Virus record (IMG/VR): IMGVR_UViG_3300009514_000374
Location: 64,001 to 128,000 of that record
DNA: 64,000 nt
Strand: one strand, 5' to 3'
Origin: a virus
Part shown: piece after piece, positions 1 to 64,000 of the stretch
Numbering within the stretch: the stretch's first letter is position 1
Layout of the letters: every line of letters begins with the position of its first letter
The notes under the pieces: model-generated
What the model was told of the DNA's origin: nothing
The model's database searches: none
Seen by the model: the letters and a program-made list of their open reading frames with translations, nothing else
Position numbers and translations under genes: made by a program

Positions 1-2
1 TC

Positions 3-266
3 ACGCGCGAAGGGATCGAGATCGAGAAACGCGACCTGAGCATCCGGCCGCACGCCGAGGTATTCGACATCGACGGCCGAGTGCGCGAGGAATCTCGTGC
101 TGCGACCATGGACTATTTCGTGGACTCCATCGCCAAGACGCTGGCGGAAACCGATACCTCGGAATCTCTGCTCGACAAAGTGGACGCGATGAAAGACCTC
201 CCGCAAAAGGTCAAGGATCGGGCCATCGAATTCATTGAGAAGGCCGAGGGCGCTTCGGCCCGGTAG
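3..266 (+). CDS. 5'-truncated ORF, possibly the C-terminus of an Mre11/SbcD-like metallophosphoesterase
   Basis: The frame is open from the window start (TREGIEIEKRDLSIRPHAEVFD...). The product call rests only on its position near an SbcC-like half gene. Confidence 0.4.
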   Translation, partial: TREGIEIEKRDLSIRPHAEVFDIDGRVREESRAATMDYFVDSIAKTLAETDTSESLLDKVDAMKDLPQKVKDRAIEFIEKAEGASAR

Positions 267-274
267 AGTGCGCT

Positions 275-1237
275 ATGGCCTGGAAACCAAGGCCGTACTC
301 CCTTTGGTGGACCCATCTCAAGGAGTACGAGGAATGCCCGCTGAAATTCCTGTGGAGTCGAGGGTGGGCAGGGATCGACGTGGGAGGCGGCGTGGGCCGC
401 AAAAAGCCCAAGACGACCCCTCGATCGAGACACCACGCGGTCATGGGAATCGCCATCCAGGCGGCGGTTGAGGATCTCTACAACGAGGAATTGTGGCGGC
501 ACGATGGCTTGCCTCGTCGGCTCAGCCAGATCGCTAGGATTGCGCTCAAGAAGGAGCTTTCCGACACAAAGCGCAATTGGATCGATTGGAAATTCGCCGG
601 TATGGGCGAAGCGGATATGGAGGAAATCGTCGTCAACGGGGTACTCGGCTACCTAAAGACGATGAAGGCCCACCGACTGCTCGGCCCCTACGCGCGGGCG
701 GAGAAAAAGCTGTCCGGCTGGATCGACAAGTACAACGAGGTCGCGGGCATCGCCGATACGATCATCCGGCGCGAGGATACGGGCATCACGATCCTCGACG
801 GCAAGAACAGCAAGACCAAGCTGGAGTACGTCGATCCCGATCAGCTTCGCTACTACGCGCTGTGTTTCTTTTTGGCCTACGACAAGATGCCCGATCGGTT
901 GGCATTTGTCTGGTACCGCTACCCCTACGACAAGGAAACTGGAGAGCAGGGGCTCGATTGGGTGGAGTTTACCGAGCGTGACCTCCAGGGCCTCGCCGCA
1001 CGCGCCCGCGATGCGCGCAAGGGCATGAACAAGGAGATGTTCTCGGCCACGCCATCGACTAAGGCGTGCCAATACTGCGACTACAAGGACGTGTGTCCCG
1101 AGCGCGTGGCGATCGACACGGCCAACGCGGAGAAACGCAAGGACAAGCTGCCCATCGTGGGTCACGCGGATGGTTTTGTGGAATTCGACCTGCACAGCGA
1201 CGGTCAAACCGTCCCAGACAAGGGTAAGGGGGAGTAA
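275..1237 (+). CDS. PD-(D/E)XK exonuclease, AddB/Cas4-like, with Fe-S staple cysteines
   Basis: N-terminal Cys (EECPLKF), GIAD...ILDGK, QLRYY, C-terminal CQYCDYKDVC. Confidence 0.85.
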   Translation: MAWKPRPYSLWWTHLKEYEECPLKFLWSRGWAGIDVGGGVGRKKPKTTPRSRHHAVMGIAIQAAVEDLYNEELWRHDGLPRRLSQIARIALKKELSDTKRNWIDWKFAGMGEADMEEIVVNGVLGYLKTMKAHRLLGPYARAEKKLSGWIDKYNEVAGIADTIIRREDTGITILDGKNSKTKLEYVDPDQLRYYALCFFLAYDKMPDRLAFVWYRYPYDKETGEQGLDWVEFTERDLQGLAARARDARKGMNKEMFSATPSTKACQYCDYKDVCPERVAIDTANAEKRKDKLPIVGHADGFVEFDLHSDGQTVPDKGKGE

Positions 1238-1239
1238 CC

Positions 1240-1533
1240 ATGCCCACGACCGACACGGATAGCCGCTTGGAAGCAGCGGTAAAGGATCGCAACACTCTGG
1301 TTGCCGAGATCCAACGGATCGAAGGGCGGTTGGAAGCTGCCCAAAGCCAGCTTGACCAGGCGGAAGCCGAGTGCCGAGAAAAAGGGATCGAACCCGATCA
1401 GCTTGACTCGGCGCTCTCACGTTTGGACGAGCGTTACACCAAGTTGGTGGACGGGTTGGAGGCAGAAATCGCAGACGCACGAGCAGCCCTTGCTCCGTAC
1501 ATGGGAGACACCGATGAAGATCGAGATAGCTAA
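1240..1533 (+). CDS. small coiled-coil protein
   Basis: GGAG RBS, heptad pattern. Confidence 0.7.
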   Translation: MPTTDTDSRLEAAVKDRNTLVAEIQRIEGRLEAAQSQLDQAEAECREKGIEPDQLDSALSRLDERYTKLVDGLEAEIADARAALAPYMGDTDEDRDS

Positions 1534-2665
1534 GAGTGATTTGGAAGCCGCGTTGCAGGTCGTGTCTATCGGCACGTCCGGCACAGGATCCGACCTGTCC
1601 ACCCATTTCCTGTTCCGGCATGAGCCGGACGATGAAGGGGATCGTGTAAGCGTCCTGGCTTACAACGGGCGCCTTGGGGCGAGCATCCCGATCGTCTGCA
1701 AAGTCGATGTGGCCGAGGATGGCCCGACCGCCTTCACCGTCGAGAATTGGCGTCTGCGGCAGTGGCTCGCAGCGGCGGCCGACACCGCGCTCACGTTGGA
1801 GTACGACGATGGCGTGGTCAAGGCGACGGCGCTCAAGGGCAGCGTCAAGTTTCGATCCCTCGATCCAGGGACGTTCCCGTATTGGGACGAGTCCTTGTCG
1901 AAGGCCAAGAAGATCGTAGACATCGACGCGGCCCGGCTCCATGCGGCGCTCTCCCACGCCAAGCTGTTTATCTCGGACAAGGACACGACCAAACCGCACC
2001 TGGCCGTGACCGAGATCCAAAACGGCTCGCTCCGCGCGACGGACCAGGCCGCGCTCACGTTGATCACCATCGCCGAGCTTGCTGAATCCAACATGCGGAT
2101 TCACGGCAAGGATCTGCAACAAGTGCTCTCGTATCTGAGCCTGGCCTCGGAGGAAACGGTCGAGATTCTGGAGCATGACCGCACCCTGTTTCTCAAGCGG
2201 AGTGACGAGGGTGTGCTCTCCGTGGGCCGTCCCCACAACGAATTCCCGCCGATCAAGGTGGACAAGGATTCGGACGATATGCACTGGTGGGTCGTCTCGA
2301 CCTCCGAGTTGGACAGTGCGATCAAGCAGCTTGCTTCCGCCGCCGCCCGCGAGGATGTGCGGCTTACGATCGATTTCGATCCCGAGGCGTCGCAAGTGCT
2401 CTTGTCCATGACCTCGGCTTCGGGCTCGACTGACATCCTCCAGGTGGAGTGCCCTGAGCACGGGAGCCGTGACGATGCCGAGAACCCGTTGCCCGAGGGA
2501 GGGTTCTCGCTCAAGTACCCCTACCTCCAACGGCTCTTGTCGCAGTACAAGGAGAAGACGATCCGTTTCGGGCTCAACCCGCAGAAAAAGGGCGGTTGGA
2601 TCCGTTTCCGCGACGACCGTGACGGCGACGACTACCTCACTTTGCTCGTCTGGCTGATGGCCTGA
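1514..2665 (+). CDS. dnaN: DNA polymerase III beta sliding clamp-like protein
   Basis: MKIEIAKSDLEAALQVV start after GGAG; three-domain ~380 aa layout with FPYW, ATD and EFPPI linkers typical of beta clamps. Confidence 0.75.
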   Translation: MKIEIAKSDLEAALQVVSIGTSGTGSDLSTHFLFRHEPDDEGDRVSVLAYNGRLGASIPIVCKVDVAEDGPTAFTVENWRLRQWLAAAADTALTLEYDDGVVKATALKGSVKFRSLDPGTFPYWDESLSKAKKIVDIDAARLHAALSHAKLFISDKDTTKPHLAVTEIQNGSLRATDQAALTLITIAELAESNMRIHGKDLQQVLSYLSLASEETVEILEHDRTLFLKRSDEGVLSVGRPHNEFPPIKVDKDSDDMHWWVVSTSELDSAIKQLASAAAREDVRLTIDFDPEASQVLLSMTSASGSTDILQVECPEHGSRDDAENPLPEGGFSLKYPYLQRLLSQYKEKTIRFGLNPQKKGGWIRFRDDRDGDDYLTLLVWLMA

Positions 2666-3303
2666 TGCTCGCACCGATTCCCGACATCGCTGATCTCAGG
2701 TCTGCGGCCGACAAGGCCATCGGGTTTCGTGATGCCTTGACCAAGCAGCGTGACGACAACACGAAAGAGATCAAGCGACTGGAGAACGAGGACGCGACTT
2801 TGCGATTGGTCGCGTCCTTGATCCGTTCTCTTGCAGACGCCGAGGTAAAAGAGGGCATCGACGCGGTGACCAAACTCCAGACGGAGGGGCTGCAAGAAAT
2901 CTTCTATGACCAGGATCTTCGGATGGAGGCCGAGATCACAGAGCAGCGAGGTAAGGTCGCCGTCAACCTGCTCACCGTGGATACGAAAGCGGAAGGCATC
3001 GAGATCAAGGACGATCCGTTGGAGTCGATGGGTGGGGCAGTGGCGACGGTGGAATCGGTGCTCTTGCGGGTGATCGTTGTGTTGCGCCGAAATATGCGCC
3101 CGATGCTTCTGCTGGACGAAACCCTTGGGGCCGTCGCCAAGGGTTACATCGAGCGCGTGGCCGGGTTTCTCACGACGCTGTGTCAGCGCCTCGACATGGA
3201 CATCCTTGCCGTAACCCACGACCCGTTGTTGATCGACGCCGCCCAAAAGGCGTATGTGATCGAGCCCACCCCACGCGGGGTGGTATTCAAGGAGCGGCGA
3301 TGA
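2665..3303 (+). CDS. SbcC/Rad50/gp46-type ABC ATPase, C-terminal half only
   Basis: Coiled coil, signature-like SMGGA, Walker B LLLDE, H-loop VTHD; no Walker A. Confidence 0.8.
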   Translation: MLAPIPDIADLRSAADKAIGFRDALTKQRDDNTKEIKRLENEDATLRLVASLIRSLADAEVKEGIDAVTKLQTEGLQEIFYDQDLRMEAEITEQRGKVAVNLLTVDTKAEGIEIKDDPLESMGGAVATVESVLLRVIVVLRRNMRPMLLLDETLGAVAKGYIERVAGFLTTLCQRLDMDILAVTHDPLLIDAAQKAYVIEPTPRGVVFKERR

Positions 3304-3818
3304 AACGGCGAGGCGCGATCAAGCACAAACTAAAGCAGGTGATCTTTCGTCACCGCTCCAAATACGTCGAGGAAGGGCTCAAGCGTCGTCCGGCCAACTG
3401 TTCGTACAACGCCCCGATTCAGGTTTACGACCCCTCGACCACGAACAAGGCGGTTCTCCGGGTTTGCCTGTACGACGTATCGAATCGCCGTCGCTGGAAC
3501 AACGCGACGTGCGACGAGTCCCTCGGTGGTCTGGAGCAGTGCCGCAAGTGCCCGATGTTCAAGGCACGGAACGAGGCCGATGACCTCAAGGCCGAGTTTG
3601 CTACCATGCTCGGCATCGACGGCACGGAGGTAGACATCGGCTGGATCGCCAAGCAGTACCCTGACGTGGCTGCGCTCATGTGGGTGCTCGGCTCCGAGCC
3701 GCAGAGCGACGAGCCTCCGCCTCCGGTTGAGGACAAGCGCGAGAACATCCTGACGTTCTTTGGTTCGACGGAGATGACCGAGGACGAGATTCCCGAGGAA
3801 CCTCTGGCAGACGAATGA
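3300..3818 (+). CDS. hypothetical Cys-containing protein
   Basis: ATGA overlap with the upstream gene, GGAG RBS. Confidence 0.65.
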   Translation: MKRRGAIKHKLKQVIFRHRSKYVEEGLKRRPANCSYNAPIQVYDPSTTNKAVLRVCLYDVSNRRRWNNATCDESLGGLEQCRKCPMFKARNEADDLKAEFATMLGIDGTEVDIGWIAKQYPDVAALMWVLGSEPQSDEPPPPVEDKRENILTFFGSTEMTEDEIPEEPLADE

Positions 3819-4384
3819 CCGATCTGCTTGACGTTTTGAATTTCGACTACGCGGTTCGTGGGCCGCGTGGCGCCCCTCCGCGCATGTTGGAATTCCCCGT
3901 GTCTCCAGACGCCGCTCCGTTCCTTGTGTCGTCTACGAGGGCGGTCTTGTGGGTGAGCCGGTCCTCGACCCAACGGACTGTCCGAGCCGCTGTGCGACCG
4001 TCGAGTGGCTTCTACCGTGAGGTCGTGGACGAGATCACCGGGGCGGGCCGAGAGAACAAGTGGGGAAACGTCCAGCCGTTCACGACGGAAGGTGTCGAGG
4101 CGTGCGTGGCCTATCTTCGCTCGTTCGGCTTGGAGGATGTGCAGGCCCTCGGTAACCCGGATGTGTGGCCCGAGCACTTCGATCCGAAATTCAAAGACAA
4201 TATGCCGCTGGTTCATGCGGACTGGCTGCCGGAAAACAGCGTGGTCTTTGTGCCCAAGGATCGCAGTTTCCTTGGCTTCATGGGGACGGTTGGCCCTGGT
4301 CGCATCGTAGCGGTCGTGCATAACCCGACTCGTGGCTTTGCCATCGCTCAAAACGAGCCGGGCGAGCACAACGGGGCTGAATGA
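3815..4384 (+). CDS. hypothetical protein
   Basis: ATGA-coupled ORF. Confidence 0.65.
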   Translation: MTDLLDVLNFDYAVRGPRGAPPRMLEFPVSPDAAPFLVSSTRAVLWVSRSSTQRTVRAAVRPSSGFYREVVDEITGAGRENKWGNVQPFTTEGVEACVAYLRSFGLEDVQALGNPDVWPEHFDPKFKDNMPLVHADWLPENSVVFVPKDRSFLGFMGTVGPGRIVAVVHNPTRGFAIAQNEPGEHNGAE

Positions 4385-5055
4385 GAGAGTGGGCGACCAA
4401 AGCCCTGTTGGGCATGGAGCTTTCGGCGAACGATCGAGGCTACCTGCTCGGCCGTGGTGCGCGCCCTGATCTACTGGCGGGCATGGGCGTATGTACGTGG
4501 AGCCCACCCGACGATCCTGCGCCCGACGAGGCGTTCCGCGAGAAATACGGTGATCACGGTCGCTTCTTTGAGGATCGGATCATCTTCCCGCTGTGGAGCC
4601 CACGCGGCCAGCTTCTCGGGTGGGACAGTCGCCATGCGGATCGGAAAGACCTGAGCCGCTATATCATCCCCAAGTTTCAGTACCAGACGGTTTGGATTGG
4701 GATGCCGGTGGCGATGCCCCGGATCTGGGAAGGCAAGACGGTCTGGATCTGTGAGGGGATTTTCGATCTGTTCGCGCTTGACCAGGCGTGTCCCACGAGC
4801 CCGGTCTTGGCGTGTGGCACGGCCAACCTGCACAGGGGCCACACGGAGTTTCTGAGACGTTTTGCCACGTCGGTACGAATGGTCCTCGACCGTGACCCCG
4901 CAGGGCGTAGAGGCACGGAGAAGGCGCTCAGCTACCTCAGTCGTGTCGGGGTAGAGTGCAGAGACTTTCCCTACGGGCCGGGCAAAGACCCCGGCGAGAT
5001 CTGGGATAACCACGGCTTTGAGGGCGTGAGACACGCCTTTCCCCTCGCTGTTTAG
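4381..5055 (+). CDS. DnaG-type primase catalytic (Toprim) core without a zinc-binding domain
   Basis: RIIFPL..G...GWDSR, ICEGIFD, LDRDPAG, KDPGE. Confidence 0.85.
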   Translation: MREWATKALLGMELSANDRGYLLGRGARPDLLAGMGVCTWSPPDDPAPDEAFREKYGDHGRFFEDRIIFPLWSPRGQLLGWDSRHADRKDLSRYIIPKFQYQTVWIGMPVAMPRIWEGKTVWICEGIFDLFALDQACPTSPVLACGTANLHRGHTEFLRRFATSVRMVLDRDPAGRRGTEKALSYLSRVGVECRDFPYGPGKDPGEIWDNHGFEGVRHAFPLAV

Positions 5056-5066
5056 GAGCACCCGAA

Positions 5067-5552
5067 ATGGACATCTGGAAAGCTGGACCCGACGTACAGA
5101 AAATGCTGCTTGATCTGATCAAGAAGCACCACCCGCGACTCCTACTCGTGCAAGACGAGATTGCGGTCGTGTTCAAGGAAAAGGCATCGACGCCCGGCGG
5201 CGTGACGGTGTTTGGCAAGAGCAGCAAGGCACCCCCTTTGCTCGGCGCGCTGACGCAAACCGACTGGAAATTCGTGATCACTCTCGCGGCTGACCAGTGG
5301 GAGCACAGCCTTTCCGAGACACAGCGCATGGCGTTGCTCGACCATCACCTGTGCTCGATGATCGTGGAGGAGGATGGGGATCAGGGCACGATCAAGTGCT
5401 CGATCAAGCCACCCGAGGGTTGGTACCGGGAGGAAATCGAGCGATGGGGATTCTGGCGTCCGTCGTGTGACCCTGACGCCCCGACGCCCGTGGAGCAGAT
5501 GTTCGGCGTGGAGAAGGACGAGGACGACGATGGCGACGGCGACGGAGACTGA
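5067..5552 (+). CDS. phage metallopeptidase-like protein with a degenerate HExxH motif
   Basis: DWKFVITL...W......RMALLDHHLC pattern. Confidence 0.65.
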   Translation: MDIWKAGPDVQKMLLDLIKKHHPRLLLVQDEIAVVFKEKASTPGGVTVFGKSSKAPPLLGALTQTDWKFVITLAADQWEHSLSETQRMALLDHHLCSMIVEEDGDQGTIKCSIKPPEGWYREEIERWGFWRPSCDPDAPTPVEQMFGVEKDEDDDGDGDGD

Positions 5553-5817
5553 CAAGGAATGGTTCAGGCTCGCACCACCTGCTGTCCAGGCGGTGTGGCG
5601 TGAGTACGAGCGGGCGACTCAGAAATTTGGGACGTTCAATTCGACTCACGAGGGCTACGCCGTGATCAAAGAGGAATTGGACGAGCTTTGGGACGACATC
5701 AAAGCGAATGCCGACGTGGGGCCGATGGCGGGGGAGGCGACCCAAGTGGCGGCGATGGGGATCCGGTTTCTCATGGACTGCTGCGACGCGGGCGAGTGGC
5801 GCGGCGAAGGCTCATAG
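5530..5817 (+). CDS. MazG-like all-alpha nucleotide pyrophosphohydrolase
   Basis: STHEGYAVIKEELDELWD...EATQVAAM. Confidence 0.7.
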   Translation: MATATETDKEWFRLAPPAVQAVWREYERATQKFGTFNSTHEGYAVIKEELDELWDDIKANADVGPMAGEATQVAAMGIRFLMDCCDAGEWRGEGS

Positions 5818-5871
5818 GCGGCCTACCGGCATTCTCTCGGCTATACTGTCCTCGTAGGTGGAGGACAGAAG

Positions 5872-6306
5872 ATGCCAAGCGGTGACCATTGGAACGGCCT
5901 GAACGTGTTGGACCCTTATGGGGTTCACTCGTACTCGGGTGTGATTGACAGTACGAATTTGTGGCGACAGCCCGACACCGGAGATGGTGAGGTTTTGTGG
6001 GTGCCTTTTGACCCTGAGTACATGATCCAAAGCAGCATGGGGGTCTACGGGCAAGATGCTTGCGGTGACACAAGTACGCAGCCGATCGCTGCCGACCTCG
6101 TACAGTTTCCCGAGGGCAAGTGCCCCATGTGTGGCGAGCAAGGCCACGACATCAATGCCAAGGACTGCAAAAATCCCCTCGTGTCGATCAGGTCGGAGTT
6201 CTACGGCTGCCGACGCTGCTACGACGCCAAATACACCGGCCTAGCGAACCGCTACCTCTACGATATGTGCCGCCTGATGGGCTTGGAATTTGACTGGCTG
6301 GCGTAA
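5872..6306 (+). CDS. hypothetical Zn-finger protein
   Basis: GGAGG RBS; CPMC and CRRC. Confidence 0.65.
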   Translation: MPSGDHWNGLNVLDPYGVHSYSGVIDSTNLWRQPDTGDGEVLWVPFDPEYMIQSSMGVYGQDACGDTSTQPIAADLVQFPEGKCPMCGEQGHDINAKDCKNPLVSIRSEFYGCRRCYDAKYTGLANRYLYDMCRLMGLEFDWLA

Positions 6307-6315
6307 AGTACCCTC

Positions 6316-7734
6316 GTGAGCCTCGACACCAAGTATCGCCCTCTTACCTACGACGACGTACTCGGCCAAGAAGGCACGATCAAGGTCTGCCGAGAATTCG
6401 TAAAGACCGGAGCGGGCTTCCAACAATCCTATCTGTTCGGCGGCCCTTGGGGTTCAGGCAAGACGACGCTCGGCCGTATCCTCGCCCGCGCGCTCTTGTG
6501 TGAGAACCCCAAGGATGGCAACCCCTGCGACGAGTGCCACTCGTGCAAGGCCATCTTGGAAACCGGCACCGTCGAGGCGTTCGTAGAGGTCGATGCCGCG
6601 ACGAACAGCGGCAAGGCCGACGTAGCGAAGATCGTTGAGGACATCGAATTCGGGACGTTCTCCGGCAATCGTCGGATCTATTTGTGGGACGAGTGCCATG
6701 AGCTTTCCCGCTCGGCGATGGACGCGATGCTCCTGCCATTGGAGGAATGTGTTTCAGGGTCGCAGAACAAGAAGCTGATCTGTATTTTCTGCACCACGGA
6801 GCCCGAGAAGATGCGACCCGCGATCCTGTCGCGTTGCGCCCCGGCCTTTCTGATCCGGCCCGTCGAGCCCGAGGTCATCGCCAAGCGGCTCGCCCACATT
6901 TGCACACAAGAAGGGATCTCCTACGAGGACGAAAGCGTGCTTGCGCTTATCGCGGAGGCTACGGAGTGCCACATCAGGGACGCCCTCAAGGCTGTCGAGG
7001 GTATCGCCATGCTCGGAGGGGTGACCCGCGAGAACGTGGTGAGCTACCTTCACATGGACGCCAACGCGCTCTATCTGGATGTGCTCGCGGCGATCGGCCG
7101 CGACCTCCCGGCAGCCATGGAGTCGGCTGAAAATTTGCTGGCGAAGGTTTCACCTTCCACCGCGTACTCTGAAATTTCCAACCTGGCAATTTTGGGGTAT
7201 CGGGTCGGAAATTTGAAAGTAGGAAATCCGCCTTCGTTTGTAGATCGAGAACGGCTGATCGATGTCGCAAACAATCACGGCGAGTTTATGGTCGAAATTG
7301 CATCGCGCTTGGCGAGCCATCCGAGTCGCGCGTCGGCTTCGATGTTCCTTTGCGACCTTGCGGTTCTGCACCAATTGAAGACAGGTACAGTGTCCTCGGT
7401 AATTCGCACTGCGACGCCACTTGCGGTACAACCTCCGGTGTTGGATCCGGCGCCGGTTTCGGAACCGGCGCCAGTGAAAGGGGATGCCTCAAGCGGATCT
7501 TCGGATCGCCCGGTAGAAGATCCGGGTAGTGTGGGGTCGGAGCCGTATCTAACCTCGACGGGTGTTTGGATTGAACCTCACGGACAACGAAGCCAGAGTG
7601 TACGACGAGACACAGGTAGCGGACCCCCCGCTCTTTCCGTTGAGCAATTCTCCGAGAGCCTTGATCGCCACCTCCAAGAGCACGAACACGAGCATGGTCG
7701 ATCTTCGGGATGGAACAACGTGGGTAGCACTTGA
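6316..7734 (+). CDS. dnaX: DNA polymerase III gamma/tau clamp-loader subunit
   Basis: KYRP...DVLGQE, Walker A GPWGSGKTT, Zn motif C..PCDECHSC, EVDAA, DECHEL, SRC, RDAL. Confidence 0.95.
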   Translation: MSLDTKYRPLTYDDVLGQEGTIKVCREFVKTGAGFQQSYLFGGPWGSGKTTLGRILARALLCENPKDGNPCDECHSCKAILETGTVEAFVEVDAATNSGKADVAKIVEDIEFGTFSGNRRIYLWDECHELSRSAMDAMLLPLEECVSGSQNKKLICIFCTTEPEKMRPAILSRCAPAFLIRPVEPEVIAKRLAHICTQEGISYEDESVLALIAEATECHIRDALKAVEGIAMLGGVTRENVVSYLHMDANALYLDVLAAIGRDLPAAMESAENLLAKVSPSTAYSEISNLAILGYRVGNLKVGNPPSFVDRERLIDVANNHGEFMVEIASRLASHPSRASASMFLCDLAVLHQLKTGTVSSVIRTATPLAVQPPVLDPAPVSEPAPVKGDASSGSSDRPVEDPGSVGSEPYLTSTGVWIEPHGQRSQSVRRDTGSGPPALSVEQFSESLDRHLQEHEHEHGRSSGWNNVGST

Positions 7735-8248
7735 GCTAACCCGACAAGGAGAACAGAAGGTCGAGGACGGCACGCTGGCGACGGAGCTACGGAGCATCCT
7801 GAGCGTAGACCCTGATTGGCCGATCTTCATCCCGGCGCGCGTTTACCATCGAGGGGGCCGTCGAATTACGGTGCATCTGATGGAGGGTTACGCCTTTGTC
7901 GCTTCCGGGCTCAACGAGGTTGACTACTTTCGGCTGGAGGCCGACAACAACAAATTCGTTTCCAGAATAATGACCGCCAGCAGCCCTGGCGGTCTACGTG
8001 TTTTGAAAACCATCCCTGACCGCCAGATCCAAACGCTGCGCCGTCAGCTTGTCGAGGAAATCTCGTCGGACATTGTGACCGGACTCCAGGTCCGTGTAGC
8101 CGAGGGTAAGTACAAAGGGCTCGATGGGCTTGTGCTTGGAGTTGACGACGAATACGCTTTCGTCAAGATTGAGCTTCGGTCATTGAAAATCGTCGCTAAG
8201 ATCCCTAGGATCCTGCTCGTCGGGGACGACGAATCCTTCGCAAACTAG
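7694..8248 (+). CDS. nusG: NusG-family transcription elongation/antitermination factor
   Basis: NGN domain (WVAL..., LMEGYAFV) and KOW domain (VRVAEGKYKGLDGLV). Confidence 0.85.
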   Translation: MVDLRDGTTWVALELTRQGEQKVEDGTLATELRSILSVDPDWPIFIPARVYHRGGRRITVHLMEGYAFVASGLNEVDYFRLEADNNKFVSRIMTASSPGGLRVLKTIPDRQIQTLRRQLVEEISSDIVTGLQVRVAEGKYKGLDGLVLGVDDEYAFVKIELRSLKIVAKIPRILLVGDDESFAN

Positions 8249-8860
8249 ATGGCTACCCGTTGGACAGACTGCCGGACCATCGACCCGGTTGAGTTAGAGA
8301 CTCGGTTCTCCACCGAGGACTCGATCGCGTTTATCAGGGACATCGTGAACGACGAGCCGAGCGAGGAATCGCTCAGGTCGCTGGAACGGATCCGCGAGAT
8401 CATGGAGCACTTGCCCAAGCGCGAGGCTGATTTCGTTGACCTGTACTTTTTCCGGCATCTCAAGCAGACCGACATCGCGGGCATTTTCCGGGTGAGTCAG
8501 CCGACCGTCTGCTACCGGCTCAAGCGTGCGACCCTTCGCATCCAATTCATGCTGTCGCTCCCCGACCTGACGCTTGATCAGATCCGCGATGCGATGTGCG
8601 GGTTCCTGTCGGATCCGCTCGATGTGGAGATCATGGTGCTCATGTACACGACCACCTGCCAGTCCGAGGTCGCTAAGCGGCTCGGTGTAACGCAGGGGCT
8701 CGTGAGGCACCGTTTCATGCGGGCCACGCAGCGGATGCTGAAAAACGAGGCGATGGAGGTCTACGCGACCGTGTTCGATGCGATCTCCAAGAACCTGAAC
8801 ATTCTCCGTGAGGTCCAGCGGCCAGCGTGGGATGCGCAGGTCGCTTGCGTCGTGGACTAG
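8249..8860 (+). CDS. sigma-like transcription factor with two sigma70 region-4 HTH units
   Basis: LPKREADFVDLYFF...QTDIAGIFRVSQPTV, followed by a second unit QSEVAKRLGVTQGLV. Confidence 0.75.
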   Translation: MATRWTDCRTIDPVELETRFSTEDSIAFIRDIVNDEPSEESLRSLERIREIMEHLPKREADFVDLYFFRHLKQTDIAGIFRVSQPTVCYRLKRATLRIQFMLSLPDLTLDQIRDAMCGFLSDPLDVEIMVLMYTTTCQSEVAKRLGVTQGLVRHRFMRATQRMLKNEAMEVYATVFDAISKNLNILREVQRPAWDAQVACVVD

Positions 8861-8885
8861 GTTTCGGAGCCCGGCCCGCCGTCGT

Positions 8886-9024
8886 AAGGGTCACGTCCAG
8901 CGGGATGACCCTTGTTTAGTCAGCTTGGGGGAGAGCGCCGACCGGCAACGGCGGCTGGCTCACTAACAGGTGAGTGCCCGCGAGGACCACGAAAGCCCCC
9001 TGATTGACTACCAGGGGGCTTTCG
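8886..9024 (+). ncRNA. candidate structured small RNA in an ORF-free gap
   Basis: Several hairpins: AAGGGTCA/TGACCCTT, CCG-GCAA-CGG, CTCAC-TAACAG-GTGAG, CC-GCGA-GG; ends in a 13-bp stem. Confidence 0.35.
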
Positions 9025-9029
9025 CGTTT
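8990..9029 (+). terminator. intrinsic terminator-like hairpin
   Basis: CGAAAGCCCCCTG / CAGGGGGCTTTCG, followed by CGTTT. Confidence 0.7.
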
Positions 9030-9035
9030 GCGCGG

Positions 9036-9062
9036 TAGCCGTCCTATCCTGCTGATCGGTAG
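9036..9062 (+). promoter_or_regulatory. late-type promoter motif TAN-N5-CTAT-N12/13-TAG
   Basis: TAG CCGTC CTAT CCTGCTGATCGG TAG; the motif recurs upstream of many genes. Confidence 0.6.
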
Positions 9063-9074
9063 GAGACTTTGCCG

Positions 9075-9842
9075 ATGAAAAAACTGGCCGCCACTGCACT
9101 GGTTGTCGGGCTTGCGCTGCCCGCTACTGCCTGCAAACCCAAGAAGGGCACTGCCCACCCGGAGGACTACTACCCGTTGATCCTCGTTGCCCTGGAGAGC
9201 GGAAAAACCGCTGCCATGATTGGGCGCAACGAGGCGATCAGCAAGGAGAATTTCGCGGGCTGCGTCACGTCTGAGGTTCTGATCTCGGCGACAGGGGCTT
9301 CGATGGAAGCCCTGTCCGGCAAGCTCGGAGGGACGGTCGTGATCCCCGGCATCGACGTGGACCTGTCTGAGTGTATGCCCTTCAATCCCAAGGATCCGAA
9401 GGGCAACGACGACGTGGGCGTGATCGTGGAGCAGGCCGTTGGCGTCGCTCTCGGGCTCGGAGCCCACTATGCGACCAAGCTGGAGGCCACGGACTGCAAG
9501 AAATCCAAGGCGGCGATGGGTGCCATCGCGTACCTCCAGAGCCTCGTGGGACCTGTTGCGGCTGAGATCGCCGAACCCGATGGGGTGTTCACGGTGCCTT
9601 CGCTCACCATCGATCTTGGCGAGTGCGGCGGCGGGGAGCCTCCGGCCGACGACGGATCCGATTCGACTGAGGACGCTCCGGCGGACGCTCCGGCGGACGC
9701 TCCGGCTGAGCCCCCGGCCGAGGACAAGACCGAAGCTCCCGCCGAGGACAAACCCGCCGAGGACAAACCAGCCGAACCGGCTGCGGAAGGTGACTCGACC
9801 GAGGAAGCCAAGCCCGCCGAGGGCGAAGGCGACGGCGGCTAG
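9075..9842 (+). CDS. lipoprotein with an acidic Pro/Ala-rich tail
   Basis: MKKLAATALVVGLALPATA-C lipobox; DAPA and AEDKP repeats. Confidence 0.8.
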   Translation: MKKLAATALVVGLALPATACKPKKGTAHPEDYYPLILVALESGKTAAMIGRNEAISKENFAGCVTSEVLISATGASMEALSGKLGGTVVIPGIDVDLSECMPFNPKDPKGNDDVGVIVEQAVGVALGLGAHYATKLEATDCKKSKAAMGAIAYLQSLVGPVAAEIAEPDGVFTVPSLTIDLGECGGGEPPADDGSDSTEDAPADAPADAPAEPPAEDKTEAPAEDKPAEDKPAEPAAEGDSTEEAKPAEGEGDGG

Positions 9843-9857
9843 AACGCGCGTCACGCG

Positions 9858-9902
9858 ACAAAGGGCCAGATCTCGCTTCTAGCGGGGTCTGGCCTTTGTT
9901 TT
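9858..9902 (+). terminator. intrinsic terminator
   Basis: ACAAAGGGCCAGATCTCGC / GCGGGGTCTGGCCTTTGT plus T-tract. Confidence 0.8.
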
Positions 9903-9913
9903 GGGCTGTTCGC

Positions 9914-9940
9914 TATTCCGGCTATGCCCTGCCCCGATTG
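9914..9940 (+). promoter_or_regulatory. late-type promoter motif
   Basis: TAT TCCGG CTAT GCCCTGCCCCGA TTG. Confidence 0.5.
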
Positions 9941-9950
9941 AGGCTTACCT

Positions 9951-10259
9951 ATGCCGTCGAAGCCCTCAGAACGCCGCGTGATCATGGCGAAAAAGGTTGC
10001 CGCCGATTGGCTGGCTAACAACGCCTCGGCCGAATACCGTTTCCGTGTCTACCACAACGCGGACGCGGGGGTATTCGTGAACCTGCTTCGGGGCTTCCGT
10101 GACAACCGGGTAAAGCTCGCGGGCGTAGATCCGATTCCTGACCTTGGGCTCAAGAACGAGGTCAGTGGCTTCACCATTTGGTCGTCGGACTGGTCGGCAC
10201 TCCAATCACTCAAGACCTTCTTGGAAAAGAGGGGCATGGATACGTCGTGGATTTGGTGA
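9951..10259 (+). CDS. hypothetical virion-associated protein (tag-B-like AKKVAADW)
   Basis: ORF directly after the late motif. Confidence 0.65.
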   Translation: MPSKPSERRVIMAKKVAADWLANNASAEYRFRVYHNADAGVFVNLLRGFRDNRVKLAGVDPIPDLGLKNEVSGFTIWSSDWSALQSLKTFLEKRGMDTSWIW

Positions 10260-10262
10260 CCG

Positions 10263-10691
10263 ATGGCCTTGACTCTGATCGAATCCGCGTTCACCTACCG
10301 CTCCGAATTTGGAGGGGAGATCTGGCAATTCACTGTCGTCAACAACCAGAACGCAACGCAAGGTATCCGCGAGATCATCGGACCCTTCGGGCTCGTCCGT
10401 GACACGCAGACGCAGATCCCCGGCTTCGTTCTTGACGACCAATCAACTGCCATCGGGCAGGTGGAGAATCTCTTGGCACAAACATCAGCGGTAAACGGCA
10501 TCCTGACCTTCGCGGGTGAAACGTCCAAGACAGTTACGTTCTCCACCCCCATGGTCAACACGAACTACAGGGTGATCCTCAGTGTCGGGGATTTCGTGCC
10601 CTTCCGAATCCAATTCAAGAGCCTCACGCAGTTTGTGGTCGAGGCGGGCATCACCTTCACCGGCACAGTCGGCTTCGACGTGTTCGTATAG
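10263..10691 (+). CDS. putative structural protein
   Basis: Beta-rich; its C-terminus (TVTFSTPMVNTNYRVILS) resembles the C-terminus of 11456..13108. Confidence 0.6.
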   Translation: MALTLIESAFTYRSEFGGEIWQFTVVNNQNATQGIREIIGPFGLVRDTQTQIPGFVLDDQSTAIGQVENLLAQTSAVNGILTFAGETSKTVTFSTPMVNTNYRVILSVGDFVPFRIQFKSLTQFVVEAGITFTGTVGFDVFV

Positions 10692-10699
10692 GAGACACC

Positions 10700-11446
10700 A
10701 TGAGCCTACGCAACGATTTGATCCGACTCGCCCACGTTGACCCCGAGATCCGTGAGGCCGTCATGCCCATGCTCAGCAAGCAGGCTTTCGACACCGACCA
10801 GGAGCGGCTGCTCGACGCGATCGTTCTAGCTGCGGAGAACGAGGGCCGGTTCTACGACAAACGCGATGCCAAGGGGGCGGTGGACGCCGCGTGGAAAACC
10901 CATCGCAAGGCGACCATCGAAGATTTCGACCACGATTTCAACGCGATCAAAAAAGAGGCCATCAAACAGGTCCGTAAATCGTGGGGGCGTAAGCCCAAGA
11001 AGGCCACTCTCCATTCCAAGCTCGTCCGCCTTGCCCACGCGCAGCCCGAGCTACGCGACGTTCTGATGCCACTGCTCGTTGCGCCGACTCTCACGTTCGG
11101 CAAGGCTGCGGCGGAGCAACGGCCACGCCCCTACGCGGACGAGGATTCGGTGGTTGAGCGGTTGCACGCGGAGCTTTACAAGCTCGCAGAGCAACATCGC
11201 CTTGGTAACGGCCGAGCCCCGGATGGCACGGGAGCCCTGGAGTACCAGATCCGGTTCCTGCGAGCGTCTTCGCACCGTTCGCTTCCCTGGATCTACGACC
11301 ACATTATCCACACGGCCAACTCTGCGATGGCGCAGTCCCCTGTGTTGGAGCCGGTCGCCAAAAAGGTGATCAAAGAAGCCGAAGCTCGGGCGAAGGAATG
11401 GGCCGAGCGCGACCTCGCCCGCCGAACAAAGCGGACGCACGCATAG
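10700..11446 (+). CDS. putative internal head protein with two tag-A copies
   Basis: LRNDLIRLAHVDPEIR..KQA and LHSKLVRLAHAQPELR..KAA. Confidence 0.7.
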   Translation: MSLRNDLIRLAHVDPEIREAVMPMLSKQAFDTDQERLLDAIVLAAENEGRFYDKRDAKGAVDAAWKTHRKATIEDFDHDFNAIKKEAIKQVRKSWGRKPKKATLHSKLVRLAHAQPELRDVLMPLLVAPTLTFGKAAAEQRPRPYADEDSVVERLHAELYKLAEQHRLGNGRAPDGTGALEYQIRFLRASSHRSLPWIYDHIIHTANSAMAQSPVLEPVAKKVIKEAEARAKEWAERDLARRTKRTHA

Positions 11447-11455
11447 AGGTAACAG

Positions 11456-13108
11456 ATGGCGCAACCACCATACCAAGTAGACGCCCTAGAGATCGTTGGC
11501 GATAGCGGCCTCGGGTCGCGCCTGATCGAGTCGGGTGCGACGGATGGGACGTTGCGTTTCACCGATACCAAGGTCACCTCCCTTGCGCTGTACGAGCTTA
11601 CCGGGCTCCAGCAAATTGGCGGCGTCATTGTTCTCGGCAAGAGCGGTTCGGGTCGAACCAAGGACGTGGAAGGTAACGAGATCGACACCTTCCAAAAGGC
11701 GTTCGATGCTGTCCCCACGTCGGCAAGCGCAACGAGCCCTTGGGTCGTGCTTGCGATGTCTGGCGTCTACACCGAGGACGTGTTGCTGGAGAAGGATGGC
11801 GTCGAGGTCTTGGGCTTCGGCAACGTCGTCCTGACCAACGCTACGCCGGGTGCCCATACGCTCACGATCGTGGAAGGCCCCTTCTCGGTCCCCAAGCGGG
11901 TTCGTTTCCGTGGGGTTCGCATCGAGAACACGAGCGCTACCGAGGCGTGTGTGCGTCTCACGTCGGCCCTGTTCGCTACAGGCACGGTGACGGTTGCCAC
12001 GGTCCCGTTCGTCGGAGACACGTTCACCGTCTCGGCTACGACGCTCACGGCGGTTGCCAACGGGACGACCCCGGTGGTCGGCGAGTTTGAGCTTGGGACG
12101 GACACGGCCTCTACGGCTGTGAACCTGGCGGCTGCACTCAACGACCCGTTGAATGGCCTGACGACGACCATTCAGGCGTTCGTAGTGGGCAGCGTCGTGA
12201 CGCTCAAGGCGTTCACGCCGGGGCTTGTGGGGAACGCGATTACCATAGCGACCTCTGTGCCCATCGTTCTCGTCCTGTCGGGAGCTTCCCTGGCGGGTGG
12301 GCTCGATTCGGCAGCGGGCTCGACCCTGGCCGATGATCGGATCGATTTCGACGGTTGCGACCTCGTGGCGTCTGGCGTGACCGGGTTCCAGATGATCGCT
12401 GAGTCGGTCAACAACATCTCCATCGTCGGTGGGAATTCAGCCGGGTCAAGTTCCGGCTCGGCCATTCGGGTCCGTGAGTGTGCGAGCTTTGAGGCCAAGG
12501 ATGTCGAGAACCTGGAGATCCTTGACCTGCGGTACGACACCGTGGGCGGAGGGCCGATCCCGAGCGTTGCCACGTCGAGCTACGTGCTGGACGAGCTTTC
12601 GGCCGGCGGCACCCTGACCGGCGCTTTCGACGGTGGCGTGGGCAGCCTGACCATCACAGGGGGCACCTATGCGGGCACCTTGACCTGTACGACTACGGGC
12701 GGAGAGGCTCTTGTAACGACGGGAGGCGCGAGCTTTGGGGCTGTGACCCTGGCGGGCTCCGGCCCCGCGAGCCTCAACCACGTCGCCTGTCCTGGCGTGC
12801 TGACGGTTGGAGGCACGGTTGCTGCCGTGTCGAGGAATTCGGCATGGGGTAGCTTTTTGGGCGCCGGGACGCTCGACATCGACGTGTTTCAGATGTCCGT
12901 GCCGTTTGTGGCCGTCGCTTCGGTGCCTGTTGTGTTCCCGGTGGCACAGCCCGACACGGCCTATCACGTCTACCTCGATTCTGGCCTTGGGGCAGCCGCA
13001 GCTATCACCGATGTGCCGGGAACGTCAGCACGGACGACAGCCGGCTTCTCGCTTGATTTCGGTGCGGCCCAAACAACGACGGTGGGCGTCACCGTGCGGA
13101 GGATCTAA
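11456..13108 (+). CDS. virion fibre/appendage protein with a beta-helix-like segment
   Basis: Gly/Thr/Val-rich; TFQKAFDA...GVYTE pectin-lyase-like start. Confidence 0.65.
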   Translation: MAQPPYQVDALEIVGDSGLGSRLIESGATDGTLRFTDTKVTSLALYELTGLQQIGGVIVLGKSGSGRTKDVEGNEIDTFQKAFDAVPTSASATSPWVVLAMSGVYTEDVLLEKDGVEVLGFGNVVLTNATPGAHTLTIVEGPFSVPKRVRFRGVRIENTSATEACVRLTSALFATGTVTVATVPFVGDTFTVSATTLTAVANGTTPVVGEFELGTDTASTAVNLAAALNDPLNGLTTTIQAFVVGSVVTLKAFTPGLVGNAITIATSVPIVLVLSGASLAGGLDSAAGSTLADDRIDFDGCDLVASGVTGFQMIAESVNNISIVGGNSAGSSSGSAIRVRECASFEAKDVENLEILDLRYDTVGGGPIPSVATSSYVLDELSAGGTLTGAFDGGVGSLTITGGTYAGTLTCTTTGGEALVTTGGASFGAVTLAGSGPASLNHVACPGVLTVGGTVAAVSRNSAWGSFLGAGTLDIDVFQMSVPFVAVASVPVVFPVAQPDTAYHVYLDSGLGAAAAITDVPGTSARTTAGFSLDFGAAQTTTVGVTVRRI

Positions 13109-13683
13109 TGAGCGGACAAGACGATTTCTGGAGCGACCTGAGCCTGAGCCCCTTCACGGGGCCAACCTCGATGGATCACCATCTGTCGGAGGATACGATC
13201 GGTGGCCCTAAGTTCTCCTCGCTGCAAGACCTGACCGACCGAGGACGGGATGCGAATGGGCTGGACCTTGGGGTTCCCGCTGGCACGCGCGTTGTGGCCG
13301 TCACGAACATCGGTTCGGTCCTGACACACCCCGATCTCCCCGAGCCTGACGTGGAGGGCACGGTCGTCACGGTGCGCACGGCTCAGGGCGACCTGACCAG
13401 TCTCAACGACGAGGTTTTCGTCAAGTGGGACGACGGTAAGCTCCGCGCCATCCACAGACATTTCCTGCGTCGTGCAAAGACGAGTCGCAAGCGCGCGTCG
13501 GCGTTTTGCGTTCGCGCCAGCGGCATCGGAGACATCAGCCAGTTTTTCACTCGTGCGAACGATGGGAAGGCGAACGACCTCGTTCACAAGAGCACGAAAG
13601 ACCTGTGGAGCTTTGAGCAGAGCGACGACGGGATCGTGATTTCTCGTCTGTTCGATGACACCGGGGAACCCTTGAAAGGCTAG
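13108..13683 (+). CDS. hypothetical head-module protein
   Basis: Translationally coupled ORF. Confidence 0.65.
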   Translation: MSGQDDFWSDLSLSPFTGPTSMDHHLSEDTIGGPKFSSLQDLTDRGRDANGLDLGVPAGTRVVAVTNIGSVLTHPDLPEPDVEGTVVTVRTAQGDLTSLNDEVFVKWDDGKLRAIHRHFLRRAKTSRKRASAFCVRASGIGDISQFFTRANDGKANDLVHKSTKDLWSFEQSDDGIVISRLFDDTGEPLKG

Positions 13684-13685
13684 CC

Positions 13686-14951
13686 GTGAACATCGGCAAT
13701 CCACTTAGCTGGTCCCTTGAGGGGATGAATGCCCGCAACTTGCGGCCGGGGGATCCTCGTATCTCGTGGATGTACTACGACGACGACAATTGGGAGTTTG
13801 AGGCGCACGCGGAACGAAACGAGCGCGAAGATCGTCGTCTGATCGGGTTCCACCTATTCGTGCGGCCAAAGGGTGCTGATCTTGACGAGCGGAAACGGAT
13901 CAAATTCGATCTCCCCAACGAGCGCACTGTGGCGCGTACCGCTGAACAGTGGCTTCGCCAACACGGGCGCACTGCTAAGGCGCCCAAGGTACCAAAGCCA
14001 ACCAAGAGGCTGACACCCAAGGCCCCTCCGAAAGCCAAGCCCGCCAAGGCGCCCAAGGCCCCGAAGCCCAAGAAGGCGCCTTCTCCCGTGCAAAAAGCTG
14101 TGCGCACGGTTCAAAAGGGCGTTCGGCAGTTTGAACGGGGGCGGTCTAAATCACCAGCGGCGAAGGGGATCCGCACCCTCACACAGCTTGGGGAGCGTGC
14201 GCACGGTTTGCTGATGCAGCACAAGGGAGACACGGATCTCTCTATAGGAAACCCCCGTACAGGAGCGCCAATGACGCAAATCGATCCATCTCGGCTCGCC
14301 GAACGCCATGAATGGCGGGAATTGGCGCGTGAAGCGGAGCCTTTGCTCTCCGAAGCCAAGGCGATTCTCAAGGCCGAGGGTCGAATCAAGGCCGCGAATC
14401 GGATCAAACTCGCTGGCGAGGTCATTTTCAAAAAGGATCGCGGAGGCGACAAGGACCAGTGGGCCTACGCCGACGTGGCCCCGTCCGAGCGCATGGTGCC
14501 CGGCGATTTCAATTTCTCGCCCAAGAACGCCAAGCCGCTCGCCAAAGTGCTTCGCGCGAGCCTGGCCGCGCTCGGGCATGTTCTGTCGGCGTACCACACC
14601 TTCGCCAAGATCAAGAGTGCGCGGGTAAGCCCTGACGGTAACCTCGGCGGCAAGGGCTACATCCAGAAAATCGCCGACATGCGGCGACAGTACATGAATG
14701 TCGTGGAAGCGTTGTCGGCTCTGACCGACACGATCTACGACGAGGTTCACGCCCCACATTGGGCTGCGGTTTCTCGCCAAGAGGACCCGCAGGACGCGGC
14801 TCAGGTGAAGGAGATGCTCGGCGACGCCGAGGAAATCCGTGAGGATCCCGAAGGGTGGGCCAAGGATCAGATCAAAGACGAATTCGGTGACGACCAAGGT
14901 GCAAAGAAAACTGCGTCCTTGGAAGCCGCCTATTGGGAAGGTGTCGTATGA
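13686..14951 (+). CDS. composite head-module protein with a probable internal in-frame start at 14271
   Basis: Lys/Pro/Ala linker; internal CTAT motif, AGGAG and ATG (MTQIDPSRLAERH). Confidence 0.65.
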   Translation: MNIGNPLSWSLEGMNARNLRPGDPRISWMYYDDDNWEFEAHAERNEREDRRLIGFHLFVRPKGADLDERKRIKFDLPNERTVARTAEQWLRQHGRTAKAPKVPKPTKRLTPKAPPKAKPAKAPKAPKPKKAPSPVQKAVRTVQKGVRQFERGRSKSPAAKGIRTLTQLGERAHGLLMQHKGDTDLSIGNPRTGAPMTQIDPSRLAERHEWRELAREAEPLLSEAKAILKAEGRIKAANRIKLAGEVIFKKDRGGDKDQWAYADVAPSERMVPGDFNFSPKNAKPLAKVLRASLAALGHVLSAYHTFAKIKSARVSPDGNLGGKGYIQKIADMRRQYMNVVEALSALTDTIYDEVHAPHWAAVSRQEDPQDAAQVKEMLGDAEEIREDPEGWAKDQIKDEFGDDQGAKKTASLEAAYWEGVV

Positions 14952-16894
14952 CCGCCAAGCTGCCGACCGACGAGAACACCCCGGACATGGGGTCCAGCTT
15001 TCTTCTGGACACCTTCGATTTCGCCGATGAAATGAACGAGGGCGTTCTCGACGGAGCCGCGCAGCCGGAAGCCTACGGGCTCTCGGGACTCCCTGACGGT
15101 GTGGTGACGAGCGAGGGACACGAGGACCTTGACGTTCCCGATTTCTTGCAAGACACCGAGGAAGGAATGGACCTCGGAGAGCTTGGGATGCTTGCCAGTG
15201 TTTCTGGGCTCCCCCAAGACGAGGACTCTGAGGATCGAGCCCATCAGGACAATGTATCCAACGTGGTCGATTTCTCCTGGCTGGAGGACACCCATCAGGA
15301 TCCCGGCCGTCTCCCCAACCTCAACACGACAACCGTGATCCCCGAGCTTGTTGAGGCATGGGGCACGCGCACCGATGGGATTGAGCGTGTTCCGATGCAG
15401 GAGCACTCGGCAAGCGTCGAGCCCAAAAAGGCTTCCAACGCGGACCTCCGCCGGGTGCTGGCTCGTGCGATGCGTCGTTCGGCCTATGGCGACAACATGG
15501 ACGAGATCAAGGTGGAGATCGTCCGTGACCTCGGCCACGAGGCGAAGCGTGTTGCCAAGGCAGTGAAGGCCATGGAGGCTGAGCACGGCCTGGTCGGCAA
15601 CGTCTACATCCGTGCGACTGCGTTCCCTGGTATCGACCAGGCCAAGTGGGCCAAGCACGTCAAGGCCAAGTGCCCAAATGCCCGTTACCTGATTGCGTGT
15701 GGCTCGTGCGATGCGTGCAAGGGCGGGTGCCCCAAGGACTGTGCCTGCAATCGTTCGCTCGGCCTCAAGGCGGTCGCCAGCGTTCCGTGGGACAAGGCTT
15801 ACGACCACTACGCCCCGCAGTTGGAGATCACGGGTCGGCTCGATCGCATGGCGACCGTGATGGACAAGCGCCTGTCACTCCGCCAAGCGTTCCTGTCTCC
15901 AACCCGAGATACCAGCGCGAAGATCTACGACGAGCGGCCGATCCACAAGACCCCGGTTGAGCGCGTCACGATGGCCGAGGCCAAGGCCGAGTTCGCTGCT
16001 GCGCAACCGGAGGCCCGAGAGGTCGTTCGCCAAGCTGAGCGAGCCCACGCGGCCAAGGTCAAGAAGGTCCAAGCCAAGCTCGGCCAGTGGGTCAAGGCCA
16101 GTCTGCTTTCGGCGGACGAGGCCAAGAAGCTGCTCACCGCTTCCGCGAAGCAGCCCGAGGCGGTTCTGAAAGCTGCGAGCCGTGTCATCACTGCCCGTAA
16201 GAAGCAGGCGTCTTACCAAGGCGACGGCAAGCACTACGACCCCCGCGTGTCGGCGAAGGCCGCCTTCGCTGAGCTTCGGGAGGCCGCACAAGCGCCCGAG
16301 GATCCGGCCTTCCCCAAGCTGGCTGGCGAAACGCTCCACGAGGCCCAAAAGATGATCCGGTACGCCCGTCAGGCGATGTCGGAAGGCTTCATGGGCAAGG
16401 ATCTGAAAGACCTGCTCGCGGGTCGGTTCAGCAAGAAGCTCCGCAAGGCTGCCAAGGAGCAGCTTGTCCAGATCCGCAAGCAACACGAGGGCCTGTCGGG
16501 TGTCGCGTATGTGGACACGGCGGCCTACGCCTCCAAGACGGGAGCGACGGGTTGTGAGCAGGGCGCGGCGAAGCACCGCGCCAACGCCATCCCAACCGCC
16601 CTGGAGATGGATCGGTGTGCCTCGTGCGTGTACCGCAACCAGGACAACCGCTGCCAAAAGTACAACAAGCCGCTCGTCGCTTCCGCTCCCGTGAAGGACG
16701 AGAAAAAGTACCAAGCGGAGCAGATTCGTTTGGCGGACGCGCCCGACCAAGAGGTCACGGCGTCGATGTTCAGCCCGAGTGAATTCGATCTGACCAACAA
16801 CAACTTGGAGGATTTCTCCATCCAAGATGCGCCTGCGCTGGACGACCTCGCCGAGTACACGTTCGGGGGCACGATCATGCACGACGAGGGGTAA
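14948..16894 (+). CDS. large head-module protein with a duplicated Cys-rich domain
   Basis: Two related units: ARAMRRSAYG..EHGLVGNVY and ARQAMSEGFMG..QHEGLSGVAY; KQA site. Confidence 0.7.
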   Translation: MTAKLPTDENTPDMGSSFLLDTFDFADEMNEGVLDGAAQPEAYGLSGLPDGVVTSEGHEDLDVPDFLQDTEEGMDLGELGMLASVSGLPQDEDSEDRAHQDNVSNVVDFSWLEDTHQDPGRLPNLNTTTVIPELVEAWGTRTDGIERVPMQEHSASVEPKKASNADLRRVLARAMRRSAYGDNMDEIKVEIVRDLGHEAKRVAKAVKAMEAEHGLVGNVYIRATAFPGIDQAKWAKHVKAKCPNARYLIACGSCDACKGGCPKDCACNRSLGLKAVASVPWDKAYDHYAPQLEITGRLDRMATVMDKRLSLRQAFLSPTRDTSAKIYDERPIHKTPVERVTMAEAKAEFAAAQPEAREVVRQAERAHAAKVKKVQAKLGQWVKASLLSADEAKKLLTASAKQPEAVLKAASRVITARKKQASYQGDGKHYDPRVSAKAAFAELREAAQAPEDPAFPKLAGETLHEAQKMIRYARQAMSEGFMGKDLKDLLAGRFSKKLRKAAKEQLVQIRKQHEGLSGVAYVDTAAYASKTGATGCEQGAAKHRANAIPTALEMDRCASCVYRNQDNRCQKYNKPLVASAPVKDEKKYQAEQIRLADAPDQEVTASMFSPSEFDLTNNNLEDFSIQDAPALDDLAEYTFGGTIMHDEG

Positions 16895-16897
16895 ACC

Positions 16898-17227
16898 GTG
16901 TCTCTACGCAAGAAACTGATTCGACTCGCTCACCAGAAACCTGAGCTTCGCCCTCACTTGCTGCCGCTGCTCAAGACGGCGATGTACGGCAAGGCGTGGA
17001 TCACGAATTTCAACCGGGCCACGAACATGCTGTGGGTCGGCGTGCAGGGCTACGACGGCATGGTTCGGATGTCGATCAGTGGATCGGGCATGGTCACGTC
17101 GCATGGGCGCCATCCCTCACAGGTGTCTCACAAAGCGCACCAGATCGTTTCCAAGTTTCGGAATGAAGGATTCCCTCGCATTCCACCGCACGGCCACTGG
17201 CCGCCCGAGGTGAAGCCGGACAAATGA
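16898..17227 (+). CDS. small tag-A protein
   Basis: MSLRKKLIRLAHQKPELRPHLLPLLKTA. Confidence 0.75.
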   Translation: MSLRKKLIRLAHQKPELRPHLLPLLKTAMYGKAWITNFNRATNMLWVGVQGYDGMVRMSISGSGMVTSHGRHPSQVSHKAHQIVSKFRNEGFPRIPPHGHWPPEVKPDK

Positions 17228-18519
17228 CCAAGCAGGCATATTGGGAAGGGGTAGACCCCCTTCCCGGCGGCAACATGGACGAGGGCGACATCCACACTTG
17301 TCGGTCCCTGCTTGTCGATGTGCTCGCGTGCCTACGTGCTCAGTCGTGGAACTACCAGACGGCTCACTGGCAGACGGCCGGTGTGCCTGCCTACGGCAAC
17401 CACCTGCTCTTTGAGCGCCTCTACAAATCGGTTCAAGACGAGATCGATACGCTTGCGGAGAAGCTCGTTGGCTACTTTGGCCTCCATGCTGTTGACCCAT
17501 GCGACGTGATGGACAGGGCTCACAAGCTCGTCAAGCAGTGGAAGGCGTATTCGACCTGCCATGTCGAGCGTGGGCTCCACGCCGAGGAACATTTCCAATC
17601 GGGCGTGTCCAATGCGTACCACCAGATCAAGCAGAAGGGGCGCATGACCCTCGGGCTTGACGATTTTCTGATGGCGGCTGCGAACAACCACGAGTCGCAC
17701 ACGTACCTGCTCCAGCAGCTTCTCGTGGACATAAACAAGCTCAACGACGCCTACAAGGAGATGGGCGAGGCTCCGTACAAGGACATGACTCCGCCGTACA
17801 AGACGGCCACGCTGGAGGACGGCGTGGACTGGAGTGCGTGGAAGGGCCTCGATGGCAAGTGGAACATCGAGGGCGATGTGACCGCCGCTGAGTTGGAGCG
17901 CGTTGAGGGATTGATCAAGGCCGACCTTTCCGAAAAGTGCGGCACGCCGCACGGCGGGTGGGGTGGTGAGATGTCCTCGATGGAAAAATCGTGGGGAGGC
18001 TTCTCGTCCTTTCGTCCGGTGCGCCGTGGAGAGCGCGAGGATCAGATCCCTGGCGGTCTTGGCGACAAGGCCAAGACGGACGATTTTGATATTGAGCAAG
18101 TGCTGAAAGGAGTCGATGTCGAGCTTGAGCACACGACCGACCCTGACATCGCCCTGGAGATCGCACTTGATCATCTCACCGAGCACGACGACTACTACAC
18201 GCGACTGGAGAAGGTAGAGAAGCACGCGGCCATTGGTGACCGTGCTGCACCCTCTGTCGAATACTTGTTCCGCGACGATCCCAAGCGCTACGAGTTGACG
18301 GAATTCGTCAAATCGAAAGCCGTGACCAACCTCGACAATGACCCGGCGACACCGCCAACGCCCGTAGAGATCAAGGACGAGCCCGGAGGTAAGGCTCTCT
18401 CTACTTTGCATCGGTACGTGGTCGATACCGAGGAACCCGCTGCTAAGGATGCAGAGGGCATCGAGGAACACCCACCCCTGTCCGATTTCAAGGACTGGAC
18501 GACCGTGAGAGAGAAATAA
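17224..18519 (+). CDS. Dps/ferritin-like domain fused to a DUF5661-like domain
   Basis: AHWQ.....GNHLLFERLY.....IDTLAEK (Dps ferroxidase pattern); KGVDVELEHT.D..IA.EIALDHL.E..DYYTRL. Confidence 0.75.
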   Translation: MTKQAYWEGVDPLPGGNMDEGDIHTCRSLLVDVLACLRAQSWNYQTAHWQTAGVPAYGNHLLFERLYKSVQDEIDTLAEKLVGYFGLHAVDPCDVMDRAHKLVKQWKAYSTCHVERGLHAEEHFQSGVSNAYHQIKQKGRMTLGLDDFLMAAANNHESHTYLLQQLLVDINKLNDAYKEMGEAPYKDMTPPYKTATLEDGVDWSAWKGLDGKWNIEGDVTAAELERVEGLIKADLSEKCGTPHGGWGGEMSSMEKSWGGFSSFRPVRRGEREDQIPGGLGDKAKTDDFDIEQVLKGVDVELEHTTDPDIALEIALDHLTEHDDYYTRLEKVEKHAAIGDRAAPSVEYLFRDDPKRYELTEFVKSKAVTNLDNDPATPPTPVEIKDEPGGKALSTLHRYVVDTEEPAAKDAEGIEEHPPLSDFKDWTTVREK

Positions 18520-19098
18520 ATGTCCGTTGAAAAGCTATTTCCAAGCATCCATGCTCGCGGTGGCGCACAGCCCCCTTTCACGATCCTCGTCGCCAACCTG
18601 ACCTCGCCGGGCGACCCGAGTGTGGGTCGCAACCCCGTGCGGGCTCGTAACGGGTTCCGGCAGCAGAACACAACCCCTGTGGGCCATGCTCCGCATGGCA
18701 CGGTGGTTGGAGCGCGTACCGGGACACTGCTCGGCGGCGCCTTCACTCGTAGCGGGGGCACTGTCACGATCGCCAGCGACGATTTCACTGTCCCGGCCGA
18801 GGTACTGGTCGGCCCGTTCGTACTCGTGACTGACGAGGATTTCGATGCGGATGGCCTTGGGGTCAACGTCGTGGCAACCAATCTTGCGGCGGCCATTGAT
18901 GCCCTGCCTGGCTACAATGCCGTCGCGGCTCTCGCTGTCGTCACGGTGACGGGGCCGCTTGGCGCCAAGATCGATCCGATCGCACAGCGTTGGCAGTTCC
19001 GCACGTTTGGTGCGGTTGCCAACTTTACCACCATCACGCCTGACGGCGGGTTCCTGACGGGAGGGCTGCCCGAGCCGAGGGCGATGGAGATTCTGTGA
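18520..19098 (+). CDS. putative structural protein
   Basis: VATNLAAAID..VVTVTG module resembles TAVNLAAALND..VVTLK in 11456..13108. Confidence 0.6.
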   Translation: MSVEKLFPSIHARGGAQPPFTILVANLTSPGDPSVGRNPVRARNGFRQQNTTPVGHAPHGTVVGARTGTLLGGAFTRSGGTVTIASDDFTVPAEVLVGPFVLVTDEDFDADGLGVNVVATNLAAAIDALPGYNAVAALAVVTVTGPLGAKIDPIAQRWQFRTFGAVANFTTITPDGGFLTGGLPEPRAMEIL

Positions 19099-19647
19099 AT
19101 GCTTCCGCCGTGGGTTCGACCTCCCGATGCTTCTTGGACGGAGAAGCAGGTAGCCAAGGCGATCCTTCGGCATCTCAGTCCCGATCTGCTGCACAAGGAT
19201 TGGGGGCCAGGCGGCAAGCACTACAAGCCAGGGCGGCACGAGCATTTCGGGTACTGCAACGTCGCCAGTCAAGCCTTCTACTGGCTGATGGGTGCCCGCG
19301 AGGCGGGCTACAAGGCCATGCGGGTGAAGCACGAGGGAGGCACCCATTGGTGGATCCAGTCTCCCAAAGGCAAGGTCTGGGATCTGACCAAAGAGCAATT
19401 CACGACCCCTGTGCCTTACGCCCAAGGGCGTGCGGCGGGGTTCCCCGGCCGAGGGTATTTCCCGACCCTCGCTGCCAAGAAACTGATTGAGAAGGCTCGG
19501 GCCGACCTGGAGAGACGAGGCAAAAAAGCTATGAAAGACCTACGCAAGAACCTGATCCGCCTCGCGCATTCCAAGCCCGAGCTTCGCGCTGATCTGCTTC
19601 CGTTGATCACGGCTGCCGACCCGACCAAATCAAAGATGGTGCGCTGA
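19099..19647 (+). CDS. hypothetical protein (transglutaminase-like Cys/His/Asp pattern) with a C-terminal tag A
   Basis: GYCNVASQA..THWW..WDLT; KKA-MKDLRKNLIRLAHSKPELRADLLPLITAA. Confidence 0.65.
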   Translation: MLPPWVRPPDASWTEKQVAKAILRHLSPDLLHKDWGPGGKHYKPGRHEHFGYCNVASQAFYWLMGAREAGYKAMRVKHEGGTHWWIQSPKGKVWDLTKEQFTTPVPYAQGRAAGFPGRGYFPTLAAKKLIEKARADLERRGKKAMKDLRKNLIRLAHSKPELRADLLPLITAADPTKSKMVR

Positions 19648-20342
19648 TGGAAACGAAGAAACTAGAACGCGACGAGCTACTGCGCCTGATCCCGAATGGG
19701 GCTAAGCGTGTTGCGGTCGTGGATGAATTGGGCAAGGAAAAGTGGCGCAAGGTTGACGAGGTTTTGGACACGGACCTGATCCAATTCAAGGCCGGGAAGC
19801 CTCGCACGATGAAGCGCGACCCTGGTCGCAAGAAGGATCCGACCGCCGCACCGGCCGTGAGCGAGCACGTCGAGGGGTTGATCAAGGCCAAGTACAAGGC
19901 GTTGGACGAGGACCCGCTCACGACGGTCATCGGACGTGACCCCGAGTCGATCGACGTGCTTCACGAGGTCATGCGGGGCATCGCGCAAGAGTCTGCATCG
20001 CTGGAGTTTGAGCGCAAAGAGGCCGAGCGGAAGGGCGAGGACACGCGCCAGGTTTCCGTGAGCCGTCTGCAAGCCCTCAAGGCCGTGGGCGACACCTGGA
20101 TCAAGCGCGCCGAACAGCTACAGGCCAAGGGCGTGAACCTGAGCAGTCCTGAATTCAAGTTGCTGTTCGGATTCATCGTCCGCACGTTCCGTGAGGTCAT
20201 GGTCGATGCCGGCCTTCGACGTGAGAACATTGACCGGATCTTCTCCCTGCTTTCGCAACGCCTGGAGGACGAAACGTGGGAGGACGAGGCCCGTGCTGCG
20301 ATGCGCGGCCAAGCCCGACCTGATGGGGTAGTGGAGCACTAA
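19647..20342 (+). CDS. probable terminase small subunit
   Basis: Helical protein immediately upstream of TerL (positional inference). Confidence 0.5.
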   Translation: METKKLERDELLRLIPNGAKRVAVVDELGKEKWRKVDEVLDTDLIQFKAGKPRTMKRDPGRKKDPTAAPAVSEHVEGLIKAKYKALDEDPLTTVIGRDPESIDVLHEVMRGIAQESASLEFERKEAERKGEDTRQVSVSRLQALKAVGDTWIKRAEQLQAKGVNLSSPEFKLLFGFIVRTFREVMVDAGLRRENIDRIFSLLSQRLEDETWEDEARAAMRGQARPDGVVEH

Positions 20343-20343
20343 G

Positions 20344-22380
20344 ATGGGCCTTGGGCTTGGGAACATTGTCCTCGATGAAGGGCGCGATGCTGACAGCACC
20401 GCCGAAATCGCGGACATTATCACCTTCATCGAATCGGATTGGGGACTCGGCCAAACGCTGTTCCCGGTTCAGAAGGTGATCCTCAAGGCCCACTACGGCA
20501 TCCCTTTGGACGACGTGCCCGAGGGTATGGACGAGGGGCAGCTTGAGCTACTGGAGCACCACAAGTTGCTCAAGCTCGCGCAGGTCGAGAACCCTCTCAT
20601 TGACCCTACGGCCAACGAGAAATACCTGATCCGCTACATCCTGCGGAAACACATCCACGTCACGGATTTCCGCAAGCATCCCATCCCTGACGTGGCCGAG
20701 TGGATGTCCGAAGCCGAGTACCTTCGCCATCTGTACGCGGAAGGTCGGTCGAACATCGCCGAGGTAATCGAGGGGCAGGAGCGCCGGGAGATGATCCTGA
20801 GCGTTGGCCGTCGCTCGGGTAAGACGACCATCTCAGCCTGCATCGCTGCCTACGAGACATACAAGCTGCTCTCCAAGGGCAACCCACAGCAGTTCTATGG
20901 TCTGCCGGATGGCAACACGATCCAGTTGATCTCGGTCGCTACGGACAAGGACCAGGCGGGTCTGCTCTACCGCGACGTTGCCAAGTATTTCGCGCAGTGT
21001 GAATTCTTCCGCACCTATCAAGCCAACGCCACGCAGTCCTTTGCTCGTTTCCAGACGCCCTCGGACATCGAGCGTCACGGCCGGTACGCGGACAATCCTA
21101 ACGCTTCGGCCGCCTCGATCAACGTCACCTTCCGGTCTTGTATCGCTAAGGGACTCCGTGGTGCTGGTAACATCGTGATCATTCTTGACGAGGTTGCCCA
21201 CTTTACGGACGGCGGGCAGTCCTCGGCCGACGAGGTGTACCAAGCGGTCAAGCCCTCGCTGGCTGCCTTCACTGAAAAGAACCCCTACAACAAGGCCGAG
21301 CCCATCGGACCCGTCGAAGGACGGATGATCCTGATCTCGTCGCCGCTTGGCCGTCAGGGCAAATTCTACGAGCAGTTCCAGATCGCCATGAGAGGCGGCA
21401 AGGCGTCGCAGACGATGCTCGCCATCGAGGCACCAACGTGGGAGGTCAACCCGACCATCCCGGCTGAGTTCTTTGAGTCGGAGTACGTGAAGGACACCAA
21501 CATGTTCTTTACGGAGTACGGCGGCAAGTTCTCCGACCGTACTCTCGGCTGGATCGAGGACGCCCGCGACCTGCTCAACTGCGTGGACCCCAACCTCAAG
21601 CCTCGGACCCGTGGCCTTCCCCGTGCGCCCTATTTCATCGGGCTCGACGTTGGCCTCGTGAACGACGGCACGGCGGTTGCCATCGGCCACATTGAGCAGG
21701 AGAAGATCGTTCTCGACTACATCGATCAGATCAAGGCGGGCGAGGGCGAGTACGCCAACTACGAGCGCCTGGAATTTGAGGACGTGTCAAAATGGATCCA
21801 CGACCTCTCGCGGAAATTCCTGATCGATGAAGGCATGTTCGACCAGTGGGCGGGTATTCCGTTGGAGCAGGCGTTGCTCAAGAAGGGCCTGAAACAGATC
21901 AAGGCCACGCACTTTACTCAGGTGCTCAACAGCCAGGTCTTTCGGAATTTCAAGGACATGCTGTTCGACAGCCGCCTCGTTCTGTACGACTACACGGACG
22001 AGCAACGCGAGAAGCTGCGTGACAAAGAGGGCAAGGCACCGGACCACATGCCCTACTTGACCGAGCTATTGACGCTCCAGGCTGACTACCGGAGCAAGTA
22101 CGTCGTGAACGTGTCCGCGCCGAACATCGCCGGGGCACACGACGACCTTTCCGACGCGCTTGTACGCATGGTTTGGCTCGCCAGCCAAAAGCTCTCCAAC
22201 CGGGCGTACATCGCTGGACGGGGCCGACAGACCGGGCCGAACCGGCATCGGATCTCGGCGGGCAAGCAGCGGAAACAGATCCTCGCCTCCAAGAAGGGGG
22301 GCAGCATGGAGCAGCGGCAGCTACGTCGTGTAGGCCGGCAAGGTTTCATGCCTGTTCGTGGTGGAAGGCTCAAGGGGTGA
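20344..22380 (+). CDS. terL: terminase large subunit
   Basis: Walker A GRRSGKTT, Walker B IILDE, ISSP coupling motif, RNase H-fold GLDVG and HDDLSDA. Confidence 0.93.
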   Translation: MGLGLGNIVLDEGRDADSTAEIADIITFIESDWGLGQTLFPVQKVILKAHYGIPLDDVPEGMDEGQLELLEHHKLLKLAQVENPLIDPTANEKYLIRYILRKHIHVTDFRKHPIPDVAEWMSEAEYLRHLYAEGRSNIAEVIEGQERREMILSVGRRSGKTTISACIAAYETYKLLSKGNPQQFYGLPDGNTIQLISVATDKDQAGLLYRDVAKYFAQCEFFRTYQANATQSFARFQTPSDIERHGRYADNPNASAASINVTFRSCIAKGLRGAGNIVIILDEVAHFTDGGQSSADEVYQAVKPSLAAFTEKNPYNKAEPIGPVEGRMILISSPLGRQGKFYEQFQIAMRGGKASQTMLAIEAPTWEVNPTIPAEFFESEYVKDTNMFFTEYGGKFSDRTLGWIEDARDLLNCVDPNLKPRTRGLPRAPYFIGLDVGLVNDGTAVAIGHIEQEKIVLDYIDQIKAGEGEYANYERLEFEDVSKWIHDLSRKFLIDEGMFDQWAGIPLEQALLKKGLKQIKATHFTQVLNSQVFRNFKDMLFDSRLVLYDYTDEQREKLRDKEGKAPDHMPYLTELLTLQADYRSKYVVNVSAPNIAGAHDDLSDALVRMVWLASQKLSNRAYIAGRGRQTGPNRHRISAGKQRKQILASKKGGSMEQRQLRRVGRQGFMPVRGGRLKG

Positions 22381-22381
22381 G

Positions 22382-22630
22382 ATGTCGAAAAGCATCCAAC
22401 CCGATGATCCAGTCCGGGCGGACTACCGAATGATCAAGACCTTGCTGGACGGCAAGAAGGTCCAGCATCTCCCCCACGAGTACGACCATGTTCTCAAGGT
22501 CTTTGGTCGGATGGGTGGTTCGTGGGAGGCAGTGTTTCGGGGGTCCGTTGCCCAGACCGCTCTCCTGAAACGAATCCTCAAGGTAGGGATCAAGAAGGGC
22601 TACATCTCCAAGGCTCCCAAGTGGGGGTAG
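22382..22630 (+). CDS. hypothetical protein
   Basis: ORF between TerL and portal. Confidence 0.6.
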   Translation: MSKSIQPDDPVRADYRMIKTLLDGKKVQHLPHEYDHVLKVFGRMGGSWEAVFRGSVAQTALLKRILKVGIKKGYISKAPKWG

Positions 22631-22642
22631 AGTGCAGGGCCG

Positions 22643-22987
22643 ATGCCGAAAGGACCGCAGACCGAGGAACGTGCTGAGCGTCAGGCGAGGGACCAGGAGA
22701 TCCGTCTTGCCGCGCAGGCACGGGAAAACATCGAGATGCACAAAGCGGCTGACGCGCATCTCGACGTGGCTGCGGCGGCGCTACGCAACGCCCTAAGATC
22801 GCTCCAGAACGTCCGTGTGGCGCGTCGTACTGCGGAAGGCCAGGTGCTCAAACGCAAGCTCAGGGCCGTTGAGCAGGCTGCTGCGGCTCTCAAGCCCATC
22901 GGAAGGGATGCTGGCCGGGTTCGGGCGACCGGGCCGGACTATTCCGACCCCGATTTGTCTATGGGAGGGCCAGGGGTGAATGGCTAA
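22643..22987 (+). CDS. hypothetical basic helical protein
   Basis: ORF overlapping the portal start. Confidence 0.6.
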   Translation: MPKGPQTEERAERQARDQEIRLAAQARENIEMHKAADAHLDVAAAALRNALRSLQNVRVARRTAEGQVLKRKLRAVEQAAAALKPIGRDAGRVRATGPDYSDPDLSMGGPGVNG

Positions 22988-24980
22988 GAAACGCCAAAAG
23001 CGGCGTCGAAAGACCGCTCCACGGCGCTATATCGCCGGATCGGGGGACATCCCCAAGAACGAGGACGCCCAAACGGTTGCCAGCGTGCCGGACAAGCATA
23101 AGCGGCCTCAGTTGTCGGTTGGCAAGCCGCAGCCGATCGTCCTTGGGTCGATGCGATCCAAGGTGGCGAATATCGGCGCAGGCGGATCGGGTTTCGGGGG
23201 CGGTGGGATCGGAGGACCCGGATCGGGTAACACGGGTGCTTTCGGATCCGGGCTTGGTTCGGTTGGCGGCTCGGCGATCGGAAGCGGCGGGAATTTCTAC
23301 TCGCCCGAGCTTTCGACCGATTTCCTTGAGCTACCGCAGAGCCTAGACGAGCAGCGTAACTACTTTCGGTTTTTCTACCGCGCTGACCCGTTCGTCGGGC
23401 AGGCGATGGACATTCACCGCGAGCTTCCGCTGTCGAAGATCCGGCTTGGTCGCCCCGAGGCCAAGGACAAGGATCTTGCTCAGCAGTCGCTCGATTTCTG
23501 CAAGCGGTGGACGAAGATCGTTGGGCTGCTCCAACGGCTGTCGGAAGGGCTGCACGAGTACAACGTCATTGGCGAAACGCACTGGTTCATCGAGGACGAC
23601 AACCCCGATATGCCGGAGGACGTTCGATACGAGATCAAGAACATTCTCCACGAGGATGGCAACTTGGAGGAGACCAAGGAGCTTTGGCCGGACGCGGACG
23701 AGCGCGCCTCCGCGTGGATGAAAAAGAACTACAAGGGGTGGACGCAGGTTCGCATCCTTCCGCCTGAGCAGATTCACATGGACTCGTTCCCGATGTCGGA
23801 CGAGATCCTGGTATCGCTCATTCCCGACTCCAAGACTAAGAGTGTGATCGAGCAGGCCGACCAGGGTGACCAGCGTGCGGTCAAGGTCATGGAGTCGATG
23901 CCGCCTGACATCGTGATGGCGGTGCGGCACGGCGAGAACGTCCCGCTCAATACGGACCCAGACGCAGGGTCGTTCTACTACTACATGGCGAACAAGGTGA
24001 GCCAGTACGAGCCGCGAGGGCACTCTCGGCTTGAACGGTGTATCCGTACCCTCGTCTACAAGGACAAGCTGCGCCAGGCGCAGACCTCCATCTCGTCGCG
24101 GCACATGACGCCTATCCGGCTCGTGTACGCCGAGAACATGAACGAAGCGGACACCGAGGCGCTGCGTGATCAGATCGACCTCGCGCTCCAAGACCCCGAC
24201 TACTCGATCGTCACCAACTTTCAGGTGACGTGGGAGGAAATGACGCCGCAAGGGCGTCTGCTGGAGCTTTCGTCCGAGTACGACCTGATCAACCGGGAGC
24301 TTTATGCGGGTCTTGGAGTGACAGAGAGCCTGCTCTCAGGTGAGTCGAGCTACAGCGGCGATCGGATCAACCTGGAGGTGATCAACGTCCGCTACATGCT
24401 CGTCCGTGAGTTCCTACAGGATTTCGTGGAGAAGAACCTGTTTGAGCCGATGTGTCGGCGCATGGGGTTCATCGAGACGGACGATTGGGGCAACGATGTC
24501 GTCGTTTGCCCGAAGCTCTCGTTCACGAGGCTGGCCCTCCGCGACAACCAGGACGTGTACGACGCCCTGTTCAACCTCTACCAGAAGGGCTCGTTGCCGA
24601 TTAGCGTGATCTACGACCTGCTCAACGTGGATGGGGAGGGTGCGACCGAGGAATTGCAACGCGATTTCGCCACGTTCAAGGACCCCACCTACAACGAGGT
24701 ACTGCGTGGCCTGTACTCGCAGGCGGGGACCAAGCTCGGCGACCAGTCGAATTTCGTGGAGAAGCAGGCCGAATACCTCGGACTGGACTACAAAGAGGAA
24801 GCCGAGGGGATGCAGCGGTTCGGATCGCAACAGGCGCCCTCGCAGCCCCAAGGTCAGCCCGCCGGGATGGACGTGTTGGCTTCTCTCGTGGCTGAGCGGA
24901 TCGCCGGCCAGGTCGCCGATTTGGTCGCCGACAAGATCGTGGAAAAGCTACAAAAGCGGTCTCCTGAGAGCACCGAGTAG
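22980..24980 (+). CDS. portal protein
   Basis: Follows TerL; FFYRADPFVGQAMD.H, YNVIGE, RGHSRLER, GLGV.ESLLSG portal-like pattern. Confidence 0.85.
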   Translation: MAKKRQKRRRKTAPRRYIAGSGDIPKNEDAQTVASVPDKHKRPQLSVGKPQPIVLGSMRSKVANIGAGGSGFGGGGIGGPGSGNTGAFGSGLGSVGGSAIGSGGNFYSPELSTDFLELPQSLDEQRNYFRFFYRADPFVGQAMDIHRELPLSKIRLGRPEAKDKDLAQQSLDFCKRWTKIVGLLQRLSEGLHEYNVIGETHWFIEDDNPDMPEDVRYEIKNILHEDGNLEETKELWPDADERASAWMKKNYKGWTQVRILPPEQIHMDSFPMSDEILVSLIPDSKTKSVIEQADQGDQRAVKVMESMPPDIVMAVRHGENVPLNTDPDAGSFYYYMANKVSQYEPRGHSRLERCIRTLVYKDKLRQAQTSISSRHMTPIRLVYAENMNEADTEALRDQIDLALQDPDYSIVTNFQVTWEEMTPQGRLLELSSEYDLINRELYAGLGVTESLLSGESSYSGDRINLEVINVRYMLVREFLQDFVEKNLFEPMCRRMGFIETDDWGNDVVVCPKLSFTRLALRDNQDVYDALFNLYQKGSLPISVIYDLLNVDGEGATEELQRDFATFKDPTYNEVLRGLYSQAGTKLGDQSNFVEKQAEYLGLDYKEEAEGMQRFGSQQAPSQPQGQPAGMDVLASLVAERIAGQVADLVADKIVEKLQKRSPESTE

Positions 24981-24996
24981 TCCCTTCGTAATCCGC

Positions 24997-25022
24997 TATT
25001 CGGGCTATGGGCGTGCCTCTAG
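24997..25022 (+). promoter_or_regulatory. late-type promoter motif
   Basis: TAT TCGGG CTAT GGGCGTGCCTC TAG; implies a start at ATG 25031. Confidence 0.5.
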
Positions 25023-25030
25023 CGAAGGCT

Positions 25031-28000
25031 ATGGCCCACAAGCCCACAAAGGCGCGGACAGCGTACACCGTCGAACCCACTGAGGGTGGCGTTGTGATCT
25101 GGCCCGAGAATCGGATCGAGCAGGCGTTTATCGACACGTTTGCCGCTCGGGTTGCGGGTCAGAGGCTTGGCGTGGCGAAGGGTCACAATATCGACCTGTC
25201 CGAAGATCCAATTCACCCGGACGAGGACGACGAGGACGAGTGGAAGGTGGACGAGGAACCGATGTCCATGGGGCATTCGGAGCTTCCCGGCGCCGAGGGC
25301 CGGACGGCGCGGGACTGGACCGCGCCAGGCAGAATCCTCGGCTTTAAGATCCGGTACGACGCCGAAAATGTAATGAGCCACCATCCCATCGTGATGGCCT
25401 TCGACGGGGAGACGGAGATTGGTTTCGTTGAGTTGGTCATGCTCGATGACCCTCCCTCTCATTGCGAGGACGAGTGGACTGAGGTTAGGGACGAGTTGGA
25501 ACGACGGGGTGCCCTTGGTGTCTACACCTACGCGGTAGTGGAGTCCTGGCTGGCGGACGAGTATCACCACAACCGTATCGGGGTGGGGATGTACGAGGCG
25601 GCGATGGCTGCTCTGTCAGACCCCCAGGAGCCAGTCATCCTGGTTGCGAGTCGGTGCAGAGGCGGCCCTACGAGCCATCAAGCGAGTCGTGTGTGGGAGT
25701 CCATGGCGCGTCGCTACGTGTCCTCGGGACAGGTTGTTTCGTCCGTTCCCAAGGCCAAAGCTCGGGTGGCGAATGTGGCTCGCCGCTTCATGGCGAAGGC
25801 GACGGGCACCCGTGCCGGCGACGGCTCCAGCGTGGGGTTGTTCATCCGCCTGCCGAAGCACCTGGCGACGCAATTCCCTGGCCTCGGAGAGAACGACTCG
25901 TCTCCAAGCCACGTCACGTTTCTCTACATCGGGGATTTCAAGGACAAGGACGAGCAGGCCCGGTTGGTCGTCACTCTGCGCGACATCCTTCGACGCTGGT
26001 GGCCCAAGTGTAAGGCAAGCCTCGGTGACCTGGAGTATTTCGACCACCCCGACAAGAACCGCCGCGTCCCGCATGTGTCCGTCGATTTCGACAAGGATCT
26101 GTCGGGGTTCAAGCAGCGGGTCATGCAGGAGCTTCGGGACGAGGGCTTTGAGGTCGGTGACAAGTTCCCCGAGTTCAAGCCACACGTCACGCTCGCGTAC
26201 ATGCCAGGCATGGACGGGGAGTGGGACAAGCCCGTGCCAGAAGGCTCGTGGGATGTCACTGAGATGGAGATATGGGGGATGCCCCGCGTACACACGATTC
26301 CAATTGGCAAAGCGTCGAGTCAACGAGTGGCTTCTTTGTGGCTTGAGGGGAGCACCCACGCGAAATCGGTTGCTTTGATGCGGTTCCTGTCCCGATTGGC
26401 TCAGCGTCTCGGGGTTGCCCGTCACACCTACGTCGTTGGCGGGGCCATTCGGAATTTCCTGATCGAGCAACCGATCAAGGACATCGACGTAGTGATCGAC
26501 TCGGTTGCTGCGGGCAAGGATTCCGAGTGGTTTGCCGAGCAGGTTGCGCGTGCCATTCCGGCGCCAACAAACCTGACGACGAACCAGTACGGCGTTGCCA
26601 TCCTGACCGTGAAGGGGGATTGGGATCTGGACGGCGAAAGCCTCAAGGGCGAGGTGATCGAAATCGCCAACGCTCGCAAGGAGAGCTACGGCGGTGCGGA
26701 GGGTAAGGGCTACAAACCACACATGGTTGAGCCGACAACCATTGACGAGGATGTCTACCGGCGCGAATTCACGTTCAACTGCATGGGAGGGGATACTCTG
26801 ATTCCCACCAAGCGGGGTATCCTTCGCATTGATGAGATCGCGTCTCGTGAGAACGGGGACCGGCAAGATATTCATTTGACAGTGGCGGGACAGGACGGTC
26901 CTTCGGAGGCTGTGGGATGGCAGTACAGCGGGTACGCGCCGACTCTGCGGGTGACCTCCGAGTGGGGACACACCTTCACCTGCACCCACCACCACCCCGT
27001 TCTGGTTCTGCGGGGGCATGACCATGAGTGGGTTCAGGCAGATCAGCTTGCAGAGGGCGACCTGCTTTGCGTGCCCGTGCGGCAGGTGTCGAGGCGAGAC
27101 CCTCTCGCTTTGGATTTGCCTGACCCGGTGCAGCCCAAGAGGGGCAGGCTCAAGGGTGCTCGGAAGCCTGAGATAATGACGCCGGAGTTGGCGTTTTTGA
27201 TCGGGTGTGTGGTGGCAGAGGGTTCCAACACCCACAAGCGGGTGTCTTTCAGTAACTCCGACCCCAATCTCATTTCCCGCTACGCCGAGTGCTTCCACGC
27301 CACTTTTGGATTTCTCCCCTCCCGTAATAAGGTGGTGAGCAAAGGCTCTGTCCGTGTCCTACGGGGGGTGGAATTTGTCGCCAACCATGACGGCTACGAC
27401 ATTTACGCCGACAGTAAAGCAGTGGTGGGCTGGTTGGAAGACCTCGGCTTGTACTGCGGAGGCTCCAAGGACGGGAAATCCGCTTCCCATCACAAGGTTG
27501 TTCCGTGGTCGATCCTACAAGCGGACGCGCGTAGCCAGTGGGCGTTTCTTGCGGCTTATCTTGAAGGGGACGGATCTATCCGGCCGGATACCGGGCGCAT
27601 CACATACTGTTCGGCCTCCCCGAAAGTGCGTCAACAGTTGCAGGTGCTCCTGGGAGCGCACGGCATCTTGAGCAAGGTGAAGGATAGGTTTGTCTACCTT
27701 AGCGCCGTGGATTCGGCTCTCTTGTGGGAGAAGGTTCGCCCGTGGATGGTTACCAAGGGGTTCGACTACACGCGAGACAGCAAGTCCCGTAACCGTTACG
27801 GAATTCCCGCAGATCACATCCGGGGGTTTCTTGCGGGCCGTAAACAAGCTCGTTCCGTGTACGCCACGGACGAGGGCGGGCTCCGGTCCCTTCCAGACGC
27901 TCACGAGCCTGTCCGTAAGGTTCAGCGGCTTCTACACGACGCCTACGCTCGGGGAGATTTCGACGGGCTCCTGTCGAGTCTCAAGATCATTAGCGGAGAC

Positions 28001-28888
28001 GAACACGCCAAGCTACAGCGGTTGTTTGACCTGGGCTACCAGTATGTCGAGGTTGCGTCAGTTGAAGATGCTGGAGATCAGGACGTATTCGACATTTCGA
28101 TGGGTGAGGGGGTAGAGCCCGCTTTTGTGGCGAACGGTGTGGTGGTTCACAACACGCTCATGTGGCGGTTGCTGGACCTGACCCACGGACCCGAGAAGGC
28201 CGAGGTAATCGACCTGACCGGCTGTGGTCGCCGGGATCTGGAGCAGGGCGTTCTCAAATGCCCGCGTGACCCCGACATCGTGTTCGCGGACGACGCGACT
28301 CGTATCCTTCGGGCGATCAAATTCACCGGCAAGTACGGATTCAAGATCCCGCCTGACCTGGCCGCCGCGATCAAGCGCAACGCTCCGAAGATGAAGCAGA
28401 TGCCCTACGAGGCGTTGAAAGACATCCTCGTGGATAACATCTTGCCCGAGCCGACCGCTCGCAAATCGCTCCAGCAGATGAAGGATCTCGGCATCCTCGA
28501 TGTGCTGCACGACATGATTCAGGAGCAGAAGCCGTTTGCTTCGGCCATCGCCAAGGTGCTCGGTCGGGAGCGTCGGGTTCAGGTTCTACTCGACTGGCTG
28601 CATCTTGGCCTGCCCGCCAAGACCCCGCTGCATTTCCTTGGGGCGCATGAGCGAGTCCGAGTCCGCGAGATCACGGTTCCGATGGACGAGGACAAGGCGA
28701 CTGATTGGATGCACCGGCTGATCAAGCCTCCGGTCAACAATAACGAGGTCATCGAAGCTCACTCGCTCGTTGGGCGGGACCGCGCGATGATCATGCCGCT
28801 TGCTCGCAAGCTGATTCTCGTAGACCCCGACCTCGCCTACGACGGCCGCGCCCTGACGCGCGAGGTGATTGAAAGGTGGGTGCGGTGA
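25031..28888 (+). CDS. multidomain protein: GNAT-like, 2H phosphoesterase and intein-containing class II tRNA nucleotidyltransferase (CCA/PAP family)
   Basis: EYHHNRIGVGMY..ASRVW; HVTF and HVTL; VVGGAIRN..KDIDVV, RREFTFN, DLTG.GRRDL, DDATRILRAIKF. Confidence 0.85.
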   Translation: MAHKPTKARTAYTVEPTEGGVVIWPENRIEQAFIDTFAARVAGQRLGVAKGHNIDLSEDPIHPDEDDEDEWKVDEEPMSMGHSELPGAEGRTARDWTAPGRILGFKIRYDAENVMSHHPIVMAFDGETEIGFVELVMLDDPPSHCEDEWTEVRDELERRGALGVYTYAVVESWLADEYHHNRIGVGMYEAAMAALSDPQEPVILVASRCRGGPTSHQASRVWESMARRYVSSGQVVSSVPKAKARVANVARRFMAKATGTRAGDGSSVGLFIRLPKHLATQFPGLGENDSSPSHVTFLYIGDFKDKDEQARLVVTLRDILRRWWPKCKASLGDLEYFDHPDKNRRVPHVSVDFDKDLSGFKQRVMQELRDEGFEVGDKFPEFKPHVTLAYMPGMDGEWDKPVPEGSWDVTEMEIWGMPRVHTIPIGKASSQRVASLWLEGSTHAKSVALMRFLSRLAQRLGVARHTYVVGGAIRNFLIEQPIKDIDVVIDSVAAGKDSEWFAEQVARAIPAPTNLTTNQYGVAILTVKGDWDLDGESLKGEVIEIANARKESYGGAEGKGYKPHMVEPTTIDEDVYRREFTFNCMGGDTLIPTKRGILRIDEIASRENGDRQDIHLTVAGQDGPSEAVGWQYSGYAPTLRVTSEWGHTFTCTHHHPVLVLRGHDHEWVQADQLAEGDLLCVPVRQVSRRDPLALDLPDPVQPKRGRLKGARKPEIMTPELAFLIGCVVAEGSNTHKRVSFSNSDPNLISRYAECFHATFGFLPSRNKVVSKGSVRVLRGVEFVANHDGYDIYADSKAVVGWLEDLGLYCGGSKDGKSASHHKVVPWSILQADARSQWAFLAAYLEGDGSIRPDTGRITYCSASPKVRQQLQVLLGAHGILSKVKDRFVYLSAVDSALLWEKVRPWMVTKGFDYTRDSKSRNRYGIPADHIRGFLAGRKQARSVYATDEGGLRSLPDAHEPVRKVQRLLHDAYARGDFDGLLSSLKIISGDEHAKLQRLFDLGYQYVEVASVEDAGDQDVFDISMGEGVEPAFVANGVVVHNTLMWRLLDLTHGPEKAEVIDLTGCGRRDLEQGVLKCPRDPDIVFADDATRILRAIKFTGKYGFKIPPDLAAAIKRNAPKMKQMPYEALKDILVDNILPEPTARKSLQQMKDLGILDVLHDMIQEQKPFASAIAKVLGRERRVQVLLDWLHLGLPAKTPLHFLGAHERVRVREITVPMDEDKATDWMHRLIKPPVNNNEVIEAHSLVGRDRAMIMPLARKLILVDPDLAYDGRALTREVIERWVR
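26780..28153 (+). mobile_element. intein with LAGLIDADG homing endonuclease (458 aa)
   Basis: N-terminal C(MGGDT), block B TCTHHHPV, LIGCVVAEGS and FLAAYLEGDG, block F VFDI, terminal VVHN followed by T. Confidence 0.95.
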
Positions 28889-29970
28889 AGCCATCGGCAA
28901 ACCGCGTCGCGTCGCTCCACCGCGCTGGCTATTTCAGCGTCGGCGACCTGATCTTGTTTGGAAAGTACAAGAACAAGAAGGGCAAGATCGTCGGGTTTGG
29001 CCGCACGGAAAAGAACGTGCCTACGGTCATTGTCGAACCCATCCCCAAGGGCCGCAAAAAGAACAAGGAGATCGGCCTGTTCAAGATCTGGCATGGCGTG
29101 CCTGAGAAGCGTGCGATGACGATGGAGGCTCGTGTAGCTCACCGCTATGCTTTTGAGCACCCAAGCGAGAAGGCTCGCCAGCAGTACCTCAAAGATCACC
29201 CCGGAGCCGATCCTAAGAAGCACCATGTCAAGGGGCCGTCGAAGCCGAGCAAGGTCAAGAGTCTCGTAGATCGGGCGCTCGCCAAGGTGAAGGGCGCGAA
29301 GGACCACATGGTCGCTGCGGTTCGTGCGGCCCCGGCCGAGGTTCACTCGTTCCTGTTCGACAAGGCCCATCGGAACAAGCGGACCAAGGAGCTTGCCGCG
29401 AAGCTCAAGGAGAACGCACCCAAGGCTAAGAAGGCTCTGTTCAGCGCCCTCAAGCGCGAGCTTTCGTCGTTCCCGAAAGCGGGGGCCATCCTCAAGCGGG
29501 TCGCAACGGGAGGCAAGCTCCAAAAGGGCGATGTCAAGACCCTCTATGGTGTCGGCGTCTACATCGCGGGCACTGTTCTTGGCGCGATGTCGGGAGGGGC
29601 TGCGGGCGCGGCTTTGTTTGGGGCCTCCAAGGCGCTCCTGCACAGCCTCAGTTTGCACGCTTCGATCAAGGCAGTCAGCCATCTCGCCGACGAGGGGTTC
29701 CTTGGCTACGAGGCGGTGGAGAGTGGCGCGATGGCGACGGGCCTGGCCGATGCGTTGCCGGTGAACACGAGTGACCTGCCTGGCTTGGGCAAGGTGTTTG
29801 ACGTGCTCAAAGAGGTGGTCACAGCAGCCGACGAGAAGGACGACGAATACCTGCGCAAGTTTGTTGAGGCCATGTACGACGACATTGTGAAGCAACTGGA
29901 GCAGGGCATCAGCGACGCTGACATTCGGGACGTTCTCGTTCACGGGGTTCAGCCAAAGGGGGCCGCATGA
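28885..29970 (+). CDS. composite protein with two tag-B copies (SH3/KOW-like domain and basic helical domain)
   Basis: KPSANRVASLHRA; EARVAHRYA; FSVGDLILFGKYKNKKGKIV. Confidence 0.7.
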   Translation: MKPSANRVASLHRAGYFSVGDLILFGKYKNKKGKIVGFGRTEKNVPTVIVEPIPKGRKKNKEIGLFKIWHGVPEKRAMTMEARVAHRYAFEHPSEKARQQYLKDHPGADPKKHHVKGPSKPSKVKSLVDRALAKVKGAKDHMVAAVRAAPAEVHSFLFDKAHRNKRTKELAAKLKENAPKAKKALFSALKRELSSFPKAGAILKRVATGGKLQKGDVKTLYGVGVYIAGTVLGAMSGGAAGAALFGASKALLHSLSLHASIKAVSHLADEGFLGYEAVESGAMATGLADALPVNTSDLPGLGKVFDVLKEVVTAADEKDDEYLRKFVEAMYDDIVKQLEQGISDADIRDVLVHGVQPKGAA

Positions 29971-32900
29971 GCGCAGCACGCATCGCCGCCCTTCACATGG
30001 CGAAGGCCAGGTACAAGGACAAAAAGGTCGTCAAGGACTCGGACGGGAAGGATATGACCGTGTACGAGTACAGTGACCGCCAGGTTTCCAAGCGGAACAA
30101 CGACAAGGCCGATCGTGTGCAGAAGCTCCGGTCCCTTCGATCCGATCTCGTGAAGCGGGTCAAGAAGGACTACAAGGCCAAGGATCTCAAGACGCGGCTC
30201 ACGGCGTTGGCCGTGGGTTTGATCGACCATACCTACGAGCGTGTTGGCAACGACGAGAGTGCGGGCGAAGGCCACTTTGGCGTGACCGGCTGGCTCGTCA
30301 AGCATGTCTCGTTCTCGGGCGGCAAGGCGACGATCCGGTACGTCGGTAAGAGTGCAGTCAAGCAGACCAAGGTCGTGACTGATCCGGGGGCGGTCAAGCT
30401 GCTCAAAGAAGCGGTCAAGGGCAAGAGCCCCGGCGATCAGATCTTCACCTGCGACGACGCGGGCGAGAAGGTGTGCGTGACCTCGGCCGAGGTCAATGCC
30501 TACCTGCCGGAAGGGATCACGGCAAAGGATCTACGAGGGCTTCACGCGAACGAGGAAATGCTCGTCAAGCTCAAGGCGCAGCGTAAGGGTCCGCTCCCGA
30601 GTGACAAGAAAAAGCGCGAAAAGAAGCTCAAGGACGAATTCAAGCGGGCGCTGGAGGAAACGGCCAAGGTGGTCGGCCACGAGCCGAGCACGCTCCGTAG
30701 CCAGTACCTCGTCCCTGCGATGGAGGACGCCTACATGAAGGACGGCACGGTGATCGACAAGCTCAACGAAAAACGCTCGTCGCTGGAGGCCGCGTGGGAT
30801 CACTTGGCGACCAAGACGGACGAGGAAAAGAAGGACGAGGACGCTGATAAGAACGTCCGCAAGGACCCGAAAAAGAAGCCTCCGCGCTACGACCTCCGTG
30901 ACAACAAGATTCACGATCCTGATCTCAATGGGGATCCCGACATGAAGGACGAGGCCAAGGCCGACAAGGACCCTGATCTCTCCCTCAACTACAAGCGAGT
31001 TGCGCGACGGTTCTTTGCGCGCAAGACCTCACCTACGGAATCCGGCGCCAAGGCGCTGTGGGAGCGGCACAAGCAAAAGAGCCCCGGCACCAAGCTCAAT
31101 TGGCAGGATTTCTTTGAGCGCAAGGACAAGGGCACCATCCAAGAGGTTCGGGACGCGATCAAGCCCAAGGACAAGCCCAAAGACGAGCCCGCGAAGCCCA
31201 AGAAGCCCAAGGCCCCGGAGGACGAGGGCGAGGCTAAGGAGAAGCCCGAGGACGAGGACAAGGCCAAGAAGAAGCCCGCCGAAGGCGAGGCGCCCACTGA
31301 GGATCCGCAGGCTGAGCAAGCCGCCAAGGAGAAGGAGCACAAGGAGCGTGTTCAGAGTGCCGTGACCGATTCGGCGCAGGCATACGACTCCGTGTTCGGC
31401 GGAGGCCGTGTCCAGGTTCCCCGCGAGGTAAGCCGATACCTTCCCCAAGCCCTCTCCAACATGACGCCGGAGCAGGTCGAGAGTTTCAACCAGGCCACGC
31501 AACAGCGCGCTCAGGCGATGCAGAACGAGGGTTTGCGTGGTGAAAATGTGGTCGAACGGGCTGAACGGACGCTGGATGACTACAGCGACGAGCAGATCGA
31601 GAACATCTCTGATCCAGCACGGCTGGCACAGGTAGTTGCTGATCTTACGTTCTCCGAGCACGTCCTGTCCCTCGACAAGAAGCGGCAAAAAGGCGTGAAG
31701 CGGGCGCTTAGCAAAGCGTTCGACCAGATCGAGAAGCAGTTGCAAAAGGAAACCAAGGACGGGCGGTACCGCCTGCCTTCGGAAATTCGACGCACGATCT
31801 CAGACCAGATGGGGAGCTTGGAGCCCGATCAGATCCAACAGTTCGTCCAGGGCGTGACGGAAAACCTGGCGGACAATGCGACCAAGTACGACGACAGCGA
31901 TGAATCTGTCGAGCGCGCCCAAGGTGATCTTGAGGAATTCTCCGAGCTAATCGAGGGAGTTTCGGATCCGAATGTGATGGCGCAAGAGGTCGCTTCGCAG
32001 ATTCGCGCGAAGCGGGTCGTAGAGAAGCACAAGCTCAAGCAAGGCGACCGCAAGCGGGCGATGCGGAAGGTGAACCAGGCGCTTGCACGCTCTATGGGCG
32101 TTCTCGTGTCTGAGCTTCCCCGTGACCTGAGAGGCAAGCTCGATGCGGCCATGGAGCACATGGACCCCTCGGATGTTCTGTCCGTGTCCGAGGCCGTGAC
32201 CGACGAGGCAGGCAAGCTCATGGCTCGGTACGGGGAGAACCCCGAGGATCCGGGCCTGCTTGCAGAGGCCGTGCAGATGGCGTCCGTGGACAAGCTCAAC
32301 ACCACTGACCCTCGGACGCTCGCGCAACAGGCGGCTTTGCTGCTCATGGCTCACGGGAAGCTGGCGAGCCCGTTTGAGGTTGGCGGGACCGAGGTTAGCA
32401 ACGTCCAAAAATCCCCCGAGGAATTGAAAGCTCGCGGGCAGGCTGCGTTCGACAAATTCGCTGCGCTACCGCAGGAGCTTCGGGACACCGCTGCCAAGGA
32501 TCTGCATCGCCGGATCAAGGCCACGAAAAAGGACACCCCCGAGCACGCTGAGTTGAATCGGATCTTGGATGGCCTTGCTCTCGCGGCTTGGACTGATCCT
32601 GAGAACGAGAGAATTCCCTCGATCCCCGGCCGCGCCACGAGCGCAAGGTTTGTCGAGATCGCTAAGGCGATGCGGGCAGACGGCAAGATCCATGAATTGC
32701 TCGACGCGGCCACGGACCAAAATTCGTCGGCAGCGATCGGATCCATGCGTGACGCCATGGCGCGCATGAGCGACGACTCCCTGATCCGGGCCATGAAGGA
32801 CAGCCAGCCGGAGCTTGCGAAAGCCCTGGAGGACTCCATGGCGGGTGGCATCGAGGCCCAATACCTCACGTCCGAAAAGACCGAAATCCTCCGTGACGTG

Positions 32901-33935
32901 ATGCGGGACATCGCCGTGGACGAAATGGCCTTCATGGATGCCGTGATCGGGGATGCGATGGAGGCCGGAGGCAAGGACAAGAGCGTGATGAATTTCCTCG
33001 ACCCCAACGAGCGCGGGAAATTCATCAAAAAACTCACCGAGAAGCGGTCAAAACACTCCAAGGGGTTTCTGGAGCTACTTAAAAACTTGGGAAGCAAGTT
33101 TCAGAGTCTCAGACCCACGAAAACGGCCGACCAAAACTCGGGTTGGGGAGTTTCAAATCTACGGTCGGAAGAATTCAAAATTAAGCTCCGCCAGGAAAAC
33201 CTGCGTGGTGTCCTCAATTTCGTGCAGGCGGAATTTGGGGAACTGCCAAATTCGCCTGCGGTACTCGCAATTCAGCGGTTTTTGGAAACTGGAAATCCCG
33301 ATTTCCTGAATTCGGAACCCGCAAAGGGCGAGTTTGGTCAAGAGGACGAGAATTCGGGGAAAAAATCGTCCTCCAAATTTCAATCTTCCCCCTATACCGG
33401 AGCACTACTAAGTGCAGGGCTCGACGCCTGCGCTGGACGCTCCGTTGCGCCGTCAAGGAGAACACCAATGTCAGAAGCTCTAAAGCAGGCGAAGCTGCTC
33501 ACCTCTCATTTCGACAACGTGGCCGAGCTGGTTCAAAAGAACGCGGCCCTCTTTCAGATTCCCGAGAAGATCGCGTTCGACTTTGCGAAGCGCTGCGATC
33601 TGATTTCGGATCATCTGGAGAAGCACGCTGGTCAGTGGACGATGGACCCCAAGGGGAATTTCAACATCGGCCCCGCTCAGCCCTTCAATCCGGCTGAGAT
33701 CGGCGAACAGGACGCGACGCCTCCCAAGACGGAGCCCGACGAGCCGTACATGAAAAAGAATTTCATCCAAGAGGAATTCGATGAACTGCGGGAGGTTCAG
33801 CAGACCGGCGGTTTCAGCAACGCGCGTGCAGCGGCTCAGGTCAACGCGACCTTCGCCAAGATGGCCGCCAAGGTTGCTGAGCTTGAGGCCAAGCTCGCTG
33901 CAAGCGAGATCCCGACCGCTGACACCGCCGAGTAG
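29967..33935 (+). CDS. type IB topoisomerase catalytic domain fused to large helical domains, with an internal in-frame start at 33468
   Basis: ERVGN, YVGKS, TAKDLR, GH.PSTLRSQY catalytic residues. Confidence 0.85.
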   Translation: MSAARIAALHMAKARYKDKKVVKDSDGKDMTVYEYSDRQVSKRNNDKADRVQKLRSLRSDLVKRVKKDYKAKDLKTRLTALAVGLIDHTYERVGNDESAGEGHFGVTGWLVKHVSFSGGKATIRYVGKSAVKQTKVVTDPGAVKLLKEAVKGKSPGDQIFTCDDAGEKVCVTSAEVNAYLPEGITAKDLRGLHANEEMLVKLKAQRKGPLPSDKKKREKKLKDEFKRALEETAKVVGHEPSTLRSQYLVPAMEDAYMKDGTVIDKLNEKRSSLEAAWDHLATKTDEEKKDEDADKNVRKDPKKKPPRYDLRDNKIHDPDLNGDPDMKDEAKADKDPDLSLNYKRVARRFFARKTSPTESGAKALWERHKQKSPGTKLNWQDFFERKDKGTIQEVRDAIKPKDKPKDEPAKPKKPKAPEDEGEAKEKPEDEDKAKKKPAEGEAPTEDPQAEQAAKEKEHKERVQSAVTDSAQAYDSVFGGGRVQVPREVSRYLPQALSNMTPEQVESFNQATQQRAQAMQNEGLRGENVVERAERTLDDYSDEQIENISDPARLAQVVADLTFSEHVLSLDKKRQKGVKRALSKAFDQIEKQLQKETKDGRYRLPSEIRRTISDQMGSLEPDQIQQFVQGVTENLADNATKYDDSDESVERAQGDLEEFSELIEGVSDPNVMAQEVASQIRAKRVVEKHKLKQGDRKRAMRKVNQALARSMGVLVSELPRDLRGKLDAAMEHMDPSDVLSVSEAVTDEAGKLMARYGENPEDPGLLAEAVQMASVDKLNTTDPRTLAQQAALLLMAHGKLASPFEVGGTEVSNVQKSPEELKARGQAAFDKFAALPQELRDTAAKDLHRRIKATKKDTPEHAELNRILDGLALAAWTDPENERIPSIPGRATSARFVEIAKAMRADGKIHELLDAATDQNSSAAIGSMRDAMARMSDDSLIRAMKDSQPELAKALEDSMAGGIEAQYLTSEKTEILRDVMRDIAVDEMAFMDAVIGDAMEAGGKDKSVMNFLDPNERGKFIKKLTEKRSKHSKGFLELLKNLGSKFQSLRPTKTADQNSGWGVSNLRSEEFKIKLRQENLRGVLNFVQAEFGELPNSPAVLAIQRFLETGNPDFLNSEPAKGEFGQEDENSGKKSSSKFQSSPYTGALLSAGLDACAGRSVAPSRRTPMSEALKQAKLLTSHFDNVAELVQKNAALFQIPEKIAFDFAKRCDLISDHLEKHAGQWTMDPKGNFNIGPAQPFNPAEIGEQDATPPKTEPDEPYMKKNFIQEEFDELREVQQTGGFSNARAAAQVNATFAKMAAKVAELEAKLAASEIPTADTAE

Positions 33936-33939
33936 GTGC

Positions 33940-34500
33940 ATGAAGCACGAGGCCGCCACTCGCTACCAGGAGCTTTCCACCGAGTATTCGGTGGGCGATG
34001 TCGTCCAATTGTTGGAAGGCTCGCTCAGCGATCGAGGGAGAGTGGTGCAAGTGTTTCCGGCGATCGGCATGGTGGACGTGGCCCTCGGCGGGACAACCAC
34101 ACGGTTTCCCGTCGAGGATCTGCTTCGCCTCAACCCCGAAGAAATGGCCGAGGTGCCCGCTGCTGTGGAGCACAACGAGGTTCCGGGGGGTGAAGGGACG
34201 GTTCCCGTTTCAGGCGGCTCGACACGCGGCACTCCCATCCCGAAGCACGGTTCCGTGCTGCGGGTTGCGGAGGCGTTCGTCAAGAAATCGATCTATTGGG
34301 CCAGCCGTGACCGGCAGTACCGCGCCACAAGGGGCGAGATCGAGTCAGGCGAGTATGGCTGCCCCAAGTGCAAGGCTGCCGCGCTTGCACAGACGATCTA
34401 CAAGCGCCGTGAAGGCAAGAGCGCCAGCCTGATGTGCTGCCCTTCGTGCCTGTTCACGATCAAGCGTGAGGATTTCCTGCCAGCGGAGGGGGCTGCCTAG
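33940..34500 (+). CDS. head-module protein with a C-terminal Zn ribbon
   Basis: CPKC...CPSC; VLRVAEAF tag-B-like segment. Confidence 0.7.
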   Translation: MKHEAATRYQELSTEYSVGDVVQLLEGSLSDRGRVVQVFPAIGMVDVALGGTTTRFPVEDLLRLNPEEMAEVPAAVEHNEVPGGEGTVPVSGGSTRGTPIPKHGSVLRVAEAFVKKSIYWASRDRQYRATRGEIESGEYGCPKCKAAALAQTIYKRREGKSASLMCCPSCLFTIKREDFLPAEGAA

Positions 34501-35955
34501 ATGGCTTTCCTACGCTACGCGCGGGCCAAGGTCGTCAAGCCCCACTGCTCTGGACAGCGGTGGCGCAGGGTCCGTACTGCCTCGACGGCAGCGCCCTCGG
34601 CCAACCTGATCACTCAGGCCAACGAAATTCTCGGCTCGGAATTCGACCCGAGCAAGTATCTCCTGACCCACGCGACGATCGTGTGCTCGGTGGATACGTC
34701 AGAGGTTCCAGGGGTCAAGACCGGCTCTGTTATGGATCCCATGACGGGCAAGCGGGTCAACCGCAAGTGGGCCAACTACCGCGTTGCTCCCGAGTGCGAC
34801 CAGTTCATCAACAACAACAACGACTGTTGGGACCGGGGCGTGCTGCTCAAGAGCTATCGCACGTTCGTCGGCGCCCACAACTTTGTTGAGCACGTTCAGA
34901 TCGAGGAACAGTCCAAGGGCCGGATCATCGACGCGGTAGCCCGCGACATCGGCCCCTCGGTCTACACGGACATCCTGATTGCCACCAGCCGTGACCACAC
35001 CCAACTGGTCAAGGACATCGAGGCAGGCAAGATGGCTACCCTCTCGATGGGTTGCTCGGTCACTGAGACGATCTGCACGAAATGCGGAAACGTCGCGGCC
35101 GATGAAACCGAGATGTGTAACCACATCAAATACGAGAAGGGGAACTACTTTTTCGATGACCGGGGCGGCAAGCACCGGATTGCCGAGCTTTGCGGCCATC
35201 CGAGCATCGACCCCAACGGAGGCGTGACTTTCATCGAGGCGTCGTGGGTCGCTACCCCGGCGTTTGGCGGTGCGGTCATGCGGAACATCCTCACGCCGAG
35301 CCAGGCCGTCGCCGACAAGGCAGCCAAGGTTCTCGCTTCGCCTCCGCCTGAGTGGCAGGACGGTGGAATCGACAAGGCTGCGCGCATCGTTCAGGTGCCC
35401 GCTGTCGTGGCCGAGGGTGAATTCGATTTCGGGGACGAGGGCGAAGGCGAAGGCGACGAGGGCGGTGGCGAAATGCCAGACGCTCCGGCGCAAGAGGCTC
35501 CCGCAGCCCCCGAAAAGAAGGACCAACTCCAACAGCTTGAGGACGAGATGTACTCGGAGATGGCTAAGCGAGTGAAGGATCGCATGAAGCGTGATCTCGC
35601 CGGTCCTGAACCCTCCCTGGGAGAGCCTTCACACTCAACTGGTGAGGACGTGATCAAGCAAGGGCGCAAGAAGCAAGCGTATGCCTCTTTCGTCAACAAC
35701 TTGGTCCGTACCGCAGATTCCGATGCAGCCCTGATCGATGGGCTGGCTCGGGCTAATCAGCAAATGGGAATTCAAATCGTCCGCGACCTGTACGTGGCGT
35801 CTCTCAATGTAGGCGCCACGTCCGAGTACGCTTCTTTGGTCGAGTACGTTGGCGCTTGTCGCAAAGCGCTCGGCCGCAAACCAACTCACGGAGAGGCTAC
35901 ACAAATGGTGCGTCTTGGGAAGCTCCTCTCCAAGTGGAAACAGCAACCCAAGTAG
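34501..35955 (+). CDS. prohead maturation protease
   Basis: NFVEH..GRIIDA, LSMGC, FIEASWV..PAF (assemblin/HK97-like); lies before scaffold and MCP. Confidence 0.75.
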   Translation: MAFLRYARAKVVKPHCSGQRWRRVRTASTAAPSANLITQANEILGSEFDPSKYLLTHATIVCSVDTSEVPGVKTGSVMDPMTGKRVNRKWANYRVAPECDQFINNNNDCWDRGVLLKSYRTFVGAHNFVEHVQIEEQSKGRIIDAVARDIGPSVYTDILIATSRDHTQLVKDIEAGKMATLSMGCSVTETICTKCGNVAADETEMCNHIKYEKGNYFFDDRGGKHRIAELCGHPSIDPNGGVTFIEASWVATPAFGGAVMRNILTPSQAVADKAAKVLASPPPEWQDGGIDKAARIVQVPAVVAEGEFDFGDEGEGEGDEGGGEMPDAPAQEAPAAPEKKDQLQQLEDEMYSEMAKRVKDRMKRDLAGPEPSLGEPSHSTGEDVIKQGRKKQAYASFVNNLVRTADSDAALIDGLARANQQMGIQIVRDLYVASLNVGATSEYASLVEYVGACRKALGRKPTHGEATQMVRLGKLLSKWKQQPK

Positions 35956-35976
35956 CCCAAAAGGGAGAACACGATC

Positions 35977-37269
35977 ATGGCACGTCAACGCCTTACTCAG
36001 CAAAGCAAGAACGCTTCTCCGCCCCCGCAGATGCCTGCGAACGATCGGACGGAGAAATCAGAACACCCCGCCGCGCAGCCCGATCCGGGCAAGGACGACT
36101 ACAAGACCGGCGACCCCTCCACTTGGGCCGAGGACGTTCACCCTGGCCCCTACGACACGAGCCCCGCTCCGGCGACTCCAGGCTACGACGAGGCTGCGGA
36201 TCATCCCGCCGCCAAGCCGGGCAAGCCCATGAAGGCGTCGGACGAGGAAGCGTATCGCAGGGCGACCGAGAAAAAGGCCGCCAAGTGCATCCGTATCGCT
36301 CAGGCTCTCATGCCCGAGGCTGCGGTGTCTGCGATCGAGGATCAAGCCCTCGATTTCATGGACCTCCCCGACAGCCAGATCCACAACACCCTCGATCGCC
36401 TTGGCCTTACGGCTGCTGACGACGAGGACGAGGATGACGACGAGGACGAGGGCAACGGCAAAGAAGCCAGCCACGCTCTCACCGCTCGCCTCGACAAGAT
36501 GGAGAGGATGCTGACTCGGATCATGGAAGCCGGGAACCTCTTTGCCGAGAACGGCATGGACATGGATCCCATGGACGACATGATGGGCATGGACGAGGGC
36601 ATGGACGAGGACGCCATGCTTGAGGAAATGCTGGCCGACGACCATGCCGGCCGCCCTCCGAATGACGCTCAGTACGGATACGGAGTTGTCGGCGAGGACG
36701 ACGACCCCGAGGTCGAGGAAATGCTCGCCGAGATGATGGGCGGCCACTACGCTGGCGAGATGCCCGAGGGCCTCAAGAAGCATCTTGAGGAAAAGGAAAA
36801 GGGCAAGTCGGACGACGACTCGGACGACGACTCGGACGACGACAACGGCAAAGAAGCAAAGGCCGCTGACGACGACGAGAACGGCGACGAGGACGAGGGT
36901 GACGACGAGGAGGGCAAGGAAGCCTCGATCCAGATGCTCTCCGACGAGCAAGACCCGATGGGCCTGATGGACCAAACCCCGGCCGGCGACGACGACCTGA
37001 GCGTCCTGTACGAAAAGTTCGCGGGTGACGACGAGGACGACGAGGACGAGGACGAGGACGACGACGACGATGGAGACGAGGACGAGGACGAGGCCGAGGC
37101 CAGCAAGAAGGCCAAGACCAAGACCGCCTCGCTCCGTCCGCAGCCCAAGAAGCCCTCCAAGGGACCAAAGAAGCTCGGGCAGGTAAGCAAGACGGCATCT
37201 TCGGAGGTCGCTGAGCTTGCTTCCCTCTGGAAGACTGACCCGGACGTTTCGTCCGTGTTCAACGGGTAG
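35977..37269 (+). CDS. acidic scaffolding protein
   Basis: Poly-D/E tracts, repeated KEA/KTA sites, position between protease and capsid genes. Confidence 0.65.
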   Translation: MARQRLTQQSKNASPPPQMPANDRTEKSEHPAAQPDPGKDDYKTGDPSTWAEDVHPGPYDTSPAPATPGYDEAADHPAAKPGKPMKASDEEAYRRATEKKAAKCIRIAQALMPEAAVSAIEDQALDFMDLPDSQIHNTLDRLGLTAADDEDEDDDEDEGNGKEASHALTARLDKMERMLTRIMEAGNLFAENGMDMDPMDDMMGMDEGMDEDAMLEEMLADDHAGRPPNDAQYGYGVVGEDDDPEVEEMLAEMMGGHYAGEMPEGLKKHLEEKEKGKSDDDSDDDSDDDNGKEAKAADDDENGDEDEGDDEEGKEASIQMLSDEQDPMGLMDQTPAGDDDLSVLYEKFAGDDEDDEDEDEDDDDDGDEDEDEAEASKKAKTKTASLRPQPKKPSKGPKKLGQVSKTASSEVAELASLWKTDPDVSSVFNG

Positions 37270-37286
37270 TTCCTATCCGTTCCAGG

Positions 37287-37317
37287 CGCTCCCACTTTTT
37301 CACGAAAAGTGGGAGCG
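37287..37317. terminator. 13-bp hairpin after the scaffold gene
   Basis: CGCTCCCACTTTT / AAAAGTGGGAGCG; no T-tract. Confidence 0.55.
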
Positions 37318-37325
37318 GTCCTCGG

Positions 37326-37352
37326 TAAAGAGCCAATAGATCCGACAGATAG
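37326..37352 (+). promoter_or_regulatory. late-type promoter motif upstream of the capsid operon
   Basis: TAA AGAGC CAAT AGATCCGACAGA TAG. Confidence 0.55.
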
Positions 37353-37464
37353 ATAGAAGGGGGGAGTGCGGTTGTCTCAAAGGTGTCCATGGTGGGCACG
37401 AACCGTCCCCCGGATCGATCACCAGCCCTTGTAAACAGGGAGTAGGAAAGGCCAAAGGAACAAG

Positions 37465-38127
37465 ATGGCTCTACTTGGACAAGCGAGTGGTGGTTTCACG
37501 GAGTCGTCCTCGGCTCTCCGAATTCTGCACGTCGGAATTCGCAACACCATCGGGGTGTTGACTGAGGACAGCTTCACGCAGACCAACCCTCCCCTCACCA
37601 CGGCGGCTGCCGACATCAGCACCCAGGTTGACACCTCGGTTCTCGGTGTACTCAGCGGTTCTGTCGCCTTCACCCGCAACGATGCGGGATCGAATTTCGT
37701 TGGCGGGCCTGCCGAGCCCGGCGGCGCTGCGGCTTCGCAGATTCGACCCCTCGGTTGCTTCATCAACACGGCAGTTGGCAACGCCTTTGAAAACCAGCCT
37801 GGCCCCGCAAGTGGCAAGGGTCCGTATGTCTCAGGACAGGGAACCTACGGCAACGGTCTCTTTGAGACTCAGGTGATCGAGGCGGCTGCGGGCGCTCTGG
37901 CTCAAGGAGACGATCTCGTCTACTCGACCGGACAGGAGCTTATTGCATCGCGCAATGGGTACCTGATGCCTCGCCTGACCACTCAAACCGGCGCTGCGAT
38001 CGATCTGGACCTGGCGGCTCACGCCCTCCAGCCCGCGAACGGCGCTCCTGCTTCCGATCTGATCGGTGTCCTCAAGATGCCGCCGGACGCGGAGATGAAC
38101 GAGTTGGTCTACGACCAACGGATCTAG
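37465..38127 (+). CDS. probable head decoration protein
   Basis: Directly upstream of MCP; PLGCFIN..G..ASGK..Y..G.G.Y pattern. Confidence 0.65.
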   Translation: MALLGQASGGFTESSSALRILHVGIRNTIGVLTEDSFTQTNPPLTTAAADISTQVDTSVLGVLSGSVAFTRNDAGSNFVGGPAEPGGAAASQIRPLGCFINTAVGNAFENQPGPASGKGPYVSGQGTYGNGLFETQVIEAAAGALAQGDDLVYSTGQELIASRNGYLMPRLTTQTGAAIDLDLAAHALQPANGAPASDLIGVLKMPPDAEMNELVYDQRI

Positions 38128-38137
38128 GAGTAGAACG

Positions 38138-39010
38138 ATGACCGTATCTAACGCTACCAAGCAAAAGATCATCTCGGACTACATCAAGACTCCGACTGGT
38201 CGCGCCAAGCTGGCTGCCTCGATGACGCAGCCTCTCCGCACCCGACGTGACTACACGTCTGTTGGGCGCCGTACCTTCCTTGTCGAGCAGTTGCCAGATG
38301 GCGCGCTCCCGATCTACGACAAGGATCCCGATGTCACGGCCTACGTCGTCGGCGAGGAAGGCGAGAACATTCTCGCCATCACCAAGCCACGTCGCGTGAT
38401 CTTCCCGCTGTTTGAGATTGCCTCCAACCCGGAGATCCCTCTCACTCAGATCAAGGAGCGCAGGTTCGATCTGATCGAGCGCGCGCAAGACCTTGCTCGG
38501 GCTCAGATCCAGGCCGCCGAGGACGAGCGTGTGTTCGCTATCCTCGACGCCATCGCAACTGTCGGTTTCGATTCGCTTCCGGGCGGACTCAACCCCGACA
38601 TTCCGGTTGTCGCTCCCATCTCGGGTGCGGTGCTGGCTGACGCCTTCTCGCTCATTGAGCGCCACGACCTCCGGGTCGCGCGCGTCTACATGAACGCGAG
38701 GGACTACGCCGACATCCGCAAGTTCGGTCGGGACATTCTCGACATCGAGAGCCAGGCGACGCTGCTCAAGACTGGTCTGCAAGCTACCCTCTGGGGTGCC
38801 CAGATCATCACGAGCCGCCTCGTTCCGGTCGGCACGGTGTACGTCTGCTGCGAGCCCGAGATGTTTGGCCGCATCCCGGTTCGTACGGAATTGACCGTCT
38901 TGAGCGCGGACGACCCCCGCGCCCGTACCATCGGTTTCTCGGTTTTCGAGAACCTCGGCATCGGCGCCTACAACCCGCGCGGCCTGACGCGTCTGACCAT
39001 CACCCGCTAG
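38138..39010 (+). CDS. major capsid protein (HK97 fold)
   Basis: AGGAG RBS; FEIASNPEIPL..IKERRFDLIERAQ..IQAAED, YMN..DYADI, LWGAQIITS. Confidence 0.9.
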   Translation: MTVSNATKQKIISDYIKTPTGRAKLAASMTQPLRTRRDYTSVGRRTFLVEQLPDGALPIYDKDPDVTAYVVGEEGENILAITKPRRVIFPLFEIASNPEIPLTQIKERRFDLIERAQDLARAQIQAAEDERVFAILDAIATVGFDSLPGGLNPDIPVVAPISGAVLADAFSLIERHDLRVARVYMNARDYADIRKFGRDILDIESQATLLKTGLQATLWGAQIITSRLVPVGTVYVCCEPEMFGRIPVRTELTVLSADDPRARTIGFSVFENLGIGAYNPRGLTRLTITR

Positions 39011-39028
39011 TCGTAGCGAGTGACGGAG

Positions 39029-39063
39029 AGAAGCCCGCCCGGCGAAAGCCTGGCGGGCTTTTC
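39029..39063 (+). terminator. intrinsic terminator after MCP
   Basis: AAGCCCGCC..GGC-GAAA-GCC..GGCGGGCTT plus T-tract. Confidence 0.85.
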
Positions 39064-39118
39064 ATTGGTTCTGGTCCGATGATTAGGTTTTTGCCGGCCC
39101 GTTCGGTAACATGCCGTC

Positions 39119-41611
39119 ATGTCGGAACCGAGTGGCGAAACCGAAGCGAACAAGCCCTATGCCCTTCACGGGAAGCTGACGGTCGAGAAGCTGCGTGAGA
39201 TGTACGAGGTCGAGCTACTGACCGACCAAGAGATTGCCGACCACTACGGGGTTTCAGATGCCGCTGTGAGCGGCCGGAGGAAACGGGCAGGCATCGCTAC
39301 CATGTCGGCTCGGCAACGCCGTGAGCGGAAAGCAGGGCGCTCGGGACCGTTCCTAGACGACCTGACTCCGACCGAGCTTGCGGACCTCTATAGCCGCATG
39401 GGTGATCGGCAGATCGCCGCGACGTACGGGGTCAAGAAACCTGCGATCTCCAGGCTCCGAGACAAGTGGGGGATCGGAGCTATCTCCAAAGCCGAGCGTG
39501 CGACCTCCAGGGAGCCTCTGACTGACGAGCAAAAGGAGATCGTGATCGGGGTGATGCTTGGGGACGGGCACTTGCTTTCGCGTGGAGTGTTCAAGGTCAG
39601 TCATTCGCAGCACCAGTACGAATACCTGTGCCACGTCCACGCGGCGCTGTCCTCCATCGCCAAGCCACTCTACTACGACGAGAAGGAGATGGCCGAGTCG
39701 GGAGAGCTTTGCCCTGGCTTCGGGTTTCGCACGGTTCAACATTCCTGGCTCAAGGCGATGCGTCGCCTGTTCTATCCCGAGGGCGAGCGGGTGTTTCCGG
39801 CCTCGGTGCTGGATAACCTGACGGAGCGTTCGCTGGCCTACTGGTACTTTGACGACGGCTACGAGAGCGATGGGTTGCCTCGGTTCGCCCTCGGCAAAAT
39901 CTCACGTTCCGCAGCCGAGGATGTCGTACAGCGAATCGGGAGGCGCTTTGGGTTCAAGACCTACGTGGGGTCGCCGGTTCCGAATTGCCAGATCATGTCG
40001 ATGCGGGCTGTGTCGTCTGAGCGGTTTTTTCGGATAGTCGTGGATTTCGCGTCGCCGGATATGCTCTACAAGGTCCCTGAGCGGTTCTGGCCTGCGCACG
40101 CTCGGCCTACAGTGAAGGTCAGGACGGTTGACCCGATCCAGCTTCCCAAGGAACTTCGGGGGACGGACCCGAGCTTGGAGGATGGCCTGTTGGCGTTTTG
40201 GCGGAAGCAGGGGTTCCCCTACCACGTTGCTCGGCCTGAGCACCTTCGTATCCTGGCGAATCTGGAGGCGAACCAAGTGCTCCAGGGGGACTCGCTGAAA
40301 ATTCGGCATGTTGGGCAGTCGTCGTGCCAGGCTTTCATGCCGCACATTTGGGAGGCGCATAGCTTTGCGACACCGAGTCCCAAGGCACTGTTCGACAACG
40401 ACGACCGGCTGCGGGAGGTGATCCGGCGAGGGCTCGCTGCGGGCATCGTGTTCAGCGCGGCAGGAATGCGTCAGGCTTTGAGGCGCTACCGTCTTACGAG
40501 CGTCTACAATTTCCGCCCGGCCGTTGCGAAGGTCTTGGTCGATCGGTTCTGTCCGAGTGGGGGGACGGTTTTCGACCCGTGTGCGGGTTGGGGTGGCCGC
40601 ATGTTGGGCACGTTGTTGTCGAGGGCGAACGCTCGTTACGTCTGCTGCGAGCCTAGCTCCAAGACGGTACGGGGTCTGCACGAAATGAAGATGTGGGTCG
40701 AGGGGCATGTAGTCGGTGCTGCGGATCGGGTGACGATCAACCCCGTCCCTGCGGAAACCTTCGACCCTCCCGAGGCGGATATGGTGTTGACCTCGCCGCC
40801 GTATTGGAAGCGGGAGGTTTACGCGGACGAGGACACACAGTCGTCGGCTCGCTACTCGACCTACGAGGCATGGGTCGATTCGTTCCTGCGGCCCATGATC
40901 GCTCGGAGCATCGCTGCCTTGAAATCGGGGGGCTGGCTCGTCCTGAACGTGGACGATTTTGCGATCGGGGAGACTAAGTACCGCTTGGTTCAGGACGTGA
41001 AGGACATCGTAGCGGAGCACGGGCTCCGCGACCCTGACGAGTTTCGGTATGAGATGCCGTCCTTCACTACCGAGGACAACTACGAGCCGGTGCTGGCTTG
41101 GCCGAAAGGGTTGGGCGTCGAGACTGCTCATTCGGATCCGGTTGCAGTTGCGGTCGGACAGCCTGAGCAGAAGGTCACGGCTCGGACGCCGCTGGCGAAG
41201 ATCTGTATTCAGTGCCGGAGGCGGTTTGAGACTCTGCGCGCGGACACGAAATACTGCTCGGATGCGTGCGGCTCTCAGTACCGGAAGCAGAAGCGCGGCG
41301 GGAAGCCACGAAAGACTCACCGGACCATCCAGTGCAAGGCGTGCGAGAATTCGTTTGCGATTCCGTTGACCGGGGGAGTGCCCAAGCACTGTCCCTCGTG
41401 TGCGATCGACATCGCGGAGAATCGTGAGCTTGCGGCACGGACCAAGGCGTGTGCGTACCGCCACTGTGGGCGCAAATTCTTGGATACCTCGACCAAGAAC
41501 ATCGCCAAGTTCTGCCACGTCGAGCATCGACGGCGGGAGAAGCTGTTTCGGTCGGGAAGGGCGGCAGACCTGTCGCATTTCCGCAACCCGGACCCGGTGC
41601 TCGATCGGTAG
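39119..41611 (+). CDS. fusion of tandem HTH, LAGLIDADG endonuclease, amino-DNA methyltransferase and Zn fingers
   Basis: IVIGVMLGDG, LAYWYFDDG; FDPCAGWGG (motif I), TSPPY (motif IV); multiple CxxC. Confidence 0.85.
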   Translation: MSEPSGETEANKPYALHGKLTVEKLREMYEVELLTDQEIADHYGVSDAAVSGRRKRAGIATMSARQRRERKAGRSGPFLDDLTPTELADLYSRMGDRQIAATYGVKKPAISRLRDKWGIGAISKAERATSREPLTDEQKEIVIGVMLGDGHLLSRGVFKVSHSQHQYEYLCHVHAALSSIAKPLYYDEKEMAESGELCPGFGFRTVQHSWLKAMRRLFYPEGERVFPASVLDNLTERSLAYWYFDDGYESDGLPRFALGKISRSAAEDVVQRIGRRFGFKTYVGSPVPNCQIMSMRAVSSERFFRIVVDFASPDMLYKVPERFWPAHARPTVKVRTVDPIQLPKELRGTDPSLEDGLLAFWRKQGFPYHVARPEHLRILANLEANQVLQGDSLKIRHVGQSSCQAFMPHIWEAHSFATPSPKALFDNDDRLREVIRRGLAAGIVFSAAGMRQALRRYRLTSVYNFRPAVAKVLVDRFCPSGGTVFDPCAGWGGRMLGTLLSRANARYVCCEPSSKTVRGLHEMKMWVEGHVVGAADRVTINPVPAETFDPPEADMVLTSPPYWKREVYADEDTQSSARYSTYEAWVDSFLRPMIARSIAALKSGGWLVLNVDDFAIGETKYRLVQDVKDIVAEHGLRDPDEFRYEMPSFTTEDNYEPVLAWPKGLGVETAHSDPVAVAVGQPEQKVTARTPLAKICIQCRRRFETLRADTKYCSDACGSQYRKQKRGGKPRKTHRTIQCKACENSFAIPLTGGVPKHCPSCAIDIAENRELAARTKACAYRHCGRKFLDTSTKNIAKFCHVEHRRREKLFRSGRAADLSHFRNPDPVLDR

Positions 41612-41633
41612 CTTGTTGGAGTAAGGATCCCTA

Positions 41634-41993
41634 ATGGACGCGGAACAACCAAGCGACTTTGACCGGGGGCTCACTTGGGCTTTCGTATCGGATCTGTACG
41701 AGCGGGGCTTGTTGCCCGAGCCTGACCTGGAGGCCGTGGAGGCGTTCAGGAGCCAGCCTGCTTCGGTCCAGGCGGAGCAAGAGGCTCGACTGTGCTACCT
41801 GGCGTTGCGCCGTCTGGTACCGGCCAGGGGCGAGCTAGAGCCCGGCGAGGAACCCCCTGACGATGGGGAGCAGTACGTGCAGATCACGGCCGAGGGGTTG
41901 GCGGTCTTGCATCACCTGATCGGGGAGTCGGAAGCGGTGCCGGACGTGACCAAGGCCGAGGTCTTGGAGATGTTGGGTTCTACCGATCGGTAA
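41634..41993 (+). CDS. hypothetical protein
   Basis: ORF with a leaderless-type motif. Confidence 0.6.
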   Translation: MDAEQPSDFDRGLTWAFVSDLYERGLLPEPDLEAVEAFRSQPASVQAEQEARLCYLALRRLVPARGELEPGEEPPDDGEQYVQITAEGLAVLHHLIGESEAVPDVTKAEVLEMLGSTDR

Positions 41994-42028
41994 GTTCAAA
42001 AACATGGTTCGTTGGCGTAATTTTCAGT

Positions 42029-42256
42029 ATGCAAGAATTCCAGCCCGATGACGTACTCCAAGTGGTGTGTAATCCGATCTACGTGGGCATCCCCCCCTTT
42101 CCTCCGCTGATGGCTCGGGAGGCGTGGATAGAAGCAAATCTCGTAGCCCTTGAGGAAATGGGGGCGGAGCAGTATCTCAACCAGCTTTTGGATTCCCTTC
42201 ATAGCAGCATGGCATGGGCGGCCGAGGAAATGGCCCCGGACCCCGCTGACGAATAG
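42029..42256 (+). CDS. hypothetical protein
   Basis: ORF with TGGCGTAA motif. Confidence 0.6.
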   Translation: MQEFQPDDVLQVVCNPIYVGIPPFPPLMAREAWIEANLVALEEMGAEQYLNQLLDSLHSSMAWAAEEMAPDPADE

Positions 42257-42293
42257 TTGTCCAGAAGCGCCCTTTCGTGGCGTAAAGAGAAGC

Positions 42294-42905
42294 ATGGAGC
42301 CCTACGTCGTTCTCAAAGCCACGGTTGAGCCCTTGCTGAACCCCCCTGACAACCCGTGGACTCCCATTTCCGCGCGAATTTTTCTGTGTAGCGCGGATGG
42401 CGGGGAAACAGAGATCGGGGAAACATCTTGGGTACGTTTGGACCCTGGTCATGGACGCGAGCTTTGGGACCTCTTTGACGATGAAAGCGCGGGAACGCAT
42501 GAAGCCTACTGCGCCTTGAGGGAAAACGGCGTACTGGATAACGACGATCCTAGCTTTTGTGGGGTGGGCATCGGGTACAGCTATTTCTTGTGCGGGGTGG
42601 AGACGGTCATTGACCCGGAGTATCGGGGGCATGGGTATGGGCTGGAGGCGCTGGCTGCCTTCTTGCGGTTTTTTGCCTCTGAGAGTAACGGGCTGGTCGT
42701 CATCCGACCGGCCCCTTTGCCGGAGGGGCCGGAGGAACAGGACGTGGTTGCTTTGCGTGCTGCGGGGGTCAAGAGGCTCCAAGGCTACTGGTCCCGGTTG
42801 GGGTTTGATCAGGTCGGAGATACGGAATTTTTCATGTCTGAGACGGATATGAGACATCCGTGGAATTCAAGTGAGCCGGTTCGTGAAGCTGTCGGGCATG
42901 GTTGA
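42294..42905 (+). CDS. GNAT-family acetyltransferase
   Basis: IDPEYRGHGYG, L.GYWSRLGF. Confidence 0.75.
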   Translation: MEPYVVLKATVEPLLNPPDNPWTPISARIFLCSADGGETEIGETSWVRLDPGHGRELWDLFDDESAGTHEAYCALRENGVLDNDDPSFCGVGIGYSYFLCGVETVIDPEYRGHGYGLEALAAFLRFFASESNGLVVIRPAPLPEGPEEQDVVALRAAGVKRLQGYWSRLGFDQVGDTEFFMSETDMRHPWNSSEPVREAVGHG

Positions 42906-43551
42906 GCGGACACTCTTTGACGAGTGGGGCATCACCCCGGCGGAGTACAGCGATCTGCTGGCGCGCAACGCCAACTTGCGCGGAATTTCCCAAGGATATG
43001 TGGCAGAGGACAAGCTGCAAGCGCGCCTGCTTGATCACCCCGAGGTATCCGCGTGCGTGAAAATGGCCGATCAGGATCGGAACCATCCCTATGATTTCCT
43101 CGTAACGTACAGGGGGTCGAAGATCAGGGTGGAGTCCAAGGGGCCTCAGTCGGGGAAGGTGACGCGCTTGGGGAATCCCCAAATCTGCCGGGCCATTTGG
43201 AAATACGACACCACCGGGCGGCGGAAGATCAAGGTGGGAGGCTGCGAGATCGACAAGTACAATCGGCCTTTCGGGGAGTGTGACGTGAATGCCGTCCCTC
43301 TCTTTGACGTGATCGGGCGGTGGGAATTCGCCTTCATCTTGAACCGAGATCTGAAACCCACGACCTCGCCTCAAATCCCCGCTGAGATCCGCCATCTTGT
43401 ATGCAAGATCGATCAGACGGTACGTTGGCCTCCGTTGCCTCCCTACTATGACAACCCGTTCGGCTTGTTTGACACGTTGGTCGCGGAAGGCGTTGAGGGT
43501 GTGAAGGTGACGCACCCCGAACCCGACTACCCGTTCCTGTGGGCGACCTAG
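42871..43551 (+). CDS. PD-(D/E)XK restriction-endonuclease-like protein (start uncertain)
   Basis: GYVAEDKL..YDFLV..IRVESKG. Confidence 0.65.
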   Translation: MSRFVKLSGMVERTLFDEWGITPAEYSDLLARNANLRGISQGYVAEDKLQARLLDHPEVSACVKMADQDRNHPYDFLVTYRGSKIRVESKGPQSGKVTRLGNPQICRAIWKYDTTGRRKIKVGGCEIDKYNRPFGECDVNAVPLFDVIGRWEFAFILNRDLKPTTSPQIPAEIRHLVCKIDQTVRWPPLPPYYDNPFGLFDTLVAEGVEGVKVTHPEPDYPFLWAT

Positions 43552-43875
43552 CTCGGTACCATCACCCTGAGCAACTGCCCCGACAGGGGGTGAACCCGGA
43601 GGGCAAAACAGCACCTACGATGGGCAAGCCCCGCGATCGGATACGGTAAACGAGGGACGCCTCGGGCATCTCCGCTCAATTTCCCCCTTGGTTGGCGTAA
43701 GGTGTTTCGGACGGAAGTGAGATGGGCAGTCAACCGGGATGCGGTTCCGATCCCGGCCCTCCCTGCTCGGGAAAAGGCCAAAGGCCGACGAGGGCGCCCC
43801 CGCAGCGCGATGCTCGTAGGCAATGAAGCGACCAAACCGCACAGAAGGCAAGAGCAGGCCGTCCACTAATTTCTG

Positions 43876-44274
43876 ATGGCTCACCGAGAAAAGACCGAAG
43901 CTGAGAAGCACGTCGTCACGCTCAAGCACTGGCGATGGATGCCGGGGATGCTGCCCACCCACGGCAGCAGGATCATCTACTGTGTCGGCGAGCGCGCCTT
44001 TGTTGCGTATTGGGACGATGAAGCGAACGATGGCGACGGAGATGGAGATGCGCATTGGTTCGGCACTGGCCTTCCCGACCTTACGGATCCAGCGACCCTT
44101 GGCTGTCTCCGTGCCCTCGTGCGTGAAGCCTGGAGGTCGCCGACCGCGAACACGATCTTTGTCGATGGTCAGTGGCAGTGTTGGGTCAAGAACGAGGACA
44201 CGCCGCGCGGGCTTCATTTCGACGGGGCCACGGAGCAGGACGCTCTCGTTGCAGCCTTGGAGGCCGCCGCGTGA
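43876..44274 (+). CDS. hypothetical phage protein
   Basis: WRWMPGM..PDLTDPATLGCL. Confidence 0.65.
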   Translation: MAHREKTEAEKHVVTLKHWRWMPGMLPTHGSRIIYCVGERAFVAYWDDEANDGDGDGDAHWFGTGLPDLTDPATLGCLRALVREAWRSPTANTIFVDGQWQCWVKNEDTPRGLHFDGATEQDALVAALEAAA

Positions 44275-44579
44275 AGGTGATCCGAGAGATCGAGAAGCTC
44301 GACACCGGGCGGCATCTCGTATCGCTCAGCGTGATCGAGAGCGGTAAGGGGATCACGATCGTTGCGGCGGAGGATGCTCCTGACGATTGGAAGCTGCTCG
44401 TTGCGTGCGGACGGCCGGGCACCATGAGAGTGCTCCGACGTGGTGAGCCTGACCTTGCCGCGTGTGAGACGTGGGCGCGTTGGGTCGGCGAGCAGGTGCT
44501 CGTCAAGGGCCGTACCCCCGAGGCCGTGTTCGCAGATATGGCCCGAGATCGAGGCGAGGATGCTGAACACCAGCACTGA
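44271..44579 (+). CDS. hypothetical protein
   Basis: GTGA-coupled ORF with GGAGG RBS. Confidence 0.55.
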   Translation: MKVIREIEKLDTGRHLVSLSVIESGKGITIVAAEDAPDDWKLLVACGRPGTMRVLRRGEPDLAACETWARWVGEQVLVKGRTPEAVFADMARDRGEDAEHQH

Positions 44580-44599
44580 CGTAGGATAGGACTACACAA

Positions 44600-44896
44600 A
44601 TGACTGACAGGCACGCCTATTGGAAGCGAGAATTCCAGCGCATGTTGGACGACGTGGATCGGAGCCGTGGCGAGGTAGGCACGCACGAGGCGATCATTCA
44701 CTTGCTGGTCGAGGCCGAAAAGCTCGGAGCCTCTGAGGCCGAGCAGCTTCGCGTTCAATTGGCTGGTTGCGGTGTCGCATCGCTCGACGGGTCGGAAGCG
44801 CAGGCGTGCGCGAAGGGGGCCTACGGATGGTCCCCGGCCTACCAGAGCGTGCTCGATCTCCGCCGAAAGTACGACGAGCTTCGGAATGCTAAGTGA
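44600..44896 (+). CDS. hypothetical protein
   Basis: ORF with AGGA RBS. Confidence 0.6.
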
Positions 44897-45368
44897 GTCC
44901 AGCACGATCGTGGCCCGCAAGGCCGAGCGCATGGAGGCGTGGCGGGCAGCGAACCCTCGCCAGGCGTGGGCGCTCGATCGCATGGAGGGCTGGTACAAGG
45001 CCGAGTGTGTCGAGGCCATCCACAGCGACCTCGTGGACGACGAACGGTTGGGCAACCTGTGGATGATCGCCGATCAGCTTGAGACGGTGATCAAGGAGAG
45101 TGCGGAAGGCGAAACCTGTTGCGTCTCGTGCGATCGGGCAGTGACCTACACGGTCGAGGTGATCGAGGGGTCCAACGAACCGAACGACGAGGACCGGAAG
45201 GTCTACGGTCAGGTGCATCGCGTCACTTGGATCTGCCAGGTCTGCGACGGCTACGTGTGCCGCTGGTGTGCGTTCCGAAACCCTGACGATCCGCTCACCA
45301 TCCACGAGAACACCTACTGCGGTGAGGCGTGTTGGAAGGCTGATGGTAGTCCCACGGAGATCTGGTGA
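44886..45368 (+). CDS. Cys-rich Zn-binding hypothetical protein
   Basis: CVSC, CQVC, CRWC, C..C. Confidence 0.6.
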
Positions 45369-45582
45369 TGGCTGGTACATCGTCCGTGACGACGACGGTG
45401 TTCAAGAGGTCATGGAGTACGACTCCTGCGGGGGGTACGACGGGCGGTGTGGTGGTTGTGCTGAGTGCCTTGCGATGCAAGCAGAGCACGCGGGATGGGC
45501 TGTCGAGCGCACCAAAGATCCGAAACACGCGGCTGTCGCTCTAGTGCTCTGTAAGGTCAAAGAGCCCGAAGCCTACGGCTGA
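45343..45582 (+). CDS. small Cys-rich hypothetical protein
   Basis: CGGCAEC. Confidence 0.5.
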   Translation: MVVPRRSGDGWYIVRDDDGVQEVMEYDSCGGYDGRCGGCAECLAMQAEHAGWAVERTKDPKHAAVALVLCKVKEPEAYG

Positions 45583-45583
45583 T

Positions 45584-45611
45584 TAGCGATTCTACAACCG
45601 GGATCCGGTTG
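45584..45611 (+). promoter_or_regulatory. late-type promoter motif with hairpin
   Basis: TAG CGATT CTAC AACCGGGATCCGG TTG. Confidence 0.45.
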
Positions 45612-45628
45612 TGCGAGTAGCATCCCAC

Positions 45629-46627
45629 ATGCTACGCGCGATTCTCGATTTTCTGTTCGCTCTCTTTCGTGGTTCCCCGGACGAGGACGAGACTCCGCGC
45701 GCGGTTGAGGGGCAAGACCCGCCGGCTAAGCCGGCCGTTCCTGACAGCGAGGACGAGCCTGTAGTCGTCCCGAGCCCTGAGCCGGAACCGGAACCCGAGC
45801 CCGAGCCGGACCCATATCGGACGGAGCCGGAGATCGAGGAACCGGGCAGGATGAAGATCAGCGCGTGGGCGGGGAACGCCTCGCTGAATAACCCGGAGCG
45901 TGACGTGGCGTTCGCTACCAGCATCGGGCTCACTCGTCTCGATGTGATCGTGAACGACCACTCGGGTTGGAGGGAGCCTCACGATTTCACCATGCGCAAA
46001 GAAGCGAAGATCGAGAAGCTGGTCAAGCTCGCGCAAGCGGCTGGTTTGGAGGTCCACTTTATGTCGTGGATCATGCCGCACCGGCAGTACGTCGAGGGGG
46101 CGGCTGAGCAACTGGTCCCGCTGTGCAACCGGCTCGGCATCACGTCTCTCCAGTGGGACGCGGAGGAACCCTGGATGAAAGCGACCGACGCGATGGCCTA
46201 CCCGGATGCGGCCAAGTTGATCGCCGAGAAATTCAAGGGCCTCGACTGCCCGATGGGGGTCAACGGGATCGGGTACGCGTCGGCTACCAAGTTCGGCCCG
46301 CTCGCCGATGTCTGCGAGTACGTGGTGCCACAGTGCTACGCCACGAGCAGCAACACGCTCGACCCGACGACCTGTGTGCCGAAATTCGTTCGCCGATACC
46401 GATCCAAGTTTGGCGTAAACAAACCCGTGCAGGTTGGGCTTGCCGCGTACCGTCAGCCTCCCAAGGGCTTCACCACCGAGGCTGCGATGGCGGCTAGCTT
46501 CGGGAGCGCCGAGGCCATCGAAGGCTGCGACGCTGTGATCTACTGGTCCCTTGGCTGGATCCGCAAGACGCCGAGCGTTGCGGCTGCGATCAAGAAGCTC
46601 GCTACCAAGGGGCAACTGGTGGCCTAG
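45629..46627 (+). CDS. TIM-barrel glycoside hydrolase-like protein, candidate endolysin
   Basis: Hydrophobic N-terminus, (PE)n linker, LQWDAEE, VVPQCY, YWS. Confidence 0.55.
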   Translation: MLRAILDFLFALFRGSPDEDETPRAVEGQDPPAKPAVPDSEDEPVVVPSPEPEPEPEPEPDPYRTEPEIEEPGRMKISAWAGNASLNNPERDVAFATSIGLTRLDVIVNDHSGWREPHDFTMRKEAKIEKLVKLAQAAGLEVHFMSWIMPHRQYVEGAAEQLVPLCNRLGITSLQWDAEEPWMKATDAMAYPDAAKLIAEKFKGLDCPMGVNGIGYASATKFGPLADVCEYVVPQCYATSSNTLDPTTCVPKFVRRYRSKFGVNKPVQVGLAAYRQPPKGFTTEAAMAASFGSAEAIEGCDAVIYWSLGWIRKTPSVAAAIKKLATKGQLVA

Positions 46628-47304
46628 TGCTGATCGGGATCGATGAAGCGGGCCGAGGCCCTGTGCTTGGGCCGATGGTCTTGGCGGTCGTGGTGATCGC
46701 TCCCGAAGCCGAGGACGAATTCAAGGCCCTCGGGATCAAGGACTCCAAGAAATACGGATCTGGCAAGAAGGGCCATGAGCGTCGAGCCCGAGCGCGGGAT
46801 CTGATCATGGAGAAGGCCGCGTGCTATGCGATCGAGATCGTGTACCCGAGCGTGATTGACCAGTGGGTTCACGACCGCTCCCTGAATGCCCTGGAGCGCC
46901 ACATCGCAGAGAAGCTCCTGAGAGGCGTAGACGCCACACAGGGCGACCTGATTGTGGCGGACGGCGAGGGTCTGTTCGGCCCGCTCAGGGCGTTCTGGCC
47001 GTCCCTGAGCGCCGAGGACAAGGCCGATACGAACCATGTCTCGGTGGCGGCAGCCTCGGTGCTGGCGAAAACGGAGCGTGATGCCCGCATGGCTGAGATC
47101 TCGGCCAAATACGAGCGTGAGGGCTACCCGCCGCTCAGGGGCGGCGGCTACGTGAATGAGTGGTCGATCCGATTCATGGAGGACTACGCTGAGAAGCATG
47201 GCGGTGAGCTACCTCCAGAGGCGCGCAAATCGTGGAAATGGCAGCGCACGCGGGCAGAGGCGTTGCCAGGTGGAGACATCCTCGACCTGTTCGGCTCAGA
47301 CTGA
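46627..47304 (+). CDS. rnhB: ribonuclease HII
   Basis: GIDEAGRGPVLGPMV, DSKK, KAD....VAAASVLAK. Confidence 0.95.
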   Translation: MLIGIDEAGRGPVLGPMVLAVVVIAPEAEDEFKALGIKDSKKYGSGKKGHERRARARDLIMEKAACYAIEIVYPSVIDQWVHDRSLNALERHIAEKLLRGVDATQGDLIVADGEGLFGPLRAFWPSLSAEDKADTNHVSVAAASVLAKTERDARMAEISAKYEREGYPPLRGGGYVNEWSIRFMEDYAEKHGGELPPEARKSWKWQRTRAEALPGGDILDLFGSD

Positions 47305-47327
47305 ACGACCGTTGGCGTAAGATCAGT

Positions 47328-48134
47328 ATGCGGATCTTTCTGGTAAGGCATGGGCAGAGTCGTTCCAACGCGGATTGGACGGAGAACACTCGCGTTGCGG
47401 ACCACGCGATCGAGTTGACAGATGCGGGCCACGAGCAGGCCCGCAAGGCGGGCATGGCCCTCGCCGAGTACCTACGCGAGCATCACCTTGATCGGGCGCC
47501 TGTTTCTGCCTCGCACACGGGCTACCACATCCCGAAGATCCGGTTGTGGCACAGCCCGTACAAGCGCACGCGACAGACGGCGGCGGGTTTGGAGGAAACG
47601 TGCCTCTTGCCTGGTCTTGGCTCCGACCCGTCGATGAATCGCACACAGTATCGCATCCCCGTCGATGATCGGACCTTTCAGCTTCGCCAGGATTCGGAGT
47701 CGTGGTTTTGGGACAAGCGGGAGCACATGCTCCTGGCCGAGCAGCAGTTCGGAGTGTTCGACGGCCTGAGCGACGAGGAACGGGAGAAGGAGTACCCGCG
47801 CGAGCACGCCTACTACGAAAAGTGCAAGCGGTTTGAGGGCAAGCTCTGGCCGAAGATGCCGCTCGGCGAGTCTCGCTTTGAGGTTTGCCAGCGAGTGCAT
47901 CAGGCGTTCGGGTCGTTTCACCGTGATGCAACCAAGCACGGCATCGAGAACATTGTCGTGGTCGGCCACGGTACGACCAATCGGGCGTTCGTTCAGATGT
48001 GGCTGCACAAGCCTTGGGAGTGGATGCACGAGGAACCGAATCCGCTCAACTGCTCGATCCGCTTGATTGAGGATGGCGAGGACATCGGCTACATCTTCGA
48101 CGGGTTCAAGGGCGGACAGCACAAGGGGCAGTGA
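47328..48134 (+). CDS. histidine phosphatase (phosphoglycerate mutase family)
   Basis: LVRHGQS, SPYKRTRQT, EQQFG, GES, VVGHG. Confidence 0.9.
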   Translation: MRIFLVRHGQSRSNADWTENTRVADHAIELTDAGHEQARKAGMALAEYLREHHLDRAPVSASHTGYHIPKIRLWHSPYKRTRQTAAGLEETCLLPGLGSDPSMNRTQYRIPVDDRTFQLRQDSESWFWDKREHMLLAEQQFGVFDGLSDEEREKEYPREHAYYEKCKRFEGKLWPKMPLGESRFEVCQRVHQAFGSFHRDATKHGIENIVVVGHGTTNRAFVQMWLHKPWEWMHEEPNPLNCSIRLIEDGEDIGYIFDGFKGGQHKGQ

Positions 48135-48138
48135 TTCG

Positions 48139-48486
48139 ATGAAAGCCTCTGACGTAAAGGAGATCGTCAATTGGCTCCGCAGTTGGAAGGACGGGCCTCG
48201 TCAGCCAGACTGGACGTTCAAGGCGGCTGACGCCATCGAGGCTCGATTCATGCCCAAGGTCGAGGTTCCCGAGGGAGCCAAGCACGAGCTAGAGAACGAC
48301 GCCTGCTACGCCTTCCGGTGTGGCGCGTGCAAGCGCTACTGGACCGAGGCTTGGGGGTCGATGGACGACGTGTCGGGGCTCGACCCCGAACCGGGCATGG
48401 AGGTTGAGTGCCAGCACTGTGGTACCGAGCTTCGCTTGGCGTGTTGGGATCCAGACATGGAAGGGATGTACGACGAGGATGGGTAA
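48139..48486 (+). CDS. Zn-ribbon hypothetical protein
   Basis: CGAC and CQHC. Confidence 0.6.
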   Translation: MKASDVKEIVNWLRSWKDGPRQPDWTFKAADAIEARFMPKVEVPEGAKHELENDACYAFRCGACKRYWTEAWGSMDDVSGLDPEPGMEVECQHCGTELRLACWDPDMEGMYDEDG

Positions 48487-49219
48487 TGCGTGGGATGATT
48501 TCGAGTTTGAGGCTAACGACCTAAGCGCCTACTCTAGTGAACAGCTTTTGGCCGAGCTTGCCCGCAGGGGGGTGAAGCGTGCGGGCAACGTGCCCCATGC
48601 GGAGCTTGAGGGGGTGTCTCGGACGATGACCTGTGAGATTCGTGGGGATGTATGCGAGGTTCAGTTGCCCTCTTTGAGTGAAGCCGATGGGCAGTTATCG
48701 GCCGTAGCCTACCAAGAAGCGCTTTTTCGTCGGGCGTTTGGCCGAGGTGGTTCAAGATGCCTGTGTGACAGCCGAGCCGGTGTTGAGAGCCGATCGATTG
48801 CCGGAAGCTCAGCCGCGACCTTGTGTTGGATGTGTCACCGTTACCGTGAAAATGGTGGGCGGTGGATTGATATGACAAGAACGGATAGTGAGGGGCCTCC
48901 CAAATGGGTCCAGTCAAAGGCGCGTCAATGGACGATTTTGCGACGCTGGAATTTGATTTCACGACCCGAGGGGCAGGACAGTAAAACCACGTCTCATGGG
49001 GTTTGGAAGCCGGAGCCCCTTGCCTACGAGTTCATCGCGGGCAACGTAAAAGTGCCCGATGAAATCCACACCTACAAGAACAAGGTGATTGGGCGGTCGA
49101 GGAAGCTCGTGAGCATCCAAGATGTCGTAGGCAACCAGTTTGTCCTTGAAAAAGTGTTGCGAGGCGAATTTGCGGCTGAGAATTTTCGCTTTGAGACTCG
49201 CCGTAAAAAACGCTCATAG
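48479..49219 (+). CDS. hypothetical protein with atypical codon usage
   Basis: Long ORF with many T-ending codons. Confidence 0.55.
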   Translation: MGNAWDDFEFEANDLSAYSSEQLLAELARRGVKRAGNVPHAELEGVSRTMTCEIRGDVCEVQLPSLSEADGQLSAVAYQEALFRRAFGRGGSRCLCDSRAGVESRSIAGSSAATLCWMCHRYRENGGRWIDMTRTDSEGPPKWVQSKARQWTILRRWNLISRPEGQDSKTTSHGVWKPEPLAYEFIAGNVKVPDEIHTYKNKVIGRSRKLVSIQDVVGNQFVLEKVLRGEFAAENFRFETRRKKRS

Positions 49220-49260
49220 GCTCAACTTGGCTCGCCGCGAAGCTCGGGTAGAATCTAGTC

Positions 49261-49755
49261 ATGCACGGGATTGGCGATCTTCTCGACGCCGCCTTTGCGG
49301 CGAAACGAACCATGAAATTCACCTGGCTAGACCGACCTCTCAATGCAGGAGCAGCCGTGAGCGAAGCGACCCTTGTGGGAGTGCGCTGCATACCCTTGGG
49401 CGCCGTGGGCTACGAGAACGACCTCGACCTGATTGCTCGGGAGCAGGGGTACACACAACGCGACGAGATACATTTGTCGCCGCTCACGCCTGACCTGACT
49501 CGGATCTGCGCGACCTACTCCGAGGAACATCGCCACACGGAGGACGAGGTTCGATTCGTCGTGGACGGGGAAGGCAGCTTCGATGTGAGATCTCAGGACG
49601 ACGACTGGATTCGGATCCACGTCGAGCCCGGTGATTTCCTGATCCTGCCCGCAGGTCTTTATCACAGGTTCCACCTGACCGAGACTAAGGACATCCGGGT
49701 GATCCGCATGTTCAAGGACAAGCAGGGCTGGACACCGATCTACCGAGGCGAGTAG
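49261..49755 (+). CDS. mtnD: acireductone dioxygenase (cupin)
   Basis: EEHRHTEDEVRF..G.G.FDVR...WIRI....GD.LILPAG.YHRF. Confidence 0.88.
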   Translation: MHGIGDLLDAAFAAKRTMKFTWLDRPLNAGAAVSEATLVGVRCIPLGAVGYENDLDLIAREQGYTQRDEIHLSPLTPDLTRICATYSEEHRHTEDEVRFVVDGEGSFDVRSQDDDWIRIHVEPGDFLILPAGLYHRFHLTETKDIRVIRMFKDKQGWTPIYRGE

Positions 49756-49917
49756 AGTAGGGGCGTTGCAACACGCGGCCTGGCCCCGGCCTCCAACAAG
49801 CTCCGCAGACCACGTTCTGAGCCAGGCGGGACGAGCAGGATAGATGCCTGTGCTGGTCACGAACCGCGTCCGTGAAGCCGAACGCTGCGCCCTCCAGTGA
49901 GATTGCGGAGAGGGTAC

Positions 49918-49947
49918 TTGACATCCACCCCTGAGTCCTTCTAGGCT
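49918..49947 (+). promoter_or_regulatory. sigma70-type promoter
   Basis: TTGACA-N18-TAGGCT. Confidence 0.6.
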
Positions 49948-50030
49948 CCCAACTCGTGCTGATTGCACCACAACTTGTTTTGCGAGGACGGGCGCCGCCG
50001 TAGCCGATTTCCTAACTGGAAATCGCAGCT

Positions 50031-50342
50031 ATGAGCAACAACCTCGTCCCCAACAACAAGAGCCACAACCCCAACCTTCGCGGAGCGATCCGCAAGAGCA
50101 ACGACCCCCGCTACAAGCGGGTGCTCGTCGGGTACCGCATGGTGCCCATGGCGTCGTCTCATGTGGAGACGCCAGCGGGTAAGACCCGTTGCCAGCTTTG
50201 CTGGTTGCTCAACGCGACGACGCCGACGCCGGGCCAGAAGGCGAAGGACCACTTTTGCCGGTGGAACATCGCGGCCGAGGGACCGCGCGACCCGAACCCG
50301 CCCATGCGGCAGGTGCCGGTGTATCGGTGGGTCGAAAAGTGA
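50031..50342 (+). CDS. hypothetical basic protein
   Basis: ORF downstream of the sigma70-type promoter. Confidence 0.55.
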   Translation: MSNNLVPNNKSHNPNLRGAIRKSNDPRYKRVLVGYRMVPMASSHVETPAGKTRCQLCWLLNATTPTPGQKAKDHFCRWNIAAEGPRDPNPPMRQVPVYRWVEK

Positions 50343-50346
50343 CCCG

Positions 50347-50616
50347 CTAGGTGTCTTTCATCTGGCCCTGCGAGTAGAGGTCGTGGTCGCGTTCGATGAA
50401 GGCCACGGTCTCTGGATCGCAAAACCAGTGGAAGGCCAGCATCTCACGCTCGGCGTGTTCGATGACCTTCGCTCGTGGGTAGCCCTGCGAGCGGAGGTCG
50501 GCGTGTTCACGTTTCAATTGATCCGCAACCTCGGGTGGGAGATCCGCAAATGCGTTCTCTTCCTCCCACTCAAAGTGGCATTTCAGACAGCACGATGGTT
50601 TCGCAGAGGCCATCAC
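50347..50616 (-). CDS. hemerythrin-like small protein
   Basis: HFEWEE...EH..L...HAEREM...DH. Confidence 0.55.
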   Translation of the reverse strand: MMASAKPSCCLKCHFEWEEENAFADLPPEVADQLKREHADLRSQGYPRAKVIEHAEREMLAFHWFCDPETVAFIERDHDLYSQGQMKDT

Positions 50617-50649
50617 TCAATCCGACCTATAGACGGGGTAAGGTGACTC

Positions 50650-50883
50650 GTGGACCGACGTAAGCGAATGATCTCTCGCAGGAATGCCAAACAGCGGAAG
50701 GCCGAGGCCGGAGAACCGCTTTCCCGCAACGGGTATTGGGGCGCGGGCAAGACCGAACCGGGCAACAACAGCCCGAAGCCGGGCTCCAAGCTGATTTTCA
50801 AGCCGGGTACGGCCGCCATCGCGGGTGTTTGGGAGCCGGGGTCGGACGGTGACCCTCCGGCCACCCCACACGAACAGCCGTAG
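50650..50883 (+). CDS. hypothetical protein
   Basis: ORF with a leaderless-type motif. Confidence 0.5.
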   Translation: MDRRKRMISRRNAKQRKAEAGEPLSRNGYWGAGKTEPGNNSPKPGSKLIFKPGTAAIAGVWEPGSDGDPPATPHEQP

Positions 50884-50918
50884 ATCAGGCTATACGGGTC
50901 CACTGGTAGTGGACCCGT
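50881..50918 (+). promoter_or_regulatory. late-type motif with an 11-bp hairpin covering the start codon
   Basis: TAG ATCAGG CTAT; ACGGGTCCACT-GGT-AGTGGACCCGT. Confidence 0.6.
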
Positions 50919-51580
50919 CCGCGAAAACGGTTGCTGCGCGCCACATGCGGCGCACCGCTGCGCGTGAGATCGAAGCCTCGATCAACAAGGCGATCGTCCC
51001 GCTCACGGCGCATTGGAAGCCTGCGGGTGCGCCCGTGACGAACGAGGACAAGGCCCGAGCCCGTCTCTCCGACGCCGAGATGGCGGAGTGGCTGGAGGAA
51101 ATGCGGCCCGAAGCACGGATCGGACACATCCGAGGTGTGTTTGGGATCGAAATGGGCCGCCATCGCCAGTGGCTTGCGCTGGAGATCCCCATTGTCGTTG
51201 GGGACGATGGGAAGGTCGTCACCTACGGTCCCATGTTCGGTGAGCACGATGTTCGGTTCATCCGAGGCAGCGAGAAGCCATTTCGGACGGAGCCACAGCT
51301 AGCCGAGGCGATCGTGTATCTCCTGGCCGGTCAGGGCTCCCTGGATGGCCCCCTGACCGTCAGAGCCAAGGCGACGGTGTGGGAGAGCCTGATGGGTGCG
51401 CTCAAGGTGAGCGTCGGTGAGGGTTTCTGGAAAGTGAAGCCGGGCCATGGCTACGCGGCTCAGGACATTCGCCCCAAGGCTTCCCCGTTCGTGGAGCGGA
51501 TGGTCGGCCATCTCACGGCTGAGTGGGCTCGGGAAACCGGCTACTCACCCATGCTTTCGCCTGCATGGCAAAGCGCCTGA
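50909..51580 (+). CDS. tag-B protein
   Basis: MDPSAKTVAARHMRRTA. Confidence 0.65.
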   Translation: MDPSAKTVAARHMRRTAAREIEASINKAIVPLTAHWKPAGAPVTNEDKARARLSDAEMAEWLEEMRPEARIGHIRGVFGIEMGRHRQWLALEIPIVVGDDGKVVTYGPMFGEHDVRFIRGSEKPFRTEPQLAEAIVYLLAGQGSLDGPLTVRAKATVWESLMGALKVSVGEGFWKVKPGHGYAAQDIRPKASPFVERMVGHLTAEWARETGYSPMLSPAWQSA

Positions 51581-51588
51581 TGCGCCGC

Positions 51589-51616
51589 TAGTTTCTCTAT
51601 GCCCAGACCCCGATAG
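51589..51616 (+). promoter_or_regulatory. late-type promoter motif
   Basis: TAG TTTCT CTAT GCCCAGACCCCGA TAG. Confidence 0.6.
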
Positions 51617-51625
51617 GAGCCGCCG

Positions 51626-51997
51626 ATGTCCCTACGCAAGAAGCTGATCCGACTCGCCTACGAGAAGCCCGAGCTTCGATCCGATCTGATTCCGCTGATC
51701 AAGGTCGCTGCTCGTGTCGGCGACTCCACTTGGCGATCGATGCTCAAGGATCTGGAACGAGGCAAGCCGGGCAACTGGAGCTTCGACGGCCGTGGGCTTC
51801 GGGAGTTGGAGAACTGGATCGTGGAGCAAGGTGGCAAGGCAATTTCGCCTTCGTCACGTTTCTCCGAAGGCGACCAGATCAACTACACCCTGAACGGGAT
51901 CAGCCTTGAGGGTACCTCGGGAAATTTCATGGGTCCGTTCACGCAGGTTCAGGCGCAGCGCGGCATGTGGCGCGGCACTCCGTATCTCGGTGATTAA
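51626..51997 (+). CDS. small tag-A protein
   Basis: MSLRKKLIRLAYEKPELRSDLIPLIKVA. Confidence 0.75.
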   Translation: MSLRKKLIRLAYEKPELRSDLIPLIKVAARVGDSTWRSMLKDLERGKPGNWSFDGRGLRELENWIVEQGGKAISPSSRFSEGDQINYTLNGISLEGTSGNFMGPFTQVQAQRGMWRGTPYLGD

Positions 51998-52743
51998 TGG
52001 CTAGTCCGATCAAGCTCCGCGACGGTTCCGAGGTTCAAGACAAGCGCCTGGCACGGTTGCGGGAATTCGATGAACGCTCACGGAAACATCCTGTGAGAGC
52101 CACGGTGTCGGCCAAGGCACCGCGCAGTTACACTTGGCGTTGCGACACGTATCTCGATCAGGGAAGCGAAGGCGCGTGTGTGGGCTTCTCCATGGCACAT
52201 GAGCTTGCGGCCCGCCCTGCCGAGGTGAAAAACCTCGATGCTAAGTTTGCCCGCGAGCAGGTCTATTGGGAGGCGCAGCGGACTGACCCGTGGGAGGGAG
52301 GCTCGTACCCTGGAGCCTCCCCGATTTACGAAGGCACGTCGGTCCTTGCTGGCGTGAAGGTCCTGCGGAAGCTCGGGTACATCGAGTCCTACAAGTGGGC
52401 GTTTGGCTTGGACGACCTCGTGATGGCTGTGGGCTACGCAGGCCCCGCTGTCCTTGGGATTGCCTGGTACGACGGCATGTTCGACGTGATGCCGTGCGGA
52501 CATCTCCATGTGCTTGGAGAGGCGGCTGGAGGGCACGCGATCTTGTGCAAAGGCGTGAACGTCGCTGACCGCACCTTTACCCTTCATAATTCGTGGGGAG
52601 AGTCTTGGGGTCGGGGGGGTGATGCCTTGATCTCGTGGGACGAGATGGATCGTTTGCTTCACGAACAGGGTGAAGCAGTGATTCCTATGGGGCGTGTTCG
52701 TTCCCCGTTGGTGCGTGCGCTTAGTCGGCTCGTGGGTCGATAA
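51997..52743 (+). CDS. papain-like (C1) cysteine peptidase
   Basis: DQGSEGACVGF, GGHAI, NSWGESWG. Confidence 0.88.
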   Translation: MASPIKLRDGSEVQDKRLARLREFDERSRKHPVRATVSAKAPRSYTWRCDTYLDQGSEGACVGFSMAHELAARPAEVKNLDAKFAREQVYWEAQRTDPWEGGSYPGASPIYEGTSVLAGVKVLRKLGYIESYKWAFGLDDLVMAVGYAGPAVLGIAWYDGMFDVMPCGHLHVLGEAAGGHAILCKGVNVADRTFTLHNSWGESWGRGGDALISWDEMDRLLHEQGEAVIPMGRVRSPLVRALSRLVGR

Positions 52744-52790
52744 TCTGCCGAAAGCGTGCGCCGCCACACGATCCAATTCACAATTGGATC

Positions 52791-53333
52791 GTGTTTCGTA
52801 GGTTGTTCGTGTATGTCCTTGTGCTCTTTTGCATCGGATGCGCACACGCACCCGCGCCACGCCCGTTCATCTTCCATATCGCACTCCACGTTCCCACCGA
52901 CGCTGACTACGAGGACGACGTTGCGTTCGCCATCGAGACGTTCGCCAAGCATGGCGTCGAGGTACGAGTGGACTACACGACTGAGGCCGAGGATTTCGTT
53001 CTCGATCGTGAGATGCAAAAGAAGATGTCCCGCTCGGCCTCCTTGGGCGGTCCTGTTCCGGTGTACTACGTGGACACGATCGTTCTGCGCAAGGGGGACG
53101 ACGACAAGGAGTACAACGGGCTGCACTGGATACGGAACCGGAAGAACTACATCGCCGTCGCAAAGGATGCGAAACCAAGCACTCTCGCCCACGAGATCGG
53201 GCACGCTCTTGGCCTCGGGCATCTCACGGATGCCAAGGACAATATCATGTGCGGAGATCGTGGCGAGAACCCTGGCTTCACGGAATGGCAGGGCAAGGTA
53301 ATGCGGCGCGGCCGAGCCTTGAAAGCTCGGTAG
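52791..53333 (+). CDS. matrixin-like metzincin peptidase, probable lipoprotein
   Basis: HEIGHALGLGH...NIM; signal peptide ending CIG-C. Confidence 0.8.
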   Translation: MFRRLFVYVLVLFCIGCAHAPAPRPFIFHIALHVPTDADYEDDVAFAIETFAKHGVEVRVDYTTEAEDFVLDREMQKKMSRSASLGGPVPVYYVDTIVLRKGDDDKEYNGLHWIRNRKNYIAVAKDAKPSTLAHEIGHALGLGHLTDAKDNIMCGDRGENPGFTEWQGKVMRRGRALKAR

Positions 53334-53342
53334 AGTGTCCGC

Positions 53343-53897
53343 GTGGCGGTTTTCTTGCCCGATAAATTCGTGTACCTGGCGACTCCTTACACGGGGTCGA
53401 TGGCCGCGAAAAGGGTGTTGGAGAAGATTCCCGGCACATTCGTTAGCCCACACCACCACGACCCGTGGGAGTATGTGAAGGAGCGGTGGGGAAATCGCAT
53501 GACGGGCAACGAGCTTGTGTTTGCGTGCGTGCGCAACCCCTACGACTGGTTCGCAACGGCTTTCATCCGTTGGAGCCCGAGCATGAAGATCGACACCCTT
53601 GCCGAATTTGTGCGTGTCTTCGATCGAGACCCCTTCATCCAGAACGGCCGGATGTTTTGGCAGATCGTGGATGGCGTACAGGTGTGGAAATACGAAACGC
53701 TGGAGCGTGACCTGAACGTGCTCATGGAAGTTAACGAATTGCCGCCTGTGGAGTTGGATCGGACGAACGTAACCGGCCGCAAGCAGAAGCCGTGGCCGGA
53801 CTATTGGGATGCCGAAGCCGGGAAAGCGTTGCAAGAGCGGTTCGGAGACGAGCTTGTGCCCTACGGTTATCCGTCGCTAAAATGGAGTACACCATGA
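53343..53897 (+). CDS. sulfotransferase-fold protein
   Basis: YLATPYTGS, FACVRNPYDW, KYETL..DL. Confidence 0.7.
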   Translation: MAVFLPDKFVYLATPYTGSMAAKRVLEKIPGTFVSPHHHDPWEYVKERWGNRMTGNELVFACVRNPYDWFATAFIRWSPSMKIDTLAEFVRVFDRDPFIQNGRMFWQIVDGVQVWKYETLERDLNVLMEVNELPPVELDRTNVTGRKQKPWPDYWDAEAGKALQERFGDELVPYGYPSLKWSTP

Positions 53898-54307
53898 CGC
53901 CTGATGAGATCTACGAACGCTTGGGGCTGATCGAGCCTATCGTGCATCGAGTTGCAGCCAAGCATCGAGTCCGGCAACTGCAAGGTGCCGGAGAGTTGCC
54001 TGACTACTCCACGGGTCGGCGGTCAGGAAAGACGACGGAGACGATCATCAGGGCGCTGGCGGCCTTGTCCGAAACGGACAAGGTTGTGATGATCGTGGAC
54101 AGCCTGCAACACAAGCAGTCGCTTCGGCAGGCGCAACGGTGGGCGAGTGAGCTTGGCCTGGACGCCTCTCGGCTCCGAGTCAGCAACGGCCGGAATTACG
54201 GGTTCCATCGAGGATGGGATCGAGATCGAATTTTTGTGGACCCGGATGCGTGGCAGGACATGGACCTGCACGACCGCGCGTACCTCAACACCGTAGATCC
54301 GCGCTAG
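53894..54307 (+). CDS. small terminase-like P-loop fragment
   Basis: GRRSGKTT identical to the TerL Walker A; IFVD Walker-B-like. Confidence 0.55.
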   Translation: MTPDEIYERLGLIEPIVHRVAAKHRVRQLQGAGELPDYSTGRRSGKTTETIIRALAALSETDKVVMIVDSLQHKQSLRQAQRWASELGLDASRLRVSNGRNYGFHRGWDRDRIFVDPDAWQDMDLHDRAYLNTVDPR

Positions 54308-54332
54308 AGGGCCTATAGGGAGGCCACGGTAG
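54305..54332 (+). promoter_or_regulatory. late-type promoter motif
   Basis: TAG AGGGC CTAT AGGGAGGCCACGG TAG. Confidence 0.6.
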
Positions 54333-54370
54333 GAGTCCTGCGCTTTGCGCGGATCCCACGCCGAGGCCCC

Positions 54371-55009
54371 ATGCGCAAACAGATCGTCCCGTTTCTGCTG
54401 CTCGCGTTCGTGTTTCTGACTGGCTGTAAGGCCCTCAGTGCCCGTGTGCTGCCTCCGCCGACTTACGACGAGCAGTGCCAGCCGAGCGACAAGCGCTTCA
54501 TGGAGTGGGCCTTGGACACCCAAGACCTCGTTCCGATCGAGGAAATCTCGGCGGATCCAGAGGAATCGCTGGATCAGGTGATGGCTGAGCTTGATCGAGT
54601 TGGGCTCAAGATCGTGCCCAAGGGCGAGGTCGGGAACCCGCAGTGGGATGGCTTCACGACGACCTTCCCCGATTTCATCCTCGTCAGCGGAGATTGGGAA
54701 GGGAGGGGCGACGCGTCCAAGGCCGCTCTGCTTTGGCACGAGCTTGTCCACAAGGAGCAGTGGGACCGTCTCGGCCGCGAGGCGATGATCGCCCGGTACG
54801 CGACGGCTGCGGGCCGATGGTCCCTGGAGGTCGCGGCGTACCGGCAGTCGTTCCGTGTGCAACGGTTGTTCGGCATCCCCGAGGCTCAGATCCAAAGGAA
54901 CATGAAGGCGCGTGCCGAGTCTCTCTACGAAAAGTACCTGCTCGGCTCGTCCATGCCGGAGTGTACGCAGCAAACCTCGATCGACATTTGGATGCTGGAC
55001 GCCGCATGA
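54371..55009 (+). CDS. lipoprotein with a zincin HExxH motif
   Basis: LTG-C lipobox; WHELVH..Q...EVAAY. Confidence 0.75.
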   Translation: MRKQIVPFLLLAFVFLTGCKALSARVLPPPTYDEQCQPSDKRFMEWALDTQDLVPIEEISADPEESLDQVMAELDRVGLKIVPKGEVGNPQWDGFTTTFPDFILVSGDWEGRGDASKAALLWHELVHKEQWDRLGREAMIARYATAAGRWSLEVAAYRQSFRVQRLFGIPEAQIQRNMKARAESLYEKYLLGSSMPECTQQTSIDIWMLDAA

Positions 55010-55314
55010 AGCCTTCCGCGAAACGTATTGCTGCTCGATGGCCGGGCAAGGAAACCCCTGACCTGGAGGGCATGGGTGACGCTCTTGACGACCTGGCTGC
55101 CGACGAGCGAGAGATCGAGGTCATTGAAACGAACATCGCGGATCTCCGGCAAGCCAAGGTTGCATCGGGGAGGCGTCGTCTCGATCTGGTAAACACGGTC
55201 ACGACATCGCTGGTCGTGCTCATGGCGAACATGGGCGACGATCCTGCCTTGCGCTCGCGTTCACGGACCCTGCGCAACCAACTCAAACTGCTGCTCGGCG
55301 ATGTCCAAGACTGA
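55006..55314 (+). CDS. small tag-B protein
   Basis: MKPSAKRIAARW. Confidence 0.65.
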   Translation: MKPSAKRIAARWPGKETPDLEGMGDALDDLAADEREIEVIETNIADLRQAKVASGRRRLDLVNTVTTSLVVLMANMGDDPALRSRSRTLRNQLKLLLGDVQD

Positions 55315-55993
55315 GATCATCACGCTTGCGGGCCTGAAAGCTCGTTACCCGGAGAGCGGGCTGCGTCACTGGCTCTACGAATTTGCCGAGGACGAGATCG
55401 ACATCGGTTGGTGGCACGACATCGAGTTTGCTCCGACGCACAAGGTCGAATTCTTCTTGGCTGGTTCGCGCTCCGTTGCGTTCGTGGACTATGTGCTGTT
55501 GGAGTGCCCCGAGCACCACAACACGGATCGGCGAGTGGCGTACCTGCCTCAGAACCGAGGCGAGGATCCAGAATTTGCCCGCTTCCGTGCCTCGGCCTAC
55601 GCACGCAACCGGGACACGAACAAGTGGTGGCATCTCCAGAATCACGACCCGGAATGGGTGAAGGGTCGCGTCAAGGCGACACCTGTCACGTACATGCGTG
55701 AGCTTCCCGTTGAGCTTCGGCCCAACGAGGTTGTAGGCGGTTACGTGTATTTCATCCAAGGTGCGGTCGGAGGCCCGATCAAGATCGGGTGGTCGCAGGA
55801 CGTGGACAAGCGAGTGGCCGAGCTACAGACCGGGAACCCAGAACCTCTGAGCGTGATCAACATGATTCCGGGGACCAAAAACGACGAGCGGAGGCTTCAC
55901 GACCTGTTGGGGCACCTGCGCATTTCCGGGGAATGGTTCATGGATCATCCCGACGTTAGGAGATGGACCCGTGAGATCCAATTCGCGTCCTGA
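55301..55993 (+). CDS. T5orf172/GIY-YIG-like domain protein
   Basis: VYFIQ..IKIGWS..KRV.ELQTGNP..E..LH....GEWF. Confidence 0.85.
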   Translation: MSKTEIITLAGLKARYPESGLRHWLYEFAEDEIDIGWWHDIEFAPTHKVEFFLAGSRSVAFVDYVLLECPEHHNTDRRVAYLPQNRGEDPEFARFRASAYARNRDTNKWWHLQNHDPEWVKGRVKATPVTYMRELPVELRPNEVVGGYVYFIQGAVGGPIKIGWSQDVDKRVAELQTGNPEPLSVINMIPGTKNDERRLHDLLGHLRISGEWFMDHPDVRRWTREIQFAS

Positions 55994-56192
55994 TCCAATT
56001 CGCGTCGCCCGCAGGTTCCTGGCTTCCCCGAAACCCTACGGCGTTGAGCCCTTGCGGACCCGCTACGACTACGGCGATAGGCTCAAGCCAGTGGGCGAGA
56101 ATTCCACCGGGCACTCCAAAGTGCCTGGCGACGAGGACGAGGACGGCGAGGACGGCGAGGACGAGGACGAGGACGAGAAATGGTCCCGTTAG
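55971..56192 (+). CDS. small tag-B peptide, possibly a remnant
   Basis: DPIRVARRFLAS, acidic tail. Confidence 0.45.
   Translation: MRSNSRPDPIRVARRFLASPKPYGVEPLRTRYDYGDRLKPVGENSTGHSKVPGDEDEDGEDGEDEDEDEKWSR
55975..56006. repeat. 15-bp direct repeat GATCCAATTCGCGTC
   Basis: Copies at 55975-55989 and 55992-56006. Confidence 0.9.
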
Positions 56193-56211
56193 CGCACCGA
56201 GCGCGTGACGG

Positions 56212-56239
56212 TACTCAGCCGATAGTCCTTCACTGGTAG
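56212..56239 (+). promoter_or_regulatory. late-type promoter motif upstream of the fibre operon
   Basis: TAC TCAGC CGAT AGTCCTTCACTGG TAG. Confidence 0.55.
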
Positions 56240-56254
56240 GGAACGGGCGCCCGT

Positions 56255-58060
56255 GTGCCCAACCGGCCAGTGAGCAACATCGTAGCCGTCTTGATCGTTC
56301 GGTGTACCCACACCGGCTTCTACAAGGACGGACGCCCAAATCCGGCGTCAGTGACCTTGTATGACCTGGACGAGATCACGATCCAAAAGAACCGCACCCG
56401 AGCGGTCCCGGTCACGGTCGGGGGATTCGTGGACATTCCGATGTCCACGCGCACCTTCATCTCGTACCACGAGGGTGCGATCTGCAAACACGTCAAAAAT
56501 GGCGAAATTACGGCAGAGATCATCCTCCAGCTTCGGGACAAGGGCCATTGCGGTGGCCCGGCCGGGACGGGCCAGGCGCTTCGCCCGGCCGTCCTGAACA
56601 TCGAACGGGTGGCGAACGAGCTTCGGCTCGTGATCCCCAACAATGTGCCTCCGACCATTCTCGATTCGGTTGGCTTTTTGGTCGGGGAGCCTTTGACCAT
56701 CTCCGGGCTCACCGGGGCATTTCGATCTCTCAACGGTGAGTACCAAATCACCGAAGCGGATCCGGGAACGGGGTTGGCCGGTGCCGACGCCGGTTCGTAC
56801 CTCGTTGTCGTTCCTTCTGAGGGGCCGGACATCGCGGCGGCGACTCTCACAGGAGTCAACCTGTGTCTCACTGAGGGGCGGGTCACCTCTCAATTCGGAT
56901 CTGGTGGAGATGTCGGCGGCCTTGGGGATAACGTATTCGGATACGTCGGCGGGATGTTGCTTCCGCACGCTGCTGGAGGGGGTGGCGGAGCACTCACGAT
57001 TCTCGATGAAGGTATCCTGATTGACCCGGCCACCACGTCGATCAATTTCGTAGGTGCGGGCGTCGCAGCCACGGGCGGCGCCGGAGCGGTCACGGTCACG
57101 GTGGGCGGAGGCGGAGGCGGGGCTCCGGTTGGGGCGACCTATGTTACCTTGTCGCTCGATCCGACGCTCACGGCTGAGCGGGTCCTGACAGCGGGTACGG
57201 GCATCGCCCTTGTGGATGGCGGGGCGAATGGTCCCGTGACGCTCTCGGTGGATGCGACGTGGGCCGAGATCCTGCTGAACGGGGCTACGTCAGGCGGAAC
57301 GAGTCCTGTCATTTCGACGGGCGACTCGCTGCTCGGACAGACAGACCTGATCCTGTCCCCCGGTGGCGGTGCTGGCGACAACGTGATCATCGACGGCCTC
57401 ACCTGGCCTTCTGCTGATGGCGCGTCAGGGGAAGCTCTGCTTACGAATGGTGCGGGCATCCTGAGCTTTGGGGCTCCGGCTCCGGCCCTTCACGCAAGCA
57501 CACACGTCCATTTGGGGACGGACGAGATCGATGGCGACATTCTCGACATCGACTACGTTCCGACGAACTACACGCGCGACACGACGCCGCCGCAGGTTAC
57601 GAGTGTTGAGGAATTGACCGCCCACCTGGCGGGCATCGACAACGCTCTGGCGACGGCAGGAAACGCGGATACTGCGGTTCTCTCGTGGGGGAATAGCAGC
57701 GTAGGGAACAGCACGGCGGCTCGGATTCTTGATCCTGGCTACGACAATCGCGTGGCCCCTCTCGCCTCGTCAACGGCGTTTGTGGAGCTTCGGGCACCGC
57801 GAGCGGGCACGTTGAGAAATCTGTATGTCTACCACAATGCCCCCGGAGGTACGGGAGCCACCCTCACGTACACGGTTTACGTCAACGGTGTGGCAACGGC
57901 CATCACAGTAGGGGTTGCAAGCACGGCTGCCAGCGGAGCGGACACGACTAACTCAGTGGTGGTCGCTGCGGGGGATCGAATCCGAATTCAAGTGACCAAG
58001 GCTGCCGTGGCTGGAGGTGGGTCGCGTAGGCCCGAGGTCACATTGGAGGTCGCTGCATGA
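56255..58060 (+). CDS. virion fibre/appendage protein
   Basis: Gly-rich linkers; WPSADG..G..L.TNG.G.LSF and HASTH...GTDEI fibre motifs. Confidence 0.75.
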   Translation: MPNRPVSNIVAVLIVRCTHTGFYKDGRPNPASVTLYDLDEITIQKNRTRAVPVTVGGFVDIPMSTRTFISYHEGAICKHVKNGEITAEIILQLRDKGHCGGPAGTGQALRPAVLNIERVANELRLVIPNNVPPTILDSVGFLVGEPLTISGLTGAFRSLNGEYQITEADPGTGLAGADAGSYLVVVPSEGPDIAAATLTGVNLCLTEGRVTSQFGSGGDVGGLGDNVFGYVGGMLLPHAAGGGGGALTILDEGILIDPATTSINFVGAGVAATGGAGAVTVTVGGGGGGAPVGATYVTLSLDPTLTAERVLTAGTGIALVDGGANGPVTLSVDATWAEILLNGATSGGTSPVISTGDSLLGQTDLILSPGGGAGDNVIIDGLTWPSADGASGEALLTNGAGILSFGAPAPALHASTHVHLGTDEIDGDILDIDYVPTNYTRDTTPPQVTSVEELTAHLAGIDNALATAGNADTAVLSWGNSSVGNSTAARILDPGYDNRVAPLASSTAFVELRAPRAGTLRNLYVYHNAPGGTGATLTYTVYVNGVATAITVGVASTAASGADTTNSVVVAAGDRIRIQVTKAAVAGGGSRRPEVTLEVAA

Positions 58061-59028
58061 GCACACGTCGTTATCGCTTGCTCGGTGTTGATCCCGACGA
58101 TTTGAACGATTTGGTCGAGGCCGCTTCTGGGTCTTCGCTCAATCTGCTGGCGAAGGCGCTGTGGGCAGAGGTCACCGTTGCGGACGGTACGCGCGACATT
58201 GACCTCGATGACTACATGGCGACGTTGGGCTACACGCCCGACACTACCGGCCCAACGATCGTGATCACGAGCGGGCCGCACTCTGTAGGCACTGAGTCTA
58301 CGGTGCTGGTCGATGCGACGGCGGGACCCATCACAGTTGACATCCCTTTGCTGAGCGCGCGCTACGGCAACGATGTCACGGTGATGAAGATCGATTCATC
58401 CTCCAACGCGGTCACTGTTTCGCGTTCAGGGGCCGACACCATCCAGGGGGTGACGACTCAGACGCTTCTCCAAGGCGGAGAAGCCCTGCTCCTGGTCGCC
58501 AACGAAACCAATACTGACTGGAACATCGCAGCGAGCACGCGAGCGCTCGACAGCTACTACGACAACACGGGCACGACGATCACGGCTACGAATGTCCAAG
58601 ATGCTCTAAGCGACATCCTGGTAGGCGACGCTACATCGTGTCTCTTGTTCACGGCAGGTGAGAACCTGACAGCCGGGGATCTAGTTGTCCTGAATACCAG
58701 CGGGGAGGTGGTTCGCGCCGATTCTTCTATAGCCGGGGGCAATTGGAGAGTTATGGGTGTCGCTAAGGCTACGGTGCTTTCAGGAGCACAGGTTGCGGTT
58801 TCGACCAAAGCCGGGGCGATGCCGAATGTGCGCTTTGGTACGCCTCCTGGCGCAGCCAGCAACGGATCGCTGGTTTTCCTTTCCACAACCTCGGGCGTGG
58901 CGACGACAACGCCTCCCGTTACGAGTGGCAACACAATTTACCGGATCGGCTTTTTGCAGGGAGCCGATGGAGCGACGACGACACCCGCCGTCTTGTTCTT
59001 TCCGCAGTTCACTGCACAGCGCCCTTAA
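58057..59028 (+). CDS. virion fibre protein with a C-terminal capsid-cement-like domain
   Basis: LVDATAGPITV.IP, ATNVQDAL, AGENLTAGDLV. Confidence 0.7.
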   Translation: MSTRRYRLLGVDPDDLNDLVEAASGSSLNLLAKALWAEVTVADGTRDIDLDDYMATLGYTPDTTGPTIVITSGPHSVGTESTVLVDATAGPITVDIPLLSARYGNDVTVMKIDSSSNAVTVSRSGADTIQGVTTQTLLQGGEALLLVANETNTDWNIAASTRALDSYYDNTGTTITATNVQDALSDILVGDATSCLLFTAGENLTAGDLVVLNTSGEVVRADSSIAGGNWRVMGVAKATVLSGAQVAVSTKAGAMPNVRFGTPPGAASNGSLVFLSTTSGVATTTPPVTSGNTIYRIGFLQGADGATTTPAVLFFPQFTAQRP

Positions 59029-59040
59029 AGGAGCACCACC

Positions 59041-61752
59041 ATGGCTGGAACACAGACCGACAACCTTTTGCTGCTCGACCTCACGACGGGTCTGTCTCGG
59101 ACTCCTGAAACCGGAGGCACCCCGGACGACATCGCTACCAGTGTGGATTGGGCCTGGACCTCGGGGGCGAATGTCGTCATCGACGGCAACCTCACAGTCA
59201 ACGGAACGACGACCACTGTTCACTCTGAACAGATCAACGTCCGTGACAACCACCTGTACCTGAACGCGGACTACACCACCGTCGTTGCTCAGACGGGTGG
59301 GCTCGTGATCAACGTCCTGCCGACTGCCACCGTGGACACCGTGGCGGGGGCGTTCGTGGCGGGTATCCCTGCGGGAGCCAACCCTACGGTGATTACGGGC
59401 ACGGGCGGCATCTTTGCGGCTGGCGATGTTATCCAGATCGCGGGGTCGAACAATCAGGATAACGATGGGATCTTTGAGGTTCTGAGTCACGTCGGCACGA
59501 CTCTGACGATCAAGGGTGTCGGTACGACGGGTGCGACGGTTCCGTGGGTTGTCAACCAGTTTACGGCAGATACGGTAGCTGGCGGCGACATTCGCGTCGT
59601 GAACGTGAATGTCTTGGAGGGCGATTCCACCGGAACGTGGAGCACGGCGACCGTCACGAACACGACCGGCATCACCTACGTCGATCTCACCACGCAAGGG
59701 TTGGTCGATCTCCAAGAAGCCTACGAGCAGGGGAACACCATTACCACGTCGGCTGGAGAAGGCAACGTCACCATCGGTGGCACGGAGCTTCTCAACATCA
59801 CTGCGACGGGCGGTCTGGACCTCGACACCATCCTCGATTTCGACGGAACGGGTTTCGATGTTCAGATGACGGGAAGCAACGGCTTCTCCCTCGACGGCAC
59901 GGCGGCATCAAATGTCAGCGTCACGGCGGGCAACCTGGACCTCACGACCATCACATCGGGAGATGTGAATGTTTCGTCGGCGGGCGAACTTGACCTCGAC
60001 GCCGTAACCACGATGGTCCTGAACACGGCTGATGCGGCCGACGCGTCGGGAAATGACATCACGGTTACGGCCGCTAGCTCTACGGCTGGCACGGCAGACG
60101 GAGCCTCAATCATCCTGACGCCCGGCGACGGGTTCACTACGGGTGTTGCTGGATTCGTGAACATCACGTCGCCTGCTGACGAGGATGAAATCCTGCTCCA
60201 GCTTGAGTCCACAGGGTCCGGGGCGAACGCGGTCGGACTGTTCACGGGTACGAGCGTTCCTAGTGGCTCTGTCACGGCGGACGCCGGTTCGTTGTTCATG
60301 CGGGACACCGGCACGGGCGGTGAGGTTTACGTCAACACGTCCACAGGTTCGGGTACCTCTTGGACGTTGCTTACGGCTGGAGGCGGAAACAGTCTCCAGG
60401 CAGCCTACGCGGCCGGGAACACCATCGTCACAAACGCGGGCGACGGCGACCTCGATGTTTCCGGTACGGAAGCGATCAGCTTGGATGCGAGTGCAGCCTC
60501 CAATTTCACGGTTGCGGGTGCGAACCTCGATTTGGGTACGACCACATCGGGAGATGTGAATGTCTCGGCTGCGGGCGAGCTTGATCTCGACGCCGTAACC
60601 ACGATGGTCCTGAATACGGCCAATGCGGCTGATGCGTCGGCCAACGACATCACGATCACCGCTGCTAGCTCTACGGCTGGCACGGCAGATGGTGCGTCGA
60701 TCATCTTGACGCCCGGTGACGGGTTCACGACCGGAGTCGCGGGCTCCGTAGACATCCTCGGCCCGAATGACGAGGACGAGGCTCTTGTCACCCTGACAAC
60801 CACGGGCACGAACGGCGATTCGGTGGGCTTGTTCGTCGGCGACAGCGACCCGAGCGGGTCGATCACGGCTCTGGCAGGTTCGCTGTTTTTCCGTGATACG
60901 GGTTCGGGAGCGGAGCTTTACCTCAACCAATCCTCGGGTTCGGGCACCACTTGGACGGCCCTTTCCACGGGTGGGGCAGTCACTCTCCAGAACGCTTATG
61001 TCAACGGCAACACGATTACCACATCGGCGGGTGAAGGCGATGTGACGCTCACTGGCACTGAGGATTTCGTTGTGACCCTCAGCGATATGCTGGTGGATAC
61101 GACGGCGAGTATCAGCCTGGATGCGGACGCTGCGTCGAATTTCACGGTTGCCGGGGCGAACCTGACCCTGGAGACGACGACCTCTGGCACGGTAGACATC
61201 AACTCGGCGGCGGACATCGACATCACCTTCGCGGCAGCCAACTCGGCAGCGATGGTCGTTGACGATGGCAGCAACACGTACATGACCTTCGACTCAACGG
61301 TGGCTGAGCCCGCAGTTGAGGTTAGCCAGTTTCTCGACATCGTGGGTTCGGGAGCAGGTGTCACGCTCACAGCGGGAGAGGCCATTGTGGCGGGAGATGT
61401 GCTCACCATCGAGGCGACCTCGGGTGATGCGATCTTGGCCGATTCCAACACCGGCACGACGCTGGATGGCCTCGCCATCGGTGTTGCGGCGTTTGCGGCT
61501 GCGGACACGGCTCCCGTGAAGGTCTACACGGTGGCGGGCAACCTGATCCCCGTCAGCTTCTCGGCGGCCCCGGCTGCCGCAAGCAACGGCAGCCCGGTGT
61601 TCGTCAGCGCGACCCCTGGTCGCGCCACGCTGACGGCCCCCACGGGCTCCGGCAACGTCGTCTATCTCTTGGGTATTCTCCAAGGGGCGGACGGCGCGGA
61701 CACGTCCCCACTGGTCTTGTTCCAGCCGCAATTCATCGCGGTGCGCCCGTAG
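59041..61752 (+). CDS. long fibre protein with an internal 197-aa duplication and a C-terminal cement-like domain
   Basis: GNLTVNGTTTTV, LQxAY..GNTI three times, AGEAIVAGDVL. Confidence 0.78.
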   Translation: MAGTQTDNLLLLDLTTGLSRTPETGGTPDDIATSVDWAWTSGANVVIDGNLTVNGTTTTVHSEQINVRDNHLYLNADYTTVVAQTGGLVINVLPTATVDTVAGAFVAGIPAGANPTVITGTGGIFAAGDVIQIAGSNNQDNDGIFEVLSHVGTTLTIKGVGTTGATVPWVVNQFTADTVAGGDIRVVNVNVLEGDSTGTWSTATVTNTTGITYVDLTTQGLVDLQEAYEQGNTITTSAGEGNVTIGGTELLNITATGGLDLDTILDFDGTGFDVQMTGSNGFSLDGTAASNVSVTAGNLDLTTITSGDVNVSSAGELDLDAVTTMVLNTADAADASGNDITVTAASSTAGTADGASIILTPGDGFTTGVAGFVNITSPADEDEILLQLESTGSGANAVGLFTGTSVPSGSVTADAGSLFMRDTGTGGEVYVNTSTGSGTSWTLLTAGGGNSLQAAYAAGNTIVTNAGDGDLDVSGTEAISLDASAASNFTVAGANLDLGTTTSGDVNVSAAGELDLDAVTTMVLNTANAADASANDITITAASSTAGTADGASIILTPGDGFTTGVAGSVDILGPNDEDEALVTLTTTGTNGDSVGLFVGDSDPSGSITALAGSLFFRDTGSGAELYLNQSSGSGTTWTALSTGGAVTLQNAYVNGNTITTSAGEGDVTLTGTEDFVVTLSDMLVDTTASISLDADAASNFTVAGANLTLETTTSGTVDINSAADIDITFAAANSAAMVVDDGSNTYMTFDSTVAEPAVEVSQFLDIVGSGAGVTLTAGEAIVAGDVLTIEATSGDAILADSNTGTTLDGLAIGVAAFAAADTAPVKVYTVAGNLIPVSFSAAPAAASNGSPVFVSATPGRATLTAPTGSGNVVYLLGILQGADGADTSPLVLFQPQFIAVRP
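59902..61030 (+). repeat. tandem intragenic repeat, 591-nt period
   Basis: TCGGGAGATGTGAATGT at 59956 and 60547; near-identical peptide SGDVNVS.AGELDLDAVTTMVLNTA. Confidence 0.85.
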
Positions 61753-61761
61753 GAGTAACGC

Positions 61762-61974
61762 ATGAAGGTCACACTCACGGTGGAATTTGAGGTCGAGCCC
61801 GATCACGACCTCAACGGGAAAGAGGAAGCCAACGTCAACGGAATGTTGCGACGGGTGGCTCGGAACCGTTTGGCGGCGCTTGTTGGGCGCCGGCTTGGGG
61901 GCGAGGTTCAATCTGTGGGGTGGGAGGTCACTGTCGCAGACCTCGATGTGACAGGTACCAGCAAGGTCAACTGA
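61762..61974 (+). CDS. small hypothetical protein
   Basis: AGGAG RBS. Confidence 0.6.
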   Translation: MKVTLTVEFEVEPDHDLNGKEEANVNGMLRRVARNRLAALVGRRLGGEVQSVGWEVTVADLDVTGTSKVN

Positions 61975-61981
61975 GTAAGCC

Positions 61982-62785
61982 GTGGCTAACCAAATCGACA
62001 ATCTGACGCTCAACGATGACACGACGGGGTTTAACCGCTCCGTCAACGTGGCGTCGGATGATCTGTTTTTGTCGGTTGACCTCACGCTCCAGAGCGGGGG
62101 TGTGCTCACTGCCGACAATATCAAGCGAGGTACGGCAAACCCGAACGTCGCTTTGGTAGCGGGGAACGAAGGGGATGTCTACCAACGGACCCTTGCTGGT
62201 ACAGGTGAATTTTACGTCAATCTCGATGGAACCACTACCGGCTGGAGCCGGGTGGTTGCGGTCACTGGTACGGGTGTTCAAGGGGACATTCTCTATCACA
62301 ACGGCACGGACTGGACCCGGTTGCCTGCGGGGACCTCGGGGGAGTTTCTCCAAACTCTTGGTGGCGGGGCTGACCCCCAATGGATCGGGCTTGGGGCCTC
62401 TAGTGGTGGAGCCTCTACCACTTTCAAAACGACGAGCCCGGTTAGCACGACCTCGGGTACTTATGTAGATGCGCTTGGGGGCAGCAGCATCTCACCCCCG
62501 TTCGATGGAGACTACCTCGTCATTTTTGAAGGGGACATCAAAGGATCAACCGGAAACACGGTCAACCAGATCGCCATCGGTTTGAACAGCACCACGGCTG
62601 CGGCTGCTGGTACGACAGGCCGAACCATGCAAGGTAACGGAGGGGCGGACATCGCTACAGCGATCCACGTCAAGCTAACTGGCCTCACGACGGGCGACAC
62701 CCTTCACGGCATCTTTCGGAAGCTCTCCGGGCCAGGCACTACCACGATGGGTGACCGTCGCATCACGATGTTCAAGGTGACGTAA
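61982..62785 (+). CDS. virion fibre protein
   Basis: GDILYHNGTDWTRLPAGTSGEFLQT.G....P.W fibre repeat. Confidence 0.72.
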   Translation: MANQIDNLTLNDDTTGFNRSVNVASDDLFLSVDLTLQSGGVLTADNIKRGTANPNVALVAGNEGDVYQRTLAGTGEFYVNLDGTTTGWSRVVAVTGTGVQGDILYHNGTDWTRLPAGTSGEFLQTLGGGADPQWIGLGASSGGASTTFKTTSPVSTTSGTYVDALGGSSISPPFDGDYLVIFEGDIKGSTGNTVNQIAIGLNSTTAAAAGTTGRTMQGNGGADIATAIHVKLTGLTTGDTLHGIFRKLSGPGTTTMGDRRITMFKVT

Positions 62786-62786
62786 C

Positions 62787-64000
62787 ATGGCTACGACGTA
62801 CACCTATTCGATCTCAGGGGACACGCCCAACGGCCGTGTAGCGCCTGACTCCCTTGAGCAAGAGATCAACGATTCCAGTATCTCGTCGGGCGTGTTGGAG
62901 GTTATCAGCGCGGGGTCCGCAACGGCGGACACCCTCGACATCCGGTTCGACGTGGCTTTGTCGGTACCCGACAAAGGTGTTCTTGACGGGCTTGTTTCGA
63001 CCCATCTTGGCGGCTTCATTCCGCCAGAGGGGGAGACCGCTGGATTCGCTTTCGCGGCCATCGACAAAGACCTGACAACCCCACCGGGATCTCCGTCTAC
63101 GGGGGACACCTATCTCATTCCTTCGGGGGCGACTGGTGTTTGGGCGGGTCGAACGTCTCAAATTACGAAATGGGACGGTGCGGAGTGGACATATCGTTAC
63201 CCCATCTCAGGGGTGGCCGCGTGGCTCAACGACGAGAAGCGCCTGTACGTCTACGAGTCCGCGTCGAACCGTTGGGTAGCAGCAGCGGCGCAGTACAATA
63301 CGGCCGCGACAAATCCCACCGTCAACGACGACGACACGCTCGGGTACATGATCGGTGCCCGGTGGGTGAACACGGCGACGAACCAAGAGTACGCGCTCAT
63401 TGACAACACGACGGGTGCTGCCGTTTGGCGCAACCTGTCGCTGCCCACCTATAGCCGGATCGTCACGGTCGGGGCCGCAGGCGCGGATGTAGATTTCCAG
63501 TCCATCAAGACTGCCGTGGACTACGTGGTGGCACAGGGGGCCAGCAACGCGACACCGTGGATTGTTCGGGTAGCTCCGGGCTCCTACACGGAGACCAATC
63601 CGATTGCAGTTCCGGCCGGTGTCACGGTGATGTCCTTCTCGGCCGTCCGCGTGGCGACCGTGAAGGTAACTCCGGTTACGGCGACGGACCACCTTTTCAC
63701 GATGACGGGAGGGGCTCTCGTCGGGCTCGATATGTCCGGCGTCACGGACGCGGCCCGAGCTTTGGTGAATATGGCGACGCCGGGGCAAGCCTCGGTCCTC
63801 CGTTACTGTGCGGTGTCAGGGTGTTCGACAGGCTTGCTCATTTCGGGAGGTGCCGCATGTGTCACGACCGGATTCACGGCCGTCGTGGCGTCCCCAGGCG
63901 TTGCCATCACGGTCGCGGCAATCAAGGTCACGGGTTCAGGGTCTCTCTTGCTTGCGGAGGCGACCTCGATGCAGGTCCCGGCGGCGATCCTTCCGGCCTA
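62787..64000 (+). CDS. 3'-truncated fibre/spike protein with DUF2793-like and pectin-lyase-like domains
   Basis: Read directly, not in the ORF track: MATTYTYS..DLTTPPGSPSTGDTYLIPSGATGVWAG..WDGAEW; FQSIKTAVD..VAPGSYTE. Confidence 0.72.
   Translation, partial: MATTYTYSISGDTPNGRVAPDSLEQEINDSSISSGVLEVISAGSATADTLDIRFDVALSVPDKGVLDGLVSTHLGGFIPPEGETAGFAFAAIDKDLTTPPGSPSTGDTYLIPSGATGVWAGRTSQITKWDGAEWTYRYPISGVAAWLNDEKRLYVYESASNRWVAAAAQYNTAATNPTVNDDDTLGYMIGARWVNTATNQEYALIDNTTGAAVWRNLSLPTYSRIVTVGAAGADVDFQSIKTAVDYVVAQGASNATPWIVRVAPGSYTETNPIAVPAGVTVMSFSAVRVATVKVTPVTATDHLFTMTGGALVGLDMSGVTDAARALVNMATPGQASVLRYCAVSGCSTGLLISGGAACVTTGFTAVVASPGVAITVAAIKVTGSGSLLLAEATSMQVPAAILPA

What the first reader, a model, noticed from the sequence alone, without database searches (positions are those of the whole stretch)
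9984..56030. Second tag B, (P)SxxR[VI]AxR[FWYH], marks N-termini and domain junctions of about a dozen head-module proteins
Seen: AKKVAADW (9984), DPSRLAERH (14271), ARVANVARRFMAKA (~25760), SSQRVASLW (~26315), KPSANRVASLHRA (28885), EARVAHRYA (~29125), SAARIAALHMAKA (29967), YKRVARRFFARK (~30990), SVLRVAEAF (~34252), DPSAKTVAARHMRRTA (50909), KPSAKRIAARW (55006), DPIRVARRFLA (55992). Internal copies fall between recognisable domains (GNAT|2H, 2H|nucleotidyltransferase). Inference: a short amphipathic basic helix acting as a second packaging or processing signal. Large ORFs here look like concatenated tag+domain cassettes.
Basis: partly seen in the sequence, partly recalled or inferred. Interest (0 to 1): 0.88.

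Follow-up and report, generated by a model that had tools for sequence, protein, structure and literature searches.

The report
Portable RVAxRY tag on phage cargo
A 141-kb uncultured phage and a very large clade of its relatives attach the same short peptide (Ser/Pro-x-x-Arg-Val-Ala-x-Arg-Tyr/Phe/Trp/His-Leu) to the ends and domain joints of many unrelated accessory enzymes; it is most likely an address label that loads them into the virus head, but no loading, binding or cutting has been measured.

Summary
The motif is real. All 12 peptides are at the stated coordinates. R[VIL]AxR[FWYH] occurs 10 times in the proteome against 0.5 expected. A matrix built only from relatives scores 6 of the 12 sites at 18 bits or more and 3 at 11.5-13.3. 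One site is borderline, one (AKKVAADW) is unsupported, and one (p239) is a conserved variant.

The tag is clade-wide. It occurs 13 times against 1.0 expected in a 288-kb relative, 125 times against 0.95 in 119 topoisomerase-IB polyproteins, and in 325 distinct contexts in all. It lies near N-termini, at C-termini, at joints and in 10-residue tandem arrays. Its codons are scrambled. Carriers are polyvalent-type effectors. No convincing copy lies in the replication, capsid or tail genes annotated here. Bacillus phage G lacks it.

Relatives split or fuse the same domains at the tags, which supports the cassette idea. The "head-module" label is too narrow, and the GNAT call is unconfirmed.

Best reading (about 0.5): a docking peptide that loads cargo into the prohead, distinct from the clade's [KR]-x-A|S protease code. 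The receptor is unknown because the complex predictor was unavailable.

Other first readers noted this tag elsewhere in this genome. The scan has found analogous tags with different sequences in other large phages.

The parts
26312..26353 (+). Tag B, KASSQRVASLWLEG, pv1 aa ~436-449, between the 2H phosphoesterase and the nucleotidyltransferase
   Evidence: PSSM 22.7 bits. Pfam 2H covers 299-400 and PolyA_pol 474-593. The L004 stand-alone 2H protein ends in the homologous tag.
28891..28932 (+). Tag B, PSANRVASLHRAG, N-terminus of p364 (Arg is aa 7-10), directly before the SH3-like domain
   Evidence: PSSM 20.5 bits. Start codons with SD-like sequences at 28876 and 28885 (genome 92876 and 92885). 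The same tag-SH3 arrangement recurs in many relatives. AlphaFold2 pLDDT is 52-61, so the segment is flexible.
29119..29160 (+). Tag B, TMEARVAHRYAFEH, p364 aa ~82-95, between the SH3-like domain and motif C
   Evidence: PSSM 12.0 bits. It lies inside modelled helix 76-94. In paralogue g28184 a tag A occupies the same slot before motif C.
29967..30008 (+). Tag B, MSAARIAALHMAKA, N-terminus of pv2, directly before the topoisomerase IB domain
   Evidence: PSSM 22.9 bits. ATG at 29967 (genome 93967) has an SD-like sequence. RVAARYKxKK precedes the TopoIB domain in many polyproteins.
30984..31025 (+). Tag B, LNYKRVARRFFARK, pv2 aa ~340-353, after TopoIB and a low-complexity linker
   Evidence: PSSM 23.9 bits. 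The catalytic Tyr is Y247 by alignment to 2F4Q and 2H7F, so the tag lies about 95 aa beyond the catalytic domain. The 'NYK-RVA' junction recurs at 26 of the 131 PSSM-scored tag sites in the 119 TopoIB polyproteins.
50915..50956 (+). Tag B variant, PSAKTVAARHMRRT, near the N-terminus of p251
   Evidence: PSSM 18.1 bits. A GTG at 50909 (genome 114909) would put the first motif residue at aa 7. No Pfam family.
55012..55053 (+). Tag B, PSAKRIAARWPGKE, N-terminus of the 102-aa protein p102b (55006-55314)
   Evidence: Best PSSM score in the genome, 28.4 bits. ATG at 55006 (genome 119006).
55989..56030 (+). Tag B, PDPIRVARRFLASP, N-terminus of the 73-aa protein p73 (55971-56192), which has an acidic tail
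   Evidence: PSSM 13.3 bits. GTG at 55971 (genome 119971) has an SD-like sequence.
25760..25801 (+). Tag B-like, RVANVARRFMAKAT, pv1 aa ~252-265, between the unidentified N-domain and the 2H domain
   Evidence: PSSM 11.5 bits. The L004 2H gene starts just after the equivalent position.
34249..34290 (+). Tag B-like helix, SVLRVAEAFVKKSI, in p239 (33940-34500), between an SH3-like domain and a Zn ribbon
   Evidence: Below 9 bits, but RVA[EQH]A[FY]VKK is conserved in the 5 orthologues aligned and in the consensus of a 39-sequence alignment. Modelled as helix 105-117 with pLDDT 45-50, after a disordered linker.
14280..14321 (+). Borderline tag B, IDPSRLAERHEWRE, in ORF 13686-14951
   Evidence: PSSM 9.8 bits, and a shuffled proteome gives about 1 such hit. 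An ATG with an SD-like sequence at 14271 (genome 78271) would make it N-terminal.
9981..10022 (+). Claimed site AKKVAADW in p102a. Not supported as a tag.
   Evidence: PSSM below 9. It lacks Arg at positions 0 and +4.
25007..28888 (+). pv1, a 1293-aa polyvalent protein: unidentified N-domain, 2H phosphoesterase, and a CCA/poly(A)-type nucleotidyltransferase split by a LAGLIDADG intein
   Evidence: Pfam. GNAT not confirmed. A decayed tag at aa 46-55 is canonical in L001/L002.
28876..29970 (+). p364: tag B, SH3-like domain, tag B, motif C, then a C-domain with a Gly-rich hydrophobic stretch
29967..33935 (+). pv2, a 1322-aa polyvalent protein: tag B, topoisomerase IB, decayed tag, linker, tag B, long helical region, C-domain
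   Evidence: Pfam Topoisom_I. PDB alignments. The C-domain is a separate gene in relatives.
22980..24980 (+). Portal protein; the cargo genes follow it
   Evidence: phrog_16240, E 1e-26.
34501..35955 (+). Head maturation protease with a conserved R-T-A|S site at aa 25-28
   Evidence: phrog_18299.
35977..37269 (+). Acidic scaffold-like protein with K-x-A|S sites and a conserved C-terminal tail that differs from tag B
38138..39010 (+). Major capsid protein (HK97 fold, 290 aa), hyperconserved. It is a candidate tag receptor, but this was not tested.
   Evidence: phrog_2522, E 2e-49. Identity to relatives is 85-98%.
16901..16975 (+). Tag A (SLRKKLIRLAHQKPELRPHLLPLLK), one of five copies in the window. 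The others are at 10703-10777, 11006-11080, 19537-19614 and 51629-51703.
   Evidence: Self-BLAST. Clade-wide.

Best explanation
Tag B is a portable peptide of about 12-16 residues: [S/P/A]-x-x-R-[V/I/L]-A-x-[R/L]-[Y/F/W/H]-[L/M/V]-A.

It is appended to the N-terminus, the C-terminus or the domain joints of accessory enzymes of the 'polyvalent protein' type.

The most likely mechanism is that it folds into a short helix on binding a conserved component of the assembling prohead. Candidates are the hyperconserved major capsid protein, the scaffold/core, the protease or the portal. Binding would load the enzymes into the capsid, so that they are delivered to the host with the DNA. Tandem and multiple copies would add avidity. 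The clade's head protease code ([KR]-x-A|S) is a separate element. It flanks a minority of tags and would cut cassettes apart or release them.

Shown here:
- The motif is real and strongly enriched, is found across the clade, and is selected at the protein level.
- It is biased to termini and joints, and relatives shuffle the cassettes it bounds.
- Carriers have a polyvalent-type domain repertoire.
- No convincing copy occurs in the replication and structural genes annotated here.
- It is modelled as a flexible segment.

Inferred only: binding to a head component, encapsidation and ejection.
For: 1. Enrichment:
- 10 observed against 0.5 expected in this genome.
- 13 against 1.0 in the 288-kb relative G003.
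- 2-4 per 21-kb locus against about 0.05 in most of 27 portal loci with 42-67% GC.
- 125 against 0.95 in 119 TopoIB polyproteins.
- 325 distinct contexts in all.

2. Protein-level selection: when the amino acid is the same, the codon is identical in only 28% of cases.

3. The tag is independent of position, as a docking motif would be:
- 53 distinct N-terminal and 19 C-terminal contexts.
- Tandem arrays with a 10-residue period.
- Termini bias in this genome, 12 of 15 sites.

4. Carriers are unrelated enzymes typical of injected polyvalent proteins: 2H, nucleotidyltransferase, TopoIB, ART-PolyVal, ParB-like nuclease, alpha/beta hydrolase and C39 peptidase (PMC5512222).

5. Tag density per 10,000 aa is 5.4 in the block after the portal, 1.6 upstream of the portal and 0.64 around the capsid gene. 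Chance gives about 0.06.

6. The annotated replication genes carry no convincing tag. The only loose-pattern hit there is QRIADHF in the helicase, which lacks Arg at +4 and scores below 9 bits.

7. Tags A and B occupy the same slot before motif C in paralogues. Six of 7 C-terminal tag A copies are directly preceded by a protease-type site. The scaffold tail has the same layout.

8. Cut-like sites are enriched upstream of C-terminal tag B (6 of 19) and internal tag B (42 of 228), against a 4.5% background.

9. AlphaFold2 gives the tags low or moderate confidence next to confident domains.

10. [quoted passage not shown]
Against: - There is no virion proteomics, binding or packaging data for any member of the clade.
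- The receptor is unidentified, and the complex predictor could not be run.
- Several carriers lie far from the head module (genome 12-45 kb, 114-120 kb, 136-138 kb), and their expression timing is unknown.
- N-terminal tags run straight into the folded domain with no release site. That differs from T4, where the signal is cut off.
- The head protease itself carries no tag B, so at least one packaged protein uses another route.
- The total tagged cargo exceeds 10,000 residues of distinct proteins, so copy numbers would have to be low.
- The counts in polyproteins include orthologous sites and are therefore not all independent events.
Confidence: 0.5

Rival explanations
1. Tag B is a recognition or cleavage site (R-V-A|x), or a pseudo-substrate docking site, of the herpesvirus-like head maturation protease. 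On this reading the tag marks where polyproteins are cut, and cargo may ride into the prohead bound to the protease.
For: - The core R-[VIL]-A-[A/S] fits the loose [KR]-x-A|[SAG] pattern. That pattern is also seen in this phage's scaffold (7 sites), protease (R-T-A|S) and capsid protein (K-L-A|A).
- Earlier follow-ups proposed that pattern as the protease code in relatives.
- Tags lie at domain joints, and relatives split genes there.
Against: - Position +3, the would-be P1' residue, is A, S or G in only 52% of 325 contexts. It is often R, T, E, F, D or L.
- The would-be P2 residue is invariably V, I or L and P3 is invariably Arg. The scaffold sites instead have Lys at P3 and a variable P2.
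- The strongly conserved +4 (R/L), +5 (aromatic) and +6 (L/M) have no counterpart at the scaffold, protease or capsid sites.
- Tandem 10-residue arrays and tags about 5 residues from the N-terminus make little sense as cut sites.
- The modelled conformation is helical.
Confidence: 0.15
2. The tag acts after injection. It is a common docking peptide that brings many different phage effectors to one conserved host structure, such as RNA polymerase, the ribosome, the nucleoid or the membrane, rather than to the capsid.
For: - Carriers are effector-type enzymes.
- N-terminal tags are not followed by release sites, so they would stay on the mature protein.
- Some carriers lie outside late-looking modules.
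Against: - The consensus is unchanged in phages with 42-67% GC, which presumably infect different hosts. That would require a universally conserved host receptor.
- Tags are densest in the portal-to-protease block.
- Tags share architecture with tag A and with the scaffold tail, both flanked by head-protease-type sites.
- The tag is absent from phage G, although phage G has comparable effectors.
Confidence: 0.1
3. The tag is a nucleic-acid-binding or self-associating helix. It would tether cargo to the packaged DNA, or to other tagged proteins in an inner body, rather than docking on a specific head protein.
For: - The tag has an Arg/aromatic composition and is often followed by Lys-rich stretches.
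- It flanks DNA and RNA enzymes such as TopoIB, 2H and the nucleotidyltransferase.
- It is often paired with a basic SH3-like domain that has weak chromo/Tudor/PWWP fold similarity.
- Tandem arrays occur.
Against: - Invariant Val and Ala, and a helix conserved around most of its circumference, point to a protein groove rather than phosphate contacts.
- The tag also sits on hydrolase, peptidase and ADP-ribosyltransferase domains.
- The 288-kb relative has 13 tags but no GKYKN SH3-like domain, so that domain is not the general partner.
- AlphaFold2 does not pack the tag on the SH3-like domain.
Confidence: 0.1
4. The motif is only a favoured inter-domain or capping helix, spread by recombination of cassettes, with no binding function of its own.
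For: It lies at domain boundaries, and cassettes are shuffled among relatives.
Against: - Six specific positions are conserved in 325 unrelated contexts with scrambled codons.
- It occurs at extreme N- and C-termini and in tandem arrays.
- It is optional in front of the same SH3-like domain, present at 33 of 74 copies.
- Decayed copies exist where relatives keep canonical ones. That argues for site-by-site selection rather than a structural need.
Confidence: 0.05

Closest known systems
Capsid targeting sequence (CTS) of phage T4 internal proteins IPI-III and Alt (PMC3012670, PMC9958956)
   Same: A short conserved peptide is shared by otherwise diverse, defence-related proteins. It is the only thing they have in common and directs them into the prohead. 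A head protease is encoded nearby.
   Different: - The T4 signal is N-terminal only and is removed by gp21.
- Tag B is also C-terminal, internal and tandem. N-terminal copies show no downstream cut site.
- No sequence comparison with the T4 signal was made here.
- Function is untested for tag B.
N-terminal 30-residue packaging signal of phage P1 DarB (PMC9024508)
   Same: A short terminal peptide on a very large multi-domain anti-defence protein that is packaged into the head and delivered with the DNA.
   Different: The P1 signal is a single protein-specific signal shown experimentally. Tag B is shared by many proteins and is not tested.
Encapsulin cargo-loading peptides and bacterial microcompartment encapsulation peptides (from general knowledge, not checked in papers here)
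   Same: - They are short peptides at termini, and for microcompartments also between domains.
- They are joined by flexible linkers.
- They dock cargo enzymes on the inside of a protein shell. In encapsulins that shell has the HK97 fold, as the capsid protein here does.
   Different: - The consensus sequences differ.
- Those shells are not viral capsids.
- Binding of tag B to the capsid protein could not be tested.
Polyvalent proteins of phages and conjugative elements (Iyer et al. 2017, PMC5512222)
   Same: The carriers share the same domain repertoire (2H, ART-PolyVal, ParB-like nuclease, peptidases, nucleotidyltransferases), the multi-domain architecture and the location next to the portal.
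   Different: - Term searches of that paper (packag, linker, cleav, helical, MuF, autoproteoly) turned up no shared address peptide and no use of 'linker'. It invokes MuF or portal fusions and zincin peptidases.
- No MuF domain was seen among the carriers scanned here.
C-terminal capsid-binding tail of herpesvirus and phage scaffold proteins, preceded by the maturation (Ala|Ser) site
   Same: This phage's own scaffold has K-T-A|S sites just before a conserved C-terminal tail. C-terminal tags A and B are often preceded by the same kind of site.
   Different: - The scaffold tail motif (LSKLWESAPDVSKVF) is not tag B.
- Only 6 of 19 C-terminal tag B copies have the upstream site.

Membership tests
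T4-type capsid targeting sequence | A short peptide shared by otherwise unrelated head-internal proteins | tested here: met
   325 distinct contexts on unrelated domains.
T4-type capsid targeting sequence | Located at the N-terminus and removed by the prohead protease at an adjacent site | tested here: not met
   Tags also occur at C-termini, internally and in tandem. N-terminal tags have no enrichment of cut-like sites downstream (5 of 53 against 11% background).
T4-type capsid targeting sequence | Sufficient to carry a foreign protein into the prohead | not testable with these tools
   This needs reporter fusions or virion proteomics.
Encapsulin-type cargo-loading peptide | The peptide binds the inner face of an HK97-fold shell protein | not testable with these tools
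   Complex prediction (capsid protein alignment A1 plus p102b residues 1-40) never ran and was declared unavailable.
Microcompartment-type encapsulation peptide | An amphipathic helix at a terminus or between domains, set off by a flexible linker | tested here: inconclusive
   The positions fit. The second p364 tag and the p239 site are modelled as helices, while the N-terminal p364 tag is mostly coil at pLDDT 52-61. Many N-terminal tags abut the domain without a linker.
Polyvalent proteins (Iyer 2017) | Two or more effector-type domains in one polypeptide, encoded in a phage packaging neighbourhood | tested here: met
   pv1 has 2H plus nucleotidyltransferase plus intein, and pv2 has TopoIB plus further regions. 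Both lie directly after the portal. Relatives combine TopoIB with PAP2, 2H, GNAT, RNA ligase, ART and other domains.
Polyvalent proteins (Iyer 2017) | A MuF or portal fusion as the head-association module | tested here: not met
   No MuF hit among the carriers scanned with Pfam. Not every protein of the genome was scanned.
Head-protease cleavage sites of this clade ([KR]-x-A|[SAG]) | A small P1' residue, and a context shared with the scaffold, protease and capsid sites | tested here: not met
   Position +3 is small in 52% of contexts. Positions +4 to +7 are conserved in tags only. P2 is fixed as V/I/L in tags but variable in scaffold sites.
Twin-arginine (Tat) signal | An S/T-R-R-x-F-L-K motif followed by a hydrophobic region | tested here: not met
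   Two arginines are not conserved (position +3 is mostly A or S). The spacing is RRFL, not RRxFL. Tags also occur at C-termini and internally.

The most novel reading that the evidence does not exclude
A globally distributed clade of large to huge phages would run an encapsulin-like, programmable cargo-loading system. The clade comprises more than 2000 capsid-protein clusters, from contigs of 141 kb to over 600 kb. On this reading two portable peptides (tag B, RVAxRY, and the 25-residue tag A) dock dozens of swappable effector cassettes onto the inner face of one near-invariant capsid protein. The head protease code would then release them. Being a hub for hundreds of tags would explain why the capsid protein stays 85-98% identical while the portal, protease and scaffold drift to 35-80%.
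Probability: 0.25. Interest if true: 0.85.

Novelty: new variant of a known kind. Interest (0 to 1): 0.66.

Why it matters
If tag B is an address label, it gives a sequence-level way to read which proteins a very large, uncultured clade of phages carries in its capsids and injects. That is currently impossible without virion proteomics.

It would also extend the capsid-targeting idea, known from single N-terminal signals in T4 and P1. The extension is a position-independent, multi-copy tag that joins exchangeable enzyme cassettes.

The tag is short and portable, so it could in principle be used to load foreign proteins into these capsids. Together with the near-invariant capsid protein, it offers a concrete and testable explanation for how polyvalent effector proteins reach the virion without a MuF domain.

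If instead the tag targets a host structure or the protease, it still defines a new conserved interaction motif shared by hundreds of effector proteins.

Tried and rejected
- **Complex prediction.** Capsid protein alignment A1 with residues 1-40 of p102b was sent six times and then declared unavailable. Nothing was folded, so there is no evidence either way about a receptor.
- **The tag after TopoIB as part of the active site.** I first thought 'SLNY' was the catalytic Tyr. PDB alignments place the catalytic Tyr at Y247 (RSQY), about 95 residues upstream.
- **Scaffold C-terminal tail as tag B.** G000 has ELASLW against RVASLW. About 18 scaffold tails from relatives show a different conserved motif, LSKLWESAPDVSKVF. 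The resemblance is only a hydrophobic-x-x-L-W pattern.
- **The capsid protein's internal RVARVY (aa 179).** It scores below 9 bits. Homologous capsid-like fragments in other proteins of relatives lack the motif. I treat it as chance.
- **The SH3-like 'GKYKN' domain as the tag's receptor.** AlphaFold2 does not pack the tag on it, and the 288-kb relative has 13 tags but no such domain.
- **A DNA-level repeat as the cause.** Codons are scrambled.
- **A Tat signal.** Spacing and conservation do not fit.
- **Experimental anchor through Bacillus phage G.** Its capsid protein is 39% identical and particle proteomics is published (PMC12484599), but phage G has no tag B: 0 strict hits against 0.24 expected.
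- **GNAT assignment for the pv1 N-domain.** No Pfam hit up to E=5, and no similarity to a GNAT-annotated relative.
- **Literature searches** for the peptide strings found nothing relevant.
- **Tag A in relatives.** My first regex scan wrongly gave zero. A six-frame scan finds it in many relatives.

Full report
**Context**

The window is bases 64001-128000 of a single 141,007-bp phage contig with 60% GC. Nearly all genes in the window are on the + strand.

The head module reads as follows:
- large terminase, 20344-22380
- portal, 22980-24980
- pv1, 25007-28888
- p364, 28876-29970
- pv2, 29967-33935
- p239, 33940-34500
- head maturation protease, 34501-35955
- an acidic scaffold-like protein, 35977-37269
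- p220, 37465-38127
- the 290-aa HK97-type major capsid protein, 38138-39010

A replication and nucleotide-metabolism block lies at about genome 45-72 kb. It holds ribonucleotide reductase, a Dda-like helicase, a UvsX-like recombinase, an SbcC-like nuclease, a clamp and a clamp loader.

No close relative is in the phage collection by DNA. By protein, the nearest records are an uncultured 485-kb phage (terminase 55% identical, capsid protein 92%) and, far more distantly, Tunturiibacter phage Tunturi_5 and mycobacteriophage cluster C capsid proteins.

**The observation**

All twelve peptides are present in coding frames.

The motif is not chance:
- R[VIL]AxR[FWYH] occurs 10 times in the predicted proteome, against 0.50 +/- 0.73 in residue shuffles. 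The looser R[VI]Axx[FWYH] occurs 15 times against 3.3.
- To avoid circularity I built an HMM and a PSSM only from tag instances in relatives and scored this genome. The HMM found 11 sites of 4 bits or more, against 0 in reversed and 0.5 in shuffled sequence.
- The PSSM found 13 coding-frame sites of 12 bits or more, against 0.45 expected. A fourteenth, the C-terminal RVARRFLVKRK at genome 138431, lies too close to the stop codon for the scoring window.

Of the twelve claimed sites, six are strong (18-28 bits), three moderate (11.5-13.3), one borderline (DPSRLAERH, 9.8) and two below 9 bits.
- AKKVAADW should be dropped.
- SVLRVAEAF is a conserved variant. All p239 orthologues examined keep RVA[EQH]A[FY]VKK at that place.

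Seven further good sites lie outside the window, at genome 12166, 39146, 40386, 40856, 42631, 136165 and 138431. The 'head-module' label is therefore too narrow.

Twelve of the 15 best sites lie within 45 residues of an N-terminus or 20 of a C-terminus. Uniform placement predicts 3.9, and none of 200,000 random placements reached 12. Candidate start codons put the Arg at residue 5-11 in most N-terminal cases.

Codons for the conserved residues are scrambled: when the amino acid is the same, the codon is identical in only 28% of cases. Selection therefore acts on the peptide, not on a DNA repeat.

**The tag is a property of a whole clade**

- Twenty-seven IMG/VR loci around portal homologues (55-80% identical, 42-67% GC) mostly carry 2-4 tags each, against about 0.05 expected; a few short or divergent loci have none.
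- A 288-kb relative fetched whole has 13, against 1.0 +/- 1.2.
- 119 topoisomerase-IB polyproteins from the protein database (169,284 residues) hold 125 regex hits against 0.95 expected, and 131 PSSM hits against 1.0.
- Over everything fetched there are 325 distinct contexts.

The consensus is [S/P/A] at positions -4 to -2, then R, V (less often L or I), A, a variable residue (A or S in half the cases), R (less often L), an aromatic residue (Y, F, W or H), L, A.

The contexts include:
- 53 distinct N-terminal cases;
- 19 C-terminal cases, where the protein ends 4-12 residues after the aromatic residue;
- joints inside 1400-2800-residue proteins;
- tandem arrays with a 10-residue period, for example RVASRYLMAS-RVADRHLMKQ-RVASRWLRAE.

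Tag density per 10,000 residues is 5.4 in the block downstream of the portal, 1.6 upstream of it and 0.64 within 5 kb of the capsid gene. Chance gives about 0.06.

Bacillus phage G has a capsid protein 39% identical to this one, and it has no tag: 0 strict hits against 0.24 expected. The tag therefore belongs to the sub-clade with the near-invariant capsid protein.

**Cassettes**

Relatives split and fuse the same domains at the tags.
- The 2H domain of pv1 (aa 262-464) is a stand-alone 212-aa gene in L004. It begins just after the position of the first pv1 tag and ends with RVAARYLAEIRRLSE.
- p364 is a fusion of two units. One is a [tag + SH3-like 'GKYKN' domain] unit. It exists as many free 80-170-residue proteins, often with a second tag at the C-terminus. 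It also occurs at the start or inside giant proteins.
- The other unit is a C-domain that occurs on its own or behind tag A.
- The tag is optional in front of the SH3-like domain. It is present at 33 of 74 copies and always at the same spacing.
- The pv2 C-domain is a separate gene in four relatives.
- Decayed copies exist. AARVAGQRLG at pv1 aa 46-55 is canonical RVASRHLG in the closest relative. SSLEAAWDHLATK after the pv2 topoisomerase corresponds to RVASAWL..ATK elsewhere.

Domain boundaries:
- The pv1 tags at aa 252-265 and 436-449 fall outside the Pfam envelopes of 2H (299-400) and PolyA_pol (474-593).
- The pv2 tags flank topoisomerase IB. Its catalytic Tyr is Y247 by alignment to PDB entries 2F4Q and 2H7F.
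- AlphaFold2 models of p364 residues 1-110 and of p239 give confident beta-barrels (pLDDT above 90).
- The N-terminal p364 tag is flexible (pLDDT 52-61). The second tag lies in a helix (76-94). The p239 site is a low-confidence helix after a disordered linker.

**Who carries the tag**

In this genome the carriers are:
- 2H phosphoesterase plus CCA/poly(A)-type nucleotidyltransferase;
- topoisomerase IB;
- an ART-PolyVal ADP-ribosyltransferase;
- DUF7129 and L5-gp82-like proteins;
- several small proteins of unknown function.

Tag A sits on a ParB-like-nuclease polyprotein and others.

In relatives, topoisomerase IB is fused in many combinations with PAP2, LigT/2H, GNAT, RNA ligase, carbonic anhydrase, superoxide dismutase, ART-PolyVal, ParB and other domains. 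This is the repertoire of 'polyvalent proteins', which are thought to be packaged and injected (PMC5512222). Term searches of that paper turned up no shared address peptide.

The portal, protease, scaffold, p220 and the replication genes have no convincing tag. The capsid protein's internal RVARVY and the helicase's QRIADHF match only the loose pattern and score below 9 bits. No Pfam family covers the tag, tag A, motif C or the SH3-like domain.

**Relation to the protease code and to tag A**

Earlier follow-ups on other genomes of this capsid family proposed [KR]-x-A|[SAG] as the cut site of a herpesvirus-like head protease. I treated that as a lead. In this phage the pattern occurs:
- seven times in the scaffold, including two K-T-A|S sites just before its conserved C-terminal tail;
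- once at the conserved N-terminus of the protease (R-T-A|S);
- once near the N-terminus of the capsid protein (K-L-A|A).

The core of tag B formally matches this loose pattern, but it is a different object:
- position +3 is small in only 52% of contexts;
- P2 is fixed as V, I or L;
- P3 is fixed as Arg;
- the conserved R/L-aromatic-L-A that follows is absent from the scaffold-type sites.

Cut-like sites are enriched within 10 residues upstream of tag B:
- C-terminal copies: 6 of 19;
- internal copies: 42 of 228;
- background: 4.5% (the contexts are not phylogenetically independent).

They are not enriched downstream of N-terminal tags (5 of 53 against 11% background), and those tags run straight into the folded domain.

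Tag A (SLRxxLIRLAHxxPELRxxLLPLLK) is also clade-wide. It occupies the same slot as tag B before motif C in paralogues. Six of its 7 C-terminal copies are directly preceded by [KR]-x-[AG]|[SA].

Together these features suggest a grammar of anchors and release sites, like a scaffold tail behind its maturation site. Tag B follows that grammar only in part.

**Mechanism**

The best-supported reading (about 0.5) is a docking peptide that binds a conserved prohead component and so loads polyvalent-type cargo into the capsid. Multiple or tandem copies would add avidity. The steps from 'conserved portable peptide on effector cassettes next to the portal' to 'binds the prohead, is packaged, is injected' are inferred.

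The receptor is unknown. A circumstantial pointer is the capsid protein:
- It is 85-98% identical across relatives whose portal (57-80%), protease (44-75%) and scaffold (35-63%) have drifted.
- It has more than 2000 database clusters, and the top 120 are all 90% identical or more.

I could not test binding because the complex predictor was unavailable.

Rivals:
- a protease recognition or docking site (0.15);
- a common host-directed docking peptide (0.10);
- a nucleic-acid tether or self-associating inner-body motif (0.10);
- a mere linker helix (0.05).

**Comparison and novelty**

The tag would work like several known signals:
- the T4 capsid targeting sequence (PMC3012670);
- the P1 DarB N-terminal signal (PMC9024508);
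- encapsulin cargo-loading peptides;
- microcompartment encapsulation peptides.

It is not a member of any of these by sequence. It fails the defining 'N-terminal and removed' feature of the T4 signal.

I found no description of the peptide in the papers searched.

Other first readers of this scan noted the same tag in other windows of this genome, without follow-up. The scan has also reported analogous address tags with different sequences in other large phages.

I class it as a new variant of a known kind.

Noticed in passing
window 38138-39010: The major capsid protein is hyperconserved. It is 85-98% identical in relatives whose portal is 57-80% identical, protease 44-75% and scaffold 35-63%. 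The database holds more than 2000 clusters, and the top 120 are 90% identical or more. They come from contigs of 141 kb to over 600 kb, so one nearly fixed capsid protein appears to serve very different genome sizes.
   Followed up: partly
window 10703-10777, 11006-11080, 16901-16975, 19537-19614, 51629-51703: Tag A is a helix-turn-helix-like peptide of about 25 residues (SLRxxLIRLAHxxPELRxxLLPLLK). It lies at N-termini, C-termini and joints and is also clade-wide. Six of 7 C-terminal copies are directly preceded by a [KR]-x-[AG]|[SA] protease-type site, and N-terminal copies begin M-[S/T]-L-R.
   Followed up: partly
window 29161-29247: Motif C, (F/E)HPSE(K/E)AR(K/Q)xYL(K/R)xHPxADPxxHxV, directly follows tag B or tag A. 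It occurs four times in this genome and in several relatives. No Pfam family covers it and its function is unknown.
   Followed up: partly
window 28927-29091: A basic SH3-like domain (YFxVGDxxLFGKYKNKKGK...EPIPKGRKKNK...FKIW) has 243 representatives at E<1e-10 and no Pfam model. Its fold similarity to chromo, Tudor, PWWP and SH3 barrels is only weak. It is often flanked by tag B on one or both sides.
   Followed up: partly
window 26822-28153: A LAGLIDADG intein splits the nucleotidyltransferase of pv1. In a 618-kb relative an intein-like insertion splits the head protease instead (L046).
   Followed up: no
window 39119-41611: The 830-aa protein right after the capsid gene combines LAGLIDADG/HNH-type nuclease and DNA methyltransferase matches. 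An earlier follow-up described the same kind of fusion at the same spot in another genome.
   Followed up: no
window 37120-37269; 34573-34584; 38207-38218: Candidate head-protease sites: two K-T-A|S sites just before the conserved scaffold tail (…LWKTDPDVSSVFNG), R-T-A|S at the conserved N-terminus of the protease, and K-L-A|A at capsid protein aa 24-27. The layout resembles a herpesvirus-like maturation site plus capsid-binding tail.
   Followed up: partly
window 33940-34500: p239 is a universally conserved small head-module protein. It has an SH3-like barrel, a disordered Gly/Pro linker, a tag-B-like helix and a four-Cys zinc ribbon. It has 82 database homologues, no Pfam family, and an unknown role.
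   Followed up: partly
genome 26,000-45,000 (outside the window; loci L029, L030): A 'cargo island' of about 20 kb holds tag A and tag B carriers: a ParB-like nuclease polyprotein, an alpha/beta hydrolase, a C39 peptidase, DUF7129 and L5-gp82-like proteins. It lies far from the head module.
   Followed up: partly
Bacillus phage G, JN638751 (loci L144-L168): Phage G has a capsid protein 39% identical to this one but shows no tag B enrichment. The tag system is therefore younger than the capsid family, or was lost or replaced in phage G.
   Followed up: yes

Follow-up and report, generated by a model that had tools for sequence, protein, structure and literature searches.

A portable 27-residue peptide on otherwise unrelated proteins of megaphages related to phage G

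In uncultured megaphages, otherwise unrelated proteins carry a conserved peptide of about 27 residues, which we call tag A. Judging from its sequence, it is most likely a shared portable address label. The window analysed here is a stretch of 64,000 nucleotides of viral DNA (IMGVR_UViG_3300009514_000374:64001-128000) from a record of 141 kb; coordinates are counted from its first letter.

Tag A in the window and in related phages

A six-frame scan of the window with the pattern L[RHK]xxL[IV]RLA[HYFW]xxP[EA][LIV]R gave five matches, all on the plus strand. In the register of the HMM these copies start at 10700, 11003, 16898, 19534 and 51626. The initial annotation had reported all five, with two positions (about 11009 and 19531) displaced by a few bases only. 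Its placement of the copies at the N-terminus, middle or C-terminus of their proteins agrees with the ORF coordinates, and the triplets that it quoted (KQA, KKA and KAA, KTA, KKA, KVA) are all present. The copies and their carriers are as follows.

10700..10786, plus strand: first tag A copy, at the N-terminal end of ORF 10700-11446; K-Q-A follows
11003..11089, plus strand: second tag A copy, inside ORF 10700-11446; K-K-A stands before it and K-A-A 14 residues downstream
16898..16984, plus strand: third tag A copy, at the N-terminal end (GTG start) of ORF 16898-17227 (109 aa); K-T-A follows
19534..19620, plus strand: fourth tag A copy, at the C-terminal end of ORF 19099-19647 (182 aa); G-K-K-A stands before it
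51626..51712, plus strand: fifth tag A copy, at the N-terminal end of ORF 51626-51997 (123 aa); K-V-A follows
10700..11446, plus strand: carrier 1, 248 aa, two tag A copies, passenger without assigned function
16898..17227, plus strand: carrier 2, 109 aa, passenger without assigned function
19099..19647, plus strand: carrier 3, 182 aa, passenger with a weak YunG / phrog_12251 match
51626..51997, plus strand: carrier 4, 123 aa

The end of carrier 3 is the start of the ORF directly upstream of the large terminase gene (TerL). With the tags masked, no similarity was found among the four carriers (best BLASTP E = 3), as expected from the earlier claim that they are otherwise unrelated. We built the HMM proposed in the initial annotation and scanned it over the record and over metagenomes. 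The count of five holds for the window, but the 141-kb record contains 15 copies, 10 of them located 22–37 kb upstream of the window; domain E-values per copy were 7e-18 to 4e-16 in a search of all six-frame segments of this record. In metagenomes, the profile identified 3,689 protein clusters (50% identity) at E ≤ 1e-3, of which 427 reach E ≤ 1e-10.

The consensus is xSLRSKLIRLAHxxPELRPHLLPLLK, with conserved arginines at positions 4, 9 and 18. Between copies, amino acid identity is 0.55, and codon positions 1 and 2 are 0.68 identical; where residues are identical, the same codon is used only 40% of the time. Third positions are thus scrambled while the peptide is conserved, which demonstrates selection at the peptide level. 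A translated DNA-level element, or chance low-complexity similarity, would account for the repetition itself, the one observation in its favour. Such a DNA-level repeat is ruled out by the codon analysis, third positions being only 39% identical. In addition, the consensus is nearly invariant among genomes with a GC content of 0.40–0.67, and the copies are all in frame within long ORFs with HMM E-values down to 1e-18. The probability left for this explanation is negligible.

An AlphaFold2 (AF2) model (pLDDT 83) has a helix at residues 3–13, a break before Pro15 and a second helix at residues 15–30. Tag A is therefore predicted to be a self-contained helix-kink-helix peptide. No Pfam family covers it at E ≤ 0.01 in nine carriers of the 141-kb record, nor does any PHROG family. 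A PDB sequence search gave no match (best E = 0.72, a 12-residue ribosomal stretch), and neither did a Foldseek search with the model at E ≤ 0.001 or a search of the ESM Atlas. The motif letters retrieved only spurious matches from the full text of the literature. Profiles of known helical repeat families (LRV, HEAT-like) do not generally match tag A at a significant level. A single LRV match, somewhere in one of 115 tagged proteins, is not a general property.

In 133 ORFs from viral loci, tag A is N-terminal in about 75%, C-terminal in 10% and internal in 15%. Most carriers are 100–400 residues long. Many have two to five copies with acidic, disordered linkers between them, and some are made up of hardly anything more. 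A strict degenerate DNA pattern for tag A matched none of 185,579 cellular genomes; as the pattern catches only about one-fifth of the copies (3 of 15 here, by reading), this absence holds per genome and not per copy. The cultured relatives phage G and Tunturi_5 lack tag A at E ≤ 1. An all-against-all blastp-short comparison of Tunturi_5 revealed no other widely common short peptide, only an ART-type repeat motif. According to these sequence searches, tag A is restricted to a phage-G-related clade of uncultured megaphages.

Portability, passengers and exchange with a second peptide

Tag A is portable and independent of position, as had been proposed: apart from the N-terminal, C-terminal and internal copies, homologous passengers (E = 2.6e-23) carry it at opposite ends, N-terminally in one phage (L042) and C-terminally in another (L032). 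It is also exchanged for a second short peptide, tag B, of about 10 residues with the motif RVAxR[YH]. Three phages have ART-PolyVal orthologues with tag A; in the present genome and one other, the orthologue bears RVAxR[YH] instead. Among 12 homologues without tag A, six have RVAxR[YH] at the equivalent position.

Most passengers have no recognisable domain. ART-PolyVal was found in three tagged proteins (best E = 3.9e-12), and further Pfam passengers are RNA ligase, pentapeptide repeat and WGR. A ParBc_2 match is weak (E = 1.5e-4, below the Pfam cut-off), and a sigma-like protein is also among the carriers. The recognisable genes for nucleotide metabolism, repair, signalling, packaging and the shell are untagged. 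No homology was detected between the passengers and the genes of the head region in phage G and Tunturi_5. Proteins that are delivered together with phage DNA typically have ART and ParB-like domains (PMC5512222), and the tagged passengers contain domains of this kind. By their sequences, then, the passengers resemble injected effectors.

The many proteins with several copies and acidic linkers would suit a tag that associates with itself, so that acidic proteins with several tags would join proteins with one tag in a network or condensate, such as an inner body or a viral factory. For a natural two-tag protein of 115 residues, AF2 gave confident but separate helix pairs with a pTM of 0.26, so no tag–tag bundle is predicted, a result weakened by the single-sequence mode. 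That tag B, a much shorter peptide, takes the place of tag A in orthologues is also hard to reconcile with homotypic pairing, and we consider self-association improbable.

Alternatively, tag A might be a regulatory leader, either an inhibitory pro-peptide or a signal for degradation or a chaperone (for example, a Clp-type machine), which controls the activity or lifetime of toxic effectors. The predominance of N-terminal copies and the potentially toxic enzymes among the passengers are in line with this, as is the packaging of ClpP and ClpX by phage G (PMC12484599). Internal and multiple copies and the 27 conserved residues are, however, unlike known degrons, and sequence-family and PDB searches returned no match. 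This makes a regulatory role very improbable, although it overlaps with a cargo model because a cleaved targeting leader can also inhibit.

Head genes and the K-x-A junction

The head genes of the window relevant here are the following.

20344..22380, plus strand: large terminase (TerL), start of the head module
22980..24980, plus strand: portal protein, given for context
34501..35955, plus strand: prohead maturation protease, candidate enzyme for the K-x-A junctions
35977..37269, plus strand: acidic scaffold-like protein with three G-K-E-A sites, enriched in K-[EKDQ]-A-[SAK] as at the tag borders
38138..39010, plus strand: major capsid protein (MCP), homologue of phage G gp27

All carriers had been assigned to the head module or placed behind a late-type promoter motif. 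The assignment to the head module does not survive the wider comparison. In seven related records, 19 of 74 copies are found no more than 10 kb from the TerL-to-MCP block, as against an expected 10.8, and one genome accounts for the excess; the other six records have 11 such copies where 9.9 are expected. Proximity to the head genes is thus significant in only one of the seven records. Intergenic k-mer enrichment returned tRNA signatures only, and inspection of 39 upstream regions by eye revealed no common motif; the late-type promoter motif was not found.

Single loci nevertheless combine tagged genes with head genes. In a complete 437-kb genome, 8 of 12 copies are within 10 kb of the head block, and protease, scaffold and MCP are flanked by four tagged genes. 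LR745208.1 has a tagged gene between the scaffold gene and the decoration/MCP genes. A conserved tagged family of 196 residues is encoded 1–4 kb downstream of the MCP gene in three loci. Over the main tag-bearing clade the MCP is 88–93% identical, compared with about 60% for TerL and about 45% for the protease; in a lineage with 78% MCP identity the tag A consensus is altered. Its conservation makes the MCP a candidate receptor of tag A.

The K-x-A junction is statistically real. At the tag borders Lys occupies position −2 in 39% of copies and Ala position +1 in 41%; Lys is found at position 26 in 42% and Ala at position 28 in 37%. In the form K-[EKDQ]-A-[SAK], this motif is enriched 6- to 25-fold in all eight acidic scaffold proteins examined, values from a shuffle test that is inflated by tandem repeats in the scaffolds, and is enriched in Tunturi_5 gp332 as well. 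Of seven GK[EKQ]A sites in 42,370 residues, three precede tags and three are in the scaffold. K-x-A is also part of tag A's own consensus ends and is absent from the tag B orthologues; its role may therefore be structural, and not that of a site for a protease.

Charged helices rich in Lys, Glu and Ala can yield K-E-A-K strings without any protease. The scaffold of the 141-kb record is devoid of tag A; a helix in it with the tag-like sequence KCIRIAQ was rejected as a homologue (hhalign probability 0.7% over 7 columns).

The location of most copies far from the head genes would be explained if tag A docked onto a shared partner other than the capsid, such as a compartment or replication factory built by the phage, a chaperone of the phage or a complex of the host (for example, RNA polymerase), and so gathered phage proteins in the infected cell. 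Portability, tag swapping and conservation suit any common partner, and the sigma-like carrier would fit as well. Against such a hub stand the tagged genes within the protease–scaffold–MCP operon in several lineages, the junction motif common to tag borders and scaffold, and the injected-effector flavour of the passengers (PMC5512222). We regard it as unlikely, though with an appreciable probability.

Possible loading into the virus head

That the address label serves to load proteins into the virus head is a tentative reading, drawn from sequence and analogy, to which we give a little under an even chance. It is made plausible by the effector-like passengers, by the occurrence of K-x-A also in the scaffold and by the tagged genes in the protease–scaffold–MCP operon. 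While the prohead is being assembled, tag A would dock its carrier onto a single partner that is encoded by the phage and very conserved; the inner face of the MCP and the core formed by the acidic scaffold are the best candidates. In this way dozens of unrelated and for the most part effector-like proteins would come to lie in the head and would later leave it together with the DNA. K-x-A at both tag ends might be cut by the prohead protease, which would release the passengers as in the capsid-targeting sequence (CTS) system of T4. The initial annotation had likewise inferred a cargo-loading tag: the portability, the reality of K-x-A, the passengers and the T4 precedent fit, whereas the position of most copies outside the head module does not.

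Two systems invite comparison. In P22-type phages, a basic C-terminal helix-turn-helix of the scaffolding protein docks on the coat protein in procapsid assembly, and has been used to load foreign cargo into P22 particles. This coat-binding domain is a two-helix module, as tag A is predicted to be by AF2, with the break at Pro15; no sequence or Foldseek match relates the two, and the scaffold of the present phage does not carry the tag. In encapsulins, a short terminal peptide directs unrelated cargo into a shell of the HK97 fold. These cargo peptides are extended motifs of about 10 residues and remain uncleaved. No sequence relation to tag A was found, with neither a family nor a PDB match, and the rule of shell-adjacent operons is not followed here, most tagged genes being distant from the MCP gene.

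The T4 CTS is similar in concept. In T4, the ART Alt is packaged and loses its propeptides to gp21, and foreign proteins can be brought into heads by the 10-residue CTS (PMC9026906). As with tag A, a short and mostly N-terminal peptide is present on otherwise unrelated proteins (IPI-III, Alt) next to a short conserved junction, and an ADP-ribosyltransferase is among the carriers; the concept, which for tag A is a proposal, is that host-takeover proteins are loaded and subsequently ejected (PMC9026906). The two peptides are not similar in sequence, and the CTS has about 10 residues as against 27 residues and two helices. Unlike the N-terminal leader of the T4 type, tag A is conserved also at C-termini and between domains (about 25% of copies are internal or C-terminal), often in two to five copies. 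The junction is K-x-A here and L/I-x-E in T4, and the two prohead proteases are unrelated by sequence search.

The giant phages phiKZ, 201phi2-1 and SPN3US also have many internal or ejected proteins, and their protease motifs are repeated in propeptides and scaffold-like proteins (PMC10052503, PMC5694885). Their propeptides differ from tag A in comprising 20–254 residues, in not being one conserved portable sequence and in being cut after Glu; the capsid of the tag A clade is of the phage G type and not of the phiKZ type. The passenger kinds are those of polyvalent and MuF-fused effectors, whose ART-PolyVal and ParB-like nuclease proteins are thought to travel in the head and to be injected (PMC5512222). 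There, domains are fused in one giant protein with MuF or peptidase, whereas the tagged effectors are mostly small and separate; the Pfam assignments reported for 238 tagged proteins include neither MuF nor a peptidase family. Tunturi_5 encodes three proteins of 1,300–1,500 residues with a common ART-type repeat motif.

A further possibility, which we find rather doubtful, is that phage-G-like megaphages possess a modular cargo-addressing system with at least two interchangeable codes, tag A and tag B, which loads dozens of separately encoded effectors via a near-invariant capsid protein, with K-x-A cut by the prohead protease. If this is true, two-code addressing would represent another evolutionary solution than the giant polyvalent fusion proteins that relatives such as Tunturi_5 possess, and tag A would be a ready-made, position-independent packaging label, useful as a tool for putting proteins into capsids. 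Even without a capsid partner, a 27-residue module in 3,689 clusters with no Pfam family, structure or paper is a sizeable annotation gap. How huge phages choose the head-borne proteins among hundreds is little understood outside T4 and the phiKZ group. Should tag A be a loading signal, the proteins injected by uncultured megaphages could be listed from a sequence scan alone; here ADP-ribosyltransferases, an RNA ligase, nuclease-like and sigma-like proteins would be among them.

Tag A in the window and in the record

A six-frame regular-expression scan of the window returned exactly the five copies of tag A (a two-helix peptide of about 27 residues) claimed in the initial annotation. All are on the plus strand, each within a long open reading frame (ORF) with coding-type GC3.

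Tag A copies in the window (starts in the register of the HMM)
10700, plus strand: copy 1, N-terminus of a 248-aa ORF
11003, plus strand: copy 2, middle of the same 248-aa ORF
16898, plus strand: copy 3, N-terminus of a 109-aa ORF
19534, plus strand: copy 4, C-terminus of a 182-aa ORF
51626, plus strand: copy 5, N-terminus of a 123-aa ORF

The four carriers, described as otherwise unrelated, showed no mutual similarity once the tags were masked (best E = 3), and every K-x-A triplet named in the initial annotation is present. With an HMM derived from these five copies, 15 were detected, all on the plus strand, in the whole IMG/VR virus record (141,007 bp, GC 0.607, estimated to be ∼30% complete), of which the window spans bases 64001–128000. 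Ten are located before the window; four adjacent ORFs (26.5–31.9 kb of the record) contain eight of them, and one 350-aa ORF (41.5–42.6 kb) contains the other two. The existence of tag A is confirmed, at a far greater abundance than first counted.

Identity among the 15 copies is 0.55 for amino acids and 0.68 for codon positions 1–2, but only 0.39 for position 3, and identical residues use the same codon in only 40% of cases. Selection acts on the peptide; with codons scrambled in this way, both recent gene conversion and a repeat at the DNA level are ruled out. Near-invariant residues are L3, R4, I8, R9, L10, A11, H/Y12, P15, L17, R18, L21, L22, P23, L24 and L25. The AF2 model (mean pLDDT 83) predicts a helix at residues 3–13, a break before Pro15 and a second helix at 15–30. 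For a natural protein with two tags, the model shows a confident helix pair at each tag, with low-confidence linkers on either side; the pTM of 0.26 indicates that no tag–tag bundle is predicted.

No relatives of tag A were found in Pfam, PHROG, PDB sequences, Foldseek or Atlas, and the motif had no match in published papers. At E ≤ 1e-3, a profile (A1) built from 13 copies matched 3,689 of 1.84 billion representative proteins, and at E ≤ 1e-10 it matched 427. Two to five copies are present in many of them, and all ten that were looked up originate from metagenomes. A search of IMG/VR yielded 71 tag loci with 133 tagged ORFs; the contigs reach 485 kb and have a GC content of 0.40–0.67. LR745208.1, an uncultured 485-kb relative, carries 11 tags. 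The cultured relatives phage G and Tunturi_5 have none at E ≤ 1, and a strict degenerate DNA pattern of the tag gave no match in 185,579 cellular species genomes. Tag A is an undescribed, clade-specific, portable peptide module.

Passengers and exchange with tag B

In viral loci, tag A is N-terminal in roughly 75%, C-terminal in 10% and internal in 15% of cases. Its proposed position-independence is borne out by two homologous passengers (the protein remainder outside the tag; E = 2.6e-23) tagged at opposite ends, at residues 2–30 of 288 in locus L042 and 245–271 of 271 in locus L032. Homologues that lack tag A exist for twelve tagged proteins, and in six of these twelve cases the homologue has the shorter motif RVAxR[YH] (tag B) at the corresponding place, be it the N-terminus, the interior or the C-terminus. 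The clearest swap is in the ART-PolyVal family, which has tag A at the N-terminus in three phages.

ART-PolyVal orthologues with tag A or RVAxR[YH] at the N-terminus
12148–12918 of the record studied here, outside the window: begins AQRVARRY
L036:4951–5802, on a 485,040-bp IMG/VR contig: has SPIKVAFRHLL
L020:9131–9982

The L036 phage appears to be the same as LR745208.1. Judged from these sequences, the two tags appear functionally interchangeable, which argues for both being modules for addressing or docking and against their belonging to the passengers. There is good support for tag A as a label that addresses or docks its carriers to a common partner.

Most passengers lack a recognizable domain. 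Those found are ART-PolyVal (three times), RNA ligase, pentapeptide repeat, WGR, DUF2958 and DUF7717; a 1,238-aa three-tag protein has a weak ParB-like nuclease match, and sigma-like proteins are also among the carriers. Domains of the ART and ParB-like DNase types are characteristic of proteins for which packaging and injection together with phage DNA have been proposed (PMC5512222). In T4, the ADP-ribosyltransferase Alt is packaged and gp21 removes its propeptides, and the 10-residue CTS is sufficient for loading foreign proteins (PMC9026906). In the record, tag A is absent from RNR, RecD2, RecA, PhoH, GGDEF-EAL, TerL, portal, MCP, the topoisomerase IB fusion and the CCA enzyme.

In ∼22 tagged proteins, tag A is directly followed by another short module of the type ∼AMEHxSxEALKKYLKEHPNADPxNHTVKK and a K/E/G-rich linker (among others L009:4453–4540 and L009:16635–16720, at genome positions of ∼29.45 and ∼41.64 kb, and proteins P0014, P0030 and P0109). 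Tunturi_5 has three proteins of 1,300–1,500 aa with a common repeated motif, taken as ART-PolyVal (L093–L108; genome 163409–167245, 225787–230271 and 261501–265589). These resemble polyvalent proteins of the classic kind; the ART proteins of the tag-bearing clade are instead small, each with a tag of its own.

Capsid conservation and genomic position

Among the products of the window are TerL, portal, a prohead protease, a scaffold-like protein of 430 aa that is highly acidic, and an MCP of 290 aa. The latter matches phage G gp27 (PDB 6wkk, E = 9.5e-62) and is 38% identical to that of phage G, 48% to that of the Tunturiibacter phage Tunturi_5 and 92% to that of LR745208.1. Across the main tag-bearing clade (window 38138–39010 compared with L032, L034, L045, L048, L051 and L060), MCP identity is 88–93%, as against ∼60% for TerL, ∼59% for portal and ∼45% for protease, an unusually strong constraint for a capsid protein. 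The per-genome tag consensus is nearly unchanged in 15 of 16 records, and tag identity within genomes (0.678) only slightly exceeds that between genomes (0.637; P < 0.0005). A lineage with a 78%-identical MCP has the shifted consensus LIRLGNxxPELRxDLKPVIA. This pattern would fit a receptor that is itself very conserved, for example the MCP, but phylogeny alone predicts it equally.

The assignment of all carriers to the head module holds only locally. In some lineages the head operon includes tagged genes: one lies between the scaffold and decoration/MCP genes in LR745208.1, four small tagged genes flank protease–scaffold–MCP in the complete 437-kb genome G004, and a conserved 196-aa tagged family is found 1–4 kb downstream of MCP in three loci. 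Overall, however, of the 74 copies that seven records contain, only 19 lie 10 kb or less from the TerL-to-MCP block (10.8 expected); leaving out G004 gives 11 against 9.9. The late-type promoter motif reported near the carriers was not recovered. Docking of tag A to a non-capsid hub is the main rival to a prohead partner.

Several other features of the region were observed. The top enriched 9-mers in intergenic DNA of the record are tRNA T-arm/D-arm signatures (GGTTCGATCC, TAGCTCAGT), pointing to several tRNA genes.

Further ORFs of the window
17224–18519: 431 aa, adjoining the tagged 109-aa gene; weak ferritin/Dps-like N-terminal region, DUF5661 domain (E = 4e-10)
25007–28888: 1,293 aa, right after portal; 2H-phosphoesterase-like domain and CCA/poly(A)-type nucleotidyltransferase, with an interrupting intein that carries a LAGLIDADG endonuclease
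29967–33935: 1,322 aa, head module; N-terminal eukaryotic-type topoisomerase IB catalytic core (E = 7e-23), homologues at the same place in related phages
39119–41611: 830 aa, just 3' of MCP; LAGLIDADG endonuclease and DNA methylase domain

The K-x-A junction and the scaffold

In 229 non-N-terminal copies, K stands at position −2 in 39%, D/K/E at −1 in ∼50% and A at +1 in 41%. At the downstream border, K occurs at position 26 in 42% and A at position 28 in 37%. In each of the eight acidic scaffold orthologues, the motif K-[EKDQ]-A-[SAK] is 6–25-fold more frequent than in composition shuffles, and Tunturi_5 gp332 is likewise enriched in it (six observed, 0.6 expected). It is plentiful after acidic runs in the scaffold-like proteins (window 35977–37269; gp332, L088:9584–11170). 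GK[EKQ]A occurs seven times in the ∼42,000-aa proteome of the record: three times immediately in front of a tag, three times within the scaffold and once at another place. This distribution would be compatible with a protease site common to tags and scaffold, but K-x-A is part of the consensus of the tag itself and is missing from tag-B orthologues, and charged K/E/A helices and tandem repeats can generate K-[EKDQ]-A-[SAK]. No PDB relative indicating specificity was found for the prohead protease.

By analogy and circumstantial evidence, the best available reading is that the prohead may be the partner of the tag and K-x-A may be cleaved, a tentative proposal to which we give slightly less than even weight. 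As Tunturi_5 is cultured, the presence of the K-[EKDQ]-A-[SAK] pattern there opens an experimental route to the question of cleavage.

Follow-up and report, generated by a model that had tools for sequence, protein, structure and literature searches.

A type IB topoisomerase domain in a putative head-cargo protein encoded within the packaging and capsid gene block of a huge uncultured phage

Poxviruses package a type IB topoisomerase (TopIB) in their virions, where the enzyme helps early transcription; a virion topoisomerase is known in these viruses, and none was found described for any phage. In the window (the whole stretch of 64,000 nt analysed here, from the ~470-kb genome of an uncultured phage), the 1322-aa product of one ORF, designated P0001, carries a TopIB domain amid genes for packaging and head formation, raising the question of whether the phage packages the enzyme in its capsid, as an earlier note on this DNA had proposed. 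P0001 is one real gene. It was open throughout and shared 58% identity with P0002 across 99% of its length, and full-length homologues were P0002, P0003, P0004, P0006 and P0007. A sequencing artefact is unlikely because the same architecture recurred in independent metagenomes (loci L002 to L006, representing five samples).

The genes around P0001 formed a tight block on the same strand in the order TerL, portal, tRNA-repair polyprotein, p364, P0001, p186, prohead protease, p430, p220 and major capsid protein (MCP), with those from p364 through the protease abutting or overlapping (Table 1). Dismissal of an ORF call at 33781-34500, which overlaps the 3' end of P0001, as spurious was rejected, since its 3' part is the real, conserved p186 with a start at about 33940. 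The phage is best explained as a huge relative of Bacillus phage G. Phage G and Tunturi_5 are cultivated relatives by capsid protein; in their head regions only portal, protease and MCP matched genes of the window, and the head regions examined contained nothing homologous to P0001, p364 or p186, whole or in part. A promoter and terminator scan of nt 20000-39900 gave results at chance level overall and was used solely for a hairpin following the capsid gene.

Table 1. Features of P0001 and of neighbouring genes, with positions in the window
Feature	Position (nt)	Strand	Remarks
Large terminase (TerL)	20344..22380	+	phrog_2 1.2e-23
Portal protein	22980..24980	+	phrog_16240 1.2e-26; phage G gp14 2e-52
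p364, upstream neighbour	28876..29970	+	Two tag B copies (residues 10 and 86) on either side of a small, very basic beta module
Whole ORF P0001 (1322 aa)	29967..33935	+	Start overlaps stop of upstream p364 (ATGA); full-length homologues
Tag B copy 1, AARIAALHMAKA, residues 3-14	29973..30008	+	Low-confidence model helix; equivalent helix in relatives
Beta-hairpin, residues 18-34, TVYEYS	30018..30068	+	Model, alignment and conservation
TopIB catalytic domain, residues 42-272	30090..30782	+	Pfam, phmmer, conservation, model, structure matches
Catalytic codons	R92 30240; K128 30348; R190 30534; H238 30678; Y247 30705	+	
Highly charged linker, residues 273-470	30783..31376	+	Linker module in 57 loci
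KKKPPRYDLR, conserved, within linker	30870-30899	+	
Tag B copy 2, YKRVARRFFARK, residues 342-353, within linker	30990-31025	+	
Three tandem repeats, about 100-145 aa each, residues 471-800	31377..32366	+	Without known family
Residues 801-1167	32367..33467	+	No Pfam, PHROG or PDB match; part 761-900 common to 19 loci
AAGGAG, Shine-Dalgarno-like site	33455..33460	+	7 nt ahead of in-frame ATG at 33468
C-dom, Met1168-Glu1322	33468..33935	+	Separate small gene in most relatives
p186, conserved small gene	33940..34500	+	Tag B and zinc ribbon; between P0001 and protease
Prohead maturation protease homologue	34501..35955	+	phrog_18299 1.9e-10; phage G gp19 9e-19; Tunturi_5 gp331 4e-53
Major capsid protein	38138..39010	+	phrog_2522 2e-49; identity to phage G gp27 38%, Tunturi_5 48%, LR745208.1 92%

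The catalytic domain of a type IB topoisomerase, with a complete active site, occupies P0001 residues 42-272. PF01028 matched residues 42-245 (Pfam, E 6.9e-23), and phmmer against the PDB returned the TopIBs of D. radiodurans (3.4e-12) and variola virus (1e-6) with the catalytic R, K, R, H and Y aligned, R92, K128, R190, H238 and Y247 corresponding to variola R130, K167, R223, H265 and Y274, respectively. These five positions, which the earlier note had picked out, were invariant in 50/50 relatives, as were GHFGVTGW and many positions around the catalytic residues (50 sequences, 42% to 82% identity to the query). The AF2 model of the module (pLDDT 84.5) had TopIB structures as its best structural matches, with a Foldseek value of 4e-12 to 3m4a and, by VIA, Z 22.2 and rmsd 2.8 Å over 219 residues to the same entry; recombinases, whose tyrosine class has this catalytic fold in common with TopIB, reached Z ≤13.5. 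The module thus shares with the poxvirus and bacterial enzymes (vaccinia/variola, D. radiodurans; PF01028) the catalytic fold (Z 21-22, rmsd 2.3-2.8 Å over 207-219 residues versus D. radiodurans) and the R-K-R-H-Y pentad, including a pox-type His and an H-to-Y spacing of 9, at an identity of only about 20% to 27%. However, those enzymes are stand-alone proteins of 314-346 aa, whereas here the domain is a cassette in very long phage proteins.

The usual ~80-90-aa N-terminal beta-sheet domain, which binds DNA as the second half of the clamp, was mostly absent from P0001. Only 41 residues lie ahead of the catalytic domain, modelled by AF2 as a helix (3-13) and a hairpin (18-34); residue 42 aligned with D. 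radiodurans residue 88, and D. radiodurans 1-87 had no counterpart. Thus, where the poxvirus and bacterial enzymes have an ~80-aa N-terminal domain, P0001 has a hairpin plus the tag-B helix, and the claim that no usual N-terminal domain is present was largely borne out, except that one hairpin survives. The TVYEYS of this hairpin aligned with the pox GRRQYFY strand, and both Y33 and Y35 were at least 90% conserved among the 50 relatives; as modelled, nothing but the hairpin is left of the N-terminal domain of canonical TopIBs. The short start is family-wide, the module spanning query residues ~12-270. The loss of most of the clamp domain and the setting of TopIB within a long chain of non-enzymatic sequence would suit a catalytically dead fold, retained in an internal head protein for DNA binding or as a structural element, but this is very improbable given the invariance of the five catalytic residues and of the GHFGVTGW-type positions in sequences as distant as 42% identity, and given that the module stays 55% to 65% identical while its partner domains change completely. 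Moreover, the vaccinia TopIB catalytic domain by itself keeps activity. Members of the TopIB family relax supercoiled DNA by way of a 3'-phosphotyrosyl intermediate and work without ATP or Mg, and the best reading of the P0001 domain is that of an active, cofactor-free DNA swivel.

The ~1050 aa after TopIB were 27% to 48% charged, which agrees with one part of the earlier description of this region as charged and helical; a helical structure was modelled for the last 155 aa only. This portion had no Pfam, PHROG or PDB sequence match, residues 271-470, 471-1180 and the C-terminal 155 aa having been searched against Pfam and PHROGs, and residues 471-1167 against PDB sequences. The linker module also opens the post-portal protein in class B.

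Polyvalent proteins of phages and conjugative elements, for which capsid packaging and co-injection have been predicted, contain 2 to 15 functionally disparate domains per polypeptide (Iyer, Burroughs, Anand, de Souza, Aravind 2017, PMC5512222). The TopIB-bearing relatives of P0001 clearly have multiple disparate domains and, like polyvalent proteins, are long multi-enzyme chains beside portal/terminase-type virion genes, some with LPD1; this domain was found in relative L045, and ART-PolyVal in P0033 scored 30.8, just under the cut-off of 31.2. P0001 is flanked by the virion genes for TerL, portal, protease and MCP. It has, however, one recognised enzyme domain only, TopIB, with the rest matching no Pfam or PHROG family, and none of the polyvalent hallmarks (LPD families, ART-PolyVal, MuF, zincin peptidase) was detected in it at Pfam E≤0.01, which argues against a head cargo. 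In addition, unlike in P0001, tags and a nested C-terminal domain are absent from the published description of polyvalent proteins, and TopIB is not among the modules reported there, since 'topoisomerase' appears in the reference list only (PMC5512222).

A homology search gave 2636 matches, of which 495 clusters were at E≤1e-30. The module was N-terminal, in the middle or C-terminal in huge-phage proteins of 326-3381 aa, and the partner domains in relatives included 2H/LigT, RNA ligase, CCA-type polymerase, PAP2, NUDIX, SOD, carbonic anhydrase, GNAT and LPD1. Between P0006 and P0007, the order of two modules that follow TopIB was exchanged. The ~260-aa TopIB unit led by the tag-B helix is therefore a mobile cassette. 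As the earlier note stated, tag B stands directly ahead of the TopIB core and a second copy follows it (Table 1); an R[VI]AA[RK]Y helix was located immediately ahead of the module in 41 of the 59 distinct relatives. The possibility that tag B is a mere part of the TopIB fold was rejected because p364, p186 and further proteins carry the same motif.

The genomic context of relatives was obtained from IMG/VR loci, comprising 59 distinct related loci. TopIB was situated between portal and prohead protease in 31 of them and, as a solo protein (~350 aa in one subclade), directly after TerL and upstream of portal in 12, so that the module was within the packaging/head block in 43/59. In all TerL-joined loci (16/16), the distance from the TerL stop to the TopIB start was -4 to +6 nt. 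Such joining, together with the position just after portal in other loci and the independence of the enzyme from ATP and Mg, would fit a packaging accessory that acts with terminase and portal outside the capsid or at the vertex, removing twist as the motor packs ~0.5 Mb of concatemeric DNA, and that is not injected. This alternative is unlikely, as most loci string TopIB covalently with SOD, carbonic anhydrase, NUDIX, 2H and CCA, for which no packaging role is plausible, and as the solo forms keep the N-terminal tag-B helix found on other head-locus proteins; it is nevertheless compatible with capsid loading, and the two are not exclusive.

TopIB was located elsewhere, with no head gene within 10 kb, in 14/59 loci, and in two complete genomes (398 and 437 kb) a single TopIB copy lay 160-300 kb from the capsid gene, the head loci being without TopIB and C-dom. 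That a quarter of the related loci have the gene away from head genes, and that the commonest fusion partners are RNA-end enzymes, speak for an ordinary intracellular late enzyme of replication, recombination or nucleic-acid repair whose place in the head block reflects operon history. Such an enzyme might, for instance, act on nucleic-acid ends together with the 2H phosphoesterase, RNA ligase and CCA modules that neighbour it. Phage-specific TopIBs are also encoded by other large phages, namely the jumbo phages phiRSL1, Lu11, PaBG and Motura, and are regarded as enzymes of DNA topology (Iyer et al. 2021, PMC7824862). The only cultivated-phage match to the P0001 TopIB domain was phiRSL1 ORF108 (30% identity, E 2e-8), which, unlike P0001, is a protein of 559 aa encoded amid NUDIX, pncB and dCMP-deaminase genes, that is, among genes of nucleotide metabolism and not in a head-locus chain. 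A purely intracellular enzyme is quite unlikely, since placement in the packaging/head block recurs at two positions across subclades, TopIB is fused to a C-terminal domain with a nested start, tag B is common to other head-locus proteins, and the identity to the phiRSL1 enzyme extends over part of the domain only.

In about 30 of 39 loci this C-terminal domain (C-dom, the last 155 aa) was encoded by a small gene of its own, the free-standing ORF immediately preceding p186 and the prohead protease; it was fused in five lineages. P0001 has the sequence signals of a nested gene, namely an ATG within the long ORF and in frame with it, preceded by a ribosome-binding site (Table 1). An ATG with a Shine-Dalgarno-like site was also present in 5/5 fused lineages checked, and the internal ATG that they retain corresponds to the start position of the free-standing C-dom genes, which have the same Shine-Dalgarno arrangement. 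C-dom is probably also made alone in this phage from the internal start, although the internal Shine-Dalgarno site could be a mere leftover of a recent fusion. In lambda C/Nu3, Mu I/Z and P2 gpO, a long and a short protein share their C-terminus because translation can also begin in frame inside the long gene, at a start codon served by a separate ribosome-binding site, the long form being a protease and the short form a scaffold. The nested start signal here, read from the sequence alone, similarly lies near protease and capsid genes, whereas the long form carries TopIB. The model of C-dom consisted of a helical hairpin, a disordered acidic stretch and a long C-terminal helix; no known scaffold or targeting domain was matched in PDB sequences, BFVD or the ESM Atlas, with a best E of 0.2, at chance level, for the profile against the PDB, a best E of 0.65 for the model against BFVD and no usable match in the Atlas.

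Contextual evidence argues for a head cargo: the tight head-gene block and the prevalence of this setting among related loci, the stringing of TopIB with unrelated enzymes as in polyvalent proteins, and a C-terminus that is a conserved head-locus gene keeping its own start signal. This context suggests that TopIB may be loaded into the capsid, in line with the packaging proposed in the earlier note; the loci far from head genes, the failure of C-dom to match a known scaffold or targeting domain and the lack of a P0001 homologue in the examined head regions of phage G and Tunturi_5 weigh against that proposal. On balance, we slightly favour P0001 being a head-locus, polyvalent-type cargo protein with a TopIB swivel, docked through C-dom. 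Presumably, P0001 would be expressed late together with the head genes and would yield two products, a long form from TopIB to C-dom and a short form of C-dom alone, as with the nested head-assembly genes lambda C/Nu3 and Mu I/Z. C-dom, which both forms share, would dock, perhaps together with tag B, the long form within the procapsid, and the prohead protease may next cut P0001 at linkers. Needing neither ATP nor Mg, TopIB would be a self-contained swivel travelling with the ~0.47-Mb genome, able to relax torsional stress on the DNA during packing, ejection or first transcription.

Precedents exist for phage enzymes that enter heads and are processed by the head protease, namely those of phiKZ (PMC13282480) as well as polyvalent proteins, T4 Alt and P1 Dar (PMC5512222). 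The internal proteins and Alt of T4, with a capsid-targeting sequence at the N-terminus, and the inner-body proteins and virion RNA polymerase of phiKZ go into the procapsid, where the prohead protease trims them, and leave with the DNA on ejection (PMC13282480, PMC5512222). Cargo of these phages is marked by short terminal peptides, for which the N-terminal tag B is a candidate equivalent, although no sequence relationship to P0001 was found. To our knowledge, no head-cargo system of the T4 or phiKZ type carries a topoisomerase. Literature searches for a phage virion TopIB or for TopIB head-locus polyproteins found no relevant paper, and a multi-omics paper on phage G mentioned neither a topoisomerase nor packaged cargo.

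A wider and more tentative possibility, which we hold to be doubtful, is modular capsid loading throughout the clade, in which cassettes would be addressed either by fusion to C-dom, with the short form also made, or by the tag-B helix, and TopIB would be the first topoisomerase of a phage virion, serving as an energy-free swivel for spooling of a half-megabase genome or for priming first transcription. If packaged, the enzyme would bear on how such genomes spool in and out of the capsid without torsional arrest, and a DNA-topology enzyme would join the list of phage-injected proteins. The nested C-terminal gene offers a concrete handle on the addressing of cargo to huge-phage heads. The family is also very large (hundreds of clusters at 50% identity) and, at ~260 aa, represents a TopIB that nature has pared down by removing most of the N-terminal clamp, a point of interest to enzymologists. 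As a minor observation, junctions following ...RVA, ...REA and ...TAA are candidate points of protease cleavage, at most suggestive.

The window (bases 64001-128000) derives from an IMG/VR virus record of 141 kb that is 30% complete (CheckV), so the phage genome is estimated at roughly 470 kb, and nearly all genes of the window are carried on the + strand. From p364 to the protease, successive genes of the head/packaging block abut or overlap, and the intein in the 1293-aa protein contained a LAGLIDADG domain. The capsid protein shared 92% identity with that of the 485-kb uncultured phage LR745208.1, 48% with that of Tunturiibacter phage Tunturi_5, and 38% with Bacillus phage G gp27. The 186-aa p186 gene (33940-34500) is real, nested within a longer mechanical ORF (33781-34500); it encoded a small beta domain, a copy of the short recurrent helix motif tag B (SVLRVAEAF) and a CxxC...CxxC ribbon, and was located directly upstream of the prohead protease gene in almost every related head locus, TopIB-less ones among them.

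Features of the head/packaging block and adjoining region
Feature	Position	Strand	Remarks
Large terminase (TerL)	20344-22380	+	head/packaging block
Portal	22980-24980	+	head/packaging block; phage G gp14 also matches
2H-phosphoesterase/CCA-type polymerase protein, 1293 aa, with intein	25007-28888	+	head/packaging block
p364	28876-29970	+	head/packaging block
Basic beta module of p364 (residues ~15-80)	28918-29115	+	FGKYKNKKG...PKGRKKNK...FKIWH
P0001, 1322 aa, TopIB-bearing	29967-33935	+	head/packaging block
p186, small conserved gene	~33940-34500	+	between P0001 and prohead protease
Prohead-protease homologue	34501-35955	+	phage G gp19 also matches
p430 and p220	between prohead protease and major capsid protein		head/packaging block
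Major capsid protein	38138-39010	+	head/packaging block
Terminator-like hairpin	39044-39062	+	GAAAGCC..GGCTTTT; 34 nt past capsid gene stop
830-aa ORF	39119-41611	+	directly after capsid gene

The topoisomerase IB module of P0001 matched PF01028 (Pfam; residues 42-245, E 6.9e-23), and the best phmmer matches among PDB sequences were the TopIBs of D. radiodurans (3.4e-12) and variola (1e-6). The catalytic R, K, R, H and Y proposed in the earlier note corresponded to R92, K128, R190, H238 and Y247, aligned with the pox catalytic residues (phmmer, PDB); together with motifs such as GHFGVTGW, they did not vary across 50 aligned relatives, which share only 42-82% identity with the query. Because this pentad is invariant, it is unlikely that TopIB is a dead domain. 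The AF2 model of the region (pLDDT 84.5) had TopIBs as top-ranked structures (Foldseek 4e-12; VIA Z 22), tyrosine recombinases reaching Z <=13.5 (VIA), and model residues 42-272 superposed on residues 88-338 of D. radiodurans TopIB at 2.8 A. Upstream of residue 42 there were only helix 3-13, the tag B that had been placed immediately before the core, and a hairpin at 18-34 (TVYEYS), aligned with the pox GRRQYFY strand. Most of the usual N-terminal domain, previously described as absent, is therefore missing, though some of it is left, and this reduction is a trait of the whole family. Judged from sequence, the TopIB of P0001 is intact, strongly conserved and N-terminally minimised.

An exhaustive, profile-free search with P0001 residues 1-298 retrieved 2636 proteins among 50%-identity representatives (495 at E<=1e-30). 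The unit matched was always about residues 12-270 of the query and could stand N-terminally, centrally or C-terminally in proteins of 326-3381 aa; its partners in the long relatives included 2H/LigT phosphoesterase, RNA ligase, CCA-type polymerase, PAP2, NUDIX, Fe/Mn superoxide dismutase, carbonic anhydrase, GNAT, DUF5661 and LPD1, with ART-PolyVal just sub-threshold. In 41 of the 59 distinct relatives, a clear R[VI]AA[RK]Y helix and then KxKKK stood immediately ahead of the module, and two post-TopIB modules occurred in opposite order in the P0001 relatives P0006 and P0007 (80-89% identity). The TopIB module is thus a mobile cassette, and its family behaves as described for polyvalent proteins (PMC5512222), a paper in which topoisomerase appears in the reference list only. 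A jumbo-phage review (PMC7824862) covers a TopIB specific to phages, present in phiRSL1 and a small number of others; the phiRSL1 gene has nucleotide-metabolism neighbours. The literature searched yielded no account of TopIB in phage virions or among the modules of polyvalent proteins. The modules swapped between P0006 and P0007 (~128 and ~100 aa, residues 271-500) lie in otherwise collinear proteins, with junctions right after ...RVA, ...REA and ...TAA as candidate recombination or cleavage joints.

The 75 related loci in IMG/VR, many on 200-536-kb contigs, yielded 59 distinct TopIB ORFs after duplicate removal, located predominantly in the head/packaging block: 31 lay between portal and prohead protease, and 12 were solo TopIBs of ~350 aa immediately 3' of the large terminase and before the portal. 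In 16/16 solo-type loci, the distance from TerL stop to TopIB start was -4 to +6 nt (subclade loci L008, L013, L029, L031, L033, L041-L043, L046-L049, L066, L068, L072 and L075). These terminase-coupled forms favour the main alternative, a packaging accessory tied to terminase, which does not exclude capsid loading. The solo TopIBs, whose translation is coupled to that of the large terminase, also had a conserved ~80-aa C-terminal extension.

Placement was unclear for 2 ORFs, and 14 had no head gene within 10 kb, a count that includes L074, in which the capsid gene is actually ~3.6 kb upstream of TopIB. Five genomes of this class, with capsid genes 84-86% identical to that of the window, each had one or two TopIB matches, the strong one being 40-300 kb from the capsid gene; two are complete (398 and 437 kb), and neither TopIB nor C-dom, the C-terminal domain of P0001, was found in their head loci. 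The head-block association is therefore strong, not obligatory, and an ordinary intracellular late enzyme is a possible reading, because a quarter of the loci lie elsewhere. Some relatives have greatly lengthened ORFs for TerL (1065-1119 aa; L009, L048, L070, L076), portal (980-1090 aa; L047, L060, L070) and protease (919-1371 aa; L004, L009, L054, L070, L075). The extended TerL ORFs show similarity to the segment of the window's CCA polyprotein that holds the intein, suggesting that core head genes carry inteins, fused cargo or both.

Downstream of TopIB, a linker (residues 273-470, 48% charged) contained KKKPPRYDLR and the second tag B that had been claimed (YKRVARRFFARK, residues 342-353). 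The linker module was present in 57 loci; it opens the large protein after the portal in the solo-TopIB subclade, whereas in the window it follows TopIB. Residues 471-800 formed three tandem repeats, and residues 471-1167, which matched nothing known (Pfam, PHROG, PDB sequences), were common only to the closest full-length relatives, except 761-900 (19 loci).

The last ~140 residues of P0001 matched 39 loci, most of which encode C-dom as the N-terminal part of an independent 170-440-aa ORF, positioned directly behind the polyprotein gene and ahead of p186 and the protease. The start codon of these free-standing genes corresponded to Met1168 (ATG 33468), preceded at 7 nt by AAGGAG, which resembles the ribosome-binding sites of genes 35977, 10700 and 38138; the in-frame ATG and SD-like site were kept at the same place in 5/5 fused lineages. 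These sequence features indicate that C-dom is fused yet still start-competent. In its model, a helical hairpin predicted with confidence is followed by an acidic, disordered stretch and, at the C-terminus, a long helix; there was no informative match in PDB sequences, BFVD or ESM Atlas. In the favoured reading, capsid loading, P0001 would be expressed late with the head genes and both long and short C-dom forms made; the long form would dock in the procapsid via C-dom and/or tag B, the prohead protease would then trim it, and a swivel independent of ATP and Mg would accompany the genome.

The small, very basic beta module of p364 lies between tag B copies, and modules of this type were located upstream of TopIB, either within the same ORF or in the gene just before it, in >20 distinct loci, including six with TopIB away from head genes. 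The module may bind DNA as a partner of TopIB, in place of the lost N-terminal domain. Past the capsid gene, the hairpin was the sole strong + strand terminator candidate in the head block, in a scan at chance level as a whole, and the 830-aa ORF had LAGLIDADG and HNH homing-endonuclease matches as well as DNA-methyltransferase-like PHROG matches.
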